NCBI GenBank assembly: GCA_963664405.1
Contig: OY761158.1
Span: 2,944,001-3,008,000, forward strand
Direction of reading: 5' to 3'
Length of the DNA: 64,000 nt
Source: Thermoanaerobaculia bacterium
Lineage (GTDB): Bacteria > Acidobacteriota > Thermoanaerobaculia > Multivoradales > Multivoraceae
In this document: positions 1 through 64,000 of the stretch, in pieces
Layout of the letters: each line of letters opens with the position of its first letter
Position numbering within the stretch: position 1 is the first letter of the stretch
Program-made: the position numbers and the translations under genes
The notes under the pieces: generated by a model
The model's database searches: none
What the model was told of the DNA's origin: nothing
Seen by the model: the letters and a program-made list of their open reading frames with translations, nothing else

Positions 1-208
1 ACCACAGCCAAAGGGGCAGTGAGGCACCGAGTCCCGCGCTCGCAGTGGCTCCCAGGCCCGAGAGCAGCACGACGATGAGACCGATCCCATGGGTCATGCC
101 GCCGAGCTTGCGGCTTCGATCACCTTCGGTCGTCGACGTTTGAAGACAGAGAGCGCCGAGGCCGGCGAAGACGAGGAAGACTCCGAGGAGATGAACGACC
201 GTAAACAT
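1..208 (-). CDS. small multi-pass membrane protein (SirB-like), runs off the window start
   Basis: Hand translation from ATG 208 with AGGAG SD: MFTVVHLLGVFLVFAGLGAL...RKLGGMTHGIGLIVVLLSGLG...PLWLW; not in the ORF track. Confidence 0.6.
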   Translation of the reverse strand, partial: MFTVVHLLGVFLVFAGLGALCLQTSTTEGDRSRKLGGMTHGIGLIVVLLSGLGATASAGLGASLPLWLW

Positions 209-342
209 GCTTGCTCCTGAAGGGTAGTCGACTTTTTGAACGACCGCCGTCGTTTGCCGTATTAGAGACTAGCACCCCGAGACCGCGAGGGGCTTCAGGG
301 CGCCGTGAGAAGATCTGCGAAGAAAGGGAAGCACGGAGACCC

Positions 343-897
343 ATGGGAAACAAACGATCCTCCCGCTTCGGCGGGGTGCTGTGGGGTGGGGTTCTTGTCG
401 CCCTAGGCACTTATCTTCTACTCGCAAAGCTGGGGCTCGATACGCCCGATCTGGGAACTCTCTGGCCGATCTTTCCCTTCACTCTGGGCGTTGCCTTTCT
501 GGCTTCGTTCTTCGGCGGCGAGAGCCGTGACCCCGGCCCCGTCTGTCCAGGTACTCTTGGAGTGCTCCTGGGTCTCTTCTTCTTCGCCTTCACTCTCGGA
601 TTTCTGAGCTGGGAAGATATGGGTGTTCTTTGGCCCTGCTTTCCGCTCATTGTCGGTCTATCCTTCTTGGCGACCTGGCTCGCCTACCGCGGTAAACAGC
701 CGGGCCTCTTGGTGCCTGCCGGAATCAATCTGCTGGTCGGTCTCGGGGGGCTTGCGCTAACTCTCGGGGTGGTCGATCTGGACACGGCTCAACTCGCGTG
801 GCCGATTGCGCTCATTGCAGTCGGCGTTGCGATTGTCCTTCACGCCTTGTTTTCAGGGCGTGCTCGGAGGCGGTCCGTCGGTGGAGCTGGGGAGTAA
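343..897 (+). CDS. LiaF/LiaI-like membrane protein
   Basis: ATG 343 with GGAG SD; repeated LWP(I/C)FP / AWPIAL hairpin-TM motifs. Confidence 0.65.
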   Translation: MGNKRSSRFGGVLWGGVLVALGTYLLLAKLGLDTPDLGTLWPIFPFTLGVAFLASFFGGESRDPGPVCPGTLGVLLGLFFFAFTLGFLSWEDMGVLWPCFPLIVGLSFLATWLAYRGKQPGLLVPAGINLLVGLGGLALTLGVVDLDTAQLAWPIALIAVGVAIVLHALFSGRARRRSVGGAGE

Positions 898-906
898 AGG
901 CGCCGG

Positions 907-2025
907 CTATCTGCGGAAGCTCTCGTTGAGCTCGATCAGGTAGAGACCTTCCTGGATCTGCCCCGAGGTGGACCAGATGACGTGGGCGAGAATCTCGTCG
1001 CCACCTGGACTCTGCGCGAAGTCGTCGACGATTGCGGCGCGCATGGACTCTGGTGCCGAGTCGTCGTTGAAGCGAGTGAGGCGCTGCTTGTTGTCGCCGT
1101 CGGCGTCCATGACCCACAAGTCGCGTAGCTGCTCGAAGGGAAGATCGCTGTTTTCATCTGCATCTTTGAGAGTGATCTCGTTCGCCGAGATCCACAGAAT
1201 GCGGTCTCCCTTCACCGTGTAGTGGGCCTTTTCGTCCCAAGCCCGCTGGGTGTGGGAGAGCCGTTCGAAAGAGCCTCTCTCGAACCCGAGTCGGTAGACG
1301 TCCATGCCGTTCTCACCTTGACCGGGCTCCAGATTGCCGGCCACCAGCGCACCCTGGTCATCCGGAGTGAACCCCGATCCGGACATGAATAGATGCTGAG
1401 GTCGCGGATTGAAGGTCCGTGGCTTGCCGAGGCGAGGGACGCGGCGCAGCTTGATCTCGGCCACGCGCAGGACCCATCTTCCCCACCGTCCGATTCGGCT
1501 GCGAACCCGCTCGCTCCACAGCAGTTGGTTCCCTTCGTGAGAGAAGTGCGGGTCGAGAACAGCTCCACCTTGCTCCGCCGAGCGGGTGATCTGCCACCAG
1601 CTCTTGCCGTCTTTGGTCATCAGCCACAGGTCACTGTGGAGACCCCGATTGCCGGTGGCGAGGTCGATCGGGTCGAGCGCGAGCCGGCCCGGGAGATTCT
1701 GTACCTGGAACACCAGGTAGTCCCCCGAGGGGTGCCAGGTCGGGTTGAAGCTGTTCTTCTTACGTAGATCGAAGGGGTCGCAGGTCAGACAGCGCTCGAA
1801 GGTACCGTCGCGCTTCATGGTCCAGAGTTGGTAGTGGCCGCTGCTGCCCTCTTTGTCGAAGGCGAGCCAGTCGCCCTGCGCCGACCAGGCGACGCGGCCG
1901 GCTCCCTTCTTGAACAGGCTGATCTTCTTGACCAGGGGGTCGGCCTCGTCGGCGGGAGCCGCAAGAACTACCCCGCTGATAGCTCCGATGAGGAAGGCAG
2001 CAAGAGAGATCGCGCCTGCACGCAC
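907..2025 (-). CDS. secreted TolB/PD40-like beta-propeller protein
   Basis: Signal peptide after GTG 2025; repeats AWSAQGDWLAF, PTWHPSGDYLVF, PHFSHEGNQLLW, GFTPDD. Confidence 0.75.
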   Translation of the reverse strand: MRAGAISLAAFLIGAISGVVLAAPADEADPLVKKISLFKKGAGRVAWSAQGDWLAFDKEGSSGHYQLWTMKRDGTFERCLTCDPFDLRKKNSFNPTWHPSGDYLVFQVQNLPGRLALDPIDLATGNRGLHSDLWLMTKDGKSWWQITRSAEQGGAVLDPHFSHEGNQLLWSERVRSRIGRWGRWVLRVAEIKLRRVPRLGKPRTFNPRPQHLFMSGSGFTPDDQGALVAGNLEPGQGENGMDVYRLGFERGSFERLSHTQRAWDEKAHYTVKGDRILWISANEITLKDADENSDLPFEQLRDLWVMDADGDNKQRLTRFNDDSAPESMRAAIVDDFAQSPGGDEILAHVIWSTSGQIQEGLYLIELNESFRR

Positions 2026-2110
2026 GTTTGGGCAACCCCGCCGCCGGCGGGGGAATTCCCCTTTCGCGCGTAGATCGCTAAGCTTGCTTATCCGCCAACC
2101 TGGGACTCCG

Positions 2111-3229
2111 ATGTCGCGCACTCTACTCGCCCTTTTCTGTTCCGCCATTCTGGTGGGGGTCGCTCCGTTCATGCGGGTCCTTCAAGCGTGGGTGCGCAAA
2201 CAGAGCCACGGAGAGTTCGTGACCTGGATGGCCGTCTTCTTCGGGGTCATGATTCTTGCCGTGCTGGTGCTAGTTGTTGTTCGCATCCGAGAGCATCGCC
2301 TCCGCCGTTATGGCCTGCTCATTGTGGCGCTCGCTCTCATGTCTCTGCAACTCTTCGGCCTGAATCGCGACGATCCCCGTGTCAACGCCGTCGAGAGGAT
2401 TCACTTTCTCTTTTACGGCGGCATTGCCTACCTCTACTTTGCAGCCTTCCGGCGGCGTGGCGTGCTCAACGCAGTCCTTCTGGCATTCGGTGCCTCTTTG
2501 ATCGTGGCGGTGATGGACGAGTCGGTGCAGTGGTTTTTCGCCAATCGAACCGGCGAGGTCATGGACGTCCTTCTCAACGCTTACGCGACCGTGGTCGGGC
2601 TTCTGGTGAGTCTGGCTTTCGATGTGCGAGGCGCGCAGGGTTCCGCTCGTCCGAAGCTAGAACTGCGGCTCATGGGTCGCATGCTCGCCTGCGATCTCGT
2701 CTTGGTCGCCGCCTTCATTCACTTCGCTCATCTCGGCTACTCGCTCGAGGATGAGGGCATCGGCCGCTTTCGCTCGTATTTCACTCTCGAGCAGTTGGAA
2801 GAGATCGGCGAAGCTCGACTGCGCAGTTGGGCGGAAGAGAAGCCCTGGCCGGAGCGCTCGCTCGATAGGGAAGACCAGTATCGCCGCGAAGCCGAGCGAC
2901 GGGTTCAGCACCGCAATGCCTCCTTCGAGCGTGGCGATTTCTACCAGGCGTGGAAAGAGAATCTGATTCTCGAGAAGTACTACCAGCCGGTCCTGAAGCT
3001 GGAAGAGATGGGTGCTCGGAAGGGTATGTACCGTTTCTCGCCGACCAATTTGGAGCAGCTCGAGGCGAGCAGACCGCGTGGCGATCTCTACCCTTACGAC
3101 AGCCCCGCCGGAAGGGGAGTGGTGTGGGTGCGGCCGGGGAAGGGGGTGTTGTGGGTGGTGACAGTGTTGTTGGTGGTTGTGGTGTTGGCGCTGACGCGGG
3201 GGAGGGCAGAAGTAAGGAGTGAGGAGTAA
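2111..3229 (+). CDS. VanZ-domain membrane protein
   Basis: ERIHFLFYG...DESVQWFFANRTGEVMDVLLN VanZ-type motif; several TM segments; stop codon lies inside the repeat arm. Confidence 0.7.
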   Translation: MSRTLLALFCSAILVGVAPFMRVLQAWVRKQSHGEFVTWMAVFFGVMILAVLVLVVVRIREHRLRRYGLLIVALALMSLQLFGLNRDDPRVNAVERIHFLFYGGIAYLYFAAFRRRGVLNAVLLAFGASLIVAVMDESVQWFFANRTGEVMDVLLNAYATVVGLLVSLAFDVRGAQGSARPKLELRLMGRMLACDLVLVAAFIHFAHLGYSLEDEGIGRFRSYFTLEQLEEIGEARLRSWAEEKPWPERSLDREDQYRREAERRVQHRNASFERGDFYQAWKENLILEKYYQPVLKLEEMGARKGMYRFSPTNLEQLEASRPRGDLYPYDSPAGRGVVWVRPGKGVLWVVTVLLVVVVLALTRGRAEVRSEE

Positions 3230-3247
3230 GGAGTGAGGAGTAAGGAG
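3211..3247 (+). repeat. heptamer tandem array (AGTRAGG)x5, left arm of cassette 1
   Basis: AGTAAGG AGTGAGG AGTAAGG AGTGAGG AGTAAGG AG read directly. Confidence 0.95.
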
Positions 3248-3290
3248 CTTGGGATGCGAGGTGGATGGCGGCACTTTCGTCTTCTAGGTT

Positions 3291-3680
3291 GTGGACAGCG
3301 GTCTTCCCTTCGCTCGGAGCTTCGAGGATCTGGTGGTGTACCAGAGCGCGCTTCGCGTGAGCGAGAGAATCTTTGAGGTCACGAAAAGGTTTCCCCGTGA
3401 AGAGCGCTACTCGCTCACGGATCAGATCCGACGTGCTTCAAGGAGTATTGGTGCCCAGATCGCTGAGGCGTGGGGCAAGAGGCGCTACGAGCGTCACTTC
3501 GTCTCCAAGATCTCCGACGCTGACGCCGAGAGTCTAGAGACTCAGCACTGGCTGCGCGTGGCCAGACTGTGTGGTTATCTCGAGGAAGGCGAAGCGAACG
3601 CTTTGCACGACAGCCTAGACGAGATCGGGAAAATGCTTCGCTCCATTACCCTCCAAGCGTCCAGTTTCTGCCGAAAGTAG
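3291..3680 (+). CDS. four-helix-bundle protein (23S rRNA IVS protein / Avd-like family)
   Basis: SFEDLVVYQ...FPREERYSLTDQIRRASRSIGAQIAEAWGKRRY...SLETQHWL...CGYL family signature; 129 aa. Confidence 0.9.
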   Translation: MDSGLPFARSFEDLVVYQSALRVSERIFEVTKRFPREERYSLTDQIRRASRSIGAQIAEAWGKRRYERHFVSKISDADAESLETQHWLRVARLCGYLEEGEANALHDSLDEIGKMLRSITLQASSFCRK

Positions 3681-3701
3681 CGAGGCGTGGGGAACCAACC
3701 T

Positions 3702-3764
3702 ACCCACTCCTTACTCCTTACTCCTCACTCCTCACTCCTTACTCCTCACTCCTCACTTCCCACT
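3702..3764 (-). repeat. heptamer tandem array (CCTYACT)x7 plus 2 degenerate units, right arm of cassette 1
   Basis: Reverse complement of the 3211-3247 units; contains the ggt stop codon. Confidence 0.95.
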
Positions 3765-5509
3765 CCCACCGCTCCCCCGCCACGACGCGGGTCCGCAACA
3801 CCGATCCAGCCACCGCCTACACGCATGATCGCAGCGATGTCCCCGCTGTACCCGTCACGCTGTTCGAGCGTATGGCCGAAGGCTTCGAGCTCTCCCACGG
3901 TCTCCTCGCTCAGCCCGCCCTGCTCGTAGAAGACGAGGTCGGGAAGGGCCTGGTGGTGGACTCGGGGCGCAGCTACCGCCTCACCGAGGCTCATGCCATG
4001 GTCGAGCACGTTGGAGAGGACGTGGAAGACCGAGGTGATGATGGTCGACCCTCCCGAAGTTCCGACGACCATCAACAGCTCGCCTTGAGGGCTCTCTACG
4101 ATCGTCGGCGTCATCGATGAGAGCATTCTCTTCCCCGGTGCAATCGCGTTCGCTTCTCCCTGCACCAATTGGAACTGGTTCGGCGATCCCGGCTTGGCAG
4201 CGAAGTCGTCCATCTCGTTGTTGAGCAGGAAGCCCGCCCCGGTCACCGTGACACCGTTGCCGTAAGACGAGTTGAGGGTCACTGTCACTGCCGCCGCACG
4301 TCCTTCAGCATCGACCACCGAATAGTGTGTCGTCGACTCGCTCTCGCGCTCGTAGGCAACGACTGGAGTCTCGCCGGCACGCCCAGGTTGGATCCGAGAA
4401 CGGAGCTCTGTGGCGTACTCATCGGAAAGCATTCTCTCCAACGGTAGATCGACAAAATCGGAATCGCCTAGATGAAGATTGCGTTCGAGGAAGGCCCAGC
4501 GCATCGCCTCGGCCTCGACGTGCACCAGCTCGCCCGAGCCGAATGGGGGGAGGTTTTCGTAACCTTGCAAGATGTTCAAGATCAGAGCCAGCGTGACTCC
4601 TCCCGATGATGAGGGGGGCATGGACCACAGCAGGTGGTCTCGGTAGCGCACCCTCACCGGCTCTCGCCAAACCGCCTCATAGGCAGTCAGGTCCTGGTGG
4701 TTGATGAGCCCACCGCCTCTCGTCATCTCGGCCACCAAGAGATCCGCGGTTTGGCCGTTGTAGAACTCCTGCGCGCCCTCGTTGGCGATTCGAGTGAGAG
4801 TCTTCTCGAGGTCGGGCTGGGCCCATCGGTAGCCTGGCTGCGGCGCCTCGCCGTCGGGAAGGAATTGGCGTGCCGAAGGCTCGAAACGTTCCAGTCGAGA
4901 CTTCCCGTCGGCGAGGTGGCTGGAGCGCAGTTCGTCTATCTCGTGGCCACGGGCGAGTGAGATCGCCGGCTCGACCAGGTCGGCCCAGGGCAGGGTTGCG
5001 TAGTGCTGGTGCATCTCCGAAAAGCCGGCGACCGATCCCGGCACTCCGCTGGCCCGATGCCCGATTCGACTGTCCTGGGTGAGCTCGCCGTCGGCGTCGA
5101 GATACATGTCTCGGCTGGCGCCTGCCGGTGCGGTCTCTCGGAAGTCGAGAGCGTGAACCGCGCCGTCGTCCTCTCGATAGACGAGGAAGCCGCCGCCGCC
5201 CAGATTGCCTGATTCGGGCAGCACCACGGCGAGTGCGAAGCCGACAGCTACCGCTGCGTCGATGGCGTTGCCCCCCTGCTCGAGGATCTTGGCCCCTACC
5301 GCGCTCGCCAGCGGATGCCCACTGACCACCATCCCTTCGGTCGCCTCCACTGGCCGGGTGCGCTCGAGCAGAGACCAGCCGCTCGGAAACAACGGGTCAT
5401 CCACCCGTTCGTGCTGTGGCTTCTCGTGCTCGCGACAGGCCGGCACTGCTGCCGCCACGACCAGTAGGACGACGAGCCAGCGGAGGTGCGTGCTAGTGTT
5501 TGGTGACAC
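3746..5509 (-). CDS. ggt: gamma-glutamyltransferase, probable lipoprotein
   Basis: GGNAIDAAVA, DFRETAP, catalytic TTHYSVVD, LNNEMDDF, PGKRMLSSMTP, GTSGG; GTG 5509 with GGGAGG SD; lipobox-like VPAC. Confidence 0.93.
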   Translation of the reverse strand: MSPNTSTHLRWLVVLLVVAAAVPACREHEKPQHERVDDPLFPSGWSLLERTRPVEATEGMVVSGHPLASAVGAKILEQGGNAIDAAVAVGFALAVVLPESGNLGGGGFLVYREDDGAVHALDFRETAPAGASRDMYLDADGELTQDSRIGHRASGVPGSVAGFSEMHQHYATLPWADLVEPAISLARGHEIDELRSSHLADGKSRLERFEPSARQFLPDGEAPQPGYRWAQPDLEKTLTRIANEGAQEFYNGQTADLLVAEMTRGGGLINHQDLTAYEAVWREPVRVRYRDHLLWSMPPSSSGGVTLALILNILQGYENLPPFGSGELVHVEAEAMRWAFLERNLHLGDSDFVDLPLERMLSDEYATELRSRIQPGRAGETPVVAYERESESTTHYSVVDAEGRAAAVTVTLNSSYGNGVTVTGAGFLLNNEMDDFAAKPGSPNQFQLVQGEANAIAPGKRMLSSMTPTIVESPQGELLMVVGTSGGSTIITSVFHVLSNVLDHGMSLGEAVAAPRVHHQALPDLVFYEQGGLSEETVGELEAFGHTLEQRDGYSGDIAAIMRVGGGWIGVADPRRGGGAVGVGSEE

Positions 5510-5566
5510 AGATACCTCCCGCAGAGCGTTGACTACACGATCGCAACGAGACCAGAGCTCGCGACC

Positions 5567-6670
5567 ATGCGACTGCCTTCTCTGACCATCGGAATCGAAG
5601 AAGAGTACCAGATCATCGACCCCGCTACGGGGGAGCTCAAGTCCTACGTTCAGGAGCTTTTGGAGCAGGGTCGATGGGTGCTGAAGGACCAGATTCAGGC
5701 CGAGCTGATGCAGTCGCAGATCGAGGTGGGAAGCCGGATCTGCCACAACGTCAAAGAGGCCAGAGCCGAGATGGTCCGTCTGCGAAGCTCGGTGTGGGAA
5801 CTGGCCGAAGAGAACGGGTTGAAGATGGCGGCGGCGAGCACCCATCCCTTCTCTCAGTGGTCGGATCAACGTGTCTCGGCCGGCGAGCGCTACAGCAAGC
5901 TCCAGGAAGACTTCGGCGACGTGGCCCGCCGTCTGTTGATCTTCGGCATGCACATCCACATCGGCATCGAAGACCGGGAGCTTCTGATCGACGTCATGAA
6001 CCAGGCGCAGTACTTCCTGCCTCACGTGCTGGCGCTCTCCACCAGCTCGCCGTTCTGGCACGGCCGCCACACCGGGCTCAAGTCCTACCGCTCTGTCGTC
6101 TTCGAGAACCTGCCACGCTCCGGGCTAGCTCCCACGTTCAAGTCCTGGGCGGAGTACGAAAGCTTCATCGACACTTTGATCAAGACCAATTGCATCGATG
6201 AGGCCACCAAGATCTGGTGGGATGTGCGGCCGCACCCCAAATTCAGCACTCTCGAGTTCCGAATCTGCGACATCTGCACGCGCATAGACGACGCGATCTG
6301 CATTACCGCGCTCCTGCAGGCGATTGTCGCCAAGCTCATCCAGCTGCGCTGGAACAACACTTCGTGGCGTCTCTACCCGCGCCACCTCATCACCGAAAAC
6401 AAGTGGCGGGCGGTGCGCTACGGCATCGACGGTAAGTTGGTCGACTTCGGCAAGCAGCAGGAAGTGCCGGTGCGAGAGCTACTGCCCGAGCTCATCGAGA
6501 TCCTCGACGACGTGCTCGACGAGCTCGACGTGCGCGAAGAAGTCAACTACGTGCATCGCATCCTCGAAGAGGGAACCAGTGCCGATCGTCAGCTCAGGGT
6601 CTTCGAGGAGACCGGGGATCTCGGTGCCGTCATCGACCACCTCGCGGAGGAGAGTCGGGAGGGGTTTTGA
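5567..6670 (+). CDS. ybdK: carboxylate-amine ligase, YbdK/GCS2 (glutamate-cysteine ligase 2) family
   Basis: IGIEEEYQIIDP, IFGMHIHIG, SPFWHGRHTGLKSYR, WWDVRPHP..TLEFRICD. Confidence 0.9.
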   Translation: MRLPSLTIGIEEEYQIIDPATGELKSYVQELLEQGRWVLKDQIQAELMQSQIEVGSRICHNVKEARAEMVRLRSSVWELAEENGLKMAAASTHPFSQWSDQRVSAGERYSKLQEDFGDVARRLLIFGMHIHIGIEDRELLIDVMNQAQYFLPHVLALSTSSPFWHGRHTGLKSYRSVVFENLPRSGLAPTFKSWAEYESFIDTLIKTNCIDEATKIWWDVRPHPKFSTLEFRICDICTRIDDAICITALLQAIVAKLIQLRWNNTSWRLYPRHLITENKWRAVRYGIDGKLVDFGKQQEVPVRELLPELIEILDDVLDELDVREEVNYVHRILEEGTSADRQLRVFEETGDLGAVIDHLAEESREGF

Positions 6671-6840
6671 GGAAGTGAGGAGTGAAGAAGTGAAGAAGTG
6701 AAAGAGTGAGAGAAGGGTAGTGGCTCACTCAAACTGAGCCACTACCGAGAGAAGGGAGTGGTGTACTTGACTCATCTCCTCGACAACTGCCCGCTTTGTC
6801 TCCTTCCTTTCATTCCTTCACTTTTTCACTCTCTCACTTC
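6671..6840. repeat. inverted pair of 7-8 nt tandem arrays (purine arm 6671-6715, pyrimidine arm 6801-6840) with a 12-bp hairpin at 6716-6746
   Basis: AGTGAGG AGTGAAGA AGTGAAGA AGTGAAAG AGTGAGAG versus CCTTCACT TTTTCACT CTCTCACT; GGTAGTGGCTCA-7nt-TGAGCCACTACC. Confidence 0.85.
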
Positions 6841-6891
6841 CCCAGAACCTGGTGCGAGGTTGAGGGCGGCTGGTTCGTCTCTTATGGGTAG

Positions 6892-7301
6892 ATGACGGAA
6901 CGAGGCTCTTCCTTATGCACGGCGTTTCGAGGATCTGGTGGTGGTACCAGAGTGCTCTTTGCGTCAGCCAAGAGATCTTCGAGACAACGAAGAGGTTCCC
7001 GTTGGAAGAGCGCTACTCGCTGACGGATCAGATCCGACGGGCGTCAAGAAGCGTAGGTGCCCGGATTGCCGAGGCATGGGGCAAAAGGCGCTAACAGCCG
7101 CCACTTCATCTCCAAGATCTCCGACGCCATCGCGAGAGTCTCGAGGCTCAGCACTGGCTCCGTGTAGCCAGAAACTGCGGCTATCTCGAAGAACGCGAGG
7201 CGGACGCCCTCCTCTACACGCTTGACGAGATCGGGCAGATGCTCCGCTCGATGATTCGCCAAGCGCCCAGCTTCTGCCAACCGAGTGAGAGTGGGAAGTG
7301 A
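6892..7301 (+). pseudogene. frameshifted four-helix-bundle gene, paralog of 3291-3680
   Basis: Reassembled frames: ALPYARRFEDLVV/YQSALCVSQEIFETTKRFPLEERYSLTDQIRRASRSVGARIAEAWGKRR/YSRHFISKISDA/RESLEAQHWLRVARNCGYLEE...FCQPSESGK*; at least 3 indels. Confidence 0.9.
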
Positions 7302-7449
7302 GAGAGTAAAAGAGTAAAAGAGGGAAAGAGAAAAGAGCGAAAGGGTAAGAGACTTCCTCGCACTTCGTTGCTCTTTCACTCTCTTACTTCTGACCTTCCC
7401 TCCCTTACTCTTTTACTCTTTCACTTCTTCACTCTTTCACTTCTTCAAC
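7284..7449. repeat. second inverted pair of octamer arrays (purine arm ~7284-7350, pyrimidine arm ~7371-7449)
   Basis: AGTGAGAG AGTAAAAG AGTAAAAG... versus CTTTTACT CTTTCACT TCTTCACT CTTTCACT. Confidence 0.85.
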
Positions 7450-8427
7450 TCACCCAATACCCAGCCTCGCCCCGTAAGACTCCTCCCCCGACGACCACCG
7501 CGCCTCAACCGCATCGAGTACGTCCTTCTCGATCGCCGGACCGCCGAGATTGACGATCTCGCGGATGCCGGTCGGGCTGGTGACGTTCACTTCGGTCAGG
7601 AAGTCGCCGATGATGTCGACGCCGGCAAAGACGATGCCCATGGCGCGCAGGAGGGGCCCTACGCTGTTGCAGATCTCGAGGTCGCGCTCGCTCAGCTCGG
7701 TCTTGACGGCGACGCCGCCGGCGTGAAAATTGGCCCGGGCCTCGGTGGCCGATGGGACGCGGAGGACGGCTCCCTTGGCGACACCTTCGACCAGGATCAC
7801 TCGCTTGTCGCCCTCGCGCACTTCAGGGATGTAGCGCTGGGCCATGATCAGTTCTGTCTCTTTCTGGGTCGCCATCTCCAAGATCGCCTTGACGTTGCGG
7901 TCGTGCGGAGTGAGATGGAAGACGCCCTCACCCCCGGCGCCGCCGAGTGGCTTGATGATCATCTCGCCCTCGAGCTCCTCGCGGAAGGCGAGGAGCTCGG
8001 CGATGCGACTGGTGACCATGGTCCGCGGGCACAGATCGGGAAAGCGCAGAGCGACCAGCTTCTCGTTGGCGTCGCGCAGGGCCAGAGGGTCATTGACCAC
8101 CAGTGCCGGCGGCTGTACCAGAGAAAGCAGATGGGTGGCGTAGAAGAAGCGTAGATCGAAGGGCGGGTCTTTACGCATCCAGACCACGTCGAACTCGTCG
8201 AGGAAGCGGGACTGCTCTTCGCCTAGCAAGTACCAGTTCGGGCCGTGGGAGACCTCGATCGTCGAAACATGGGCGAAGGGGCGGCCCCCGTCGCGCGTAC
8301 CGAGGCCGTCTACCTGACAGATGGAGCTCTGGTGGCCGCGTGCGGAGGCCTCGCGCATGAAGGAGATGGTGGTGTCTGCGTCGGGCAGGAGACGCTCCGG
8401 GGGATCGATGATGAAAAGGTGATTCAT
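7450..8427 (-). CDS. gshB: glutathione synthetase
   Basis: MRKDPPFD, NEKL, KPLGGAGGEGVF, GDKRV, RANFHAGG, TEVNVTSPTG. Confidence 0.93.
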   Translation of the reverse strand: MNHLFIIDPPERLLPDADTTISFMREASARGHQSSICQVDGLGTRDGGRPFAHVSTIEVSHGPNWYLLGEEQSRFLDEFDVVWMRKDPPFDLRFFYATHLLSLVQPPALVVNDPLALRDANEKLVALRFPDLCPRTMVTSRIAELLAFREELEGEMIIKPLGGAGGEGVFHLTPHDRNVKAILEMATQKETELIMAQRYIPEVREGDKRVILVEGVAKGAVLRVPSATEARANFHAGGVAVKTELSERDLEICNSVGPLLRAMGIVFAGVDIIGDFLTEVNVTSPTGIREIVNLGGPAIEKDVLDAVEARWSSGEESYGARLGIG

Positions 8428-9467
8428 GAGTGGGCAATCCTATCGGGGTCGACCCCCAACGCGGCGAAGCGGGAGCGGAAATCCGTTTCCATCTCCGCCT
8501 TGGCTTCCGGGTCGAGAAAAGACTGACGCAGTGCCGCCATCGACAGCGCGGCGAGCTCTGGCGCACCCCAGCCGAAGCAGCGGTTCAGATTCAGGTACTC
8601 CCCGGTCAGCGTGGTGTCGAAGAAGGTAGGGTCGTCCGAGTTGACCGAGATAGGTATACCGGCTTCATGGAGCTTTACGATGGGATGTTCTTCCAGACTC
8701 GGAGCATTGCCCAGGACGACGTTCGAGCTGGGGCAGACTTCGAGGGGGATTCGGTCGGCCGCCAAGGTCTCGATCAAGACTGGGTCTTCGACCGCACCAA
8801 TCCCGTGACCGATACGCTCGGCGAGGCAGTGCTCCAAAGCCGAGCGGATGGAGTCGGGGCCGTCACTCTCGCCGGCGTGGGCGACGCAGTGCAGGCCTTC
8901 TTGTGAGGCCTCCCTGAAATAGCCAGCGAAAGGCTCGTTGGAGTACCCCTTCTCCATCCCGGAGATGCCAAGGGCGATGACACCGCGGCTCTTGCCGTCG
9001 ACTGCCCAGCGCAGAGTCTTGTCGGCGCGGGCTCGCTCCATATTACGCACGATGTCGGGAATGAGCGCCATCCGCACTCCGTAGGCCTTGGCTGCCTCGC
9101 CGGCGGTCTCGCTCAAAGCCGCCAAGACTTCTTCACCGTTGGCGCCGTTTGCCAGATGGGTCGAAATCGTGAAGTGCACTTCGCTGTAGAGGACGTTCTG
9201 CCGCGCTTGCTCCTCGAGGAAGTCCCTGGCGAGCAGCTGGAAATCTTCGGGATCCCTGAGAGTGCTCGAGCACGTGACATAGGTCTCTATAAAGTGACGA
9301 AAGTCGCGAAAACGGAGCCACTGTCGAATGCCGGCTTCGTCTGTTACAGGCAGCGAGACACGATTCTTTTTCGCCAGCTGAAGCAAGGTGGCAGGGCGAA
9401 AGGTGCCCTCGAGATGGATGTGGAGCTCCACCTTGGGCATGTCGAGAAGAAAGGTCCTTATCTGCAT
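8424..9467 (-). CDS. add: adenosine/adenine deaminase
   Basis: PKVELHIHLEG, HAGE, ERIGHG, EVCPSSN, NSDDP; ATG 9467 overlaps the upstream TGA. Confidence 0.9.
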   Translation of the reverse strand: MQIRTFLLDMPKVELHIHLEGTFRPATLLQLAKKNRVSLPVTDEAGIRQWLRFRDFRHFIETYVTCSSTLRDPEDFQLLARDFLEEQARQNVLYSEVHFTISTHLANGANGEEVLAALSETAGEAAKAYGVRMALIPDIVRNMERARADKTLRWAVDGKSRGVIALGISGMEKGYSNEPFAGYFREASQEGLHCVAHAGESDGPDSIRSALEHCLAERIGHGIGAVEDPVLIETLAADRIPLEVCPSSNVVLGNAPSLEEHPIVKLHEAGIPISVNSDDPTFFDTTLTGEYLNLNRCFGWGAPELAALSMAALRQSFLDPEAKAEMETDFRSRFAALGVDPDRIAHS

Positions 9468-10423
9468 CACTGGGCCCAAGGGAGGCGGTCGAGATCGACG
9501 TTGCCTCCTGAGAGGATGATGCCTACTCGTCGGCCCCTGAAGCTCTCTCGGTTTTCCAGCACCGCTGCCAATGGCACGGCCGCCGAGGGCTCGATGAGGA
9601 TCTTCATCCGCTCCCATACCAGGCGCATGGCTCGAACGATGGCTTCGTCGTCGACTCTCACGATGCTCTCGACCCGCTCCTGGAGAATCGGAAAGGTGAG
9701 CTCTCCTAGAGCCGTCAGTAGGCCATCGGCGATCGTTCTCGGCTCCACCGAAGGCAGGATCTTCCCCTCGGCGAGGGAGCGATAGGCGTCGTCCGCGCCG
9801 GCCGGCTCGGCGCCAAGGACCCGCGTGCCCTCGGCTAGCTCGGAGGCCGTGATGGCGGTCCCGGAGAGCAGCCCACCACCCCCCACCGGGGCCACAACGG
9901 TGTCCAGGTCTGGCACTTCGTCGAGAAGCTCGAGAGCGGCCGTGCCCTGGCCCGCGATGACATCGGAGTGGTTATAGGGATGAATGGGAGTGCAGCCACG
10001 CTCGTCGAGAAGCTGCTCCAGGGCCGATTCCCTGGCGTCCAGCGTGGGCTCGCAGAAGGTGATCTCAGCACCGTAGCCAGCTACGGCTCTCCTCTTCACG
10101 GCCGGCGCCGTTTCCGGCATCACGATGAAGGCGCCGGCGCCTCGGGTGCGACCGGCGAGGGCCAGGGCGGCTGCATGGTTCCCCGAGGAGTGAGTGGCAA
10201 CACCGCGTGCCAGCTCGGTCTGCGACAGCTTCGCGACGGCATTCATCGCGCCGCGAAACTTGAAGGCACCCACTCTCTGGAAGTTCTCGCACTTGAAGAA
10301 AAGTGCGGTATCGGCGATCCGGTCCAGGCCCGTACTGGTCAGAACCGGTGTACGGTGCGCGAAGGGAGCGATCCGCTCTGCGGCGGCGCGAACGTCCTCG
10401 AGGCTGGCACAGAGCTGCGGCAT
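9467..10423 (-). CDS. PLP-dependent serine/threonine dehydratase or serine racemase family
   Basis: KCENFQRVGAFKFRGA, HSSGNHA, VGGGGLLSG, EPSAA, LSGGN; no ACT domain. Confidence 0.88.
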   Translation of the reverse strand: MPQLCASLEDVRAAAERIAPFAHRTPVLTSTGLDRIADTALFFKCENFQRVGAFKFRGAMNAVAKLSQTELARGVATHSSGNHAAALALAGRTRGAGAFIVMPETAPAVKRRAVAGYGAEITFCEPTLDARESALEQLLDERGCTPIHPYNHSDVIAGQGTAALELLDEVPDLDTVVAPVGGGGLLSGTAITASELAEGTRVLGAEPAGADDAYRSLAEGKILPSVEPRTIADGLLTALGELTFPILQERVESIVRVDDEAIVRAMRLVWERMKILIEPSAAVPLAAVLENRESFRGRRVGIILSGGNVDLDRLPWAQ

Positions 10424-10432
10424 GAGTGAAGG

Positions 10433-10442
10433 AAGCTATCAT
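10433..10442. promoter_or_regulatory. overlapping divergent -10 elements (TATCAT on +, TGn-TAGCTT on -)
   Basis: 26-bp gap between divergent ATGs (10423 and 10450); hexamers lie 7 and 9 nt upstream of the ATGs. Confidence 0.5.
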
Positions 10443-10449
10443 CGTCGCG

Positions 10450-11676
10450 ATGAGTGCCCGATCTCGCTTGCTCCCCGCCATCGGGCCTTTCTTCGCGGTC
10501 TCGGTGGGACATCTCACCATCGACATCTTCAACAGCATGGGTCCTGTGCTTGTCGCCTTTCTGCGGGAGCCCCTTGCTCTCAGCAGCGCCAGGGTCGGGC
10601 TTGCCGTCGGCAGCTATCAGTTGCTTGCCGGTCTTACGCAGCCTCCCTTCGGGTGGCTTGCCGATCGCGTCGGCAGTCGCTGGCTCGGGCCTCTGAGTGT
10701 GGCTTGGACCGTCGGATTCGTCAGCCTGGCGCTGTCGGTGGCGGTGAGAACCGGGAGTTTCTGGCTCTTTCTGCTGATCTTTTCGGTGGCGGCTCTGGGC
10801 TCGGGGGCCTTCCATCCGCAGGGTACGATGCATGCCGCCCGTGCCACGGCGGGGCGGGCCGCGACCACGACCGCGATCTTCTTCCTCTGCGGCCAGGTGG
10901 GTCTGGCTGGTGGCCCGGCGTTGAGTGGGTTGCTCCTCGATCGGGTAGGGGCGCCGGGCATCTATGCCCTGGCGCTACTCACCCTACCGAGCATTCTCTT
11001 GATGAAGTTCGGGCTTCGAGAGAGTGGGAGTGCGCCGTTGGCGAGCGAGCCGTCCCCCCGAGGGGCGAGGTCCCACAACTCCAGCGGAGTGGTTGTCGCC
11101 GTGCTTTTTGTGATCTTGACCTGCCGAGGCTGGGTGCTCATCGGTACCGCGGCATTCCTTCCAGTGATCTTCGAGAACGCGGGGTGGACCGCCACGAGCT
11201 ACGGCGCTCTGACCGGGTTCTTCTGGCTTGGCGCCGGCATTTCAGGGGTGATGGCGGGCCGCCTCTCCGACGCCATCGGAAGGCGACCGGTGCTCTCGCT
11301 CAGCACCCTTGCCGGCGGCCTGCTTCTGCTCTGGCTGCCGGTGAGCTCCGGCGGAATGGCTTTCGTTGTCGCGCTCGCCACCGGAGCCTTGCTCGGTGCG
11401 GGTCACAGCATCCTGATCGTAATGGCCCAGGCGCTGCTGCCGGTTCGGCAGGGCCTGGCCTCGGGTCTGGCCTTGGGCTACCTGTTCGGGAGTGGGGCGA
11501 TCGCCAGCATGATTATCGGAGTGCTTGCGGACGTCTGGACCTTGCCTCGCGTGATTCAAGGCGGGGCGGCACTCGGAATGCTTGCTGCGGTGCTCACCTT
11601 GTTGCTGCCGGCCAGCGGGCGTTCCCGTCCGCTGCGGACGGCTTCGACTGGACCGCTGCCGACGGAAAGCCTGTAG
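10450..11676 (+). CDS. MFS transporter, Fsr-like
   Basis: QPPFGWLADRVG motif A, GSGAFHPQG, GRLSDAIGRR; about 12 TM segments. Confidence 0.85.
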   Translation: MSARSRLLPAIGPFFAVSVGHLTIDIFNSMGPVLVAFLREPLALSSARVGLAVGSYQLLAGLTQPPFGWLADRVGSRWLGPLSVAWTVGFVSLALSVAVRTGSFWLFLLIFSVAALGSGAFHPQGTMHAARATAGRAATTTAIFFLCGQVGLAGGPALSGLLLDRVGAPGIYALALLTLPSILLMKFGLRESGSAPLASEPSPRGARSHNSSGVVVAVLFVILTCRGWVLIGTAAFLPVIFENAGWTATSYGALTGFFWLGAGISGVMAGRLSDAIGRRPVLSLSTLAGGLLLLWLPVSSGGMAFVVALATGALLGAGHSILIVMAQALLPVRQGLASGLALGYLFGSGAIASMIIGVLADVWTLPRVIQGGAALGMLAAVLTLLLPASGRSRPLRTASTGPLPTESL

Positions 11677-11680
11677 ATGG

Positions 11681-11713
11681 AAAAAAAGGGAGGCCGACTG
11701 AGCGACCTCCCTT
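11681..11713 (-). terminator. intrinsic terminator between convergent genes
   Basis: Minus strand GGGAGGTCG-ctcagt-CGGCCTCCC followed by T7. Confidence 0.8.
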
Positions 11714-11735
11714 CGATGCTGACTTGCAGGGGCGC

Positions 11736-12206
11736 TTAGGTGCTCTTGCGATGCTCCCACGGGGGACTGGGGTTCTGGTAGGCCCATAGTCCCTGGCCGG
11801 CGTCCTTCGCCTTGGCTTGGGACTCCCGATGTGAGGCAGGACCGCCGTCGGTGGCCCAGGCGTGTCCGCTGGCGACCAGGCTAGTGGCCAGATCTTTGCC
11901 GTCGACCGAGACGCGCGCCACAACAGACCTGCCGTTTGTAGTTTCGAGCACCTGCACGGTCACTTTCTTACCTCGAGTGATCTCGCGCACATGGTCACGA
12001 GCGGCAGGGCCGAATTCCTGGGACAGCTCGGGGGCGTCGATACCCGCCAGCTGAACGACGTATTTACCGACGACGATCGTGTCGCCATCGCTGACGCTAC
12101 GGACCTTTGCGGTGAAGGAGTCGCCCGCAATCAATGGCAGCGAGGTGAGGAGGAAGAGAGAGGCGACAACGGCTGCAGTGCGCAACGGAAACGTGTGATG
12201 AGTCAT
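11736..12206 (-). CDS. secreted thermonuclease (SNase) family protein
   Basis: Signal peptide; SDGDTI, LAGIDAPE, GLW...PPWEHRK; ATG 12206 with GGAGG SD. Confidence 0.85.
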   Translation of the reverse strand: MTHHTFPLRTAAVVASLFLLTSLPLIAGDSFTAKVRSVSDGDTIVVGKYVVQLAGIDAPELSQEFGPAARDHVREITRGKKVTVQVLETTNGRSVVARVSVDGKDLATSLVASGHAWATDGGPASHRESQAKAKDAGQGLWAYQNPSPPWEHRKST

Positions 12207-12255
12207 GTAAGGAGACCTCCTTGAGTTCGTGGTGACTTTCACTGTCACCCCTACT

Positions 12256-12280
12256 AACGAGTCAGGAGGACTCAGGTTCC
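12256..12280 (-). promoter_or_regulatory. ECF-sigma-type promoter GGAAC-N16-CGTT
   Basis: GGAACctgagtcctcctgactCGTT, about 50 nt upstream of the thermonuclease ATG. Confidence 0.6.
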
Positions 12281-12296
12281 GTTCGAAGAAGACCTT

Positions 12297-14009
12297 TTAC
12301 AGAACGTTTGCATCTTCGCCGATGAGCTTAGGACGCACGAAAGGGTCGAGCGCCAGGGCCAGGCCGACGCAGAGAGCGCATCCGATGACGTTCCACCACA
12401 AGAAAGCGATGTCCGCGAAGCTGAAGACGGCGATGATCGTTGCCTCAGCGATCAGTGCGGCAATGAAGGTCGCGTTGCTCGAGACTTTCTTGGCGTAAAA
12501 GGCGAGGAGGAAGATCCCGAGGATGGTTCCGTAGAAGATCGAGCCCAGCAGGTTTACCGCTACGATCAAGCTGCCAAGACGACTCGCGGTTTCGCCAAAG
12601 AGTATCGCTGCCAGTCCCCAAAAGACGGTTGCCAGCTTCGAGACCGCCACGTAGTGCGCGTCGCTCGCCTCCTTGCGGAGTATCCGACGATATACGTCGA
12701 TCACGGTCGTCGACGCCAGAGCGTTGAGCTCCGAGGAGGCGGACGACATCGCGGCGAAGAGGATGGCGGCGAAAAGAAGACCAACGAGGCCTACCGGCAG
12801 GTGGTCGATCACGAAAGTGAGGAAGATGTAGTTCCGATCCTGCGGATTCATCTCTGGATCGCGATCGACCATGACTCCGATGGCCTCTTCGCGGATGTCG
12901 ACCATTACCTGATCGGCCTCGATGAGCCTTGCGCGCGCAGCGTCCTTTCCATCCGAATCACCGCTATCGAGGGCGCTGAGGAGGCCTTCGACCTCTTGCC
13001 TGCGGCTCTCGAAGGCCGTTTCGTAGTCGTTCTCGAGAGCTCGTATCTCGGCACCGATCTCGCTCTCGCGCGCGGCCTGGGTATCGACGCGATTGAAGAA
13101 GAGCGGCGGCGCGGAGAACTGGTAGAAGACGAAGACCATGGCGCCGAGGAAGAGAATCGCGAACTGCATCGGGATCTTGACGGCGGCGTTGAATAACAAT
13201 CCACGGCGCATTTGCCCCACCGAGCTTCCCGCCAGATATCTCTGGACCTGGGACTGATCGGTGCCGAAATAGGAGAGGGCGAGAAAAGTGCCACCGAGAA
13301 GGCCCGACCAGAAGTTGAACTCCGTGTTCATGTCGAAGCGGAAGTCCATGACGTTCAGGCGTCCCATGCTGCCGGCGATCCGAGTCGCGTCGAGCAGAGA
13401 GACGTGGTCCGGTAGTTGGTACAGCAAGGTGATGAAGGCGGCGATCATGCCGACGGTTATCACCAGCATCTGGTGGAACTGGGTCCAGCTAACGGCGCGG
13501 CTACCGCCGAGTGTCGTGTAGGTGATCACCGCAACGCCGACCGCAACGATCGTGGAGCTCAGGCTGATTTCGAGAATCGTGGAGATAATCAGGGCCGGGG
13601 CGAAGATCGAGATGCCTGCCGCCAGGCTGCGGCCGGCGAGAAAGAGGAGCGCGGCGAGAGACCGCACCTTCAGATCGAAACGAGTTTCGAGGAACTCATA
13701 GGCCGTATAAACCTGTAGCCGATGGTAGAGCGGGACTACCGTGATGCAGATGATTACCATGGCTATCGGCAGACCCATATAGATCTGCACGTAGCGCATG
13801 CCGTCGACAAAGGCTTGGCCCGGGGCCGACAGGAAAGTCACCGCGCTCGCCTGTGTGGCCATCACTGAGAGGGCGACCGCGTACCAGGGCAGCTCTCGCC
13901 CGGCGAGGAGATAGCCGGCCATGGTCGTGTCGCGGCGCCCTTTCCAGACCCCGTAGAGGACGATGCTGAGCACCGCCAGAACCATGACTACCCAGTCGAG
14001 CGGCCTCAT
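12297..14009 (-). CDS. sodium:solute symporter (SSS family)
   Basis: YLLAGRELPW, ATQASAVTF, YEFLETRF, GTDQSQVQRYL, AAMSS..SELNALAS. Confidence 0.9.
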   Translation of the reverse strand: MRPLDWVVMVLAVLSIVLYGVWKGRRDTTMAGYLLAGRELPWYAVALSVMATQASAVTFLSAPGQAFVDGMRYVQIYMGLPIAMVIICITVVPLYHRLQVYTAYEFLETRFDLKVRSLAALLFLAGRSLAAGISIFAPALIISTILEISLSSTIVAVGVAVITYTTLGGSRAVSWTQFHQMLVITVGMIAAFITLLYQLPDHVSLLDATRIAGSMGRLNVMDFRFDMNTEFNFWSGLLGGTFLALSYFGTDQSQVQRYLAGSSVGQMRRGLLFNAAVKIPMQFAILFLGAMVFVFYQFSAPPLFFNRVDTQAARESEIGAEIRALENDYETAFESRRQEVEGLLSALDSGDSDGKDAARARLIEADQVMVDIREEAIGVMVDRDPEMNPQDRNYIFLTFVIDHLPVGLVGLLFAAILFAAMSSASSELNALASTTVIDVYRRILRKEASDAHYVAVSKLATVFWGLAAILFGETASRLGSLIVAVNLLGSIFYGTILGIFLLAFYAKKVSSNATFIAALIAEATIIAVFSFADIAFLWWNVIGCALCVGLALALDPFVRPKLIGEDANVL

Positions 14010-14152
14010 TCGAAGACCTTGGTGACGATCGTGAAGACGACAATCCAGAAGACGAGCATGCCAAGGACCAAAGCGTAGGCTCGGTTCCAGCTGCCGAGAG
14101 GCACCTTCTCGACGTCTTCAGCTTTCTCCGGAGTCTCGCCCTCTTCTTTCAT
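14006..14152 (-). CDS. 48-aa single-TM protein coupled to the SSS gene
   Basis: MKEEGETPEKAEDVEKVPLGSWNRAYALVLGMLVFWIVVFTIVTKVFE*; ATGA overlap with the symporter start. Confidence 0.75.
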   Translation of the reverse strand: MKEEGETPEKAEDVEKVPLGSWNRAYALVLGMLVFWIVVFTIVTKVFE

Positions 14153-14197
14153 CCTCGTGATGGTCTCACACCGCGAGTCGGTACTCCCGATCAGGTG

Positions 14198-14746
14198 TCA
14201 GCGGCGTGCGATGTGGGCCGGGCGAGCGTTGCTCGACGACTCTCGGTGGGCGGCATAGACACCGTCATTCTGGGGCAGGGGCAGGCCCGCCGACAATAGG
14301 GCCGTGTAGGCGCCGAGGCAGACGACGTTGGCGAGGTTCAGACTGCGCACGCCGGTGCGCACAGGTATGTAGACGCGCCTCCCCGGGTGGCTCTCGAGTA
14401 GCTCGGTCGGGAGCCCCTTGGACTCGCTCCCGAAGCAGAGCAGGTCGTCGCTGTCGAAATCCGTTGTGAAGAGGGAACTGCCGCCCCGCGCAGAAAAGAG
14501 CCGAAGGCGCTGGGCCAGCTGTCCTCCGTGCCCTTTGGACAACGCCTGTGCTGCACTCTCCCAATCGCGGTGCACGACAAGGTCGACGAGGGGCCAATAA
14601 TCGAGCCCCGCCCGTTTGAGGTGGCGGTCGTCCAGAGAAAACCCGAGCGGTTCCACCAGATTCAGGCGCAGACCAGTGGCCGCGGCCAGACGTGCCGCGC
14701 AGCCGGTGTTGTGGGGTATCTCCGGGTGGATTAGGACCAGCTCCAC
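14198..14746 (-). CDS. trmL: tRNA (cytidine/uridine-34 2'-O)-methyltransferase
   Basis: PEIPHNTG, LKRAGLDYW, FGSESKGLP, RSLNLAN (SPOUT motifs). Confidence 0.9.
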   Translation of the reverse strand: MELVLIHPEIPHNTGCAARLAAATGLRLNLVEPLGFSLDDRHLKRAGLDYWPLVDLVVHRDWESAAQALSKGHGGQLAQRLRLFSARGGSSLFTTDFDSDDLLCFGSESKGLPTELLESHPGRRVYIPVRTGVRSLNLANVVCLGAYTALLSAGLPLPQNDGVYAAHRESSSNARPAHIARR

Positions 14747-14770
14747 TGCGGCGCCTTTACTCCAGCGCGG

Positions 14771-14935
14771 CTAGGCCGGACCGGCCTCCAGCTTCGCCAG
14801 ACGCTTCTCGATCTTCATGAGCAGCGACAAGATGAGCACGTGGGTGCGCTTGGCGTCGATTCCGACCGGACTCTCGTCGCTGTGGATCAACGCTTCGATC
14901 TGTTTGTACTCTTCGCTTGGCACATCTATTTCCAT
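14771..14935 (-). CDS. small hypothetical protein (54 aa)
   Basis: ATG 14935 with GAGGA SD; fits the operon orientation. Confidence 0.6.
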   Translation of the reverse strand: MEIDVPSEEYKQIEALIHSDESPVGIDAKRTHVLILSLLMKIEKRLAKLEAGPA

Positions 14936-14995
14936 AGCTGTAGATTCCTCGGTGGTTTGTTGTCGATCATAGCCTCGAGCTCGCAAAAAAGGTTC

Positions 14996-15994
14996 TCAGA
15001 TCACCCGCGCGAGAGAAAGGCCGAAGAGCCTCTCGTCGTCGGTGATCCAATTTACCAGATCCAAACCTGCGCTCTGGAGCAATGCCTCGGCCTTGTTTCT
15101 GTCGTATTTTGCGCTGATCTCGGTGCGGATCTCCTCCTCCGCCGCGAATGTGATCTCGAGGTCGAGGGCACCGAGTCGCACATGCTGGAGCGCGATCGAA
15201 ACCAGGCGCATCTCGATCCACTCCTCTTGGGGGTTCCAAAAGGCTCGGTGGCGGAAGGCATCGATGTCGAAATCGGCGCCGGCGACTCTGTTGACGACGC
15301 GAAGAATGTTGCGATTGAACTCGGCGGTCACACCCTGGGAATCGTTGTAGGCGGCCTCGAGACGATCGACCTCCTTGATCAGATCGGTTCCGAGAAGGAA
15401 GTAGTCGCCTTCGCCCATCTGCTCCCGCACGGCGCGGAGAAAGTCCGGCGCCTCGTCGAACGGGCGGAGATTCCCGATGGTGCCGCCGAGAAATATGAAC
15501 AGGCGGTTCGACCCAGGTGGGAGGCGCGCCAGAGAGTGCAGGAAGTCGCCGCCGATGCCGTGAACTGAGAGTCCGGGTATCTCGGCGCTGAGCTCCTCGG
15601 CCACGCGCTCGAGCATGGTCTCGTCCACGTCGAGGGGGATGTATTGGCTCAGGGTGTTCTGGCGGGCCATGGCTCGAAGCAGGGCTCGAGTCTTTGTCGC
15701 GGCCCCCGAACCGATCTCGACCAGGTCGCGGGCGCCGGCAAGGGCGACGATGTTCTCGGCATGCTGCTCGAGGAGGGCGTGCTCAGTGCGCGTCTGGTAG
15801 TACTCCGGAAGGTCACAGATGCGCTCGAAGAGCTCGGAGCCTCGAGAGTCATAGAAGTGTTTCGAGGACAGCTCACGCGGTTGGCGGAGTAGCCCCCTGC
15901 GCAGCTCGGCGAGCTCGTCTGCTGGATTGGAATGCCGTTGTCGCTCGATGATGACGCGGTCGGGGATCGAGGCGCTACTGTCCAGGCTATTCAT
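14996..15994 (-). CDS. egtD: L-histidine N-alpha-methyltransferase
   Basis: FYDSRGSELFERICDLPEYYQTRTE, EIGSG, FLGGTIGN, AAYNDSQGVTAEFN, IEMRL, TEISAK. Confidence 0.9.
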   Translation of the reverse strand: MNSLDSSASIPDRVIIERQRHSNPADELAELRRGLLRQPRELSSKHFYDSRGSELFERICDLPEYYQTRTEHALLEQHAENIVALAGARDLVEIGSGAATKTRALLRAMARQNTLSQYIPLDVDETMLERVAEELSAEIPGLSVHGIGGDFLHSLARLPPGSNRLFIFLGGTIGNLRPFDEAPDFLRAVREQMGEGDYFLLGTDLIKEVDRLEAAYNDSQGVTAEFNRNILRVVNRVAGADFDIDAFRHRAFWNPQEEWIEMRLVSIALQHVRLGALDLEITFAAEEEIRTEISAKYDRNKAEALLQSAGLDLVNWITDDERLFGLSLARVI

Positions 15995-17550
15995 GCTTCC
16001 AGGCCTCTGGGCTTCAATACTCTCTCCAGGAGTCCCAGTGTGGCGTCGACGCCAAGAGCGAGGAGCGCGGCGGGAATGGCGCCGGAAAGAATTCTTCGCG
16101 TATCGAGTAACTGTACACCGGCGATGATCGGTTCTCCCAATCCACCTGCGCCGATGAAGGCTGCGAGTGTGGCCGTTCCCACGGTGATGACACCGGCGGT
16201 GCGGACACCCGCCATGATGGTGGGGACCGCAAGAGGTAGACGCACCCTCCGGAGCACCTGGGACTCGGTCATGCCGAGAGCGGTCGCAGCCTGCACCGCC
16301 TGGGAATCCGCGTCGCGGACGCCGGAGTAAGTATTGCGGAGAATCGGAAACAACGAGTACAGCCACAGCGCCACGATCGTGGGGAGCACTCCGACCCCAA
16401 GCAGGGGAATGAGAAAGCCGAGAAGGGCTAGTGAGGGGATGGTCTGAGAGATTCCCACGACTCGGATGACGCCTTCGGCCGCACGCCGGCGACTGACGAG
16501 CGCGAGGCCTAGCGGCACGGCAATGAGAACCCCGAGAGCGAGTGCGCCGATCGAGAGCGCCAAGTGCTCGAGTGTGAGCCGAAGAATTGCGCCGATCTCG
16601 ATGCCGCCGCCGAGCCCACCGGGTCCCGGCTCGACCGCGCCGGTCCCCTCCAGGAGACCCAGGGATCGGAGGAGGTCGTGCGCGACCACGATCTCCGACT
16701 CCTTTGCCTCTTGGAGCCGAAGATTGATCTGGCGCATGGTCTCTCCGTCGAGGGCGCCGGCAAGCAGCGCCAGAGTAGTGCCGATCTCCGGATGCTCGGC
16801 CAGGGTCTCACCGTTCACCAGTGGGACAGCCTCGTAGGGGGGGAAGAAGTCTCGATCGTCTTCGAGGACCACGAGGTCGTTGACCAGGAGGCGACCGTCC
16901 GTGGTGTAGACGTCGAGAACATCGATCTGGCCGGCTCCGGCGGCCTGGTACTTGAGCGCCTCCTGCATCCCCTGAACGCTCTTGAAGCGCAGGCCGTAGG
17001 TCTCTTCGAGCCCCGGCAGGCCGTCCGGCCGCTCGAGGAACTCGTAGCCGAAGCTCGCCCTGAGCTCCGGGGCGATGAGGCTCAGCTCCGAGATCGTGCG
17101 TATGCCGCGCTCTTCGGCCAGGCTCCTGGGAATCGCGATCTCGTAGGCGTTCTCGAATCCGAGGGGGCCCAGCCAGTGTTGGTTCCATCGCTCGAGGAAC
17201 TCGCTACGGACGGCTCTGAGAGCCTCTGGGGACGAGGTCAATGGCTCGCGGCGCAGAATTGTCACCAGCCCGGTGCCGGTGTATTCCGGATAGATGTCGA
17301 TGGCGCCGGTACGCAGGGCCTCGAAGCAGAACTCGGTACCCGCCAGACCCAAGCTGCGCTCGACCTCGAGATCGGTTCTGGCCTCGAGAAGCTGGGCGAA
17401 GGTCTCGCCGAGGAAACGGCTTTCGGCGAAGTTCTTCGAACCGACCACGATCGTCTCGGCGCTGAGAGGTACTGCCGCTGCGAAGAGGCAGATCGTGGTG
17501 GCCAGTGCGGCTGCTGTAGCGCGTAGCCTCCGCCGATCTACCTCAACCAT
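15991..17550 (-). CDS. betaine/osmoprotectant-type ABC transporter, substrate-binding domain fused to permease
   Basis: VGSKNFAES, DIYPEYTGTG, YTTDG, FFPPY; QTIPSLALL, EAA-like loop, AAFIGAGGLG. Confidence 0.88.
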   Translation of the reverse strand: MVEVDRRRLRATAAALATTICLFAAAVPLSAETIVVGSKNFAESRFLGETFAQLLEARTDLEVERSLGLAGTEFCFEALRTGAIDIYPEYTGTGLVTILRREPLTSSPEALRAVRSEFLERWNQHWLGPLGFENAYEIAIPRSLAEERGIRTISELSLIAPELRASFGYEFLERPDGLPGLEETYGLRFKSVQGMQEALKYQAAGAGQIDVLDVYTTDGRLLVNDLVVLEDDRDFFPPYEAVPLVNGETLAEHPEIGTTLALLAGALDGETMRQINLRLQEAKESEIVVAHDLLRSLGLLEGTGAVEPGPGGLGGGIEIGAILRLTLEHLALSIGALALGVLIAVPLGLALVSRRRAAEGVIRVVGISQTIPSLALLGFLIPLLGVGVLPTIVALWLYSLFPILRNTYSGVRDADSQAVQAATALGMTESQVLRRVRLPLAVPTIMAGVRTAGVITVGTATLAAFIGAGGLGEPIIAGVQLLDTRRILSGAIPAALLALGVDATLGLLERVLKPRGLEA

Positions 17551-18367
17551 GAAACACCCCAGCTAGGGTAAGGAGTCGCTCGACGTAGGGGTCTCCCGGG
17601 TGCTCTCGAAGCTCCTCGCCGGTGGCGATACGAAGCAGCTCTCCGCCACGCATGACGGCGATGCGGTCGGCGAGACGGAAGGCCTCGGTGAGATCGTGGG
17701 TAACCAGCAAGAAAGTCTTTTCGAGCTCCCCTTTCAGGCGAAGAAACTCGTTCTGCAACTCCAGCCGGGTCAACGCGTCGAGTGCGCCGAAGGGCTCGTC
17801 GAGAAGAATCACCTCAGGATCGGCCGCCACGGCTCTTGCGAAGGCCACGCGCTGTCGTTGACCTCCGGAGAGCTCGCGAGGATAACGAGCGCCGTACTCG
17901 GCGATCGGAAGTCCTACCAGGCCGAGAAGCTCGGTGGCCCGCGATCGGCAACGCTCTGCGCTCCAGCCGAGTAGGTTGGGAACCAGCGTGACATTGCGCT
18001 GCACGGTCCAGTGCGGTAGGAGACCGCCTTCCTGCTGAACATAGCCGAGATGGCGGCGCAGCGGAATGGGGTCGCTCTCGTCGATGGGTTTGCCGTGAAG
18101 GAAGACTCGGCCCTCGGTGGGTGTTTCCAGGTGATTGAAGAGGCGCAGGAGTGTTGTCTTGCCGCAACCACTCTCGCCTACCAGCACCACGGTCTCGGAC
18201 TTGGCGACGGTGAGGGAGACCCGATCGAGTGCACGCACCTCACCGGCGAAGGTCTTGGACACCTCGCGAGCTTCGAGCGCCGGGACCGCGCTCGTTGTCG
18301 GGGAAGACACCGCAGAATCTCGGCGGAGGTTAGTCTCGGCGCCTCGGTCGGGGAGGTTGCGGGACAC
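17543..18367 (-). CDS. ABC transporter ATP-binding subunit (OpuA/ProV-like, no CBS domain)
   Basis: GESGCGKT, LSGGQRQR, ILLDEPFGALD, VTHD; exact start uncertain. Confidence 0.9.
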   Translation of the reverse strand: MSRNLPDRGAETNLRRDSAVSSPTTSAVPALEAREVSKTFAGEVRALDRVSLTVAKSETVVLVGESGCGKTTLLRLFNHLETPTEGRVFLHGKPIDESDPIPLRRHLGYVQQEGGLLPHWTVQRNVTLVPNLLGWSAERCRSRATELLGLVGLPIAEYGARYPRELSGGQRQRVAFARAVAADPEVILLDEPFGALDALTRLELQNEFLRLKGELEKTFLLVTHDLTEAFRLADRIAVMRGGELLRIATGEELREHPGDPYVERLLTLAGVFHG

Positions 18368-18827
18368 ATCCGGCTCTATAGACCAGGACCGTGCGCTTGA
18401 AATCCATGATCACCTCGCCGTTCTGGTTGTAGCCCTCGGTGCGGAAGCGGACGATTCCCTGTTGCGGTCGCGACTTCGATTCACGCTTCTCGAGGACGAA
18501 GCTCCTGGCGTAGACCGTATCTCCCTCGAACAGAGGCCTGGGGATTCGGATCTCGTCCCAGCCCAGGTTGACTGCGTTCTGGGAGATGTCGCTCACCGAA
18601 AGACCGGTGACCAGAGCGATGGTGAAGCAAGAGTTCACCAGCGGCTTGCCGAAGTCGGTAGAGGCAGCGTAGTGGTGATCGAAGTGGAGAGGGTTCGGGT
18701 TCATTGTGATGTTGGTGAACCAGATGTTGTCGGCGGTTGTCACCGTCCTCCCGAGCGGGTGCTCGTAGACGTCATCCACTTCGAAGTCTTCGAACACGCG
18801 TCCTGTCCAGCCGGCCTTTACGGTCAT
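18330..18827 (-). CDS. MaoC-family (hot-dog) dehydratase
   Basis: GRVFEDF, GRTVT, NPNPLHFD, NLGW, PLFEGDT; ATG 18827 with GGAGG SD. Confidence 0.85.
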   Translation of the reverse strand: MTVKAGWTGRVFEDFEVDDVYEHPLGRTVTTADNIWFTNITMNPNPLHFDHHYAASTDFGKPLVNSCFTIALVTGLSVSDISQNAVNLGWDEIRIPRPLFEGDTVYARSFVLEKRESKSRPQQGIVRFRTEGYNQNGEVIMDFKRTVLVYRAGCVPQPPRPRRRD

Positions 18828-18852
18828 CCGAGACCTCCTCGATCGGTGTAGG

Positions 18853-20040
18853 TCATGAGCTGCTCCTTCGCCCCGAGAGGCGGAAGGGTGCGAGGTCGAA
18901 AGCGGTCTCGCCGTCGACGACAAGGTCGGCAAGGATCTCGCCGAGCACACTAGCGAATTTGAAGCCGTGGCCGGAGCACGCACTGGCCACGAGCATCCGC
19001 GGGTGCTCGGGGTGCTCGTCAATGAGGAAGTGTCCGTCTGCGGTGTTTGTGTACATACAGACCACCGATCTCAGCGGTTGGCGGTCGGCAGTCGGGATGC
19101 GCTTGGCGAGAACGCGGCGAAGCGCATCGACGTCTTCCTTGGCGACCTCCCGGTTCAACGAAGACGCGGTGGTAGAGCACCCCCCGTGGTGCAAGGCGAC
19201 CTTGAGACCACCTCCGAAATCGGGCAGACCGTACAACACCACTCCATCGCTCTCTGCAAAGAGGAAGACCGGAAGCACACCAGCTTGAAAGGCCTGTCTC
19301 TCGGCCGGCTCGACCCAGTGCATGACCTGACGTTCCACCTCTAGAGTAGCGCTTTGATGAGGATCGGCGCCGGACAGTTTCGAGCCCGCATTCTCCCGGG
19401 CCAGGACCGGCACTAACTCGGGGATCCATGCCCCGGAGGCGAGGATCAGCCGTCCGGCTGACACCCAGCCATGGTCGGTGCGGATTTCGATTGCCGACTG
19501 GGTGCTTCTCCATTCCAGCAGCGGCTCAGCGAAACGAAGCTCCGCCCCACCCTCGGCAGCGTCGTTTAGGAAGGCTCGGATGCAGGCTTCGGGAAAGAGG
19601 ACTCCGGCTCGCGGCTCGAGCAGCCCCACAGTGGCGGAATCGGGATGGAGCACGGGGTAGCGTCGGCGGATCTCGGTGGCGGTTAGCTCGGTGGAAGCGA
19701 GTCCGTGCTGGCGCGCACTGGCCCGCGCGCCTTCGATCATCACGCCGTCGTCGGCACCGACGAGAAGAGCGCCGGTGGTTTCGAGTAGTGGGCGCCCGCG
19801 CCGCTTTTCGAGCTCCCGCCATCGCTCGTAGGCCCGCTGTACAAGCGGCACGTACAGTGGGTGCTCGAAATACGCCTCGCGGATGACCCTGGTGTCGCCG
19901 TGGGAAGAGCCTTGGTCGTGCGGGGGGCGGAATCGGTCGAGACCCAAAACGGTCTTACCTCGGCGGGCAAGTTCCGCCACTGCCGCCGAGCCGGTCGCCC
20001 CGAGCCCCGCTACGACCACATCGAAGGTTTCCTGTGCCAT
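18853..20040 (-). CDS. solA: N-methyl-amino-acid oxidase (SolA / monomeric sarcosine oxidase family)
   Basis: GLGATG, GSSHGDTRVIREAY, CMYTNT (covalent FAD Cys), SGHGFKFA. Confidence 0.85.
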   Translation of the reverse strand: MAQETFDVVVAGLGATGSAAVAELARRGKTVLGLDRFRPPHDQGSSHGDTRVIREAYFEHPLYVPLVQRAYERWRELEKRRGRPLLETTGALLVGADDGVMIEGARASARQHGLASTELTATEIRRRYPVLHPDSATVGLLEPRAGVLFPEACIRAFLNDAAEGGAELRFAEPLLEWRSTQSAIEIRTDHGWVSAGRLILASGAWIPELVPVLARENAGSKLSGADPHQSATLEVERQVMHWVEPAERQAFQAGVLPVFLFAESDGVVLYGLPDFGGGLKVALHHGGCSTTASSLNREVAKEDVDALRRVLAKRIPTADRQPLRSVVCMYTNTADGHFLIDEHPEHPRMLVASACSGHGFKFASVLGEILADLVVDGETAFDLAPFRLSGRRSSS

Positions 20041-20260
20041 CTGAGTTTCCGTTTTCGACTCACGTCAGCCTAGCGCACTTTCGCCGGGGGCCAGGGAGTG
20101 GGCCAGCTACCTATGGCAAGCTGGCTGAAGCTCCCGAGGACTCACCAGGCATCCTCAGCGCTGCGCTTTCGCTCGGCAACGAGGGGTGAGCTGATTGTGG
20201 GTCTGGAGAAGCAGGGCACCACCGGGCGGCGCACGGAAGGCTCCTCTATAATCGCCAGAC

Positions 20261-21565
20261 GTGGTCGAACCAGAAACAGCCGAGCAGGTCAATGAGCTCT
20301 CTTCGCCTACCAGCGTATTCGAACGCTCCCAGCACTCGATCTCGCGCCGCGATATTCATCCCAACGCGCTGAAGGTTCTCTATCGCCTCGAGCGGTCTGG
20401 CCATATGGCCTTTATGGTGGGTGGCAGTGTTCGCGATCTGATGCTGGGTCGCCGGCCGAAGGACTTCGACGTCGCCACGGATGCCCGGCCGGAGGAAGTT
20501 CGTCGCCTCTTTCGCAACTCGCGCATTATCGGTCGCCGATTCCGACTGGTGCACGTGTACTTTCATGGCTTGATCGTCGAGGTGTCGACATTTCGTGGTG
20601 TACCTGATCCACAGGCGCAGGCTCCTGGTGAAGAGCTTCTCGTAACCGACGACAATGTCTACGGAACTCCGCGGCAAGATGCCTTTCGCCGCGACTTCAC
20701 CGTCAACGGGCTCTTTTACAGCATCGGCGACTTCAGCGTCCTCGACTATGTAGGTGGGGTGGAGGACCTCGAAGACCAGATCATCCGTGTCATCGGCGAT
20801 CCCGACCTGAGGTTTCGCGAGGATCCGGTGCGCATGATGCGTGCCTGCGAGATGGCAGGCCGGCTGGGCTTCGGCATCGAGGAGGAGGCGCAGCGATCGA
20901 TTCAGCGGCATAGTGGCGAGATTGCCAAGGCCGCGCCGGCCCGGCTCATCGAAGAGCTGCTGGAGCTACTCCACTGCGGTCATGCCGGTGGCGCTTTACA
21001 GTGGATGCTCGACCTCGGTCTGGCGGATGTGCTGCTGCCGGAGCTGAGGAGTGCAGTCGAGGCCGAACAAGAGGATCTGGGATGTTTCGGTGCCGTGATC
21101 CCGGTGATCGATCGGATCGTCCTCAGCGGAAGGGAGCTGAGCGGCTCCTTGCTGCTCGCCGGTCTGCTCGTCCCCGGCGTGCTCCTGGCGCGGCATCGCC
21201 GTGAGAAGAAGCTGGGGCGACCGCTAAGCCGACTCGCTGTACGACGCCTGACCGAGAGCGCGGTGGCGAGCCTCGGTGGTCGCTTCAGTCTTTCGAACGT
21301 GCGGGCTCAGCGAACCACCGATACCCTGACGCTCCTCCAGCGCCTCTGCGAGCCTCCCCCCCTCGATTGGACTGTCCAAGAAGTAATCACGCACCGCCTC
21401 TACGAAGACGCAGTCCTGCTCTTCCAGATCCTCGTCGAAGCTACCGGCGAAGGCGAAGAAAGCCTCGAAGCTTGGCGCGCCGCCGCCCTCGACCCCGATA
21501 GACCTCCACCCCGTCGCCGCCCCAAACGCCGCCGCCGCGGCCGGGCGCGGCATCGCAAGCGCTAG
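20261..21565 (+). CDS. pcnB: poly(A) polymerase, PcnB family
   Basis: VGGSVRD, KDFD, PAP-specific IIGRRFRLVHV motif, RRDFTVN, EDPVRMMR, Arg-rich tail; TATAAT 8 nt before the GTG. Confidence 0.85.
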   Translation: MVEPETAEQVNELSSPTSVFERSQHSISRRDIHPNALKVLYRLERSGHMAFMVGGSVRDLMLGRRPKDFDVATDARPEEVRRLFRNSRIIGRRFRLVHVYFHGLIVEVSTFRGVPDPQAQAPGEELLVTDDNVYGTPRQDAFRRDFTVNGLFYSIGDFSVLDYVGGVEDLEDQIIRVIGDPDLRFREDPVRMMRACEMAGRLGFGIEEEAQRSIQRHSGEIAKAAPARLIEELLELLHCGHAGGALQWMLDLGLADVLLPELRSAVEAEQEDLGCFGAVIPVIDRIVLSGRELSGSLLLAGLLVPGVLLARHRREKKLGRPLSRLAVRRLTESAVASLGGRFSLSNVRAQRTTDTLTLLQRLCEPPPLDWTVQEVITHRLYEDAVLLFQILVEATGEGEESLEAWRAAALDPDRPPPRRRPKRRRRGRARHRKR

Positions 21566-21603
21566 TCTGTGTGTCTCTTCGGCGGTCGTTGTCGCGGGGC
21601 CGA

Positions 21604-21756
21604 CCGCTTCAGAGGCGCCCGCATCAGGGGGTCTCGGGTACCAAGCTGCTCCGCGGGTTGCAGAGGACGCTGGTAGCGAAGCCGACTCTCATAAGTTTAA
21701 CTATGCTGCGCAGCTCGGTACCCAAGACCCCCCGGAGCCGGGTGCCTCTGAAGCGG
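21604..21756. repeat. long imperfect palindrome, ~46-bp arms with ~60-nt loop
   Basis: CCGCTTCAGAGGCGCCCG...GGGTACCAAGCTGC pairs with GCAGCTCGGTACCC...CGGGTGCCTCTGAAGCGG. Confidence 0.85.
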
Positions 21757-21909
21757 CCTGCGGGCTTGCCCCAACGAGCGGCTTCCGAGATCCTAGGCGG
21801 GTCGCCCGCCTTCCCTGCCCGACGAACGGTGAGGCGCCCCAGCCGAGAAGAAGCACACTCCGTCGGAAGCGTTGAGGGGCGGGTAAGACTGAGCTAGGAT
21901 GCAAGCTGC

Positions 21910-23652
21910 ATGGAAACCCTACAGCACGACGTGCTCATAGTCGGTGGCGGTGGTGCGGGCCTGAGGGCCTCCATCGCGGTCGCGGAGGCAGCGCCCGATC
22001 TGAGTGTCGGAGTCGTCTCCAAGGTTTATCCGATGCGGAGTCATACGGTCTCCGCCGAAGGGGGATCGGCGGCGGTCATCAAGCCAGAAGACAGCCAGGA
22101 GGCTCATTGCTACGACACCATCAGCGGTGGCGACTGGCTGTGCGATCAGGACGCAGTCGAGGCCTTCGTCCGAGAAGCCCCCGAAGAGTTGCTCCAGCTG
22201 GAACACTGGGGCTGCCCGTGGAGCCGCCAGCCGGACGGACACATTGCGGTTAGGCCCTTCGGCGGCATGAAGATCGAGCGAACTTGGTACGCCGCCGACA
22301 AGACCGGCTTCCACATGCTGCACTCGCTGTATCAGACCTGCCTCAAGTACCCGTCCGTGACCAGATACGACGAGTGGTTCGCGACCAGCCTGCTCGTCGA
22401 CGAGGGGCGCTGCCAGGGTGTGGTAGCGATTCAGTTGGCGACGGGCAAGATCTACGCGATCCTCGCCAAGGTGGTGATCCTCACCACCGGAGGGTGTGGC
22501 AAGGTCTTTCGCTTTACGACCAACGCCAACATCAAGACGGGCGACGGTATGGCGCTTGCCTATCGCGCTGGGGCACCCCTGAAGGACATGGAGTTCGTTC
22601 AGTACCACCCCACCGGCTTACCCTTCACTGGGATCCTCATCACCGAGGCGACGCGAGCCGAGGGCGGTTGGCTGGTCAACAAAGACGGCTACCGCTACCT
22701 TCAGGACTACGACTTGGGCACCCCGGAGCCACTGCCGGTCAAGCGCTCCATGGAGCTCGGGCCGCGCGACCGCCTGTCGCAGGCCTTTGTGCAGGAGTTG
22801 CACAAAGGGCGCACCATCGACACACCACACGGCCCGGTGGTCCACTTGGACATTCGCCATGTGGGTGAGAAGAAGATCGACAGAGAGCTGCCCTTTGTTC
22901 GTGAGTTGTGCCTCAAGTACGAGAATCTGGATCCGGTGAGCGAGTTGATTCCGGTCAGGCCGGTGATTCACTACATGATGGGCGGAGTCGACACCGACAT
23001 CCACGGCGCCACCTCCCTTCCGGGGCTGTACGCCGCTGGAGAAGTCGCCTGCGTCAGCATCAATGGAGCCAACCGCCTGGGCTCGAACTCGCTGACCGAG
23101 TTACTGGTCTTCGGTGCTCGGGCCGGAAAGGTCGCGGCGACTTTCGCCTCAACGCAGTCGGAGCCCACCCGAGGCGTCCTGGCTCAGGCGCAGGACGAAG
23201 AGCGGCGCTTGAGAAGCGGGTTCCTGGAGAAGACGAGCGGAAACGAGCGAGTCGCCACCCTGAGAGACGAGATGCAAGAGGCGGTAGAGAGCGGCGCCGG
23301 CATCTACCGCGAGGCGGGGGGGCTTCGCGCCGCGGCGGAAAAGATCCAAGAGCTCAGAGAGCGATTCGAAAACGTCTGCCTCGACGATCACAGCCTGAGC
23401 TTCAACACCGAGCTCGTTGCGTGTCTCGAGCTGTCCAACATGCTCGAGCTGGCTCCGGCGATCATGCAGTCGGCGCTGAGCCGAACGGAGTCGCGAGGCG
23501 CTCATCAGCGCACCGACTACCCGGCGAGAGACGACGATAAATTCCTGGCTCACTCGCTTGCGCACTGGACCGACGATGGTCCGCCCAGAATCGACTACCA
23601 GCCCGTGACCATCACTCGTTGGCCACCGGGCGAGCGCACCTACGGAAGGTGA
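21910..23652 (+). CDS. frdA: fumarate reductase flavoprotein subunit
   Basis: [16 protein letters not shown] (covalent FAD His), [33 protein letters not shown]. Confidence 0.92.
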
Positions 23653-23655
23653 GGA

Positions 23656-24399
23656 ATGAGCGAATCGATCACTTTGCAGATTCTGCGTTATCGGCCTGAA
23701 GACGAAGAAGAGCCGGTTTGGCAGAGTTTCGAGATTCCGCGCCGCGATGAGTGGATGGTCCTCGATGGCCTGAACTACATCAAAGACCAACTGGACGGCA
23801 GTCTGTCCTACCGTTGGTCCTGCCGTATGGGCGTCTGCGGAAGTTGCGGCATGGTGGTCAACGGCGAGCCGGTACTCACCTGCACTACCTACCTCGGCGA
23901 CTTGCCGCCGGGGCCGGTGCGGATCGAGCCACTGAACGGCTTCCCGGTGATTCGAGATCTGGTGGGGGACATCGAGGATTTCATCAGCAAGCTCCAGAGC
24001 GTGAAGCCCTGGATCATCCGCGACGAAGACAAACCCCTGTCCGAGGGCGAATACCTGCAGACCCCCGAGGAGTTGGCCGATTACATGCAGTACAGCATGT
24101 GCATCAACTGCATGCTGTGCTACTCCGCCTGCCCCATTTATGCCCTCGAGCCAGACTTTATCGGCCCAGCCGCGATTGCCCTGGCCCAGCGTTACAACCT
24201 CGATTCCCGCGACCAGGGCGCAGAGGAGCGAATGGACATCCTGTCGCAGCACGCGGGCATGTGGGCCTGCACCTTCGTCGGCGAGTGTTCGGAGGTCTGC
24301 CCGAAGAATGTGGATCCGGCCGGGGCCATCCAGCGCTATAAAGTCACGACCACGGCCGAGTGGTTCAAGTCGTTGCTCATGCCCTGGGGCAAACGGTGA
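23656..24399 (+). CDS. frdB: fumarate reductase iron-sulfur subunit
   Basis: [38 protein letters not shown]. Confidence 0.92.
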
Positions 24400-24857
24400 G
24401 TAGCTCACCAGATCTGCAGTCATCCTCGTCGGCGGCCCACGAGGCTGCCAACCCGAGCTACCGGCCCTACCATCCCAGGTGGTACCGCAAGCCGTATCCG
24501 ATCCTGTGGTGGTTGGAAAAGCTCGCCTACAAGAAGTTCATGCTGCGCGAGCTGACCAGCCTTGCCGTGGCCTACGCCGCCGTGCTGTTGATGGTGCAGA
24601 TCTCCGCTCTGTCCAGAGGGGCAGCGGCCTACGAGCGTTTCGAAACGGTACTCCGCTCGCCGCTTGCTCTTTTGTTTCACACGATCGTGTTGCTGTTACT
24701 CCTCTTCCACTCCATCACCTGGCTCAACCTGGCCCCCAAGGCGCTGGTGGTCCGACTCGGCCGCCGTCGCATCCCCAACCGTGCTGTGCTGGCAGGGCAC
24801 TACTTCGGGTGGCTCGCCGCAACGGTTCTGTTGTTCTTCTTCTTGGTGGGGAGCTGA
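24396..24857 (+). CDS. frdC: fumarate reductase membrane anchor C
   Basis: WW...[23 protein letters not shown]; GTGA overlap with frdB. Confidence 0.85.
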
Positions 24858-25210
24858 TGGCCAAACGCTCTAACGAGCCTTTCTTTTGGGCGATGTTCAG
24901 TAGTGGCGGCATGCTGGCCGCTTTCCTGGCACCGGCACTCGTGCTGTTGCTGTGGTTCGCATCGCCACTGGGTTGGGTCGATGCCCCCTCGCAGGAGGAA
25001 ATGTCGACCAAGCTCGGTCACCCTCTGGTGAAGCTGGGCTTGTTCGCGTTCATCATGCTGTCTTTGTTTCACGCCGCCCACCGACTCCGTTTCACCCTCT
25101 ATGACGGGTTGCAACTGAGCCATCTCTCCGCGCTCATCGCTACCATCGCCTATGGGTGCGCGACGGTGCTGACCCTCTGCGCGGCCTACCTCCTCTTGAC
25201 CTTCTCCTGA
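24857..25210 (+). CDS. frdD: fumarate reductase membrane anchor D
   Basis: KRSNEPFFWAMFSSGGM, FHAAHRL; TGATG overlap with frdC. Confidence 0.85.
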   Translation: MAKRSNEPFFWAMFSSGGMLAAFLAPALVLLLWFASPLGWVDAPSQEEMSTKLGHPLVKLGLFAFIMLSLFHAAHRLRFTLYDGLQLSHLSALIATIAYGCATVLTLCAAYLLLTFS

Positions 25211-25217
25211 GCCGCAG

Positions 25218-26729
25218 CTAGCGAAAGACCCGGAACCAGAGGTCGAAGATCTTGCGCACCGTGGGCGTCAGCTTTCCTTTGCGCCACTGGTTTGCCGCCT
25301 TGCGCATGGCCTCGCCTTGGGTCGGGTAGGGGTGGATGGTCGAAGCGATCTTGCCCAGACCGATCTTATGAGTGATCGCGAGGCAGAGCTCGCCGATCAT
25401 GTCGCCGGCGTGCTCGGCCACCAGAGTGGCCCCGAGAATCTGGTCGCTCCCAGCCTTTAGGATCACTCGCAAGAATCCGTCCGCCTCGCCGTCGAGAACC
25501 GCCCGGTCCACTTCGGAGAAGGGGACGGTGATCACTTGGGTTTCGTGTCCCTGCGCCTTGGCGTCCTTCTCATAGAGCCCGACGTGGGCGATCTCCGGAC
25601 TGGTATAGGTACACCATGGAACGACCAGGTTGGTGTGGCGGCTACGGCCGAAGAAAAAGGCGTTCTGGATGACGATTCCGGCGTGGGCGTCGGCGAGGTG
25701 GGTGAACTTGAGGAGCGGTGCAATGTCTCCGGCGGCGTAGATCCGGCGGTTGGTCGTGCGCAGGTTGCCACCAACTTTGACGCCCGTGCGGTCGTACTCG
25801 ACGCCCGCAGCCTCGAGACCCAGACCCTCGACATTGGGTGCCCGGCCCACCGCCACCAAGAGTTGATCGGCCGCCAGCTCTTGGCTCTCGCCATCGAGCT
25901 CGAAGGCGACGACCTTTTCAACCCCTCTTCCCTCAATGCCGAGGATCTTGGCGCCGAGTGCGAGGCGAACGCCCTCTGCCGCCATCTGGCGCTGCACTAC
26001 TTCGGCGGCGTCGGGGTCTTCGCGAATGAGAATCTGAGATGCCATGTCGAAAAGGGTGACCTCCGAGCCGAAACGGGAGAAGGTCTGGGCCATCTCACAG
26101 CCGATCGGGCCGGCGCCGATGATGGCGAAGCGCCTGGGCAGCTCGGTGAGCGAGAAGATCGACTCGTTAGTCAGATATCGGACCTGATCGAGCCCGGGGA
26201 TCGGCGGAGCCGCGGCGCGGGCGCCGGTGGCGATGACGGCGCGTCTGAAGTGGAGCTCAGTACCGTCGACTTGTGCTGTTGCGGGACCGGTGAAGCTGCC
26301 GTGACCGAGGAAGACGTCGACACCGAGATCGCGAAAACGAGCTGCCCCGTCGACCGCGCTGATGCCTGCGCGAAGGCGGCGCATCCGTTCCATCGCGCGA
26401 CCGAAGTCGCCGGGCTCCCGAGCGACCGGAGCCCCGAGCTCTTCTCCGGCGCGGGCGGCGTGCCAGGCGCGGGCGGCGCTGATGACACCCTTGGAGGGTA
26501 CGCAGCCGACGTTCAGGCAGTCACCACCCATGAGGTGACGCTCAACCAGGGCGACTTTGGCGCCGAGGCCGGCCGCTACGACTGCGCTTACCAGCCCGGC
26601 GGTACCGGCACCGATGACGACGAGGTGATAGCGGTCGGCCGCCTTGGGGTTGGTCCAATCAGGAGGGTGGACATTCGCCTCCAGCTCTTGGTTGAACTCG
26701 TCGAAGGGCTCGAGAGCCGGCTCAGTCAT
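25218..26729 (-). CDS. pyridine nucleotide-disulfide oxidoreductase (mercuric reductase-like / Lpd family)
   Basis: GAGTAG, GGDCLNVGCVPSK, GAGPIGCE, HPYPTQGE; no C-terminal Cys pair. Confidence 0.85.
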   Translation of the reverse strand: MTEPALEPFDEFNQELEANVHPPDWTNPKAADRYHLVVIGAGTAGLVSAVVAAGLGAKVALVERHLMGGDCLNVGCVPSKGVISAARAWHAARAGEELGAPVAREPGDFGRAMERMRRLRAGISAVDGAARFRDLGVDVFLGHGSFTGPATAQVDGTELHFRRAVIATGARAAAPPIPGLDQVRYLTNESIFSLTELPRRFAIIGAGPIGCEMAQTFSRFGSEVTLFDMASQILIREDPDAAEVVQRQMAAEGVRLALGAKILGIEGRGVEKVVAFELDGESQELAADQLLVAVGRAPNVEGLGLEAAGVEYDRTGVKVGGNLRTTNRRIYAAGDIAPLLKFTHLADAHAGIVIQNAFFFGRSRHTNLVVPWCTYTSPEIAHVGLYEKDAKAQGHETQVITVPFSEVDRAVLDGEADGFLRVILKAGSDQILGATLVAEHAGDMIGELCLAITHKIGLGKIASTIHPYPTQGEAMRKAANQWRKGKLTPTVRKIFDLWFRVFR

Positions 26730-27447
26730 CGGTGGCCTCCTTCAGTGCGCGCGAGGCGATGCGGGTAACGAGGGTGGTGACGACGATCGTCGCCACCAGG
26801 CCGAGGCCCAGGGTCACGTAATGAGCTGTGCCACGTTCGGGGGCCGCGCCGCCGGCCAATGCCGCTACGTCGCCGACGACCTTGCCGTAGTAAACGTACA
26901 GCAGCGTGCCGGGGAGCATGCCGAGGCACGCCAGCGCGTAATCGGCGAGCCGGACTTTGGTCAGGCCGAGGCCATAGTTGAGAAGTACGAACGGGAAGAT
27001 CGGCGAGAGCCGAAGTAGGAAGACGATCTTGCGCCCCTCAGCGCCCACCGCCTTGTCGATGGCCGCGAAGCGCGGGTGCCCGGCGAGCTTCTTTTCGATC
27101 GTCTGCCTTGCCAGGTAGCGGGCTACCAGGAAAGCCGCGATCGCTCCCAGAGTGGCGCCGAGGAAGACGTAGATGGTGCCTTGCGCCAGCCCGAACACGG
27201 CGCCACCAGCAAGAGTCAGGAGCGAGCCGGGAATGAAGGCCACGGTGGCCACGGCATAACCGAGGATGTAGACGAGCGGGCCAAGAAAGCCAAGGCCGTC
27301 CACCCACTCGGCGAAGAGGGGAATGTAGCTCCCCGCTCGGCGAGCGACAATGAAGAGCAGAAATGCGGCAGCTACGGCCGCTAGCAGGCGGGTCGCGCGC
27401 AAGAGCACGCCGCTTGATTGCTCAGGGACCGCTTCGCTTTGCGACAT
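26722..27447 (-). CDS. TVP38/TMEM64 (VTT/DedA) family membrane protein
   Basis: PGSLLTLAGGAVFG, LLRLSPIFPFVLLNYGLGLT, GMLPGT. Confidence 0.88.
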   Translation of the reverse strand: MSQSEAVPEQSSGVLLRATRLLAAVAAAFLLFIVARRAGSYIPLFAEWVDGLGFLGPLVYILGYAVATVAFIPGSLLTLAGGAVFGLAQGTIYVFLGATLGAIAAFLVARYLARQTIEKKLAGHPRFAAIDKAVGAEGRKIVFLLRLSPIFPFVLLNYGLGLTKVRLADYALACLGMLPGTLLYVYYGKVVGDVAALAGGAAPERGTAHYVTLGLGLVATIVVTTLVTRIASRALKEATDD

Positions 27448-27460
27448 CTCGATCTCCTAG

Positions 27461-29179
27461 CTAGTTCTCGTCCGGAATCGTGTAAGTTGTTTTGCGTCAG
27501 TGGCTTGCGAGGGAGGCAGGGCTGGTAATTCTCCGCGGAGCTTGATAGAGTCTAGGTGACGAAACCGTTGATTCTAAATAGCTTACGCCGAGAAGGAGCC
27601 AGCCCGAGATGCGACAAGCCGTCAGTATTCAGCCTGATCTCACCGAAAAGTGGCTCGATCTGGACCATGCCAAAGAACTCGAAGCGATCTCTCGCCTCCT
27701 CGACAGGGATCCTAGAATCTACGAGCTTGCGTGGCAAGACCTGCAGCTACAGGCTGGAGGCAAAGGCCAGAGCACCGGGGCGCGAGGCATGTCGGGCGAG
27801 CAGGTGGTCCGGGCCCTGATCGTGAAGCAGATGGGCGGTTTCAGTTATTCGGAGCTCGCCTTCCACCTTGAGGATTCCCGTAGCTACCGGACCTTCTGCC
27901 GCCTCGGCCTCGTCGGGTGGACGCCGAAGAAGTCGACGCTGGCCCAGAACATCAAGGCACTGACGTGCGCCACCCTGGAGGCGATTCACAAGCGAATCGT
28001 GGCCCTGGCACTCGACACGGGAGTGGAGCGAGGCAACAGAGTCCGGGTGGACGCCACCGTGGTGGAGTCCAACATCCATCATCCGACCGACTCCGAGCTG
28101 CTCTGGGATTGCGTTCGGGTGCTTACCCGATTGCTCGCAAGGGCGCGAGGCCTGCTGGGCAGCGAGCACTTCTCGTTCCGCGACCGATCGCGGCAAGCCA
28201 AGAGGCGGCGCAAGAAGATCAACGACCCGCGCACCAAGGATATGCGGCTCCAGCCCTACCGCGACCTGATCCAGATCACCGAGAAAGTCCAAGATTCAGC
28301 CAAGGCGGCCCGGAATGTGCTCGCCAAGCAGGGGCCTTCCCAGGAATCCGGCGCCCGTGGACTCCTCGAGGAGCTCGACTGTTTCCTCGAGCGCACCGCC
28401 ACGGTCATCGACCCGACACGCCGTAGAATTCTCGACGGCGAAACGGTCCCCGCGAGCGAGAAGATCGTCTCGATCTTCGAGGAGCACACCGCGATCATTC
28501 GCAAAGACGCCAGAGAAACGCTCTACGGCCACAAGGTCTGCCTCACCGCCGGCTCCTCGTCCCTTGTCCTGGATCTCGTGATCCTCCAGGGAAACCCGCC
28601 CGACTCCAGCCTCGCCACGACCATGGTCCAGCGCCACATCGCCAACCATAGCCAACCCCCGCGCCAGATCGCCTTCGACGGCGGGTTCGCCTCCAAAGCC
28701 AATCTCGAAGAGATCAAGCAGATGGGAGTGCACGATGTCGTCTTCAGCAAGGGCCGGGGCCTTCAGGTCAGTGACATGGCCCAGAGCTCCTGGGTCTACA
28801 AGCGGCTGCGCGACTTTCGCGCCGGTATCGAAGGCATCATCTCCTTTCTCAAACGCGCCTTTGGACTCAAGCGATGCACTTGGAGATCCTGGCCTTCCTT
28901 CCAGAGCTACGCTTGGGCGAGTGTGATCACCAGCAACCTCCTCGTCACCGCAAGGCACCTCATCAACTGAAATAGGGCATCGCACACCGTTCGATTCACC
29001 CCCAGCACTGCTGGAGAAACGGAGCACCAACCCCGCAATACGCCGTCAAAGCAGCCGAGCCTTCCTGATCCAGCGAACCAGGTACAGAAAACCTGGAATC
29101 GCACGCAACAGGCCTCGAAAAAAAGCTCGATGAGACCCGGACACCACTCTATTTCGTCCGTTTCCGGACACGACACTAG
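27461..29179 (+). mobile_element. insertion sequence copy 1 (ISNCY/IS5-like), CTAG target
   Basis: CTAG-TTCTCGTCCGGAAT ... TTTCCGGACACGACA-CTAG imperfect terminal IRs; duplicated 13681 bp downstream. Confidence 0.9.
27609..28970 (+). CDS. DDE transposase
   Basis: RVDATVVESNIHHPTDS, EKIVSIFE, YGHK, AFDGGF, FRAGIEGIISFLKR. Confidence 0.92.
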   Translation: MRQAVSIQPDLTEKWLDLDHAKELEAISRLLDRDPRIYELAWQDLQLQAGGKGQSTGARGMSGEQVVRALIVKQMGGFSYSELAFHLEDSRSYRTFCRLGLVGWTPKKSTLAQNIKALTCATLEAIHKRIVALALDTGVERGNRVRVDATVVESNIHHPTDSELLWDCVRVLTRLLARARGLLGSEHFSFRDRSRQAKRRRKKINDPRTKDMRLQPYRDLIQITEKVQDSAKAARNVLAKQGPSQESGARGLLEELDCFLERTATVIDPTRRRILDGETVPASEKIVSIFEEHTAIIRKDARETLYGHKVCLTAGSSSLVLDLVILQGNPPDSSLATTMVQRHIANHSQPPRQIAFDGGFASKANLEEIKQMGVHDVVFSKGRGLQVSDMAQSSWVYKRLRDFRAGIEGIISFLKRAFGLKRCTWRSWPSFQSYAWASVITSNLLVTARHLIN

Positions 29180-29363
29180 CCTTTTCAGCGATGTGGCGGA
29201 GGATCTTGGTGACAGCTTGAGGATCAAGGATGAAGGAGATGATCCTCATCTGGGCCCAGGCTCGTCGCAGCCGTCCGACCTCTTCGAGGATCTCCTCCCG
29301 GAGGAGAGCACCGAAGATCGCCGCTCGCTTGGCAGCGCACGAAGGGCAAAAGACCCGGCGACT
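29180..29363 (-). pseudogene. internally deleted IS91-like transposase remnant
   Basis: RVFCPSCAAKRA (zinc-binding region) joined directly to C-terminal RAWAQ-MRIISFILDPQAVTKILRHI. Confidence 0.65.
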
Positions 29364-30202
29364 ATAGGAGATCCACTCCGGGTCTCTTTTTCTCCTCCAG
29401 AGCCCGGTTCGGTAGCCCGCGTCCAGTGCAGTTACCAACACCGCAACGTACACAACCAAACTAAGCCAGATCGGCAGCTCAAGGACGAAGGGAGTGCTCA
29501 AATATCGAAGTCCACTGGGTATCGTCGGCGCGCCTCTCCTCGATGACGCTTGAAGGCCGCAATGCCTGGTTCTAGAGCCATGGGCAAAACAATACCGCAC
29601 GGGCTACAAGCCGGTCCAGTAGAGGGCTGTCGCCAATAGATGCCGGTCGGGGCCGCCGACGCTCGCAGAGCTTGAAGCCGGGCGTCGGACCGACCTGCCC
29701 ACGCTAGCTACTCGACCACGCTTCAGTGGGCGGGGACGAGGCACTTCAGCTTCTCGGTCACCTTGTCACCGAGATTCTCTCCTTTCTCAGCGAGCATACC
29801 GCCCGACCGTATTTCGGACGACACCCGTGGTCGCGCGCCATGCACCAAAGCGTCGGTGATGCGATGTATGCTCGCCACTTCATGACTTGTCCACCACTCC
29901 CCAGGCTGCTGCGGCTGAGCACAACCGCAGTTGGCCTCTCGCTCGCGCTCGGCTGGGTATGGCAGGCACAGCTCTATCAGCCGCCTACGCACATCCCGGT
30001 AGACATCGTCTACCAGTACCGGCGCCAGTACACCCCGGGTCAGATCCAACCCGGATGGCGGCTGTTGTCGGTCGGGCGTCGCGCCGAGATACGCTGAAAG
30101 CGTGGCGGCGAGCTGCTTATCCTCGAGCCCGGTAGAATGCTGAGAGAGCTCAACCTGCGACTCTCACAGCGGATCGTGGCCCTACGCGGTCGAGGACTGA
30201 GC

Positions 30203-31708
30203 ATGGCCGAGCAGGAAGCGGTCGAGGGGATCCATCTCCGCCGCATCGGACCCAAAGAGGCGCTTCTGGTCAGCGCGCTCACTGCCATCGCTCTTGCTCT
30301 GCGCCTTCCGGGTCTCGACAGCGGTCTATGGCTCGACGAGATCCTCTCTCTGCTCGAGTCCTATCGTATGCCCCTTGGCACCGTGGTGAAGGTCTTCCCC
30401 GGCGACACGCAACACCCGCTCTATGCCGTCTCCACGAACATCAGCGTGATGGCGTTCGGCGAGGCCAACTGGGTCCTCCGTCTGCCAGCCCTCCTCTTCG
30501 GCGTCGCTACCGTCCCGCTGCTCTACATCTTCGCCAGAGCCGTGACCAGCCGACGGGAGGCCGCCTTCGCCTCCATCCTGCTGACCGTGTCCTACCACCA
30601 CGTGTGGTTCTCCCAGAACGCCAGGGGTTACACCATGCTCGCGTTCTGGACGCTGCTCTGCAGTCTGCTGCTGTGGCACGGACTCGACGCCGGAAGCTGG
30701 CCGATCTGGGCCGGCTACGGTACCGCCGCGGCCTTCGGAATGTATACCCACCTCACCATGGTCTTCGTCGTCGCCAGCCACGCTCTCGTTGCCCTCTTCG
30801 TTCCGGCGCGCTCGGATGTTGGTGGTGGTTTCAGCCGGAGGGGCCCTGTTCTGGGCCTCGCTCTCGCCGGCTTGCTCTCGCTCCTCCTCTACTCCCCGAT
30901 GATCACCCAGGTTCTCGACTTCTTCTTGAACCAACCCTCCGATATGACATCCCTCTCGACCCCGGGTTGGGCTCTCGCAGAGGCGGTGCGGGTCCTCGAG
31001 AGCGGGCTGGGAATCTCGGCCCTCGTGGTCGCCGTCGCCACCGGGCTCTGGGGGGTGGCGAGCTACGCCCGCAGCAATCGACTGGCACTCTCTCTCTATC
31101 TCCTGCCTGCCCTTCTTCTCGCCGCCGGATCCATGCTCGGTCGCGGGACGCTCTACCCCCGCTTCTTCTTCGCGCTTGCCGGCTTCGGCATTCTCATCAC
31201 CGTTCGTGGCATCGCTGATCTCGGCGGATGGCTCGGCGAGGGCGTGGCCTCACGGAGCCACCATCGACGAGTGGGCGACACTGTGGCAACGGCACTTCTC
31301 GTCGGATTGGTCGTCGCCTCCGCCATCAGCCTGCCGCGCAACTACCTCCTGCCGAAGCAGGATTTCGAGGGAGCAGCACGCTGGGTAACGCGCAACGCAC
31401 TCTCGACCGACATCATCATCACCGCCGGCGTGGCGATCGTGCCCTATCGCGACTACCTCTCGAAGCCATGGATCTTCCTCGGGCACGGCGAGGGACATCG
31501 CGTACAAGAGCTGCGCGAAGCAGGCCACCGCGTCTGGGTGATCTACACCCTCCCGCGCTATCTGCGCAGATCTCATCCACGACTCTGGGACCTCCTCGAA
31601 GAAGGATGCAGCGACGAGAGACGTTTCAGAGGTACGCTGGGTGGCGGCGACATCGTCGTCTGCACCCTCGAGCCACTGAGCCTGCCAGGTGAGCCCCTCA
31701 CGCCATAG
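30203..31708 (+). CDS. GT-C fold membrane glycosyltransferase (GT39/PMT-like)
   Basis: LWLDE, HPLY, LRLPALLFG, SQNARGY, YTH; many TM segments. Confidence 0.8.
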   Translation: MAEQEAVEGIHLRRIGPKEALLVSALTAIALALRLPGLDSGLWLDEILSLLESYRMPLGTVVKVFPGDTQHPLYAVSTNISVMAFGEANWVLRLPALLFGVATVPLLYIFARAVTSRREAAFASILLTVSYHHVWFSQNARGYTMLAFWTLLCSLLLWHGLDAGSWPIWAGYGTAAAFGMYTHLTMVFVVASHALVALFVPARSDVGGGFSRRGPVLGLALAGLLSLLLYSPMITQVLDFFLNQPSDMTSLSTPGWALAEAVRVLESGLGISALVVAVATGLWGVASYARSNRLALSLYLLPALLLAAGSMLGRGTLYPRFFFALAGFGILITVRGIADLGGWLGEGVASRSHHRRVGDTVATALLVGLVVASAISLPRNYLLPKQDFEGAARWVTRNALSTDIIITAGVAIVPYRDYLSKPWIFLGHGEGHRVQELREAGHRVWVIYTLPRYLRRSHPRLWDLLEEGCSDERRFRGTLGGGDIVVCTLEPLSLPGEPLTP

Positions 31709-31840
31709 AGAAGAGAAGCGCCTGGGGCCGAAAGCCCGACCCGCGCTGCGCCTGGGCGCGAGCGCCGCGGTCCCGGCTGCGCTCATCGCCGCTGTGCCAC
31801 GGGCGGAGCTCGCATTGCACCCGCCTCGAGAGGTCGGTGG

Positions 31841-32881
31841 ATGAGGCCTCGCTCCTTCGCCAAGCCGGGCCTCGTCATTCTGAGTCTCGTCCTTGTCTTT
31901 ACCATCTGCGAGCTCAGTCTGCGCAGTTGGGACGCCTTCAAGGCACGCCGCGGAGAAATGTGGGCGCTCTACGACGAGGAGCTCGGCTATCGTCTCAACC
32001 CCGCTTTCGGCGACATCAGCGACGACGGCCTGCGCGATCACCCGGTTGGCGCCAAGGCTGGAAGATTCAGGATCCTCATGCTCGGTGACTCCATTGCCTA
32101 CAACGGCGATCACATCGACGACACCTGGGTGGGACAACTACGCCTCGATCCGCGCATGCAGGGCAAGAACCTCGACGTCGTCAACGCCGCGGTACGCGGA
32201 TACACCAACTACCAAGAGCTTCTCTACCTGAAGCGGGACGGTCTACGCCTGAGGCCGGACTTGGTCGGCATCGGCTTCGTGCTCAACGATCTACACCGAT
32301 TCCTCACTGTGTTCCAAGTCGAGGACGGCAAGATCGTCCGCCATGCCTATGACTTCTCGCCGGACGCAGTCAATGCCACCGGCAGCGCGCTCTACCGGAC
32401 TCTTCGCAAGAGCGTCTTCTTGGTGTGGCTGCGCCGGCGCCTGGAGGTCGTCGAGGCAAGTACGTTCCTGTCGGCAGGCCAAGGCTACTCCTTCGACTAT
32501 CGGCCCGACTTTCTCACCGCCTGGCAGAACGAGCCCTGGCTTGACATCGAGGAGCAGCTCGCCGAAATGAGCGCGCTCGGCCGGACCCACGGCTTCGGCC
32601 TGTTCCTCGTCGCCTTCCCCTTTGGCGATCAGTACGACGAGCACTACCTGAAGCGCGACCGCAAATACGTGCTGAAGCCACAGATCCGTCTTGCGGAGAT
32701 CTGCATCCGCCATGCAATCCCAATGCTCGACCTCTACACGAAGCTCGACCCTGAGCAGCATCTGCAAAAGGACAAGATCCACCTGAACGCGAAAGGGCGC
32801 GGTTTCGTCGCAGATACTGTCGCCGAGTTCCTCCTCGGAAGCGGTCTACTGCCGACCCCAGGAGGCGATACCGCGCCGTAG
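31841..32881 (+). CDS. SGNH/GDSL hydrolase (polysaccharide acyl-modifying type)
   Basis: LGDS, NAAVRGY, LND, DKIHLN; N-terminal anchor. Confidence 0.8.
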   Translation: MRPRSFAKPGLVILSLVLVFTICELSLRSWDAFKARRGEMWALYDEELGYRLNPAFGDISDDGLRDHPVGAKAGRFRILMLGDSIAYNGDHIDDTWVGQLRLDPRMQGKNLDVVNAAVRGYTNYQELLYLKRDGLRLRPDLVGIGFVLNDLHRFLTVFQVEDGKIVRHAYDFSPDAVNATGSALYRTLRKSVFLVWLRRRLEVVEASTFLSAGQGYSFDYRPDFLTAWQNEPWLDIEEQLAEMSALGRTHGFGLFLVAFPFGDQYDEHYLKRDRKYVLKPQIRLAEICIRHAIPMLDLYTKLDPEQHLQKDKIHLNAKGRGFVADTVAEFLLGSGLLPTPGGDTAP

Positions 32882-33033
32882 CCAGCCCCAGCGCAGATAA
32901 AGCGCAGGTAATAGGCGTCGACTCTGGGCACAGCTGCGCGGAGAAAGGGCGCTTGCGCTCTGCTAGACTCGATCGGTTCTTTCCCCTTCGCGCGCCGGGC
33001 GAGTGGCGAGCAAGAACCGGAGCTCCTGAGCCC

Positions 33034-33789
33034 ATGGCAGACATGAACCACGATGAGATCTTCTCCGGGACGGTAGCCAGGGCCAGCGACTTCGAGTTCA
33101 ACGAGGAAGTCGCGCAGGTCTTTGACGACATGCTCGCTAGAAGCATCCCCTTCTACCTCGAGCAACAGGGCCTGATCCAGGAAATCGCGCGCAGGTTCTG
33201 GGTGCCAGGCACGCGTGTCTACGATCTGGGGTGCTCCACCGCCACGACTCTCAGTCTTCTCGCCAAGACCCTCGGTGCCAAAGCGCGACTCGTGGGCTAC
33301 GATAGTTCACCGCCCATGCTCGAGAAGGCCCGTGAGAAGGTCGACGCTGCCGGCGTCGGCAAGCAGATCGACCTGCACTTCGGTGACCTTAACGGAGACC
33401 TGTCCAGCCTCGAGCTCGAAAACGCGAGCGTCGTCACCCTGTGCTGGACCCTCCAATTCGTACGGCCGCTGCAGCGGGATCGTCTGATCCGCTGGATCTA
33501 CGACGGCCTCGTCGACGGCGGCGTGCTCATCGCCTGCGAGAAGATCCTCACCAACGATTCCAATATGAACCGCTTCTTCATCGAGTTCTACTACGACTAC
33601 AAGAAGCGCAACGGCTACAGCGACGACGAGATCCTGCGCAAGCGCGAGTCGCTGGAGAACGTTCTCGTGCCCTATCGTGTCGACGAGAATTTCGACCTGT
33701 TCCGGCGCAACGGCTTCGCCACTGCCGAGACCTTCTTCCAGTGGTACAACTTCGCCGGCTTCCTCTGCGTCAAGCGCGGCGCACCCTAG
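33034..33789 (+). CDS. cmoA: carboxy-S-adenosyl-L-methionine synthase, CmoA-like
   Basis: FEFNEEVAQVFDDMLARSIPFY, VYDLGCST, TLQFV, EK, KRESLENVL, QWYNF. Confidence 0.8.
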   Translation: MADMNHDEIFSGTVARASDFEFNEEVAQVFDDMLARSIPFYLEQQGLIQEIARRFWVPGTRVYDLGCSTATTLSLLAKTLGAKARLVGYDSSPPMLEKAREKVDAAGVGKQIDLHFGDLNGDLSSLELENASVVTLCWTLQFVRPLQRDRLIRWIYDGLVDGGVLIACEKILTNDSNMNRFFIEFYYDYKKRNGYSDDEILRKRESLENVLVPYRVDENFDLFRRNGFATAETFFQWYNFAGFLCVKRGAP

Positions 33790-33800
33790 AAGAAGCCGCG

Positions 33801-34604
33801 GTGAAGCTCCGCGACCGCGCCATCGAGGCCGCCAAGGCCCACCTTCCTGCCGCTCTCCGCGATCGCGTCGTTCGACTGCAGAGACGCTTTGGCCTGCAGT
33901 GGCCCCGGACCGGTAGCGTTCGCTTCGGTAGCTTCCGACGTACCTCCCCTATCAGCCCGATCTTCGGCCTGGATCGCGGTCCACCCATCGACAGGTACTA
34001 CATCGAGAGCTTCCTTGCCGCCCACGCGGAGGACATCCGCGGCCGAGCCCTCGAGATGGGGGACGCCTTCTACATCAAGAAATTCGGCGGGCCGAAGGTC
34101 GAGAGAGTCGACGTGCTCCACCTCGTCGAAGGCAACCCAGAGGCGACCCTGGTGGCCGACCTCAGCCGCGCTGACCACCTCGCCTCCGATGCTTTCGATT
34201 GCATCATCTTCACCCAATCGCTGCAGATGATCTACGACATGCGAGCGGCGATGCGCCACCTCCACCGCATGCTCAAACCCGGCGGTGTGCTTCTGCTCAC
34301 CTCCCACGGCACCAGTAAGATCGGTCGCCGACTCGGACGCGACGACTGGGGAGAATACTGGCGCATCACCGTCCAGGGAGCGCAAGCGCTGCTGGCCGAG
34401 ACCTTTCCCGAGGCCGAAGTAGAGGTCAGCTCACACGGCAACGTACTCGCGGCTGTGAGCTTCCTTCACGGTCTTTCCGCCAACGAGCTCACCCCGGCCG
34501 AGCTCGACCACTCCGACCCGGACTTCGAGATCGTGGTGACGGCGAGGGCCGTAAAGAGGAGCCGTCAAGGGGTTGTCAGCAGCCAGCGGGCGGCGACACA
34601 ATAG
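33801..34604 (+). CDS. class I SAM-dependent methyltransferase-fold protein
   Basis: FGLDRGPPIDRYYIE, ALEMGD, FDCIIFTQSL, LKPGGVLL, YWR. Confidence 0.8.
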   Translation: MKLRDRAIEAAKAHLPAALRDRVVRLQRRFGLQWPRTGSVRFGSFRRTSPISPIFGLDRGPPIDRYYIESFLAAHAEDIRGRALEMGDAFYIKKFGGPKVERVDVLHLVEGNPEATLVADLSRADHLASDAFDCIIFTQSLQMIYDMRAAMRHLHRMLKPGGVLLLTSHGTSKIGRRLGRDDWGEYWRITVQGAQALLAETFPEAEVEVSSHGNVLAAVSFLHGLSANELTPAELDHSDPDFEIVVTARAVKRSRQGVVSSQRAATQ

Positions 34605-34632
34605 GCGACCATCAGCAGGAGGCATTACTTGT

Positions 34633-35280
34633 ATGCACGAGCTAGACGCACTATTCAAGACGGAGACCGCTCCCGTTCAGGGCGAGCCCTTTCCCCACAT
34701 CGTCGTCGACGACTACTTTCGCGCCGACTTCTTCCACGATCTCAAGGAGCAGTTCCCTCAGATCCCCGCCAACGACCGGCCCAAGAACTGGGCCCGCTCA
34801 CTCTATTGGGGCGATTCCACCTACGAAGAGACCCTCTCCGCACGCCCCGCATGGCAGCAGCTCTTCGACGCCGTGCACAGCCAAGCTTTCGTGGACTACG
34901 TGCTGCGTCAATTCAAGGACCTCTGGCACAGCGAGGGCTGCACCATTTCGCTAGAGGACGCCCGATTCATCTCCTTCTGCGAGACCCGGAAGGACAAGGA
35001 GCAGAAGCACCTCACCGAGGGCGAGCACGAGCCCCACGAGATTTGGTCGAGACTCGACCTCTACCAGGCGTGGCCCGGCTACCGGCGAACGGCTCACCTC
35101 GACCATCGACGTCGTCTGATCTCGATGCTGGTCTATTTCGACGACCAGAAAGAGATCAAGATGAGCGGCGGGGAGCTGACTCTCCATACATCCAGCCTCG
35201 ATCTGGAGCTGCTCGAGCGGCTCGGTGCCTATCAGGCTCCCTGGGCCCTCTCCGAGGCACGCTCCCTCTGGTCGAAATTC
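34633..35280 (+). pseudogene. 2OG-Fe(II) oxygenase, 3'-truncated
   Basis: EPFPHIVVDDYF, HLD, LISMLVYF..GGEL; lacks the distal His/Arg strands and runs into unrelated sequence. Confidence 0.6.
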
Positions 35281-35824
35281 TCCAACGTCTCCAACACCGG
35301 CTGCCCGACCTTGTGGCGTCTCACCCCGGAGCACTGCAAGAGCATTCCGCGAAGGAAGGGGGCACGGGTCGTCACCACTCTCAACTAGCTATCTTCCCGA
35401 TCCTGCCGCCGATCTCCGCATGCTCGAGATACTCGCTGCCTCTTACGAGCAGGTTCGGCTCTGGATTCAGACCCCGGCGGACCTGGACTACTCACGCAGC
35501 CTCGTCGCGGGACTTTCCTACCTCGACCCCAGTGTAGAGGCTCTCGACCGCGAGCTCGCCAACGACAATGACCTCGACTACGTCGGCGTCCGTCTGCACG
35601 CCGGCATCAGGGCACTCCAGCACGGGCGCCGAGCGCTGATCCTCGCGATCGATAATCGCGCCACGATGGTGGGTCGGGACTTCGGTTTTCCGACCGTCCC
35701 CCGTCACGCTTTCGAGCAGATCAGCAACCGTATCCACAGCGACCCGCCGTTGCAGCTCCAACTCCCCCTACGATGCCATCGAAGAATGGCGGGCACATAT
35801 CCGAGGCCTCGAGGACAAAGTTGA
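35278..35824 (+). pseudogene. polysaccharide pyruvyl transferase fragment (5'-truncated, frameshift near 35385)
   Basis: NTGCPTLWRLTPEHC..IP in one frame, then YVGVRLHAGIRALQHG..IDNRA in another. Confidence 0.65.
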
Positions 35825-37137
35825 TGGCTGAGAGGCTCGAGGTCGCGCTTGTCACTACCTTCTATCCTCCCCACCACTTCGGCGGGGACGCGTTGTTCGT
35901 ACGGGCCCTAGCGCACACTCTCGCCCGCCAGGGTCATCACGTCGACGTTATCTATGACGTCGATGTGTTTCGCTCGCTGAGCGGCAGCCCAGACCTTGAG
36001 CCTCTGCCCGAGCCCCCAGGTGTACGCGTCCACCGTCTCAACAGTCGCTTCGGACGCCTCTCGGTCCTTGCTACCCAGCAAGTGGGCCGCCCCGTCTTTC
36101 AAGGCCGCCGCATCCGCCAGATCCTCGAGGGGCAGCACTTCGACGTCATCCACTTTCACAACATATCCCTGCTCGGCGGCCCTTCCGTGCTCGCCTACGG
36201 TCACGGAATCAAGCTCTACACCACGCACGAGCACTGGCTCGTATGCCCGACCCATGTGTTGTGGCGGCACAATAGAGAGCTCTGTACTGAAAGAGAATGC
36301 CTGCGCTGCGTCATTCGCCACCGTCGGCCTCCCCAGCTGTGGAGATGGACCGGTCTCATCGAAAGAGCGGGGCAACACGTCGATGCCTTCTGCGCCCCCA
36401 CGCGCTTCACCGCGCGGAAGCACCGAGAGCTCGGCTTCCCTTTCGACATGGAGATCTTTCCCCATTTCCTCCCGAGCGCCGGGGGGGAAGAAGGAGTGGA
36501 GCCCGAGCCAGCTGAGAGTGGAATCGACTCTCCGTACTTTCTCTTCGCCGGGCGCCTCGAGGAGCTCAAGGGCCTGCAGGACGTGCTTCCCCACTTCACC
36601 GCCAGCTCCCCAGCTGAGCTGTTGATCGCGGGCTCCGGCAGTTACGAGCCTCGGCTGCGAGAACTGGCTGGAAGGCTGCCGCGGGTGCGATTTCTCGGAA
36701 ACTTGCCCTCACAGCGCATGCCGGCTCTGATCAGAGGAGCCCTGGCACTGGTCATGCCTTCTCTGTGTTTCGAGGTCTTTCCACTCGTCGTTCTGGAGGC
36801 CTTCCGCGAGGGCGTACCGGTCATCGCACGCCGCCTCGGCCCGCTACCGGAGCTTCTCGAGGAGGCCAACGGCGGCTTGTTGTTCGAGAACGCGGCAGAG
36901 CTGAAGCAAGCGCTCGACCGCCTCGCCGCCGACACCACCGAACGGCAGTGCCTCGGGGAGGCCGGCAGGAGGGCGTTTCTTCGCCTCTGGAGCGAGAAGG
37001 CCTTCCTCGAGCGCTACTACTCACTGGTCGAGCGCTTCGCCCGCCAGAGAGGAGCCCGCCTCACCCTAGAACGTCTTGCCGCCACTAGGGACCTCCGTGA
37101 CACCATGCCTGCCGTGGCTGACGAGACCACCCGGTGA
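35824..37137 (+). CDS. GT4 glycosyltransferase
   Basis: FYPPHHFGG, HFHN, FAGRLEELKG, PSLCFEVFPLVVLEA. Confidence 0.88.
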   Translation: MAERLEVALVTTFYPPHHFGGDALFVRALAHTLARQGHHVDVIYDVDVFRSLSGSPDLEPLPEPPGVRVHRLNSRFGRLSVLATQQVGRPVFQGRRIRQILEGQHFDVIHFHNISLLGGPSVLAYGHGIKLYTTHEHWLVCPTHVLWRHNRELCTERECLRCVIRHRRPPQLWRWTGLIERAGQHVDAFCAPTRFTARKHRELGFPFDMEIFPHFLPSAGGEEGVEPEPAESGIDSPYFLFAGRLEELKGLQDVLPHFTASSPAELLIAGSGSYEPRLRELAGRLPRVRFLGNLPSQRMPALIRGALALVMPSLCFEVFPLVVLEAFREGVPVIARRLGPLPELLEEANGGLLFENAAELKQALDRLAADTTERQCLGEAGRRAFLRLWSEKAFLERYYSLVERFARQRGARLTLERLAATRDLRDTMPAVADETTR

Positions 37138-38603
37138 CGGAGGGCCGCAGGCTAGTACGGGGCTTCCTCGCTCTCTCCGGCGGCGAGATCGTCGCCAAGC
37201 TCGTGGGCTTCGCTGCTTTCGCCTACCTGGCGAGGGTCCTGGGCCCCGAGTCCTATGGAGCCGTGGAGCTCGCGGTTGCCGTTTCTCTCTTCTTCACCCT
37301 GATCATCGACTTCGGGCTCGGCCCGATCGGCGCCAGGGAGGTTGCCCGCGACGCCGGCCGAGTGCCAGAGCTCGCAGCGAGTGTGCCGACCCTCCGCACC
37401 CTCCTGGCCATCCTGGCCGTAGCTGCGATGTGGCTCGTTCCAGAGGCCCTCGACGCCTCGAGCGCGACCGCCAATCTCATCCGTCTCTACGCGATGGCAC
37501 TCTTCGGTGCCGCTTGGGTACAGCGGTGGCTCTTTCAGGGCCTGGGCATGATGATCTGGGTATCCGCCGGCCGGGTTGTCCGCACCCTTGTCTTCGCAGC
37601 CGCCGTCTTCATCCTGGTGCGAAGGCCGGAGCAACTCCTGAGCGTCGGAGTCGCAGAAGTCGCTGCCGCCGCCGCCGTAGCTCTCTACTATCTCGGAGCC
37701 CAACACCTCTGCGTCACTCCGCTCCACTTTGGCGCCCCCCCTCACGCCCTCGTCAATCTTCTCCGCGAAAGTCTGCCGCTGGGCATCAGCCAGGCTCTCT
37801 GGGCACTCAACCAGTACTTTCCCACCCTGGTGGTGGGCGCCCTCGCACCGCCGCCGGGGCGCGAATTGGCCTGGTTCGGAGCTGCCCAACGCGTTGCTGT
37901 GTCTCTGGCCAGCTTCAGCTGGATGTACCACTTCAACCTCTTTCCGAGCCTGTCGCGGCGGCTCGGCGAATCGAAGCTCGCCTACGAGCGTCTCGCGCAG
38001 AGCTCTTTTCGAGTCTGCGCGTGGGGCGGCATTTTCATCGCCCTCGTAGTGACGCTCTTAGCCACACCTCTCTGTCGACTCCTGTTCGGAGCCGGCTTTG
38101 ACGCAGCTGGCTCGAGCCTCGCCATCGTCATCTGGACGGTACCCATCTCCCTGCTCTCCGGTCACGCACGCTGGGCCCTGATCGCGGCACAGGAGCAGCA
38201 GGGAGTGCTCGTCGCACAGGCGGCCGGCGCCGCCACCACCCTGGCGATGGCCCTCCTCCTCGCTCCGCGCTGGGGAGCCATCGGCGCCGCCACTGCGATG
38301 GTGGTGTCAGTGTTCGTAATCTGGCTCGTTTCCCATCGCCTCGCCCAGCGGCGGGTCGCGACCGTCCCTTTTCTCGCCGCGACGGCAAAGCCTGCGGGGG
38401 TCGCGCTAGTGGCAATGGTCCTGGCGAGCGCAGCCACATCGCACCCTCCCGCCGTAGCAGCGATCGCGGCATTCGCCTACCTCGGCGGGGCCGCGATTGT
38501 CGACCGCACACTGCTCCGCGACCTCGCGCGGCTCCTTGGTGAGATCAGAGGCGAAGAACCTCAGCCGCCGGAAGCGCACATCGCTCCCGGGCGACGCGAC
38601 TGA
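37134..38603 (+). CDS. Wzx-like oligosaccharide flippase
   Basis: YLARVLGPESYG, DFGL, REVAR, WLFQG, WGAIGAA; 12-14 TM segments. Confidence 0.85.
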   Translation: MTEGRRLVRGFLALSGGEIVAKLVGFAAFAYLARVLGPESYGAVELAVAVSLFFTLIIDFGLGPIGAREVARDAGRVPELAASVPTLRTLLAILAVAAMWLVPEALDASSATANLIRLYAMALFGAAWVQRWLFQGLGMMIWVSAGRVVRTLVFAAAVFILVRRPEQLLSVGVAEVAAAAAVALYYLGAQHLCVTPLHFGAPPHALVNLLRESLPLGISQALWALNQYFPTLVVGALAPPPGRELAWFGAAQRVAVSLASFSWMYHFNLFPSLSRRLGESKLAYERLAQSSFRVCAWGGIFIALVVTLLATPLCRLLFGAGFDAAGSSLAIVIWTVPISLLSGHARWALIAAQEQQGVLVAQAAGAATTLAMALLLAPRWGAIGAATAMVVSVFVIWLVSHRLAQRRVATVPFLAATAKPAGVALVAMVLASAATSHPPAVAAIAAFAYLGGAAIVDRTLLRDLARLLGEIRGEEPQPPEAHIAPGRRD

Positions 38604-38625
38604 CCAGAAGAAAGGGAGTTAAAGC

Positions 38626-38844
38626 ATGACTACAGCCGACACTGTCCGGGTCGAGAAGGCGGGTCCCGTCACCACCGTATTGCCTCGCTTCTTGTCCTAC
38701 CGGCGCCAAGGCCTCTTCGCCCACGACAACAATCGTCATGCGCTTGCAAAGGGCATACGTGGCTGCGCAGTGTCTGGGTCCGGTAGACTTCGACAGTGCC
38801 CTCCGGGCGGAATAGTGTTCGGGACCCACGTCGTGGAAGACTGA
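38626..38844 (+). pseudogene. chimeric remnant: enoyl-CoA hydratase-like N-terminus joined to an FAD-oxidoreductase-like C-terminus
   Basis: SD plus MTTADTVRVEKAGPVTTV, then SYRRQGLFAHDN.RHAL...THVVED*. Confidence 0.45.
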
Positions 38845-38865
38845 GACTCCTCCAACGGTTGCAAC

Positions 38866-39851
38866 GTGAAGCTCGTCATCCAGATTCCCTGCCACAACGA
38901 GGCTGGAACGCTGGCCGCCACGATTGCTGACTTGCCACGCCACCTTCCTGGAGTCGACGAGATCGAGCTCCTGGTGATCGATGACGGCAGCGACGATGGC
39001 ACCGGCGAGGTGGCGAGGCTCAACGGTGTCCACCACGTTGTCCGACACCGGGCGCGTCGAGGACTCGCCCACTCTTTCGTGACCGGCCTCGAACGCTCAC
39101 TGGAGCTGGGCGCCGACGTCATCGTCAATACGGATGGGGACAACCAGTACCGTGGTCCTGACGTCCACGTCTTGAGCGAACCGATCCTCGCGGGACGATG
39201 CGACATGGTCATTGGCGATCGCGGCGTCGCGAAGGTCGAATCTTTCTCTGTCGCGAAACGGCTGCTGCAGCGTCTCGGCAGCCGTGTGGTCGGAGCGGCG
39301 GCCGGCCTCGACATGCCACGAGCGGCTTCCGCGCCCTGAGCCGCACGGCGGCACTCCAAACTCTGGTCCTCAGCGACTACTCCTACACCCTCGAGACTCT
39401 GATCCAGGCAGGCAGCGCCAGGCTCGCCGTCGAATTCGTGCCGGTGAGAGTGAACCGCCCGACTCGGCCGTCTCGAGTCATGAAGAGCACTTGGCATTAT
39501 GTTCGTAGCTCCGCCGCTACCATCATTCGGTCCTACTCGATGTATCGGCCGCTTCGCATCTTCACGACCCTGGGTGTCATCATCATCGCCCTTGGCCTGA
39601 TCCCTGGCTTCCGCTACCTCTACTTCATGTCGATCGGCGAGAGAGTCGGTCACGTACAATCCCTGATACTCGGCGCCATCATGCTGATCGTCGGCTTTCA
39701 GATTCTCCTCATCGGGCTGGTCGCCGATCTCATTCGCTTCAATCGCAAGATCCTCGAGGAGAACCTCCTCCGCCTCCGACGGCTGGAGCTCGATCATCGG
39801 CAACGAGCGCAGATGGAGGCGGAGAAGACTCCGGCCACGACTCCCGGGTGA
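38866..39851 (+). pseudogene. GT2 glycosyltransferase split by a frameshift near 39318
   Basis: IPCHNEA, IDDGSDD, TDGDNQY...LDMP in one frame; TSGFRALSR...C-terminal TMs in another (expected DA missing). Confidence 0.8.
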
Positions 39852-39942
39852 ACCACGTGAAGGCTCTCGGCCCCCGCATCCGCCTCCTTGTACGAATCGG
39901 GCTTCCCCGCGGTGATGATGACGGGCTCGGGCTTGGCGAGGA

Positions 39943-40270
39943 ATGAGTCCTACGGTCATTGTCGGAGGTGGGCCCGCCGGCTTGACCGCGGCTTGGGAGC
40001 TTGCCAAGTTGGGCCTTCCCGCGGTCGTCCTTGAGAAGGACCCGGTGGTGGGCGGAATCGCTCGCACTGTCAACTACAAGGGATACCGCTTCGATCTGGG
40101 CGGCCACCGCTTCTTCACCAAGGTCGAGCTGATTCGCCGCATCTGGGAGGAGATCCTGGGTGATGACCTTCTGGAACGCCCGCGTCTGTCGCGGATCTAC
40201 CATCAGAACCATTTTTTCGACTATCCTCTGCGCCCCTTGAACGCCCTCGCCGGGCTCGGCCCGGTTGGCG
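39943..40270 (+). pseudogene. 5' fragment of an FAD-dependent oxidoreductase (UDP-galactopyranose mutase / PPO-like)
   Basis: GGGPAGLTAA, VGGIART, FDLGGHRFFTK, RLSRIY, FDYPL; recognisable similarity ends after ~110 aa. Confidence 0.7.
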
Positions 40271-40414
40271 CCCAGGTTGATCAGTTTCTCTTCCTCGGGC
40301 TGGGGCTATCCCGGCTTCGGCTACGGTGGCGGCTATCGACCGCCGCCGATCTACATCCCGTCCGCGCCCGTTGCCACTCAGTTCTGATCGACCTTGCTTC
40401 AGCCGCCAACGCGG

Positions 40415-40768
40415 TCACTCGCTCTGCGCCCTGGAGGAGCTGTACTTGCCGACCAGCATGGCCAGAATCACCGCGACGTAGAGCTGGCCCGTCACTCCCA
40501 TGAGGGTGGCCAACGACTTGCTGACCGGGGCTGTAGGCAGCAGATCGCCATACCCCAGGGTGGTGAAGGTCACGAAGGCGTAGTAGGTGAAGTCAGATGA
40601 CTTCTCGGCAACCTGCCCTTTAGTGGCGAGGTCCGCAGAAAAATCGGAGGCATCAGGGTAGTAGGCCGCCACCAGTGTCACGAGTAGGGAGAACGTCAGA
40701 CCCAGAAGCAAGTATCCATTGACGGATTCGACGATGAGGCGCGCCGTGACCCGTTTCGTCAGCGCGAT
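40415..40768 (-). pseudogene. 5'-truncated two-TM potassium channel domain
   Basis: YYAFVTFTTLGYGD filter, GQLYVAV; frame is open upstream to a TAG inside CTAG at 40769. Confidence 0.75.
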
Positions 40769-41141
40769 CTAGCTGATGCACAGAAGCTTCGTCGAAGAGC
40801 TTTCAGCGCACGACCTTGAGATTCCCCTGAGCCACTCGCAGCGATCGTCTTTCCGCCAAGTCGGGTCTCCAACCCGCTTTTCTTGACGTCGAGTATGCGA
40901 CGCACGAGTGGGTCCACTAGTACAACACTGGGCGGCTCTTGGAGCCGATCGGCCTCGTTCCGCCTGTCGAGGCACGAACAGAACTACTATCGACAGCAGA
41001 AACTCATGCGCGTAGCAGCGGGATTCAACTAATTCGGTCTCCGGAAGAATTCCCGGAGCGATTCAGTCACGTCCTGGCACTCGGATGACCACGATCTACG
41101 TTCTACACTCTAGAAGGACGAAATCCGTCCTCTCTAGCTAG

Positions 41142-42859
41142 CTAGTTCTCGTCCGGAATCGTGTAAGTTGTTTTGCGTCAGTGGCTTGCGAGGGAGGCAG
41201 GGCTGGTAATTCTCCGCGGAGCTTGATAGAGTCTAGGTGACGAAACCGTTGATTCTAAATAGCTTACGCCGAGAAGGAGCCAGCCCGAGATGCGACAAGC
41301 CGTCAGTATTCAGCCTGATCTCACCGAAAAGTGGCTCGATCTGGACCATGCCAAAGAACTCGAAGCGATCTCTCGCCTCCTCGACAGGGATCCTAGAATC
41401 TACGAGCTTGCGTGGCAAGACCTGCAGCTACAGGCTGGAGGCAAAGGCCAGAGCACCGGGGCGCGAGGCATGTCGGGCGAGCAGGTGGTCCGGGCCCTGA
41501 TCGTGAAGCAGATGGGCGGTTTCAGTTATTCGGAGCTCGCCTTCCACCTTGAGGATTCCCGTAGCTACCGGACCTTCTGCCGCCTCGGCCTCGTCGGGTG
41601 GACGCCGAAGAAGTCGACGCTGGCCCAGAACATCAAGGCACTGACGTGCGCCACCCTGGAGGCGATTCACAAGCGAATCGTGGCCCTGGCACTCGACACG
41701 GGAGTGGAGCGAGGCAACAGAGTCCGGGTGGACGCCACCGTGGTGGAGTCCAACATCCATCATCCGACCGACTCCGAGCTGCTCTGGGATTGCGTTCGGG
41801 TGCTTACCCGATTGCTCGCAAGGGCGCGAGGCCTGCTGGGCAGCGAGTACTTCTCGTTCCGCGACCGATCGCGGCAAGCCAAGAGGCGGCGCAAGAAGAT
41901 CAACGACTCGCGCACCAAGGATATGCGGCTCCAGCCCTACCGCGACCTGATCCAGATCACCGAGAAAGTCCAAGATTCAGCCAAGGCGGCCCGGAATGTG
42001 CTCGCCAAGCAGGGGCCTTCCCAGGAATCCGGCGCCCGTCGACTCCTCGAGGAGCTCGACTGTTTCCTCGAGCGCACCGCCACGGTCATCGACCCGACAC
42101 GCCGTAGAATTCTCGACGGCGAAACGGTCCCCGCGAGCGAGAAGATCGTCTCGATCTTCGAGGAGCACACCGCGATCATTCGCAAAGACGCCAGAGAAAC
42201 GCTCTACGGCCACAAGGTCTGCCTCACCGCCGGCTCCTCGTCCCTTGTCCTGGATCTCGTGATCCTCCAGGGAAACCCGCCCGACTCCAGCCTCGCCACG
42301 ACCATGGTCCAGCGCCACATCGCCAACCATAGCCAACCCCCGCGCCAGATCGCCTTCGACGGCGGGTTCGCCTCCAAAGCCAATCTCGAAGAGATCAAGC
42401 AGATGGGAGTGCACGATGTCGTCTTCAGCAAGGGCCGGGGCCTTCAGGTCAGTGACATGGCCCAGAGCTCCTGGGTCTACAAGCGGCTGCGCGACTTTCG
42501 CGCCGGTATCGAAGGCATCATCTCCTTTCTCAAACGCGCCTTTGGACTCAAGCGATGCACTTGGAGATCCTGGCCTTCCTTCCAGAGCTACGCTTGGGCG
42601 AGTGTGATCACCAGCAACCTCCTCGTCACCGCAAGGCACCTCATCAACTGAAATAGGGCATCGCACACCGTTCGATTCACCCCCAGCACTGCTGGAGAAA
42701 CGGAGCACCAACCCCGCAATACGCCGTCAAAGCAGCCGAGCCTTCCTGATCCAGCGAACCAGGTACAGAAAACCTGGAATCGCACGCAACAGGCCTCGAA
42801 AAAAAGCTCGATGAGACCCGGACACCACTCTATTTCGTCCGTTTCCGGACGCGATCTAG
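41142..42859 (+). mobile_element. insertion sequence copy 2, direct repeat of copy 1
   Basis: Near-identical to 27461-29179; (CTAG)3 at both ends. Confidence 0.9.
41290..42651 (+). CDS. DDE transposase, copy 2
   Basis: 453 aa; three substitutions seen versus copy 1 (H>Y, P>S, G>R). Confidence 0.92.
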   Translation: MRQAVSIQPDLTEKWLDLDHAKELEAISRLLDRDPRIYELAWQDLQLQAGGKGQSTGARGMSGEQVVRALIVKQMGGFSYSELAFHLEDSRSYRTFCRLGLVGWTPKKSTLAQNIKALTCATLEAIHKRIVALALDTGVERGNRVRVDATVVESNIHHPTDSELLWDCVRVLTRLLARARGLLGSEYFSFRDRSRQAKRRRKKINDSRTKDMRLQPYRDLIQITEKVQDSAKAARNVLAKQGPSQESGARRLLEELDCFLERTATVIDPTRRRILDGETVPASEKIVSIFEEHTAIIRKDARETLYGHKVCLTAGSSSLVLDLVILQGNPPDSSLATTMVQRHIANHSQPPRQIAFDGGFASKANLEEIKQMGVHDVVFSKGRGLQVSDMAQSSWVYKRLRDFRAGIEGIISFLKRAFGLKRCTWRSWPSFQSYAWASVITSNLLVTARHLIN

Positions 42860-43066
42860 CTAGCTAGCGCGACGACTCGCGGGGTGGGGGCAACCGGAAA
42901 CTGGGGTGGGAACACCGGAGATCCGGCGCTTCGCAGGAAAGCTACCGAGGAGTAGCACCGGTCTCTCGACCAGAAATACGGCTTTGCTCGACGGAGTGGT
43001 TTGGTGAGTGGCGGAGAGATTCCGCAACGAAACTCCTCCTCGCACCTTGGAGTGGGTGTCCAGACC

Positions 43067-43381
43067 TCAAGCCAGCGCCCACATGGTGGAGGCGAGAAGC
43101 ACACCACTCATACCGACGAAACAGGCACCTACCGCGAAAAGGTTCCCCCAGATCGTGCCTTCTGCGGCTGTCTTTCCGAGAACCAGAAGGCCGAGGAAGC
43201 AGACGCCGAGCTGTACCGTGACGAAGAAGGTCGTGGCGCCGCCCGATACGGACCCGGGGCCGCTTGCGCCGTGGGAGAGCCCCACATTGGCACCAGTCAA
43301 GATCACCCCGATGACGAGGACAACTAGGGAGCCAAGGTCCCACTTCTTTGGCTTGACGAACTCGATCTGAGGCAGTTTCAA
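43067..43381 (-). CDS. small 3-TM membrane protein
   Basis: TTG start with AAGGAG SD; TGn-TAGAAT upstream; hydrophobic segments. Confidence 0.6.
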   Translation of the reverse strand: MKLPQIEFVKPKKWDLGSLVVLVIGVILTGANVGLSHGASGPGSVSGGATTFFVTVQLGVCFLGLLVLGKTAAEGTIWGNLFAVGACFVGMSGVLLASTMWALA

Positions 43382-43470
43382 ACCGCTACTCCTTGTTTAG
43401 TGCTGGCTCGAGGAAGGTCTTTCCACCGTCGAAATACGCGCTCAATTCTAACACGGGCGCCGGGTCGAGC

Positions 43471-45036
43471 CTATGACTCTCGGGGTTGATGCTCGGGCCG
43501 CAGAAGATCGAAAACGGTTTTGACCGGAGTGAAGGCCGCGGCGGGGACTTCGACGAAAACTGTATTCCAGTCTGCCATCGACCCGTTCCAGAGTCCTGGA
43601 TGCTCGAGGGCTCTCAGGCTCCGGCCCTCCCAGTTCTTCTCGGTTACGAAGACACGGTCTCGATCGACGAAGCTCTCGAGGCGGAATGGCTCGTCGCGCC
43701 AGTCGCGTAGGCCGAGAGCCATCAGTACCGGGTTGAAGTGGGTGGATTCTCCGACGATGCTCCGCTGCTTCTTGGTCGCCCCGATCTCGGCGCTCTCGAC
43801 AATCTGCCGAGTGACGCGATGCGCCCGGTCGCGCACCCAGAACGGCCCGCCGCCGGAGTCGGTATCGAGAACGACCACGCCGCATACCCTGAGTGGCCGG
43901 TCGAGTCGTTCGACGAGTGCTTCAGCCGTGAGATGACGATCCCCCGGGGGCTCCGGTACGGAGCGCTCCAGGAAACCCGAAACGAGGCTTCGCGCCTCCC
44001 CTAGCGCCGCCTCTTCACCCTTCGTCAGCTGCCCTAGGAGCGAGTGGATCTGCTCCTGCAGCTGAACCAGAAGGCCGACCAGGGCTCGCTGCCAGAGGAT
44101 GGCAGGGCTTCGCAGCTCCGCCGGTTGCACATTGTCGATGTTCTTGACCAGCGCGATGTCAGCGCCGGCTCTCTCGAGGTTGTCGAGCAAAGAGCCATGG
44201 CCGCCAGGGCGGAAGAGAAGAGAGCCGTCGGCGGTCCTGAAGGGCGCCCCGTTGTCCGCCAGAGCGAGTGTGTCTGTCGCCGGTGACTGGTTCGAGAAGG
44301 CGATTTCGAAATCAGCTCCTTGCGCCTGCGTTTTTGCTGCCGCGCGTCGGAAGGCGTCCTCGCTGCCGCTTGGAACCGAAAAGTGCAAACGGCATGACCC
44401 CACGGAGTCCTTGACCAGCTCGAGAGCCTCCGCGAAGTGCTCATCGGCGGCAGACGCGGCGTGCCCGCGCTCGCGGTGAAAGGGTACGAGGCCCTTCGGC
44501 TTGCGTCCGTACCCGAGGCCTTGGCTGTTCATAAGCAGTCTCAGGATGGCTGAGAGGTGACCGGCTGAGCGAAGGTCCGCCAGCGACTCACCGCTCCGCT
44601 CGGCGGCCGCGGCGAGATCATCGTAGAAGGCGAAATCGGGGAGCCGCTGGGCGAAGAGAAGGCCGTCCTTCGCATCTTGGTCACCTTCTTTCGCCGCCTC
44701 GGCGAGGCGACCTGGATCGTCGGCGAGGGGGTTGTTGAGGATCCGGACCAGGCTGGCGAACATGCGGCTCGCAGCTCCCGAGGCAGGCACTATCTTGGTC
44801 AGTCGTCCCGCAGCTGCCGCGCGCTGCCAGTGGCCTAGAAGCTCGGGGAGCTTGTCCTCCTCGAGGATCTGCACCCCGTCGCCGGGGGTGCAGGCCGCTA
44901 CGAGCTCGATCGGAGGTGGTGGCGTTCGTAGCAGCGAGATCTGACGCTCAACCGCTTCCGTGGACAGCCCCCGATTCCTGAGCTGGGCCAGGTCGTCAGC
45001 GTCGAAGGGCCCCTCGCTGCGGGATTCAGGAGCCAT
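43471..45036 (-). CDS. DUF4301 family protein (probable nucleotidyltransferase fold)
   Basis: [50 protein letters not shown]. Confidence 0.85.
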
Positions 45037-45580
45037 CTAGGAGGGTGGCGCCGATAGCCCCCCGCAGGGATGGCGCTCGCTTGTCCTTGTCCGAAAGGAT
45101 TGGATCTTCGATGGGCCAGACAATGCCGATCTCGGGGTCGTCCCAGGCGATCGCGATCTCGTCTTCGGCATCGTAGAGGTCGGTGCATTTGTACTCGACT
45201 TGCGCCCGCTCGGTCAGCACGCAAAAGCCATGGGCAAAACCTGCGGGTATCCACAGTTGGCGGAAGTCGTCGGCTGCAAGCCTCTCACCGACCCACTGAC
45301 CGAAGGTGGCCGAGTGAGGCCTGATGTCTACGGCGACATCGAAAATCTCACCTTCGACCGCGCGGACCAGTTTTCCTTGCGGTTTGCGCAGCTGCGCATG
45401 TAGGCCGCGCAGGGTGCCCGCCGTAGACCTCGAATGGTTGTCCTGGACGAAGATGTCGGGAATGCCTGCCTCAGCGTAGCGCTCCTGATGGTAGGTCTCG
45501 AGGAAGAAGCCGCGAGAGTCCTCGAAAACCTGGGGCTCGATCACGAACACCCCGTCGATGGCAGTGGATCGGACCTTCAC
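45026..45580 (-). CDS. rfbC: dTDP-4-dehydrorhamnose 3,5-epimerase
   Basis: [36 protein letters not shown]. Confidence 0.93.
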
Positions 45581-46450
45581 TTACTGATCCTCTAGGCTGC
45601 GTCGCAGGTAATTGCCGTATTCGCTGCTGCCAAGAGAACGCACCAGCCTCATGACTGCAGCGGCGTCGATGTATCCCATTTCATAGGCGATCTCCTCGAG
45701 GCAGGCCACCTTGAGGCCCTGCCGCTCCTCAATCGCTTGGATGAAATTGGCGGCCTGAAGCAGGGCCTCGTGGGTACCCGTATCAAGCCATGCGATACCT
45801 CGGCCCAGCCGAATGACGTGAAGCTCGTCTCGCTCGAGGTAGGCGCGGTTGACATCGGTGATCTCGAGCTCGCCGCGAGCGGAGGGCTCGAGGGAAGCGG
45901 CGATCTCAACCACTCTGTTGTCGTAGAAGTAGAGCCCGGGAACGGCGAAGGGAGATCTTGGCTTCTTGGGCTTTTCTTCCAGGTGTGTGGCCTGGCCATG
46001 GTCGTCGAAGCTGACCACGCCGTAGCGCTCCGGATCGCGCACCCGATAGCCGAATATGGTGGCTCCCTGGACCCGACGCTGGGCACGCCGCAGCACGGTC
46101 GTGAAGCCGTGACCGTGGAAGAGGTTGTCACCCAAAGCCAGCGCGACGCGTTTCTTGCCGATGAACTCCCGACCGATGAGGAAGGCCTGAGCGATGCCCG
46201 AAGGTCGGGGCTGGACTTCGTAGCTGAGGCGGAGACCGATTTGAGATCCGTCGCCCAGGAGTCGCTTGAAGTTGAGCTGGTCGTCGGGAGTAGTGATGAC
46301 CAAGATGTCCCGGATTCCGGCCCTCATCAGGGTCGAGAGGGGGTAATAGATCATCGGCTTGTCATATACCGGCACCAGCTGCTTCGACACAGCTCGGCTG
46401 ACCGGATAAAGACGAGTTCCGGAGCCGCCGGCAAGAAGGATCCCCTTCAT
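45581..46450 (-). CDS. rfbA: glucose-1-phosphate thymidylyltransferase
   Basis: [42 protein letters not shown]. Confidence 0.95.
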
Positions 46451-46475
46451 CTGAGCCTGCCTTTGCTCGTGCTCG

Positions 46476-47558
46476 TCACCGACTCAATAACCCCAGTCGT
46501 GGTCGATCGTAGCCGCCTTGTACGCCTTCACACCAGCTTCGATTCTCGAGATACCAGAGCACTGTCCTAGTCATTCCCTCCGCGAGGCCGGACTGCGGCT
46601 CCCAGCCGAGGTCGCGCCGAATCTTGGATGCATCGATCGCATAGCGCAGATCGTGGCCGGGGCGGTCTTCGACGAAAGTGATGAGCTGGGTATAGGAATC
46701 GAGGCCTCTGGCTGACATCGCCGGGTTCTCAGACGGCGGTAGCTGCTCTTGAAGAGCGGTGCACAGGGTCGAGACGATCTCCAGGTTGGTGCGCTCGCCT
46801 CCTCCTCCGATGTTGTAGCTCTCTCCGGGGCGTCCTCTGACGAGAACCTCGAGGAGCCCGCTACAGTGGTCGCCGACGAAGATCCAGTCGCGAACGTTCG
46901 AGCCGTCGCCGTAGATCGGTAGATCCTTCGCTTCCACTGCATTGAGGATCATCAGAGGAATCAGCTTCTCCGGGAACTGGAAGGGGCCGTAGTTGTTCGA
47001 GCAATTCGTGATCAGGGTCGGCATGCCATAGGTGCGGTGATAGGCGCGCACCAGGTGATCGGCCGCTGCCTTTGATGCCGAGTATGGGGAGCTCGGGTCG
47101 TAGCGCGTGTCTTCACTGAACAAGCCCGTCTCGCCCAGCGATCCGAAGACCTCATCGGTAGATACATGGAGAAAGCGGAATGCCGCGCGCCGGTCGGCAG
47201 TGGCCGCTGCGAGATGCCGGCGCGCGGCTTCGAGCAACTCGAAAGTTCCACCGACGTTGGTTTCCACAAAGACCCGCGGATCCTCTATCGAGCGGTCGAC
47301 GTGAGTCTCGGCGGCGAGGTTCAGGACGGCTCGAGGTTGGTGTCGGTCGAACAGCCTCTCGACCAGCTCGCGATCATCGATGCTCCCCTCGACGAAGTCG
47401 ACACGACTGTCGACGACGACATCCGCCAGGCTCTCGCGGCAGCCTGCGTAGGTGAGGCGGTCGAGGATGACGACCCGGTCGTCCACCTTTTCCAGGGCGA
47501 GGCGCACCAGATTCGCTCCGATGAAGCCTGCGCCGCCGGTGATGAGGAGGGTATCCAT
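46476..47558 (-). CDS. rfbB: dTDP-glucose 4,6-dehydratase
   Basis: [37 protein letters not shown]. Confidence 0.95.
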
Positions 47559-47686
47559 CTCTCTTGGTCGTGCTTGTGACTGCGGTCGCCGGTGGCTCTT
47601 GTGCGGCGGCGGTACTATATCTCCGCGAGGAGCCTGGCCGGCAGGCGACTGACCCGCGTCCGGACGCTAGACTCCGAGATCATTCA

Positions 47687-48493
47687 ATGAGCGCCTGGTA
47701 CTTGATTCTATTAGCTCTTCTGCAAGGGCTGACAGAGTTCTTGCCGGTCAGCTCTTCCGCGCACCTGATTCTGCTGCCGCGGCTGCTTTCGCTGCCGGAT
47801 CAGGGTCTCGTCTTCGACGTAGCGGCGAACACCGGCACTTTCATCGCCGTGGTGAGCTACTTTCGCCACGAGTTGGGTCGTGTGGGGATAGCGGTGCTGC
47901 GTTTGCCCGGGAGCGAGGATCGAGATCGCAGGTTGGCGGGTCACCTGCTGGTGGCAAGCATTCCTGTACTCTGCTTCGGCTGGCTCTTTCGCAACCAGGT
48001 CGCCAACCTCGCCCGTGAGCCCGTCGTGATCGGCACTGCGTCGATCTTCTTCGGCATCCTTCTCTTCATCGCGGAGAGATGGGGGCGGCGGGAGCGCTCG
48101 CTCGAGCAGCTGGATCTCCGAGGTGCCTTCGTCATCGGACTCGCCCAGGCCTTGGCCTTGGTGCCAGGCACCTCACGATCGGGGATCACGATCACTGCCG
48201 CCCTCGGCGTGCGCCTGCGCAGAGAAGATGCCGCTCGTTTCTCTTTTCTCTTGCTTGCGCCGGTGAGTGCCGCGGCTGCCATCTACGAGCTGGTCAGTCT
48301 CGCCGGGGTCGTGCCAGACGCTGCACTACTTTCACAGCTGGCGCTCGTCGTTGGTGTCTCGGCGGTCACCGGATTTGTCGTCATTCACTTGTTTCTGGCG
48401 TTGCTACGCCGCCACAACATGACTTTTTTTGTTGTGTACAGAATTCTTCTCGGCCTGGTGCTGCTGTGGCCTGCTTTCGGAAGGCTGCCTTGA
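47687..48493 (+). CDS. uppP: undecaprenyl-diphosphate phosphatase
   Basis: QGLTEFLPVSSSAH, PGTSRSGITI, AARFSFLL. Confidence 0.92.
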   Translation: MSAWYLILLALLQGLTEFLPVSSSAHLILLPRLLSLPDQGLVFDVAANTGTFIAVVSYFRHELGRVGIAVLRLPGSEDRDRRLAGHLLVASIPVLCFGWLFRNQVANLAREPVVIGTASIFFGILLFIAERWGRRERSLEQLDLRGAFVIGLAQALALVPGTSRSGITITAALGVRLRREDAARFSFLLLAPVSAAAAIYELVSLAGVVPDAALLSQLALVVGVSAVTGFVVIHLFLALLRRHNMTFFVVYRILLGLVLLWPAFGRLP

Positions 48494-48525
48494 ACAAGAA
48501 AGTTCGAGAAGAGAGAGAAGAGTTA

Positions 48526-48554
48526 TTGACATTCAAGCATCGTTGTCCTACCGT
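48526..48554 (+). promoter_or_regulatory. sigma70-type promoter TTGACA-N17-TACCGT
   Basis: Perfect -35, 17-nt spacer, TAnnnT -10. Confidence 0.7.
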
Positions 48555-48561
48555 TCACCCC

Positions 48562-48627
48562 GACGGGGAGGCACAACCTCCTCTCATCCCTCCCAAGCGG
48601 GGCGTCGTAAAGACGCCCCCTTTTTTT
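48562..48627 (+). ncRNA. candidate ~66-nt small RNA with CCUCC motifs
   Basis: Lies between the promoter and the terminator; no ATG; 5' hairpin GGGGAGG-cacaa-CCTCCTC, then CATCCCTCCC. Confidence 0.6.
48599..48627 (+). terminator. intrinsic terminator
   Basis: GGGGCGTC-gtaaa-GACGCCCC-C-T7. Confidence 0.88.
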
Positions 48628-48758
48628 GTCTGGACAACGGACGGCGCGAGGGACACTCGACCCTCGTTTCCGAAGCTCACGGCGCATCCGTCGGCGCCTT
48701 CTGCCCGTTATGTCGTTGGCTAGGCGCCCCCGCGCTCGTCGCCACATTCACGGATGGT

Positions 48759-48924
48759 CTAGACCAGCGTTTCCAAAGTTCGCGCACATATCTCGGCCCC
48801 TTCTGTCCGCTGGCGGCGTTTCGCCTCCTCGACATATTCCCCAATATGCCTGCGTCGGCGCGCCTGGCCAGCGAACAGAATGACCTCGAGCTATTGCACA
48901 CGAACTTTGGAAACGCTGGTCTAG
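48759..48924. mobile_element. MITE-like element with 20-bp perfect TIRs flanked by CTAG
   Basis: CTAG-ACCAGCGTTTCCAAAGTTCG ... CGAACTTTGGAAACGCTGGT-CTAG. Confidence 0.75.
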
Positions 48925-48941
48925 GCAGGTAGTGGATTGAG

Positions 48942-49547
48942 ATGACAGCCATCACTCCCGAAGGCCCAACAGATGCTGAGCTGGTGGCGCTCGCTCTCGG
49001 GGGGTCTGAGGATGGTTTTCGTAGTCTGGTGGCTCGCTACCAACGGCCGGTATTCGGCCTGATCGTCCGGATGGTTCGCAACCGCGAGCTCGCCGAAGAC
49101 CTGAGCCAAGAGGTTTTCCTCAAGGCCTTTGGCGCCCTACGGGGTTACGATCCGGGTCGGCGCTTCTCCAGCTGGCTGTTCAAGATTGCTCACAATGCAA
49201 CGATCGATCATCTTCGCCGGGGCTCGCTCCAGACCGTATCTCTGAGCGGCTCCGGAGAAGAGAGCGGCGGGCTCGGAGATTTCCTCGAAGACCCGCAGGT
49301 GCGACCCCCCGACCAGGGGATCGAGCGCGCAGATCTAGCCAAGACGCTGGAAGATGCAGTTGCGAGACTTGGCCCCGCCTATCGCGAGGTGATTCTGCTG
49401 CGCCACCGCGAAGAGCTTTCCTACCAGGAGATCGCCGAGATCACTGGCTCGAGCCTGGGCGCGGTCAAGACCAACCTGCATCGGGCACGCAAACAGTTGG
49501 CGGAGATCCTGGAAGCGCTTTCCTCGCCGCCGGCAGCAACGAGGTGA
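48942..49547 (+). CDS. ECF sigma factor (SigW/RpoE-like)
   Basis: AEDLSQEVFLKA, FSSWLFKIAHN, LSYQEIAE, VKTNLHRAR. Confidence 0.92.
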   Translation: MTAITPEGPTDAELVALALGGSEDGFRSLVARYQRPVFGLIVRMVRNRELAEDLSQEVFLKAFGALRGYDPGRRFSSWLFKIAHNATIDHLRRGSLQTVSLSGSGEESGGLGDFLEDPQVRPPDQGIERADLAKTLEDAVARLGPAYREVILLRHREELSYQEIAEITGSSLGAVKTNLHRARKQLAEILEALSSPPAATR

Positions 49548-49574
49548 TAGCTCTCATTTTCAGGAGCCCAGGCG

Positions 49575-49601
49575 TGAAACAACGGGGAGTGCACTATCGT
49601 A
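49575..49601 (+). promoter_or_regulatory. SigW-like ECF promoter TGAAAC-N17-CGTA
   Basis: Between the sigma gene and the next gene; spacer is one nt longer than the B. subtilis SigW consensus. Confidence 0.55.
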
Positions 49602-49625
49602 GGGCAGTACGGAGCGAGAGTTAAC

Positions 49626-50153
49626 GTGAGCAACGATCCACAAGAGGTACTGATGCGCTGGCTCCGGCTCGAAGCCAGCGGCGCGACAGCCAAGGCCGAG
49701 GAGGCGCTTACCGCACTTTTCCGCGATCTTCCGGATCGAGCTCCGTCGCTGGCTTTCGAGGAGACGGTCATGAGCCGGCTGCAGTCGCACTCGCGGGCAG
49801 CGGCTCGGAGACTGGGTCGCGGGTGGCAGGCCGTTTTGATCGGGCTGCTAGTGGTCCTCGGCCTGTCGATGGCGGCGCTTCCGGCGGCACTCCTGGCTCT
49901 GCCGGTGCCGGTTGGGAGCTTCATCTCCGCGCTGGCGAGCGTCGTCGCCGGAGCTGTCGAGTGGACGGCGCGAGGCGTCTCGGTTTGGCGCTTCCTCGCC
50001 GGGATAGCGGAGAAGGTCGCGCTCGTACTCGACACCCCCGAGGCCACCTTGGTCGTGCTTGGGGCTACCGCACTCGGAGCCCTCGCCTTTCGCTTGCTCT
50101 ATGGGCTCACAATCGAGGATAGGAGATCCGCACATCATGTGGAAACGGCGTAG
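49626..50153 (+). CDS. putative membrane anti-sigma factor
   Basis: Follows the ECF gene; APSLAFEETVMSRL then 2 TM segments. Confidence 0.6.
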   Translation: MSNDPQEVLMRWLRLEASGATAKAEEALTALFRDLPDRAPSLAFEETVMSRLQSHSRAAARRLGRGWQAVLIGLLVVLGLSMAALPAALLALPVPVGSFISALASVVAGAVEWTARGVSVWRFLAGIAEKVALVLDTPEATLVVLGATALGALAFRLLYGLTIEDRRSAHHVETA

Positions 50154-51531
50154 GAGTTTCGCACCCAAAACCCGGCGGGGCGCCCGGTCCGACTGGCTGG
50201 TCTTGCTCGGCTTCATTTTGCTGCTCTCTTCGCTTGCTCCGGTGTTGGGGCAACCGCCCCCCTCGCCTGAGCAGGTCCCTGACGAAGCCGTTCAGCAGGA
50301 GATCGACGAGGCTCTGGATGAGATCAGCGAGGAGATCGAAGAGAGTCTGAGACTCAGTGAGGAGGCAGTCGAAGAGATCAGCTCGGAGAGGGAACGGGTC
50401 CGCGAGATCCGCGAGCGTGTCCGTCGCCGCCTTCGCGAGGCGCCCAGTCGCTCAGACTCGAAAGTGGCGTTTGGCAGCAGCATTCACATCGAAAGCGACG
50501 AAGTAGGCCAAGACCTGGTCGCAATCGGTGGCAGCATCCGAGTCGACGGCGACATCTATGGCGATGCGATAGCTGTGGGCGGGTCGATACGGGTCGACGG
50601 CAGTGTCACCGGCGACGTCGTCGCTGTGGGTGGCGGCGTCAAGCTCGGCGCCGAGGCGGAGGTGCTTGGCGAAGTGACCTCGGTGGGCGGGCGAGTCGAC
50701 CTCGCCGAGGGCGCCAGGGTCCACGGCAGCGTCAATGAGGTCTCGATTGGCAAGTCTATATTCCCCCTGAATTTCGGCGATGAAGATCTTGGCATAGGAG
50801 TGGACGACGGAGAGCACCATTGGAGCATGTCTCCGTTCGGTTTCAGTCGCTGGGTCGGGCTGGGTTGGAGCCTGAGCGGACTCGTGCTCCTCATTCTGCT
50901 CACCTCTCTGGTGCAGTTGATCGGCGCCGGCACGGTTGAGCGCGTGCGACTCAAGGCGGTGGCCTCTCCCTGGGCCTCTGGTCTCGTGGGTCTTGCCATC
51001 CAGGTCCTGTTCGTGCCCACGCTGGTTGTGGTCTGCCTGATCCTGACCATTTCGATCGTAGGCATCCCCCTCTTATTCTTGCTGCCCTTTGTCGTCCTGG
51101 CGTTTCTGATCGCCTTTCTGGTCGGCTACACCGGCTCGGCGATGGCAGTGGGCCGATGGGCAGAGGCTCGTTTTAACTGGGGATCGTCGGGGTCGTTTCT
51201 CGTGCTGCTCTCGGGCGTGCTTCTTATTCGGGTTCTCTCCTTCGTCGGCAAGATCTTCGAGTCTCTCTCCGGCTTCTTGTGGATCTTCGCGCTGATGTTT
51301 GGGATCGTCGGCTTCCTCGTCCGCTATGCGGCATGGACCGTCGGCCTCGGCGCGGTGTTTTTGAGCAGCCTCCGCGGTGGAAACGCGTTGTCGGTGCCAC
51401 AGATTGAGGCTCCTGAGCCGCTGCTACCGCCGCTGCCGGAGGAGCCGGCTCCCGACTCGGGAATCGGCGATGCCGAGCTAAACTCAGAGCGCGATGAGGC
51501 GGCGCGGAAAAATGACGAGGAGGGCGCCTAA
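50137..51531 (+). CDS. membrane protein with bactofilin-like (polymer-forming) beta-helix repeats
   Basis: Signal/TM, coiled coil, AIGGSIRVDG..GD repeats, multi-TM C-terminus. Confidence 0.7.
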   Translation: MWKRRRSFAPKTRRGARSDWLVLLGFILLLSSLAPVLGQPPPSPEQVPDEAVQQEIDEALDEISEEIEESLRLSEEAVEEISSERERVREIRERVRRRLREAPSRSDSKVAFGSSIHIESDEVGQDLVAIGGSIRVDGDIYGDAIAVGGSIRVDGSVTGDVVAVGGGVKLGAEAEVLGEVTSVGGRVDLAEGARVHGSVNEVSIGKSIFPLNFGDEDLGIGVDDGEHHWSMSPFGFSRWVGLGWSLSGLVLLILLTSLVQLIGAGTVERVRLKAVASPWASGLVGLAIQVLFVPTLVVVCLILTISIVGIPLLFLLPFVVLAFLIAFLVGYTGSAMAVGRWAEARFNWGSSGSFLVLLSGVLLIRVLSFVGKIFESLSGFLWIFALMFGIVGFLVRYAAWTVGLGAVFLSSLRGGNALSVPQIEAPEPLLPPLPEEPAPDSGIGDAELNSERDEAARKNDEEGA

Positions 51532-51553
51532 GAAAAGCGCCCGGAGGCAGCGG

Positions 51554-52414
51554 CTAGCGACCCCCGTGCCGTACCAGCTCATATCGAACGTCGAGAGGCG
51601 CTTCGCTCTCTTCCCCGACCCGGACGCGCCCGTCCTCGACCAGAGCCTGGAGATGAGCCAACAGGGACCATCCGGCAGCGGTGTGTAGCTTCTTGTCGAC
51701 GTCGGCATAGATGTGGGAAACCATCTCGGGAATCCGGTCGAGGCCGGTCTCGAGTGCTTCGATGGCTTGCCGGGTACGCTCTACGCGATGGTTGTATAGC
51801 TCGTCGATGCGCTCCAGTGGATTGTCGATCGGCAGCCCGTGGGCGGGGTACATGCGCGCGAAGCTGAAGGAGCGGAGCTTGTCGAGAGACGCCAGGTAGT
51901 CGTTGAGGCTGCCCCCTGGCGGTGCGATCACCGACGTGGACCATCCCATGACATGGTCGCCACTCAACAAGGTGCTCTCCTCTCGTAACAGGTAGGAGAT
52001 GTGGTCTTCGGCGTGTCCCGGGGTATGGATTGCCTCGAGGGTCACCCCGTCAGCGTGTAGGAGCTCGGCATCACGGACCTTCTTCTGAGGTCGGTAGTCG
52101 CCACAGTCGGCGAAGCCGAGTGTTGGAGCTCCGTAGTGCGCGGCGAGACGGGGAGCCAACGGCCAGTGGTCCTGGTGATGGTGGGTCGGAATGATCGCCA
52201 ATACCTTGGCCGCGCCTACGGCATCGACGAGGTTGTCGAAGTGATCGTCGCCGTCGGGCCCCGGATCGAGGATGAAAATCTCCCGCTCGCCAACCAGATG
52301 GGTGTTGGTACCGACGCCGGTGAAGATCGATGGGTTGTCCTGAGTGATACGTCGCACTCGTGCCGAGAGTCGGACCACCTCTCCTGCAGCCGGCATCTGT
52401 CGTGAGCTTGCCAT
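51554..52414 (-). CDS. MBL-fold metallo-hydrolase (LACTB2-like)
   Basis: GTNT, THHHQDH, TPGHAEDH, SGDH, PAHG. Confidence 0.88.
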   Translation of the reverse strand: MASSRQMPAAGEVVRLSARVRRITQDNPSIFTGVGTNTHLVGEREIFILDPGPDGDDHFDNLVDAVGAAKVLAIIPTHHHQDHWPLAPRLAAHYGAPTLGFADCGDYRPQKKVRDAELLHADGVTLEAIHTPGHAEDHISYLLREESTLLSGDHVMGWSTSVIAPPGGSLNDYLASLDKLRSFSFARMYPAHGLPIDNPLERIDELYNHRVERTRQAIEALETGLDRIPEMVSHIYADVDKKLHTAAGWSLLAHLQALVEDGRVRVGEESEAPLDVRYELVRHGGR

Positions 52415-53238
52415 TACCCGGCTGCCTCCTCGTCCCAGCCGTCGTCCCCCGGCAAGACGGCCTGGAGTCCGCCTTCACGGTGCACCATGCGAGGCTGAAT
52501 AGTTTCGATCTCGCGCCGCCGGAGTCCCGCCGCCTCGGCCTTACCGGTCGAGGAGAAATCGCTAAGCGTCATTAGGTTGCGCAAGGTGGGAAAGATGATG
52601 TTCCACTCCTTTCGCTCAGCCTTGGCGAGCGCCTCTTTGGGCGTCACCCAGGCGGAGTCGGTCAGCTCGCCGTCGTCGGGCCTTGCGGCCTGGCTCTGGG
52701 GCATTGTGGCAAGAAAGAAGCGGGTGTCGAAGCGTATCGGTGATTTCTCCGGTGTTATCCAGTGAGCCCAGTAGTGCATGCGATCGCTGGCAAGCTTCCA
52801 GCTCTCCTTGGCGGCGAGCTCGAGGAAGTCGACCCTTCCCCCGTTCAGAGCCTGGCGTTGATCGTCGAGTCTGGCGGCGGTTGCGGGCTCCGCCGCGTCG
52901 AGCAGCCGACCCTCGCCGTCATAGGCGAGTAGTACTCCGGCCTCTTCGAAGCACTCTCGTATGGCGGCCACGTAGTAGGCGAGCCCACCACTCTCGAGAT
53001 GCAGACGACTCGAAGCCTGCCGATCGTCGAGGCCGATACAGAGCTCTTCGGCGTGACTGTCCTCAGGGTCGACTCTGCCACCTGGAAAGACGTGTGCCCC
53101 GCCGACAAATCTAGACTTTCTGTGGCGCTCGATCATGAAGACTTGCGGCCCCTCATCGCTATCGCGCAGCAGGATGACCGTAGCCGCGCTACGCGCCTCC
53201 GCGGCCTCCTCCCCGGCGTCAGTTTCAACGGAGGTCAA
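52414..53238 (-). CDS. NUDIX hydrolase (NUDT19-like)
   Basis: AATVILLRD, VFPGG, AAIRECFEEAGV, WITP..RFDTRFF, IFPT. Confidence 0.88.
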   Translation of the reverse strand: MTSVETDAGEEAAEARSAATVILLRDSDEGPQVFMIERHRKSRFVGGAHVFPGGRVDPEDSHAEELCIGLDDRQASSRLHLESGGLAYYVAAIRECFEEAGVLLAYDGEGRLLDAAEPATAARLDDQRQALNGGRVDFLELAAKESWKLASDRMHYWAHWITPEKSPIRFDTRFFLATMPQSQAARPDDGELTDSAWVTPKEALAKAERKEWNIIFPTLRNLMTLSDFSSTGKAEAAGLRRREIETIQPRMVHREGGLQAVLPGDDGWDEEAAG

Positions 53239-54545
53239 AATCGTGAGCTCCCGGCCCGAAGCCCGTCGAGCTCCTCGAGCGTGGCGTCCGAGGCTGGCCG
53301 GACTCCCTGAAGCCGTTGAGCCGTCCTTTCGGTAGCGCGCATCGCGCGCAGCACATTGAGACCGCAGACCTTCTTCACTTCGTTGGCGGTGAAGCCTCGA
53401 GACAGAAGCTCGGCCAACAGGTCGGGCATGCGTGTAACGTCTTCGAGACCGCGAGGCACTGAGGTGATGCCGTCGAAATCCGAACCGATACCGATGTGGT
53501 CGATGCCTGCTACGTGGCGGATGTGCTCGATGTGATCGGCGACGTCGTCCAGGCTTGCGGCCATGGGCGGGTGTTTGGCCCTGAAGCGCTGTAGAGCCTC
53601 CTCGATCGCCTGCGAGTCCCCAGGGTGCATCTGAAGCAGTCTCTCTTGTTCCACACTCAGGGCTTCGGAGACCTGTCTGACCGCGTTGTTCACATAGTTC
53701 GGAACGAAAGTGACCATGACGACGCCGCCGTTCGCGGGCAGACGCCGCAGCACCTGATCGGGTACGTTGCGGGGGTGTGGAGTAACCGCGTAGGCCGAGG
53801 AGTGAGAGAAGATGACGGGGCTCTCGCTCACGTCGAGAGCGTCGTTCATGGTTTCGGCCGAGACGTGCGAGAGATCTACGAGCATGCCGATGCGGTTCAT
53901 TTCCCGAACGACCTCTTTGCCGAAAGAGCTGAGACCTCCGACCGCCGCGTCGTCGGTCGCCGAATCGGCCCAGGCGATGTTCTGCGAGTGGGTTAGCGTC
54001 ATATAGCGAGCACCTGCTCGAAAGAGCTGACGCAGCACCGCTAGGGAGCTTTCGATCGAGTGGCCGCCCTCCATGCCGATGAGCGAGGCCAGTTTGCCGT
54101 TACCGTGGATGCGCTCTACATCGTCGGCTGAAAACGCGAGCTCGAGCGAGTCGGGGTACTTCGCCGCCAAGCGATAGACCACGTCGATCTGTTCGAGGAC
54201 GCTTCGCGCGGCCCCCGGACCATCGAGATCGGCCGGAATGTAGACAGACCAGAATTGTCCGCCGATGCCGGATCGCTCGAGACGGCGAAGGTCGGTGTGC
54301 ATCGGCGGCTCGAGGTCGGTCGTGTTGCGGAAGTCGATGCGCTCGAGATGGTTGCCGACCCTCGTTCGGTACTGCCACGGGACATCGTTGTGGCCGTCGA
54401 TGAGTGGCACCTCGGCGAGGATCTCACGCACCAGCCGAAGCTCCTCGGCGCGATCTTCGCTCCCCCACGCGCTGCCCGCCAGAGTAACCGCGATGGCGCC
54501 TAGAAAGATCCGCCATCGGTGCTTTGATGTCGAGCTCTGCTGCAT
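53235..54545 (-). CDS. secreted membrane dipeptidase (M19)
   Basis: LIDGHND, GGQFWSVY, MEGGH, YMTLTH, DLSHVS, FSHSS, GSDFDG. Confidence 0.9.
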   Translation of the reverse strand: MQQSSTSKHRWRIFLGAIAVTLAGSAWGSEDRAEELRLVREILAEVPLIDGHNDVPWQYRTRVGNHLERIDFRNTTDLEPPMHTDLRRLERSGIGGQFWSVYIPADLDGPGAARSVLEQIDVVYRLAAKYPDSLELAFSADDVERIHGNGKLASLIGMEGGHSIESSLAVLRQLFRAGARYMTLTHSQNIAWADSATDDAAVGGLSSFGKEVVREMNRIGMLVDLSHVSAETMNDALDVSESPVIFSHSSAYAVTPHPRNVPDQVLRRLPANGGVVMVTFVPNYVNNAVRQVSEALSVEQERLLQMHPGDSQAIEEALQRFRAKHPPMAASLDDVADHIEHIRHVAGIDHIGIGSDFDGITSVPRGLEDVTRMPDLLAELLSRGFTANEVKKVCGLNVLRAMRATERTAQRLQGVRPASDATLEELDGLRAGSSRF

Positions 54546-54623
54546 GCGCGTCTCGCGAGACTCGGCCGATCTTAGCGTACGCCCGACCCGGTCAGACGCC
54601 CGGCCTCTGCTACTCTCTGGGCG

Positions 54624-55349
54624 GTGCGGACGCTGGGTATCGTCGGTTTCGGTAGCTTCGGTCGTTTCATGGCCCAGCATCTGCGACCTCACCTCGAGGT
54701 CGTTGTCTACGACTGCCTCGAGGTGGCTGATCTGGCGACAGAGGTCGGCGTTCGTAGCGCTTCTCTGGTCGAGGTTGCCGCGAGTGAGATCCTGGTGCTG
54801 GCGGTACCGGTGCAGAATATGGAGGAAGTTCTCGCTGAGCTGTCCGCCATGCCGAAGCTCCCCGAGCTTGTCCTCGACGTGGGGTCGGTCAAGGTCAAAC
54901 CTCTCGAGCTGATGCCGCGATACCTACCGGAAGAGGTCGAGATCGTCGGCACCCATCCGATGTTCGGGCCCCAGAGTGGGCGGGATGGGATTGCTGGGCT
55001 CAAGATCGTTCTGTGCCCGGCTCGTTGTAGCCGGCTCGATGAGATCCGTTCTTTTCTGGAGCGAAAGCTGCAGCTCGAGGTCCTGGAGCTGACACCGGCG
55101 CAGCACGATGCCGAGATCGCCTACGTCCAGGGGCTGACCCATTGGATCGCCAAGGCACTGAGAGAGATCAACCTCCCAGACCCCCGCCTGGCGACGCCGG
55201 CCTACCTCCACCTCCTCAAGATCGAAGAGATCTTGAGAGAAGACTCACCAGCCCTCTTTCGCACCATCCAGGAGATGAATCCGTTTATCGCTCAGGCGCG
55301 AGAGGAGCTGTTGGCGAAGCTCGAGGAGCTGCAGGGTGGAGAGGAGTGA
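54624..55349 (+). CDS. tyrA: prephenate/arogenate dehydrogenase (TyrA family)
   Basis: GFGSFG, DVGSVK, THPMFGP, HD...QGLTH. Confidence 0.8.
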   Translation: MRTLGIVGFGSFGRFMAQHLRPHLEVVVYDCLEVADLATEVGVRSASLVEVAASEILVLAVPVQNMEEVLAELSAMPKLPELVLDVGSVKVKPLELMPRYLPEEVEIVGTHPMFGPQSGRDGIAGLKIVLCPARCSRLDEIRSFLERKLQLEVLELTPAQHDAEIAYVQGLTHWIAKALREINLPDPRLATPAYLHLLKIEEILREDSPALFRTIQEMNPFIAQAREELLAKLEELQGGEE

Positions 55350-55632
55350 GAGAGTAAGAGAGTGAGGAGTAGGGAGTAGGGAGTGAAACAGTTGCGGTGG
55401 GCAGAGTGCAGCCGCGGCTGTGTCGGTTGGAAACGGCGGCACCTGAGTGCAGCGAACGAAAGAGCCTAAAACGGCTCGGGGGGGCTCCGATAGGCCCTAC
55501 CCTCTGATCTTCGAGGACCTCCGTTCACTCCTCACTCCTCACTCTCCCACTCCTCACTCTCTTACTCTCCTACTCCTTACTCTTTTACTCTTTTACTCTT
55601 TTACTCTTTCACTCTTTCACTCTCTTACTCTC
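55345..55632. repeat. inverted pair of mixed 7/8-nt tandem arrays (purine arm 55345-55387, pyrimidine arm 55525-55632) around a ~137-bp spacer
   Basis: AGTGAGAG AGTAAGAG AGTGAGG AGTAGGG AGTAGGG versus CCTCACT / CTTTTACT / CTTTCACT units; both flanking stop codons lie inside the arms. Confidence 0.9.
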
Positions 55633-56540
55633 CCCTCGAGGCTCGCGAGGACGAGCACCAGCCCGATACCGGCTACAGCCAGCAAAACGGGCGTCAGAAC
55701 GTCCGTCCCTGGGAGGGGGAGAATGTTCACTTGGATCATTGGAACGCTCTCGCCATGGCGATCGAGCATGTACTCGGTAGTTTCTTTCCAGGGCCAGACC
55801 TTGCGCAGGCTTCCGGCCATGAGGCCGAGGAGGATGGAGACCGTGAGGTCGTGAAAACGGCGTAGTAGCCAGCTGAGCAAACGGACGAAGCTGAGCAGGC
55901 CGAGGCCCGCGCCGAAAGAGAAGAAGATCAGCGGTCCGAGCTCGCGATCACTGACCGCGGCCAAGATGTCTCGATATTTGCCCATCAGGACAAGGATGAA
56001 CGAGCCCGAGATGCCTGGGAGCATCATTGCGCAGATCGCGATCGCGCCGCTGAGGACCAGGAACCAGTTGGCGTCGGGGGTGGTGACCGGCACCAAGCCG
56101 ACAATCAACCAGGCGGCGATCGCTCCGAGCAGCGCGGCGACTGCGCATCGCGGGGGAAAGCCGGGGAGACGCCTGCGAACGGTGAAGATCGATGCGATGA
56201 CGAGGCCGAAGAAGAAAGCCCAGAGTCTCGCGGGCTGATTCTCCAGAGCCCATTCGAGGAAGGGCGCCAGCGAAAAGACGGCGAGCAGAATGCCGCTGAG
56301 CACGGACAGGAGAAAGCGCCAGGAAACGTCTTCTAGGGCCTCACGAATACGAAAGGAGAGCAGATGTCTCCAGAACGGGGGCTCGGTGAAGCGCTTGGTC
56401 GCATCGATCAGCTCCTCGTAGATGCCGAGGATGAAGGCCATGGTCCCGCCCGAGACCCCAGGCACCACGTCCGCCGCACCCATCGCGAAGCCCCGCGCGA
56501 CGAGACCGATCCAGTCTCCGACGGTTCGCCTCGACGTCAT
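55617..56540 (-). CDS. DUF368 membrane protein (undecaprenyl-phosphate translocase family)
   Basis: MGAADVVPGVSGGTMAFILGIYE, AMMLPGISGS, GSLRKVWPW. Confidence 0.9.
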   Translation of the reverse strand: MTSRRTVGDWIGLVARGFAMGAADVVPGVSGGTMAFILGIYEELIDATKRFTEPPFWRHLLSFRIREALEDVSWRFLLSVLSGILLAVFSLAPFLEWALENQPARLWAFFFGLVIASIFTVRRRLPGFPPRCAVAALLGAIAAWLIVGLVPVTTPDANWFLVLSGAIAICAMMLPGISGSFILVLMGKYRDILAAVSDRELGPLIFFSFGAGLGLLSFVRLLSWLLRRFHDLTVSILLGLMAGSLRKVWPWKETTEYMLDRHGESVPMIQVNILPLPGTDVLTPVLLAVAGIGLVLVLASLEGRVRE

Positions 56541-57451
56541 GCCGAGGGCGTAGCGACGAAACGCTCGCTCAACGCGGTGACGAGCTCGTACTTCTCGGCC
56601 ACCTCGTGCAGCGGATGGTCCTCGCGAAAGCACTGTTTGTCGAGCTGCCGCGTTGGGTCTGCCCCCGGCCAGATGCGCCAACTGTCGTTGTCGATGACGT
56701 CGGCGACCACTAAGACTCCGTCGCTCTTGCGCCGCCCCACTTCGATCTTCATATCGACCAGCGCGACCGGACCGTCTGCTGTCTCGATCGCGGCCCAGGC
56801 CTGCTCGAGCACCTCGAAGGTCGGCGCCATGATCTCCTCTTCGACGCGGACCACTTCAGCCGCATCCAGAACCGCCGTCGTCTCCATCAGCGGTGTCGCT
56901 CCCGCAAGAGGGGCGTGTGCGGAATATAGAAACCATCGACCGCCGTCGATCTGAACCAGCGGGTCGGTGTGTACGCCCGGTTGCCACTTGCCGTCGTGGA
57001 GATAGAGCTTGCGAGCCTCGCCCTCTTCCATTTGGATTGGAGTCTCGACCAAAGGGGGCATGACGACCGCGTGTTTGTGGAAAAGCTCCTGCCGAACCTC
57101 GTCGAAGCGGAGAGGCCGCTCGCGGGCGTTCGCAAGCTCGGGCTCGCGCTGGAGAAAGCTGCCGTAGGCGTAGCGTCGGCTCACCAACTCCAGCGGCAGC
57201 ATGTCGCACTCGTGACAGACGATGCTGCGCTCGTCCAGGGGTCGGATGAAGGATGTGGGTATGCCGTGACTCTCTAGAAGCCGGAAGACGTTGCTGGTCT
57301 GGGTGGTTTTCGAGGCAGCGATGCCTTGAATCGTCTCGCGCTTGGCAGCGTCACCTCCGGTGAGCTCGTCCTTGGTCTCGAGAATGACTTCTCCGTCCTT
57401 CTCTCCTCTGCGGATGACCTTCGTCTTGCCTTCGATGATTGTTGATGTCAT
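56537..57451 (-). CDS. purC: SAICAR synthetase
   Basis: EGKTK, PLELVSRR.A.GSF, LVDMKIEVG, ADVIDNDSWR, DKQ. Confidence 0.85.
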   Translation of the reverse strand: MTSTIIEGKTKVIRRGEKDGEVILETKDELTGGDAAKRETIQGIAASKTTQTSNVFRLLESHGIPTSFIRPLDERSIVCHECDMLPLELVSRRYAYGSFLQREPELANARERPLRFDEVRQELFHKHAVVMPPLVETPIQMEEGEARKLYLHDGKWQPGVHTDPLVQIDGGRWFLYSAHAPLAGATPLMETTAVLDAAEVVRVEEEIMAPTFEVLEQAWAAIETADGPVALVDMKIEVGRRKSDGVLVVADVIDNDSWRIWPGADPTRQLDKQCFREDHPLHEVAEKYELVTALSERFVATPSA

Positions 57452-59139
57452 TGCCGTTGTCTTTCTCTGTGATTCTGAGTTCGGTCTTCGTTCTGTTCGC
57501 TCAGCAGGTCGAGGCGGTCGGTGACGCTCATTGCGAGACCGGCATCGGTGGTATTGCGAAGCACGTCCTCCATGAGGGCGATCGCCTCTTCGGTTCTGCC
57601 CTGGCGGAGGAGCCTTTCGGCGGCAGCGACGTCGGCTTGCAGCAGTGCTTCAGAGGCCCTCTCGACCCAGATCGGCTCGGCGATCTCGGAGAGAGGCCCG
57701 GCGATGAGGTCTTCGGCATCTTGTCTTCGGCCTAGTCTTGCAGACAGGACGGCGAGATTGTAAATCACGTCAGGCCGGGTCGCGAGCTTTTCGTACGCGG
57801 TGCGCAGCGCCCTCAATCCCTCGGTCGAAGGATCGGGATCGGCGACGTAGGTGGCTCCCAGGCCGGCCCAGGCCTCGCCGAAGCCGGACTCGCGGCGAAG
57901 ACTCTCGCGATAGTGGACCCGGGCCTCCTCGATCAGTGCGAGACCGTCGCCCGCCCAACGCTCAGCGCTCGGCCAGGTTCCCACGATGCGAGCCAGACTG
58001 TTCGCTCGAAGAAAATGCAGTAGATAGTCATCGGCACCGAGCTCCGCCGCCCGCTCGAAGTGGTAACTGGCGCTCTGGTGGTCTCCTTCGAGAGCGTCGA
58101 GGTAACCCTGGGCCGTGAACGAGGGGGCATGATGCGGGTCGATACGCAACGCCGCGTCTACGTGCCGCTGTGCCTCGTCGACGCGAGCCGGGGTCTGATG
58201 TGCGAGTAGCCAGCCCAAATGGAAGAGAGTGTCGGATCTCGACAGAGGCGTTACCTGCAACAGATCGCCGGCAGGAGCCTCGACCGGAGCGCTCAGGGGC
58301 TCGACGGCCGCATCTTGAAGGTGCTGGCTGATCTTGCGCTCTAGGGTGCGATAGGAAGCTCCGAAAGCGAGATCGAACGCCTCCAGCGGCTCAACGCCTT
58401 GTTCCAACAGAGCGAGGTAGGACGCGAGCTCGGCGCGGGGCTCCTCACCGCCGAGCAGAAGGTAGTGGACCAGTGCCCAGGATTGTGCGTAGAAGCCTGG
58501 GTTCTTGCGACGATCGTTGTAGGTATGAGAGGTAGTCTCCGTTTCGAGTAGGCGTCGTAGAGGTATCGCGGGCTGCTGGCGCAGCCACACCAGGTGACTG
58601 TCGATCACCTGACCGATCCGTGCCTCTTCCGCGCCCGAATCGAAGGTGCTGTAGAACTCGGCGAGACCTTCGTTGAGCCAGAGCGGAGCCTGCGGGAGAT
58701 TCTCGCGGAGAAATCCGTGGATGTACTCGTGCAGAATGACTCCGCGGCGGCCGGTCTGTGGATCACTGTGAACCGCGACGAAACCGGCGTGGGGATGAGC
58801 GATGAAGAAGCCGGCTACTGCCGCCGGTCGGCCGTTCGAGCGCGGCTTATAGGGAGCGAAGGTGGCGCGATCTCGAAACACGAAGATCGAGGTGGGGAGC
58901 GAGGAAGCGAGCGGTCTCGCCGGGTTGAGACCTTCGAGCACGGAGTGGAGGAGCTCGAGCCTGTAGGCGAGGTCGGAGAGAACCGAGGGCTCGGCGTTGC
59001 TGTAGAAAGTAAAACCGGGGCTATCGGCACGAATCCAGGACTCGGTGGAGTCAGGGATGGCGGCCAGGCTGCCTGGCGCGAACAGCGCGGCGGCAAGGGC
59101 TAAGCACTTCCCGAGACGGGGACTCGTCGCTGTCTTCAT
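57448..59139 (-). CDS. secreted HEXXH (DUF1570/gluzincin-like) plus TPR protein
   Basis: Signal peptide, ILHEYIH, PLWLNEGLAE, YAQSWALVHYL, TPR-like C-terminal half. Confidence 0.7.
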   Translation of the reverse strand: MKTATSPRLGKCLALAAALFAPGSLAAIPDSTESWIRADSPGFTFYSNAEPSVLSDLAYRLELLHSVLEGLNPARPLASSLPTSIFVFRDRATFAPYKPRSNGRPAAVAGFFIAHPHAGFVAVHSDPQTGRRGVILHEYIHGFLRENLPQAPLWLNEGLAEFYSTFDSGAEEARIGQVIDSHLVWLRQQPAIPLRRLLETETTSHTYNDRRKNPGFYAQSWALVHYLLLGGEEPRAELASYLALLEQGVEPLEAFDLAFGASYRTLERKISQHLQDAAVEPLSAPVEAPAGDLLQVTPLSRSDTLFHLGWLLAHQTPARVDEAQRHVDAALRIDPHHAPSFTAQGYLDALEGDHQSASYHFERAAELGADDYLLHFLRANSLARIVGTWPSAERWAGDGLALIEEARVHYRESLRRESGFGEAWAGLGATYVADPDPSTEGLRALRTAYEKLATRPDVIYNLAVLSARLGRRQDAEDLIAGPLSEIAEPIWVERASEALLQADVAAAERLLRQGRTEEAIALMEDVLRNTTDAGLAMSVTDRLDLLSEQNEDRTQNHRERQRQ

Positions 59140-59142
59140 TCT

Positions 59143-59895
59143 TCAGGCTGACCCGGGGCGCGCTGGCCGCGACATCGCTTGGAGCATTTCTCGAACTGCC
59201 TCGCTCATGCCGACGAGCACAGCCCGAGAGATGATGGAGTGACCGATGTTCAGCTCCTCGATCGGAGTGAGGGACGAGACCGCGGCAACATTGCCTGTGG
59301 TGAGACCGTGACCCGCGTAGACGGCGTAGCCGCGGTCTGCACCCAGAGCCGCCGCATCGCTGAGCTTCGCCAGCTCGGCGTCGACGTCACTGCCCCTGGC
59401 GCGGCTGTAAGCGTCGGTATTGAGCTCGAACCCCGGCACCAGACTCGGCGCGAGCTCCGAGAGGGCGTCGATTTGCGCCGGGTCGGGATCGAGGAAGAGC
59501 GAGACCATGATGCCTGCCCGCCCCAGCTCTTCGGCGACCTCTCTGACCCGCGACGCTTGCGCCCGGAGGTCGAGCCCTCCCTCGGTGGTGACCTCTTCCG
59601 GTCTCTCTGGAACCAGCGTAACCTGCTCGGGGCGTATCGCCATGGCGACGGCGACCATCTCGGCCGCGGTAGACATTTCGAGGTTCACCTTGCCGCGTAC
59701 CTGCGTGTGCAGGGCCTCGACATCTCGCTCCTGGATGTGTCTCCGGTCGACCCTGAGATGGACCGTGATCCCCGAGGCGCCGGCGGCTTCCGCCATCGCA
59801 GCACCTTCGAGAGGATCGGGATAGCCAACCCCGCGTGCCTGGCGCAGAGTTGCCACGTGGTCGACGTTCACGCTCAGCCGGGTGCTCTTCGACAT
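59143..59895 (-). CDS. pdxJ: pyridoxine 5'-phosphate synthase
   Basis: LSVNVDHVATLRQAR, ITVHLR.DRRHI, TTEGG, AGHGL, ELNIGHSI. Confidence 0.93.
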   Translation of the reverse strand: MSKSTRLSVNVDHVATLRQARGVGYPDPLEGAAMAEAAGASGITVHLRVDRRHIQERDVEALHTQVRGKVNLEMSTAAEMVAVAMAIRPEQVTLVPERPEEVTTEGGLDLRAQASRVREVAEELGRAGIMVSLFLDPDPAQIDALSELAPSLVPGFELNTDAYSRARGSDVDAELAKLSDAAALGADRGYAVYAGHGLTTGNVAAVSSLTPIEELNIGHSIISRAVLVGMSEAVREMLQAMSRPARPGSA

Positions 59896-59905
59896 CGACT
59901 CGATC

Positions 59906-61252
59906 TTAGCCTGTCCTCGACCCCAAGTGCCGGTCCAGAACCGCGGCCAACTCGCCCGCCATCTCCGCGATAGTTTCGGCGTCGGGTCCCTCGATCATCA
60001 CTCGGGCGAGAGGCTCCGTTCCGCTGTAGCGCAGCAGAACTCGACCTCGATCGCCGAGACGCTGCTGGATCGAGTGGGCCAGTTCTTCGAGGCCAGGCAC
60101 CGATGAGAAATCATCTTTGGCACGCACCGCGACGTTGCGCAGAATCTGGGGATAGGTCTCGAGGCCGCTCACCAGCTGGGACAGCGGCTGGCCGGACCCG
60201 ACGGCGAGCGCGGCGATCTGGAGCGCGCTGAGCAGACCGTCGCCAGTGGTGCTCAGACCCAGGTGGACCAAGTGTCCCGACTGCTCGCCGCCAAGGAGGA
60301 TACTGCGAGACCGCATCTCGGAGACTACCTCGCGGTCTCCGACACCGCAGCGCACCAAGTCGATTCCGAGCCGGGCGAGGCTGCTCTCGAGCCCCAGATT
60401 GCTCATCGTTGTAACCACCACAGCGGCCGGCTCCAGCTGGCCACGCTGTTGAAGCGCGCGCGCCCAGATATAGAGGATCGCATCACCGTCCAGAACACGA
60501 CCGGTCTCGTCGACCAGAATTACTCGGTCGGCGTCACCATCGAATGCGATGCCCATCACGCAACGGTTTTCGAGAGTGTGGCGGACGATCTCCTCACTGT
60601 GGTTTGAGCCGCACTGTACGTTGATGTTGGCGCCATCGGGGTGGTCATTGAAGGCGTGGACTGTCGCCCCCGCGTGCCTGAAAAGCGCTGCGGCCAAGGG
60701 CGAGGCGGCTCCATTCGCTGCATCGACAGCGATGTCCAGTCCTCGCAGGGGCTCGCCACCAGGAAGGGTAGAGAGGAGGGCCTGAGCATAGCGCTCGGCG
60801 AGACCGCGGTCCGCCGACTCGGGCGTCCCGTCGTCGGGACAGTTTGGAGCCCCGAGTAGGCGAGCCTCGAGCTCAGCTTCACCCTCTCGACTCCATTTGA
60901 AACCCTGTCCGTCGAAGATCTTGACTCCGTTGTCGGTGTGTAGGTTGTGGCTCGCAGAGACTGCGATACCGGCGTCCGCGCCCAGCTCGCGGGTAAGAAA
61001 CGCCACCGCTGGAGTAGGCAGAGTGCCGGCGTTGATCACTCGCGCCTCGGCTACGTCGAGGCCCGCGGCGATCCAGGAAGTGACTGTCGGCGTACTGGCG
61101 CGAGTATCCCCGGCGATGATCACGCAGGGGCTTCTTGCCTCGCGGCCGAGGAACGAGCCCAGTGCCCAGCCCAAGCGGGTGATCGTCAAAGCGTCGATAG
61201 GAGCGCGGCCGAAGACGCCGCGCACGCCGTCGGTCCCGAAGATCGAGCTCAA
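59906..61252 (-). CDS. glmM: phosphoglucosamine mutase
   Basis: FGTDGVRG, SASHN, FDGDADR, GGEQSGH, RYSGTEP. Confidence 0.93.
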   Translation of the reverse strand: MSSIFGTDGVRGVFGRAPIDALTITRLGWALGSFLGREARSPCVIIAGDTRASTPTVTSWIAAGLDVAEARVINAGTLPTPAVAFLTRELGADAGIAVSASHNLHTDNGVKIFDGQGFKWSREGEAELEARLLGAPNCPDDGTPESADRGLAERYAQALLSTLPGGEPLRGLDIAVDAANGAASPLAAALFRHAGATVHAFNDHPDGANINVQCGSNHSEEIVRHTLENRCVMGIAFDGDADRVILVDETGRVLDGDAILYIWARALQQRGQLEPAAVVVTTMSNLGLESSLARLGIDLVRCGVGDREVVSEMRSRSILLGGEQSGHLVHLGLSTTGDGLLSALQIAALAVGSGQPLSQLVSGLETYPQILRNVAVRAKDDFSSVPGLEELAHSIQQRLGDRGRVLLRYSGTEPLARVMIEGPDAETIAEMAGELAAVLDRHLGSRTG

Positions 61253-61265
61253 ATCGCCCCCCTCT

Positions 61266-61973
61266 TCAAGGACTTTCGGCAGGCTGCTCGGCGGCGCCGT
61301 TGACGCCGTTTCCTGCCGCGCTCGACAGCGTTGGCGGGTCGAGTCTCACCGAGACCCGGGCCGTGCTCGACCCGAGCACCTGGATGAGGGGGCTGGTTGT
61401 ATCGATCGTGACCGACTGATCGAAGCTGCGCGCTCGGCCATCGATGTCGACTCGTGCATCCACCGTGTCTTGCCGTTCCAACAGGCTCCGAGGGCCATGG
61501 ACGTCGACGAACTCGGGCACTACTCGGTGCTCACCTTCTACAGCGCCAGCAGCGGGCTCACCCTGGAGGACGGGTCTCACTCTGAGACGTTTCGTTACCT
61601 CGACGTCCAGCTCCAGAGAGAGGCGATCCGGAACGATCGAGATCACGTTGATCCCCTGTGGGCGGGAAATATTGCCGCCTTCGAGCACGATCTCGTGAAT
61701 GCCGGGGCTAGCCGGAAGCTCGACGAGCGCACTGACCTGGAAGGGGCTGAGGTCGAGCACTGCCTCCTCGATTCCGCTGACACGGATCGAAAGCTCACTG
61801 GTGGGGTTGAGGAGTAGGAGGCCTTGCGGCGTGTTGTAAGTGACCGGGACGTTTGTCAGAGCGCGTTCGCTGAGAGTCTGCTCTCGTCCACTGTAAGAGT
61901 AGAGAAGCCAGAGCACGATCGCGATCGCAAGGGCAAGAAGCCGTAAGGGCCACAAGCTAGCTGACTCGTTCAA
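61266..61973 (-). CDS. cdaR: CdaR/YbbR-like regulator
   Basis: N-terminal TM, YbbR-like beta domains; sits between cdaA and glmM. Confidence 0.8.
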   Translation of the reverse strand: MNESASLWPLRLLALAIAIVLWLLYSYSGREQTLSERALTNVPVTYNTPQGLLLLNPTSELSIRVSGIEEAVLDLSPFQVSALVELPASPGIHEIVLEGGNISRPQGINVISIVPDRLSLELDVEVTKRLRVRPVLQGEPAAGAVEGEHRVVPEFVDVHGPRSLLERQDTVDARVDIDGRARSFDQSVTIDTTSPLIQVLGSSTARVSVRLDPPTLSSAAGNGVNGAAEQPAESP

Positions 61974-62752
61974 CGTCGCTCCTTACCCTTCTCCTGATCG
62001 CGATCACGAATCAGGTGCTTGTAGAGGTAGTTTCGTAGATCGCGAGAGGCGAGATCGCGTTGAATGTCCCCGCGGTAGGCAACCGATACTTGGGCTCGCT
62101 CTTCCGAGATAACGACAATGACGGCGTCGGTCTCTTCACTGAGCCCGATGGCTGCACGATGGCGGGTACCGAGCTCGAAGGGGAGGTCGGCCTGGTGGGT
62201 AAGAGGAAGGAAACAGGATGCGGCCGCGATCTTATCCCCGCGGATGATCACGGCGCCGTCGTGGAGAGGTGCGCCAGGGGTGAAGATGTTGACCAGCAGA
62301 TCGCAGGTGACGGCGGCGTCGAGCCCCACTCCTCCTTCGATGTACTCCCTCAGTCCTTCGTCTCTCTCGACCACGATAAGGGCTCCGATGCTCTTGCTGG
62401 CCAGTGCCGTCGAGGCCAGGACGACCTCGTTCAGGGTCGACTCGACATTGTGGCGCGGTCCGAGGCCCCACAGCGAAGTGCTGCCGAAGTTGGCGAGAAC
62501 ACGGCGAATCTGGTCCTGAAACAGCACCACCGCGGCGAAGGGGAGGTAGAAGATGAGGTTCTCCAGAAGCGTGCTCAGAGTGAGCAGCCCGAAGGTCTGA
62601 GCGAGAAAAGAGATGCCCAGGAGAACGATGATCCCCCCCAGCACGGGTAGCGCACGGGTGCGCCGGATCAAGCGCAGCAGGCCGTAGACGACCAGCCAAA
62701 CGGCGAGAATGTCGAGCAGGTCGGAAGGGAGAAGGCTATCGGCGAAAGTCAA
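61970..62752 (-). CDS. cdaA: diadenylate cyclase
   Basis: 3 TM segments, FQDQIRR, PLHDGAV, LGTRHRAAIG, SEE. Confidence 0.92.
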   Translation of the reverse strand: MTFADSLLPSDLLDILAVWLVVYGLLRLIRRTRALPVLGGIIVLLGISFLAQTFGLLTLSTLLENLIFYLPFAAVVLFQDQIRRVLANFGSTSLWGLGPRHNVESTLNEVVLASTALASKSIGALIVVERDEGLREYIEGGVGLDAAVTCDLLVNIFTPGAPLHDGAVIIRGDKIAAASCFLPLTHQADLPFELGTRHRAAIGLSEETDAVIVVISEERAQVSVAYRGDIQRDLASRDLRNYLYKHLIRDRDQEKGKERR

Positions 62753-63729
62753 AGCGCCGCCTTTGCTTCTTCCAGAGAAGCCCACACTTCCAGGAAGCGC
62801 CGGGTTTCGACCACGTCGTGGACGCGAAGAAGGTGGGCTCCACGGCAGGCTGCCCAGGCGGCTGTCGCCAGGCTCCCGGGCAAGCGATCCATGGTCGACG
62901 CGCCGGTGATCTCACCCAAGAAGCTCTTCCTGCTCGCCCCTATCAGCAGCGGTCGTTTGATCCGAGTCAGCACATCGAGATGGGCCAGAAGAGCGAGATT
63001 CTGCTTTCGCGTCTTACCGAAACCGATTCCGGGGTCGACGATGATCTGCTCTCGTCGCACGCCGCCGGAGATCGCTTCGTCGACCGCTCTTTCGAGCTCG
63101 CGACGCACTTCGTCGACCACATGGGTGAAAGAGATACCTCTCTGCATTCGCGACAGCTCGCCACGGCTGTGCATCAGCACGACCGGAACATCTCGCGCGG
63201 CGAGGAGCGGCGTCATCGGCGGGTCGGCGAGGCTGGAGATATCGTTGACCAGGTCGGCTCCCTCGTCCAGTGCTTCCTCCGCCACTCTCGCTTTGCGGGT
63301 ATCGACGCTGATCGGTGCGTCCGTCTCGCTGCGAAGCCGGCGCAGTACGGGGAGAAGGCGGCTGCGCTCCATCTGCCAGCTCACCTCGCTCGCTCCTTCT
63401 CCGTAGACACCACCGCCGGGTCTGGTCGATTCAGCTCCGAGGTCGAGGACGTCGGCGCCCTCTTCGAGCATCTCCAAACCGCGGTCGAGAGCGACCTCGG
63501 GATCTAGATGACGACCCCCGTCGCTGAACGAATCGGGCGTGATGTTGAGGATGCCCATCACCAGCGGACGATTCCCAACGACCAGAGATCGGTCCCTGGG
63601 CAGACACAGCGTGAAGCTCGACGCGCGTAGGGAGAGAGGGTGGTGCGCCCTACCGCTAGCGGCCTGGGTCGGCGGCGGTTTGCGAGAGTCTGCCGGCCGG
63701 CGGCAGTCGGCGGCAGCACTCTCGGTCAT
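62749..63729 (-). CDS. folP: dihydropteroate synthase (start uncertain)
   Basis: MGILNITPDSFSDGG, ESTRPG, SVDT, VDPGIGFGK, SRKSF, RVHDV. Confidence 0.93.
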   Translation of the reverse strand: MTESAAADCRRPADSRKPPPTQAASGRAHHPLSLRASSFTLCLPRDRSLVVGNRPLVMGILNITPDSFSDGGRHLDPEVALDRGLEMLEEGADVLDLGAESTRPGGGVYGEGASEVSWQMERSRLLPVLRRLRSETDAPISVDTRKARVAEEALDEGADLVNDISSLADPPMTPLLAARDVPVVLMHSRGELSRMQRGISFTHVVDEVRRELERAVDEAISGGVRREQIIVDPGIGFGKTRKQNLALLAHLDVLTRIKRPLLIGASRKSFLGEITGASTMDRLPGSLATAAWAACRGAHLLRVHDVVETRRFLEVWASLEEAKAAL

Positions 63730-63743
63730 CGGCCTGGACGGAT

Positions 63744-64000
63744 CTACTGCTCGGTCTCGGTGGAGGGGACAGGGCTCTCGCCGAGTCCTGCGCGTTGCGC
63801 GGGCGCGATCTCAGGAGACCCGGAGTAGGACTCGTCTTCTTCTCGGTCGTCCGTTCTCTCACCGGATCCCGGCGCCTCCCCGGAGCCTGCTGGGCTCTCG
63901 GAGACCATGGCGGCAACCTCCGAACCGTCTTCTTCCTGGTCGACTTCGCGAGAGCGGAGGCGAGCGCTGACCGGCTTGAGGTCCCTTCCGGTCATCTCCC
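63744..64000 (-). CDS. acidic disordered C-terminal tail of an upstream gene, probably FtsH (partial)
   Basis: Open frame runs off the window end; identity inferred only from conserved ftsH-folP synteny. Confidence 0.45.
   Translation of the reverse strand, partial: EMTGRDLKPVSARLRSREVDQEEDGSEVAAMVSESPAGSGEAPGSGERTDDREEDESYSGSPEIAPAQRAGLGESPVPSTETEQ

Follow-up and report, generated by a model that had tools for sequence, protein, structure and literature searches.

PF05635 is the protein family of the 23S rRNA intervening sequence (IVS), referred to as S23p, and IVSs of this kind are found in Leptospira, Coxiella burnetii, and others. The repeats of Calothrix are named STRR. In the sections available from one report, the Coxiella burnetii IVS carries an S23p open reading frame (ORF), three to four tandem GACAGAT heptamers in strain-dependent number precede the ORF, and the IVS stem in the rRNA is cut by RNase III (PMC4990558). 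Long heptamer repeats are described in the accessible portions of two papers, namely GGGAATC in Xanthomonas and GGGGA(T/C)T in Nostoc (PMC4692102, in which the Calothrix repeats are also cited) and TAACTGA in Beggiatoaceae and cyanobacteria (PMC4679880), and convergent inverted heptamer pairs number 70 and 75 in two Xanthomonas genomes (PMC4692102, PMC4679880). A four-helix-bundle gene is mentioned in neither paper, the terms 'S23' and 'four helix' occurring 0 times in both, and a literature search found no paper describing a PF05635 gene between repeat arms outside rRNA. This article describes such a gene in a window of 64,000 nucleotides, the whole stretch analysed, from a Thermoanaerobaculia bacterium.

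Three loci of the window, A (3202-3770), B (6668-7447), and C (55338-55636), belong to one repeat family, in which a purine arm built of tandem AGT-core units, each 7 or 8 nt long, precedes its own reverse complement (Table 1). Tandem Repeats Finder reports period-7 arrays at locus A (AGTAAGG at 3211-3247 and CACTCCT at 3705-3766), period-8 arrays at locus B (6668-6715, 6817-6839, 7303-7352, and 7407-7447), and arrays of mixed periods 7 and 8 at locus C (55344-55384 and 55525-55632). The loci are real, with the coordinates and unit lengths given in the initial annotation. At all three, the left and right arms are reverse complements, with local alignment scores of 68 (A), 49 and 57 (B), and 60 (C), and the arms pair in RNA folds with z-scores against shuffles of -7.4, -13.3, and -6.4, respectively.

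Table 1. Arms, enclosed genes, and flanking genes of the three loci (positions within the window).
Locus	Feature	Position	Strand	Remarks
A	Left flanking gene, VanZ-domain frame	1853..3229	+	Weak VanZ match; last codons and TAA stop inside purine arm
A	Purine arm	3202..3248		~5 units AGTAAGG/AGTGAGG
A	Intact four-helix-bundle gene, 129 aa	3291..3680	+	PF05635 E 4e-32; TIGR02436 E 9e-29
A	Pyrimidine arm	3699..3770		~9 units; reverse complement of left arm
A	Right flanking gene, gamma-glutamyltranspeptidase (G_glu_transpept)	3746..6070	-	Stop and last 4-5 codons inside pyrimidine arm
B	Left flanking gene, GCS2 glutamate-cysteine ligase	5567..6670	+	Pfam match; TGA stop forms first bases of array
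B	Hairpin 1	6668..6844		Purine arm 6668-6720; pyrimidine arm 6800-6844
B	Decayed four-helix-bundle gene	6853..7278	+	77.7% identical to 3254-3671; several 1-2-nt indels, one TAA
B	Hairpin 2	7282..7447		Purine arm 7282-7349; pyrimidine arm 7369-7447
B	Right flanking gene, glutathione synthetase (GSH-S, GshB)	7450..8427	-	Native stop 3 nt from arm
C	Left flanking gene, prephenate-dehydrogenase-like (PDH_N)	54624..55349	+	Pfam match; stop inside purine arm
C	Purine arm	55338..55391		Mixed 8-/7-nt units
C	Spacer, 128 nt	55392..55519		Genome-unique; weak terminator-like hairpin on - strand
C	Pyrimidine arm	55520..55636		Inner part mirrors left arm; ~8 extra outer units unpartnered
C	Right flanking gene, VCA0040-like	55617..56681	-	Pfam match; stop inside pyrimidine arm

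Locus A is the complete form, with the gene enclosed between a purine arm and a pyrimidine arm. The gene starts with GTG at 3291 and has no obvious ribosome-binding site immediately 5′; its product retains 8 of the 8 residues that are invariant in a 14-sequence alignment, and the closest solved structures are 2GSC and 2RLD, with five chains each. The decayed copy of locus B, with at least five indels and one TAA, aligns with the intact one over 430 nt, and the two genes, judged by their sequences, are true paralogues. The loci had been read as intact, decayed, and empty states of one element; this holds for A and B, whereas the descent of C from a gene-bearing copy finds no support, the spacers being unique and that of C having no similarity to the gene core. 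Furthermore, locus B had been taken for a single arm pair and has to be redrawn: in the minimum-energy fold, no single stem encloses the pseudogene, which has a hairpin on either side, and a perfect 12-bp hairpin (6716-6746) lies within the loop of the first. The absence of a hairpin-U terminator is confirmed for A and B, whereas C has a single weak terminator-like site in its spacer (55477-55462, - strand). The GxxExxY and DUF559 genes named as further cargo are discarded, as PF13366 gave 0 matches in the genome and PF04480 one match, far from any array.

Near-identical strains show gain or loss of single units and differing interiors. A contig of public run X2 has one additional 8-nt unit at 7302. 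In runs X5 and X8, which come from two studies and have flanks ~99.4% identical, 6868-7255 is uncovered, and 6701 is joined to 7424 via 22 different letters that are absent from the genome with up to 3 mismatches allowed; locus B appears to be a plain hairpin in this related strain.

The genome holds ~28 loci of the family, comprising 20 arm pairs and 8 single arrays, with only two four-helix-bundle genes (intact in A, decayed in B) and ~26 gene-less loci; stop codons are followed by single arrays at genome positions 1043228, 1045228, 1713185, and 5189559. The purine arm comes first in 20 of 20 pairs, as originally claimed, and the orientation is not random. This order is symmetric on both strands and is thus one property rather than two, although still non-trivial. 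Four consecutive AGTRARR units occur 11 times, compared with 0 for the reversed pattern, and three units 22 times, compared with 1. The view that the two arms of a locus match each other and co-vary was likewise upheld: the dominant period is concordant between partner arms in 19 of 21 hairpins (p 1e-4), their summed alignment score is 930 compared with 694 ± 48 for non-partner arms (reached in 0 of 20000 shuffles), and unit variants follow in mirrored order along partner arms. Arms vary in unit and length between sites and are not copies of a single master, and 18 gene-less hairpins have spacers without a match elsewhere in the genome, the gene core included.

Each of the three + frames has its stop within a purine arm or at the first unit of that arm, and each of the three - frames has its stop within a pyrimidine arm or 3 nt away from it, which bears out for all six flanking frames that the arms start and end at stop codons. 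Pfam matches are clear for five of these frames (G_glu_transpept, GCS2, GSH-S, PDH_N, and VCA0040-like) and weak for the sixth (VanZ). The abutment is real because the native C-termini of GshB and GGT, by orthologue comparison, end 0-5 codons from the arms. Of the 20 purine arms, 17 have stop codons in all three incoming frames, as do 19 of the 20 pyrimidine arms when reverse-complemented; therefore, any frame reaching such an arm ends there. The outgoing strand is free of stop codons in 15 of 20 purine arms. G-rich units in some other genomes, such as AGGGATC, have no stop codon, and the three-frame-stop property is local to this genome rather than general. The statement that all elements lie at convergent junctions is correct for the window and persists genome-wide as an enrichment: convergent junctions hold ~13 of 20 pairs, compared with a background of 19% (p 9e-6 with crude gene calls corrected by hand; 10 of 20, p 0.002, with uncorrected calls), whereas 7 are co-directional, none is divergent, and single arrays exist. 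In 55 of 88 cassettes, the left arm lies no more than 15 nt from the stop of a co-directional upstream frame of at least 80 codons, compared with 76 of 1330 random positions.

The gene-between-inverted-arms design is general and recurs in many bacterial phyla. Inverted arms (score at least 30) surround 25 of 29 PF05635 genes in 29 genomes of Acidobacteriota (one of 30 loci was left out as too near a contig end), compared with 1 of 53 control positions shifted by 900 nt, and 64 of 77 genes in named genomes of many phyla (3 of 80 loci were dropped at contig ends), compared with 1 of 135 controls. Among the 64 armed many-phyla loci, the arm period is 7 in 60, and the G-rich arm comes first in 58 (3 opposite, 3 neutral). 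Proteins with like-unit arms are 61.5% identical on average, compared with ~49% for unlike units; in a Mantel-type shuffle, the observed covariation was reached 0 of 2000 times, and some same-unit protein pairs reach across two or three phyla. A mutual information of 0.80 links the third base of the unit to the protein column that directly follows the conserved AEG motif, a value that is borderline against the 95th percentile (0.78) for the maximum over shuffles. No signal of RNA-level selection on arm mismatches was detected in the 88 cassettes, with 134 sense and 136 antisense G-U wobble mismatches (transversions, 307), or in the source genome (45 and 44). Complementarity of the arms could equally be explained by DNA-level upkeep or as the remnant of an inverted duplication.

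We consider it somewhat probable that the family comprises an IVS-like promoterless cassette (A), its decayed paralogue (B), and gene-less hairpins (C and ~17 further loci). The cassette, lacking a promoter and immediately following the stop codon of a host gene with the same orientation, would be transcribed by read-through from that gene, and the arms may pair into a 25-60 bp stem from which the insert loops out of the host mRNA. As the G-rich arm leads, the stretch of untranslated RNA that follows the host stop would be C-poor in both transcription directions; judging from base composition, the insert would thus make no Rho loading site, the C-rich arm being paired once made. Genes for RNase III and Rho are both found in the genome. 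In the source genome, units with TAA, TGA, or TAG in the three incoming frames would halt ribosomes before the stem. The arms may change by replication slippage and be kept alike by selection or by conversion between inverted copies.

The initial annotation compared the set to a RAYT/REPIN-like autonomous/non-autonomous pair. In such a pair, the four-helix-bundle protein, alone or with a host enzyme, would recognise its own heptamer arrays and move or copy elements to new stop-codon sites. This is unlikely and only partly supported, being favoured by the covariation of arm unit and protein across phyla, by the borderline post-AEG column, by the junction that is occupied in one strain but a plain hairpin in another, by the excess of gene-less loci over genes, and by the distribution of the gene, which is sporadic (1 of 24 same-family genomes scores above the cut-off) and accompanies AGT-type arrays in 30 of 32 Acidobacteriota genomes, compared with its presence in 55 of 119 that lack such arrays, these counts over kin not being independent. 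The comparison fails in that the gene-less hairpins have unique spacers with no common internal sequence, the unit and length of the arms differ by site, no target duplications are consistent across 20 loci, direct repeats outside the arms average 3.9 nt compared with 4.5 nt at random positions (at least 7 nt in only 2 of 20 loci), and the PF05635 family has no known catalytic motif. The further claim of no recognisable transposase is correct at the loci themselves, whereas 13 PF01797 matches lie elsewhere in the genome. That these Y1 (IS200/RAYT-type) transposases move the elements in trans is barely conceivable: the intergenic hairpin-forming inverted pairs resemble REPINs, whereas no PF01797 match adjoins any array, the arms are variable-unit tandem arrays and not a conserved 20-40-nt palindrome, and their cross-phylum partner is PF05635 rather than a Y1 gene.

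Growth in place is improbable. Slippage-prone simple repeats would arise where they are tolerated behind stops, inverted arrays would be homogenised by conversion, and the four-helix-bundle gene would merely land in or persist between arrays. Among long simple repeats, those with a 7-nt unit are the most frequent in many bacteria, occurring as hundreds of arrays, according to the accessible portions of the reports (PMC4692102, PMC4679880), and unit-size indels between strains, unique spacers, single arrays behind stop codons, and the 8 unmatched extra units on one arm of locus C suit this explanation. Period concordance and the mirrored order of unit variants argue against it, as do pairs between co-directional genes, the recurrence of the same unit with related proteins in different phyla, and the controls, by which inverted arms are gene-specific rather than neighbourhood-wide. 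The arms could also be host-selected 3′-end devices, i.e., U-tract-free bidirectional terminators, insulators, or mRNA-stabilising ends, with the cassette gene incidental. Convergent enrichment, the lack of divergent pairs, the lack of a consensus terminator at A and B, and long, stable predicted stems are consistent with this function, which is nevertheless very improbable: none of 40 related genomes in the same family and order has the 4-unit AGT pattern, 11 relatives are array-free at the gshB junction, interiors vary among near-identical strains, and 7 of 20 pairs lie within runs of co-directional genes, in which a terminator would have polar effects.

Among known systems, MITEs are likewise small, non-coding, and dispersed at gene junctions with inverted ends, whereas the present copies have neither a common internal sequence nor consistent target duplications. 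REP/REPIN and RAYT systems likewise have inverted pairs that form hairpins in intergenic DNA, many gene-less copies for each copy that encodes a protein, and a preference for gene 3′-ends, although the present loci have tandem-array arms with no conserved palindrome and no Y1 gene, and the linked gene encodes a four-helix bundle for which no catalytic site is known. Avd of diversity-generating retroelements belongs to a related fold family (PF22296 E 2e-11 and NF033474 E 3e-11, both below cut-offs), whereas the present loci have no reverse transcriptase and no template/variable repeat pair. Heptamer repeats are similar as tandem 7-nt intergenic units near gene ends or starts with many convergent inverted pairs, and those of TAACTGA also have stop codons in all three frames; the present arrays differ in their AGT-core purine 7-/8-mers and their tie to the four-helix-bundle gene. 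The IVS-like cassette favoured here resembles 23S rRNA IVSs in cargo of the same protein family, in an ORF looped out by a long stem whose two strands are terminal inverted repeats, in decay of the ORF in some copies, and, for Coxiella as far as the available sections describe it, in tandem heptamers in the stem just 5′ of the ORF with strain-dependent copy number (PMC4990558). It differs in lying on stop codons between protein-coding genes rather than at helix 25/45 (an Rfam search of the window found no rRNA), in whole arms that are arrays of 5-15 units, in many gene-less copies, and in that excision by RNase III is putative. The element type, once proposed as undescribed, thus has a precedent, and is a free-standing form of the ORF-bearing rRNA intervening sequence.

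In each of the three loci of the window, loci A, B, and C, an AGT-core purine array followed by its reverse-complement pyrimidine array was identified by sequence reading and with Tandem Repeats Finder, and the predicted RNA folds pair the two arms (z-scores against shuffled sequences of −7.4, −13.3, and −6.4 for A, B, and C, respectively). The arrays described in the initial annotation are thereby confirmed. The six flanking frames are genuine genes, and each ends within an arm or at most 3 nt from one. The arrays consist of head-to-tail units of 7 or 8 nt, are intergenic, and vary in copy number between strains, as indicated by Tandem Repeats Finder and by a one-unit insertion in the public sequencing run X2; these properties are those of the LSSR/STRR repeats, which are defined by a unit of 7 nt (5–11 nt). 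The features of the window are summarized in the following table. The first hairpin of locus B contains in its loop a perfect 12-bp hairpin, which may constitute the native 3′-end structure belonging to GCS2. Outside the three loci, two short tandem repeats of one 10-nt unit, located 13.7 kb apart, may mark a duplicated segment.

Repeat arrays, flanking genes, and neighboring sequence features (window coordinates)
Feature	Position	Period (nt)	Basis
Locus A, purine array	3211-3247	7	Tandem Repeats Finder
Locus A, pyrimidine array	3705-3766	7	Tandem Repeats Finder
Locus A, flanks: VanZ-domain frame and gamma-glutamyltranspeptidase (GGT)			Domain matches
Locus B, purine arrays	6668-6715, 7303-7352	8	Tandem Repeats Finder
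Locus B, pyrimidine arrays	6817-6839, 7407-7447	8	Tandem Repeats Finder
Locus B, first hairpin	6668-6720 paired with 6800-6844		Minimum-energy fold
Locus B, perfect 12-bp hairpin in loop of first hairpin	6716-6746
Locus B, second hairpin	7282-7349 paired with 7369-7447		Minimum-energy fold
Locus B, flanks: GCS2 ligase and glutathione synthetase (GshB)			Domain matches
Locus C, purine array	55344-55384	7 and 8 mixed	Tandem Repeats Finder
Locus C, pyrimidine array	55525-55632	7 and 8 mixed	Tandem Repeats Finder
Locus C, weak terminator-like hairpin with T-rich tail in spacer	55477-55462 (− strand)
Locus C, flanks: prephenate-dehydrogenase-like gene and VCA0040-like gene			Domain matches
Short tandem repeats of the 10-nt unit CATAGCCAAC	28637-28657, 42318-42338	10

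Between its arms, locus A carries a gene for a 129-aa protein of the four-helix-bundle (S23p) family known from ORF-bearing 23S rRNA intervening sequences (IVSs), as identified by profile searches (PF05635, E 4e-32; TIGR02436, E 9e-29). Its product matches the solved pentameric proteins 2GSC and 2RLD, and the eight residues that are invariant in an alignment of 14 sequences are all retained. Locus B contains a paralogue with 77.7% identity over 430 nt, leader included, which is broken by several 1–2-nt indels and one TAA and is still matched by PF05635 (E 1e-21); no other match to this family is found in the 6.78-Mb genome. At locus A, the arms are predicted to pair into a stem around the ORF. 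At locus B, the minimum-energy fold pairs the arms separately on each side, forming two hairpins beside the ORF, and this locus is therefore regarded as a pseudogene between two gene-less hairpins. The 128-nt spacer of locus C has no BLAST match elsewhere in the genome, gene core included. A 12-nt stretch before its right arm, ttcgaggacctc, resembles the start of the gene and was considered as a gene remnant; a BLAST comparison of spacer and core yielded no similarity, and the resemblance is attributed to chance. Accordingly, the data do not establish the descent series (intact, decayed, and empty) that had been proposed, since gene-less spacers are unique and that of locus C bears no similarity to the gene. 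The other cargo genes suggested, GxxExxY and DUF559, are not supported either: PF13366 has no match in the genome, and PF04480 has one, far from any array. The locus A protein scores 43.5 bits against the Avd model NF033474 (cut-off, 80) and is encoded between VanZ-like and GGT genes, and is thus distinct from the Avd of DGRs, which is recognized by that score together with an adjoining RT and TR/VR.

When purine windows containing three or more AGT cores were sought across the genome and then examined for partner arms, a family of approximately 28 loci was obtained, comprising 20 pairs (locus B counted once) and eight single arrays; five copies of an unrelated 29-nt repeat and three doubtful short hits (genome positions 129665, 4112394, and 6637433) were left out before counting. 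The gene itself is limited to its intact and its dead copy, compared with approximately 26 gene-less loci. The 29-nt repeat is an identical purine-rich stretch at five sites (379561, 404587, and 1786795 on the + strand; 2485997 and 3941361 on the − strand) and probably belongs to a multi-copy element unrelated to this family. The assignment of the three loci to one family with paired, co-varying arms is borne out across the genome: the dominant period is concordant between partner arms in 19 of 21 hairpins (p 1e-4), and the partner-arm alignment score of 930 exceeds that of non-partners (694 ± 48) and was reached in none of 20,000 shuffles. The purine arm comes first in 20/20 pairs, as had been claimed for the window, and the pyrimidine-first order was never found; because such a pair reads alike on either strand, the purine-first order on both strands is a single property. 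Within the family, a region of 23 kb (genome 1030750-1053264) harbors five to six arrays and hairpins, including two hairpins that flank an ankyrin-repeat gene. At genome 2278898-2279606, a yajQ-like housekeeping gene of 162 aa lies between purine and pyrimidine arms of this family, indicating that arms can enclose an ordinary gene.

Gene contexts were derived from crude GC3-based calls covering 78% of the genome, with five contexts hand-corrected from local frames. After correction, 13 pairs are convergent, seven co-directional, and none divergent, against a background of 19%, 62%, and 19%, respectively. Convergent junctions are hence enriched (p 9e-6 for 13/20 corrected; p 0.002 for 10/20 uncorrected), but they are not the invariable site that the initial annotation described. 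Where an arm faces the 3′ end of a gene, it lies −32 to +9 nt from the stop codon. GshB ends in ...RLGIG* here and in ...RLGI* in the nearest relative, and GGT extends four to five residues past the ends of its orthologues; with both ends this close to those of orthologues, the abutment of arms and stops is not merely a consequence of stop codons in the units. For annotation purposes, the arms account for the repeat-encoded C-terminal residues (e.g., ...SEE) of many genes in this genome.

A transposon-like pair of autonomous and non-autonomous elements, analogous to RAYT/REPIN, had been suggested for this set, an interpretation that the data support only in part. The family is indeed multi-copy with few gene-bearing members; however, unit and period of the arms vary by locus, and a REP palindrome common to all copies is absent. 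None of the 13 genome-wide matches to the Y1 transposase family PF01797 adjoins an array, and the cognate gene of a REPIN/RAYT system is thus lacking at these loci. Target-site duplications are not consistently found: the longest direct repeat outside the arms averages 3.9 nt, compared with 4.5 nt at random, and reaches 7 nt in two of 20 loci, although arm borders are fuzzy and short duplications could escape this comparison. Furthermore, in all-against-all and genome-wide BLAST searches the spacers matched only themselves, except for locus A against locus B; those of gene-less hairpins are all unique, and the full-length likeness expected of MITEs is therefore missing.

Strain differences were inspected by aligning contigs of four public runs to window positions 2600-8400; among the runs listed for this range, none was of RNA. 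Run X2 differs here from the window only by a single additional 8-nt unit, located in the arm at 7302. Two other studies contributed runs X5 and X8, which represent a strain with approximately 0.6% flank divergence, in which 9 nt are deleted at the arm start (6673), positions 6868-7255 are without any coverage, and a contig joins 6701 to 7424 via 22 letters not found in this genome. We read this strain as having a plain hairpin in place of the composite locus B, with the qualification that the joint is repeat-internal and possibly derives from another locus of that strain. Two further joints inside arms were not used, since both may stem from other loci or organisms: one in X8 connects 3230 to 3706 through 11 letters, and one in X2 and X10, which resembles the locus C arm, connects 3737 to 7405 through 40 letters. 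Coverage gaps of X10 in 6868-7255 were not taken as absence, because its depth is too low. Among 11 loci of the nearest genomes compared (60–72% GshB identity), no array was found behind gshB; their synteny is rearranged, so that they provide no exact empty sites, and a metagenome scan with GshB yielded 13 loci, the closest at 73%. In the two nearest relatives carrying the genes (L032 and L033), gshB is directly convergent with ggt. In the window (3746-8427), the GCS2 gene and locus B separate gshB from ggt, which faces locus A instead.

The arrangement of locus A recurs widely in bacteria. The PF05635 gene is present in 85 of 151 sampled Acidobacteriota genomes, a tally that includes two unpublished genomes. 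To detect arms (score of at least 30), the 350 nt preceding each gene were compared with the reverse-complemented 350 nt that follow it, and controls were placed 900 nt away. Inverted arms flank 25/29 genes in Acidobacteriota (controls, 1/53; 29 of 30 loci usable, one being at a contig end) and 64/77 genes in named genomes (controls, 1/135; 77 of the best 80 loci usable, three being at contig ends). The latter were retrieved with a five-sequence alignment as query and include Bacteroidota, Ignavibacteria, Proteobacteria, Firmicutes, Planctomycetota, Chloroflexota, Cyanobacteria, Verrucomicrobiota, Actinobacteria, and Saccharibacteria. Among these best 80 loci of named genomes, the 64 arm pairs have a period of 7 in 60 cases and equal periods in both arms in 61; 58 pairs begin with the G-rich arm, three show the opposite order, and three are neutral. 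The units vary between genomes, and 67 of 79 consensus heptamers contain AG, mostly as YAG followed by G or T. Of 88 cassettes (the gene with its arms), viewed with the gene pointing forward, 55 have an upstream co-directional frame of at least 80 codons whose stop is no more than 15 nt from the left arm, compared with 76 of 1330 random positions, and the cassette is therefore usually located directly behind a same-direction host gene; a convergent downstream frame stops within 15 nt of the right arm in 30/88. In another Acidobacteriota genome (L049; G074:C25:68700-71200), arrays of at least four different heptamer units, one of which measures 179 nt, are stacked around one cassette within 2.5 kb. 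On three named genome contigs (L132, L068, and L126), some arm units are identical or similar to telomere repeats of eukaryotes, e.g., TTTAGGG and TTAGGGG.

Gene and arms are furthermore coupled in sequence. Proteins whose arms share a unit have a mean identity of 61.5%, compared with approximately 49% for those with unlike units, and the observed correlation was reached in none of 2000 shuffles. The AGTGACG unit is shared by Pyrinomonadaceae and two Verrucomicrobiota (65–80% protein identity), and the CAGGTGT unit by a deltaproteobacterium, an Acidimicrobiia genome, and a Terriglobia genome (59–70%). An amino-acid-to-base code was sought and set aside, since the search yielded a single borderline column. 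AGT-type three-unit arrays occur in 32 of the 151 Acidobacteriota genomes, and the gene is present in 30 of these 32 against 55 of the 119 array-less genomes (odds ratio, 17), a co-occurrence whose significance is overstated by the p-value because kin are not independent. Only one of 24 genomes of the same family has the gene above the cut-off, and the four-unit AGT pattern was found in none of 40 relatives; as gene and arrays are both rare among closer kin, their acquisition by this lineage fits the data.

By analogy with the 23S rRNA IVS, the cassette would be transcribed by read-through, with the arm stem looping the insert out of the host transcript; genes for RNase III and Rho are both present in the genome. 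With the G-rich arm first, the untranslated RNA past a host stop would be C-poor in either direction and would thus offer a poor Rho loading site, and the C-rich arm would be paired as soon as it is transcribed. In this genome, the units additionally contain stop codons for each of the three incoming frames. A test for selection at the RNA level revealed no asymmetry in G–U-wobble mismatches (134 sense versus 136 antisense), and transversions were more frequent than either (307); because this gives RNA-level selection no support, the arm complementarity may have a cause at the DNA level. Telomere-like repeat addition to two broken ends would account for the G-rich-first order, but at genome 1465034 and at locus C the unit variants of partner arms follow a mirrored order, which an inverted duplication or conversion fits better.

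Three puzzles have so far been separate: the function of PF05635/TIGR02436, the origin of ORF-bearing rRNA IVSs, and the excess of intergenic heptamer tandem repeats in bacteria. It is conceivable, albeit unlikely in our estimation, that the four-helix-bundle protein binds its own heptamer arrays in a sequence-specific manner, and that the two together constitute a new class of mobile element lacking a classical transposase, which places mirror-image arms, either alone or together with the gene, precisely on host stop codons and is the source of the long-unexplained heptamer-repeat excess in bacterial genomes. If the three puzzles were one phenomenon, each would be testable via the others: the protein would have its own arms as a candidate ligand, the heptamer repeats would gain a candidate maker or user, and rRNA IVSs would represent just one of many landing sites. 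A useful case is provided by this genome, with one intact and one dead gene, approximately 26 gene-less loci, and a near-identical strain in public runs that differs at one junction at least.

Heptamer arrays, including convergent pairs, are described in reports on Xanthomonas and Nostoc (PMC4692102) and on Beggiatoaceae and cyanobacteria (PMC4679880), and neither report mentions the PF05635 family. The presence of PF05635 genes within cas operons is recorded in a passage that does not comment on repeats (PMC3936711). In searches of openly accessible main texts, no description of a gene between inverted heptamer arms outside rRNA was found. The nearest described relative is the ORF-bearing 23S rRNA IVS. 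In Coxiella burnetii, the loop of an RNase III-cut stem contains the S23p ORF, which is preceded by three to four tandem GACAGAT heptamers, the number of which varies between strains (PMC4990558). The PF05635 protein of such IVSs is present at locus A, decayed at locus B, and absent at locus C. The known IVSs occupy helix 25 or 45 of 23S rRNA; loci A–C differ in being inserted between protein-coding genes, and no Rfam family, those of rRNA included, matched anywhere in the window. Overall, the element is a free-standing variant of the rRNA IVS combined with a type of repeat that is already known.
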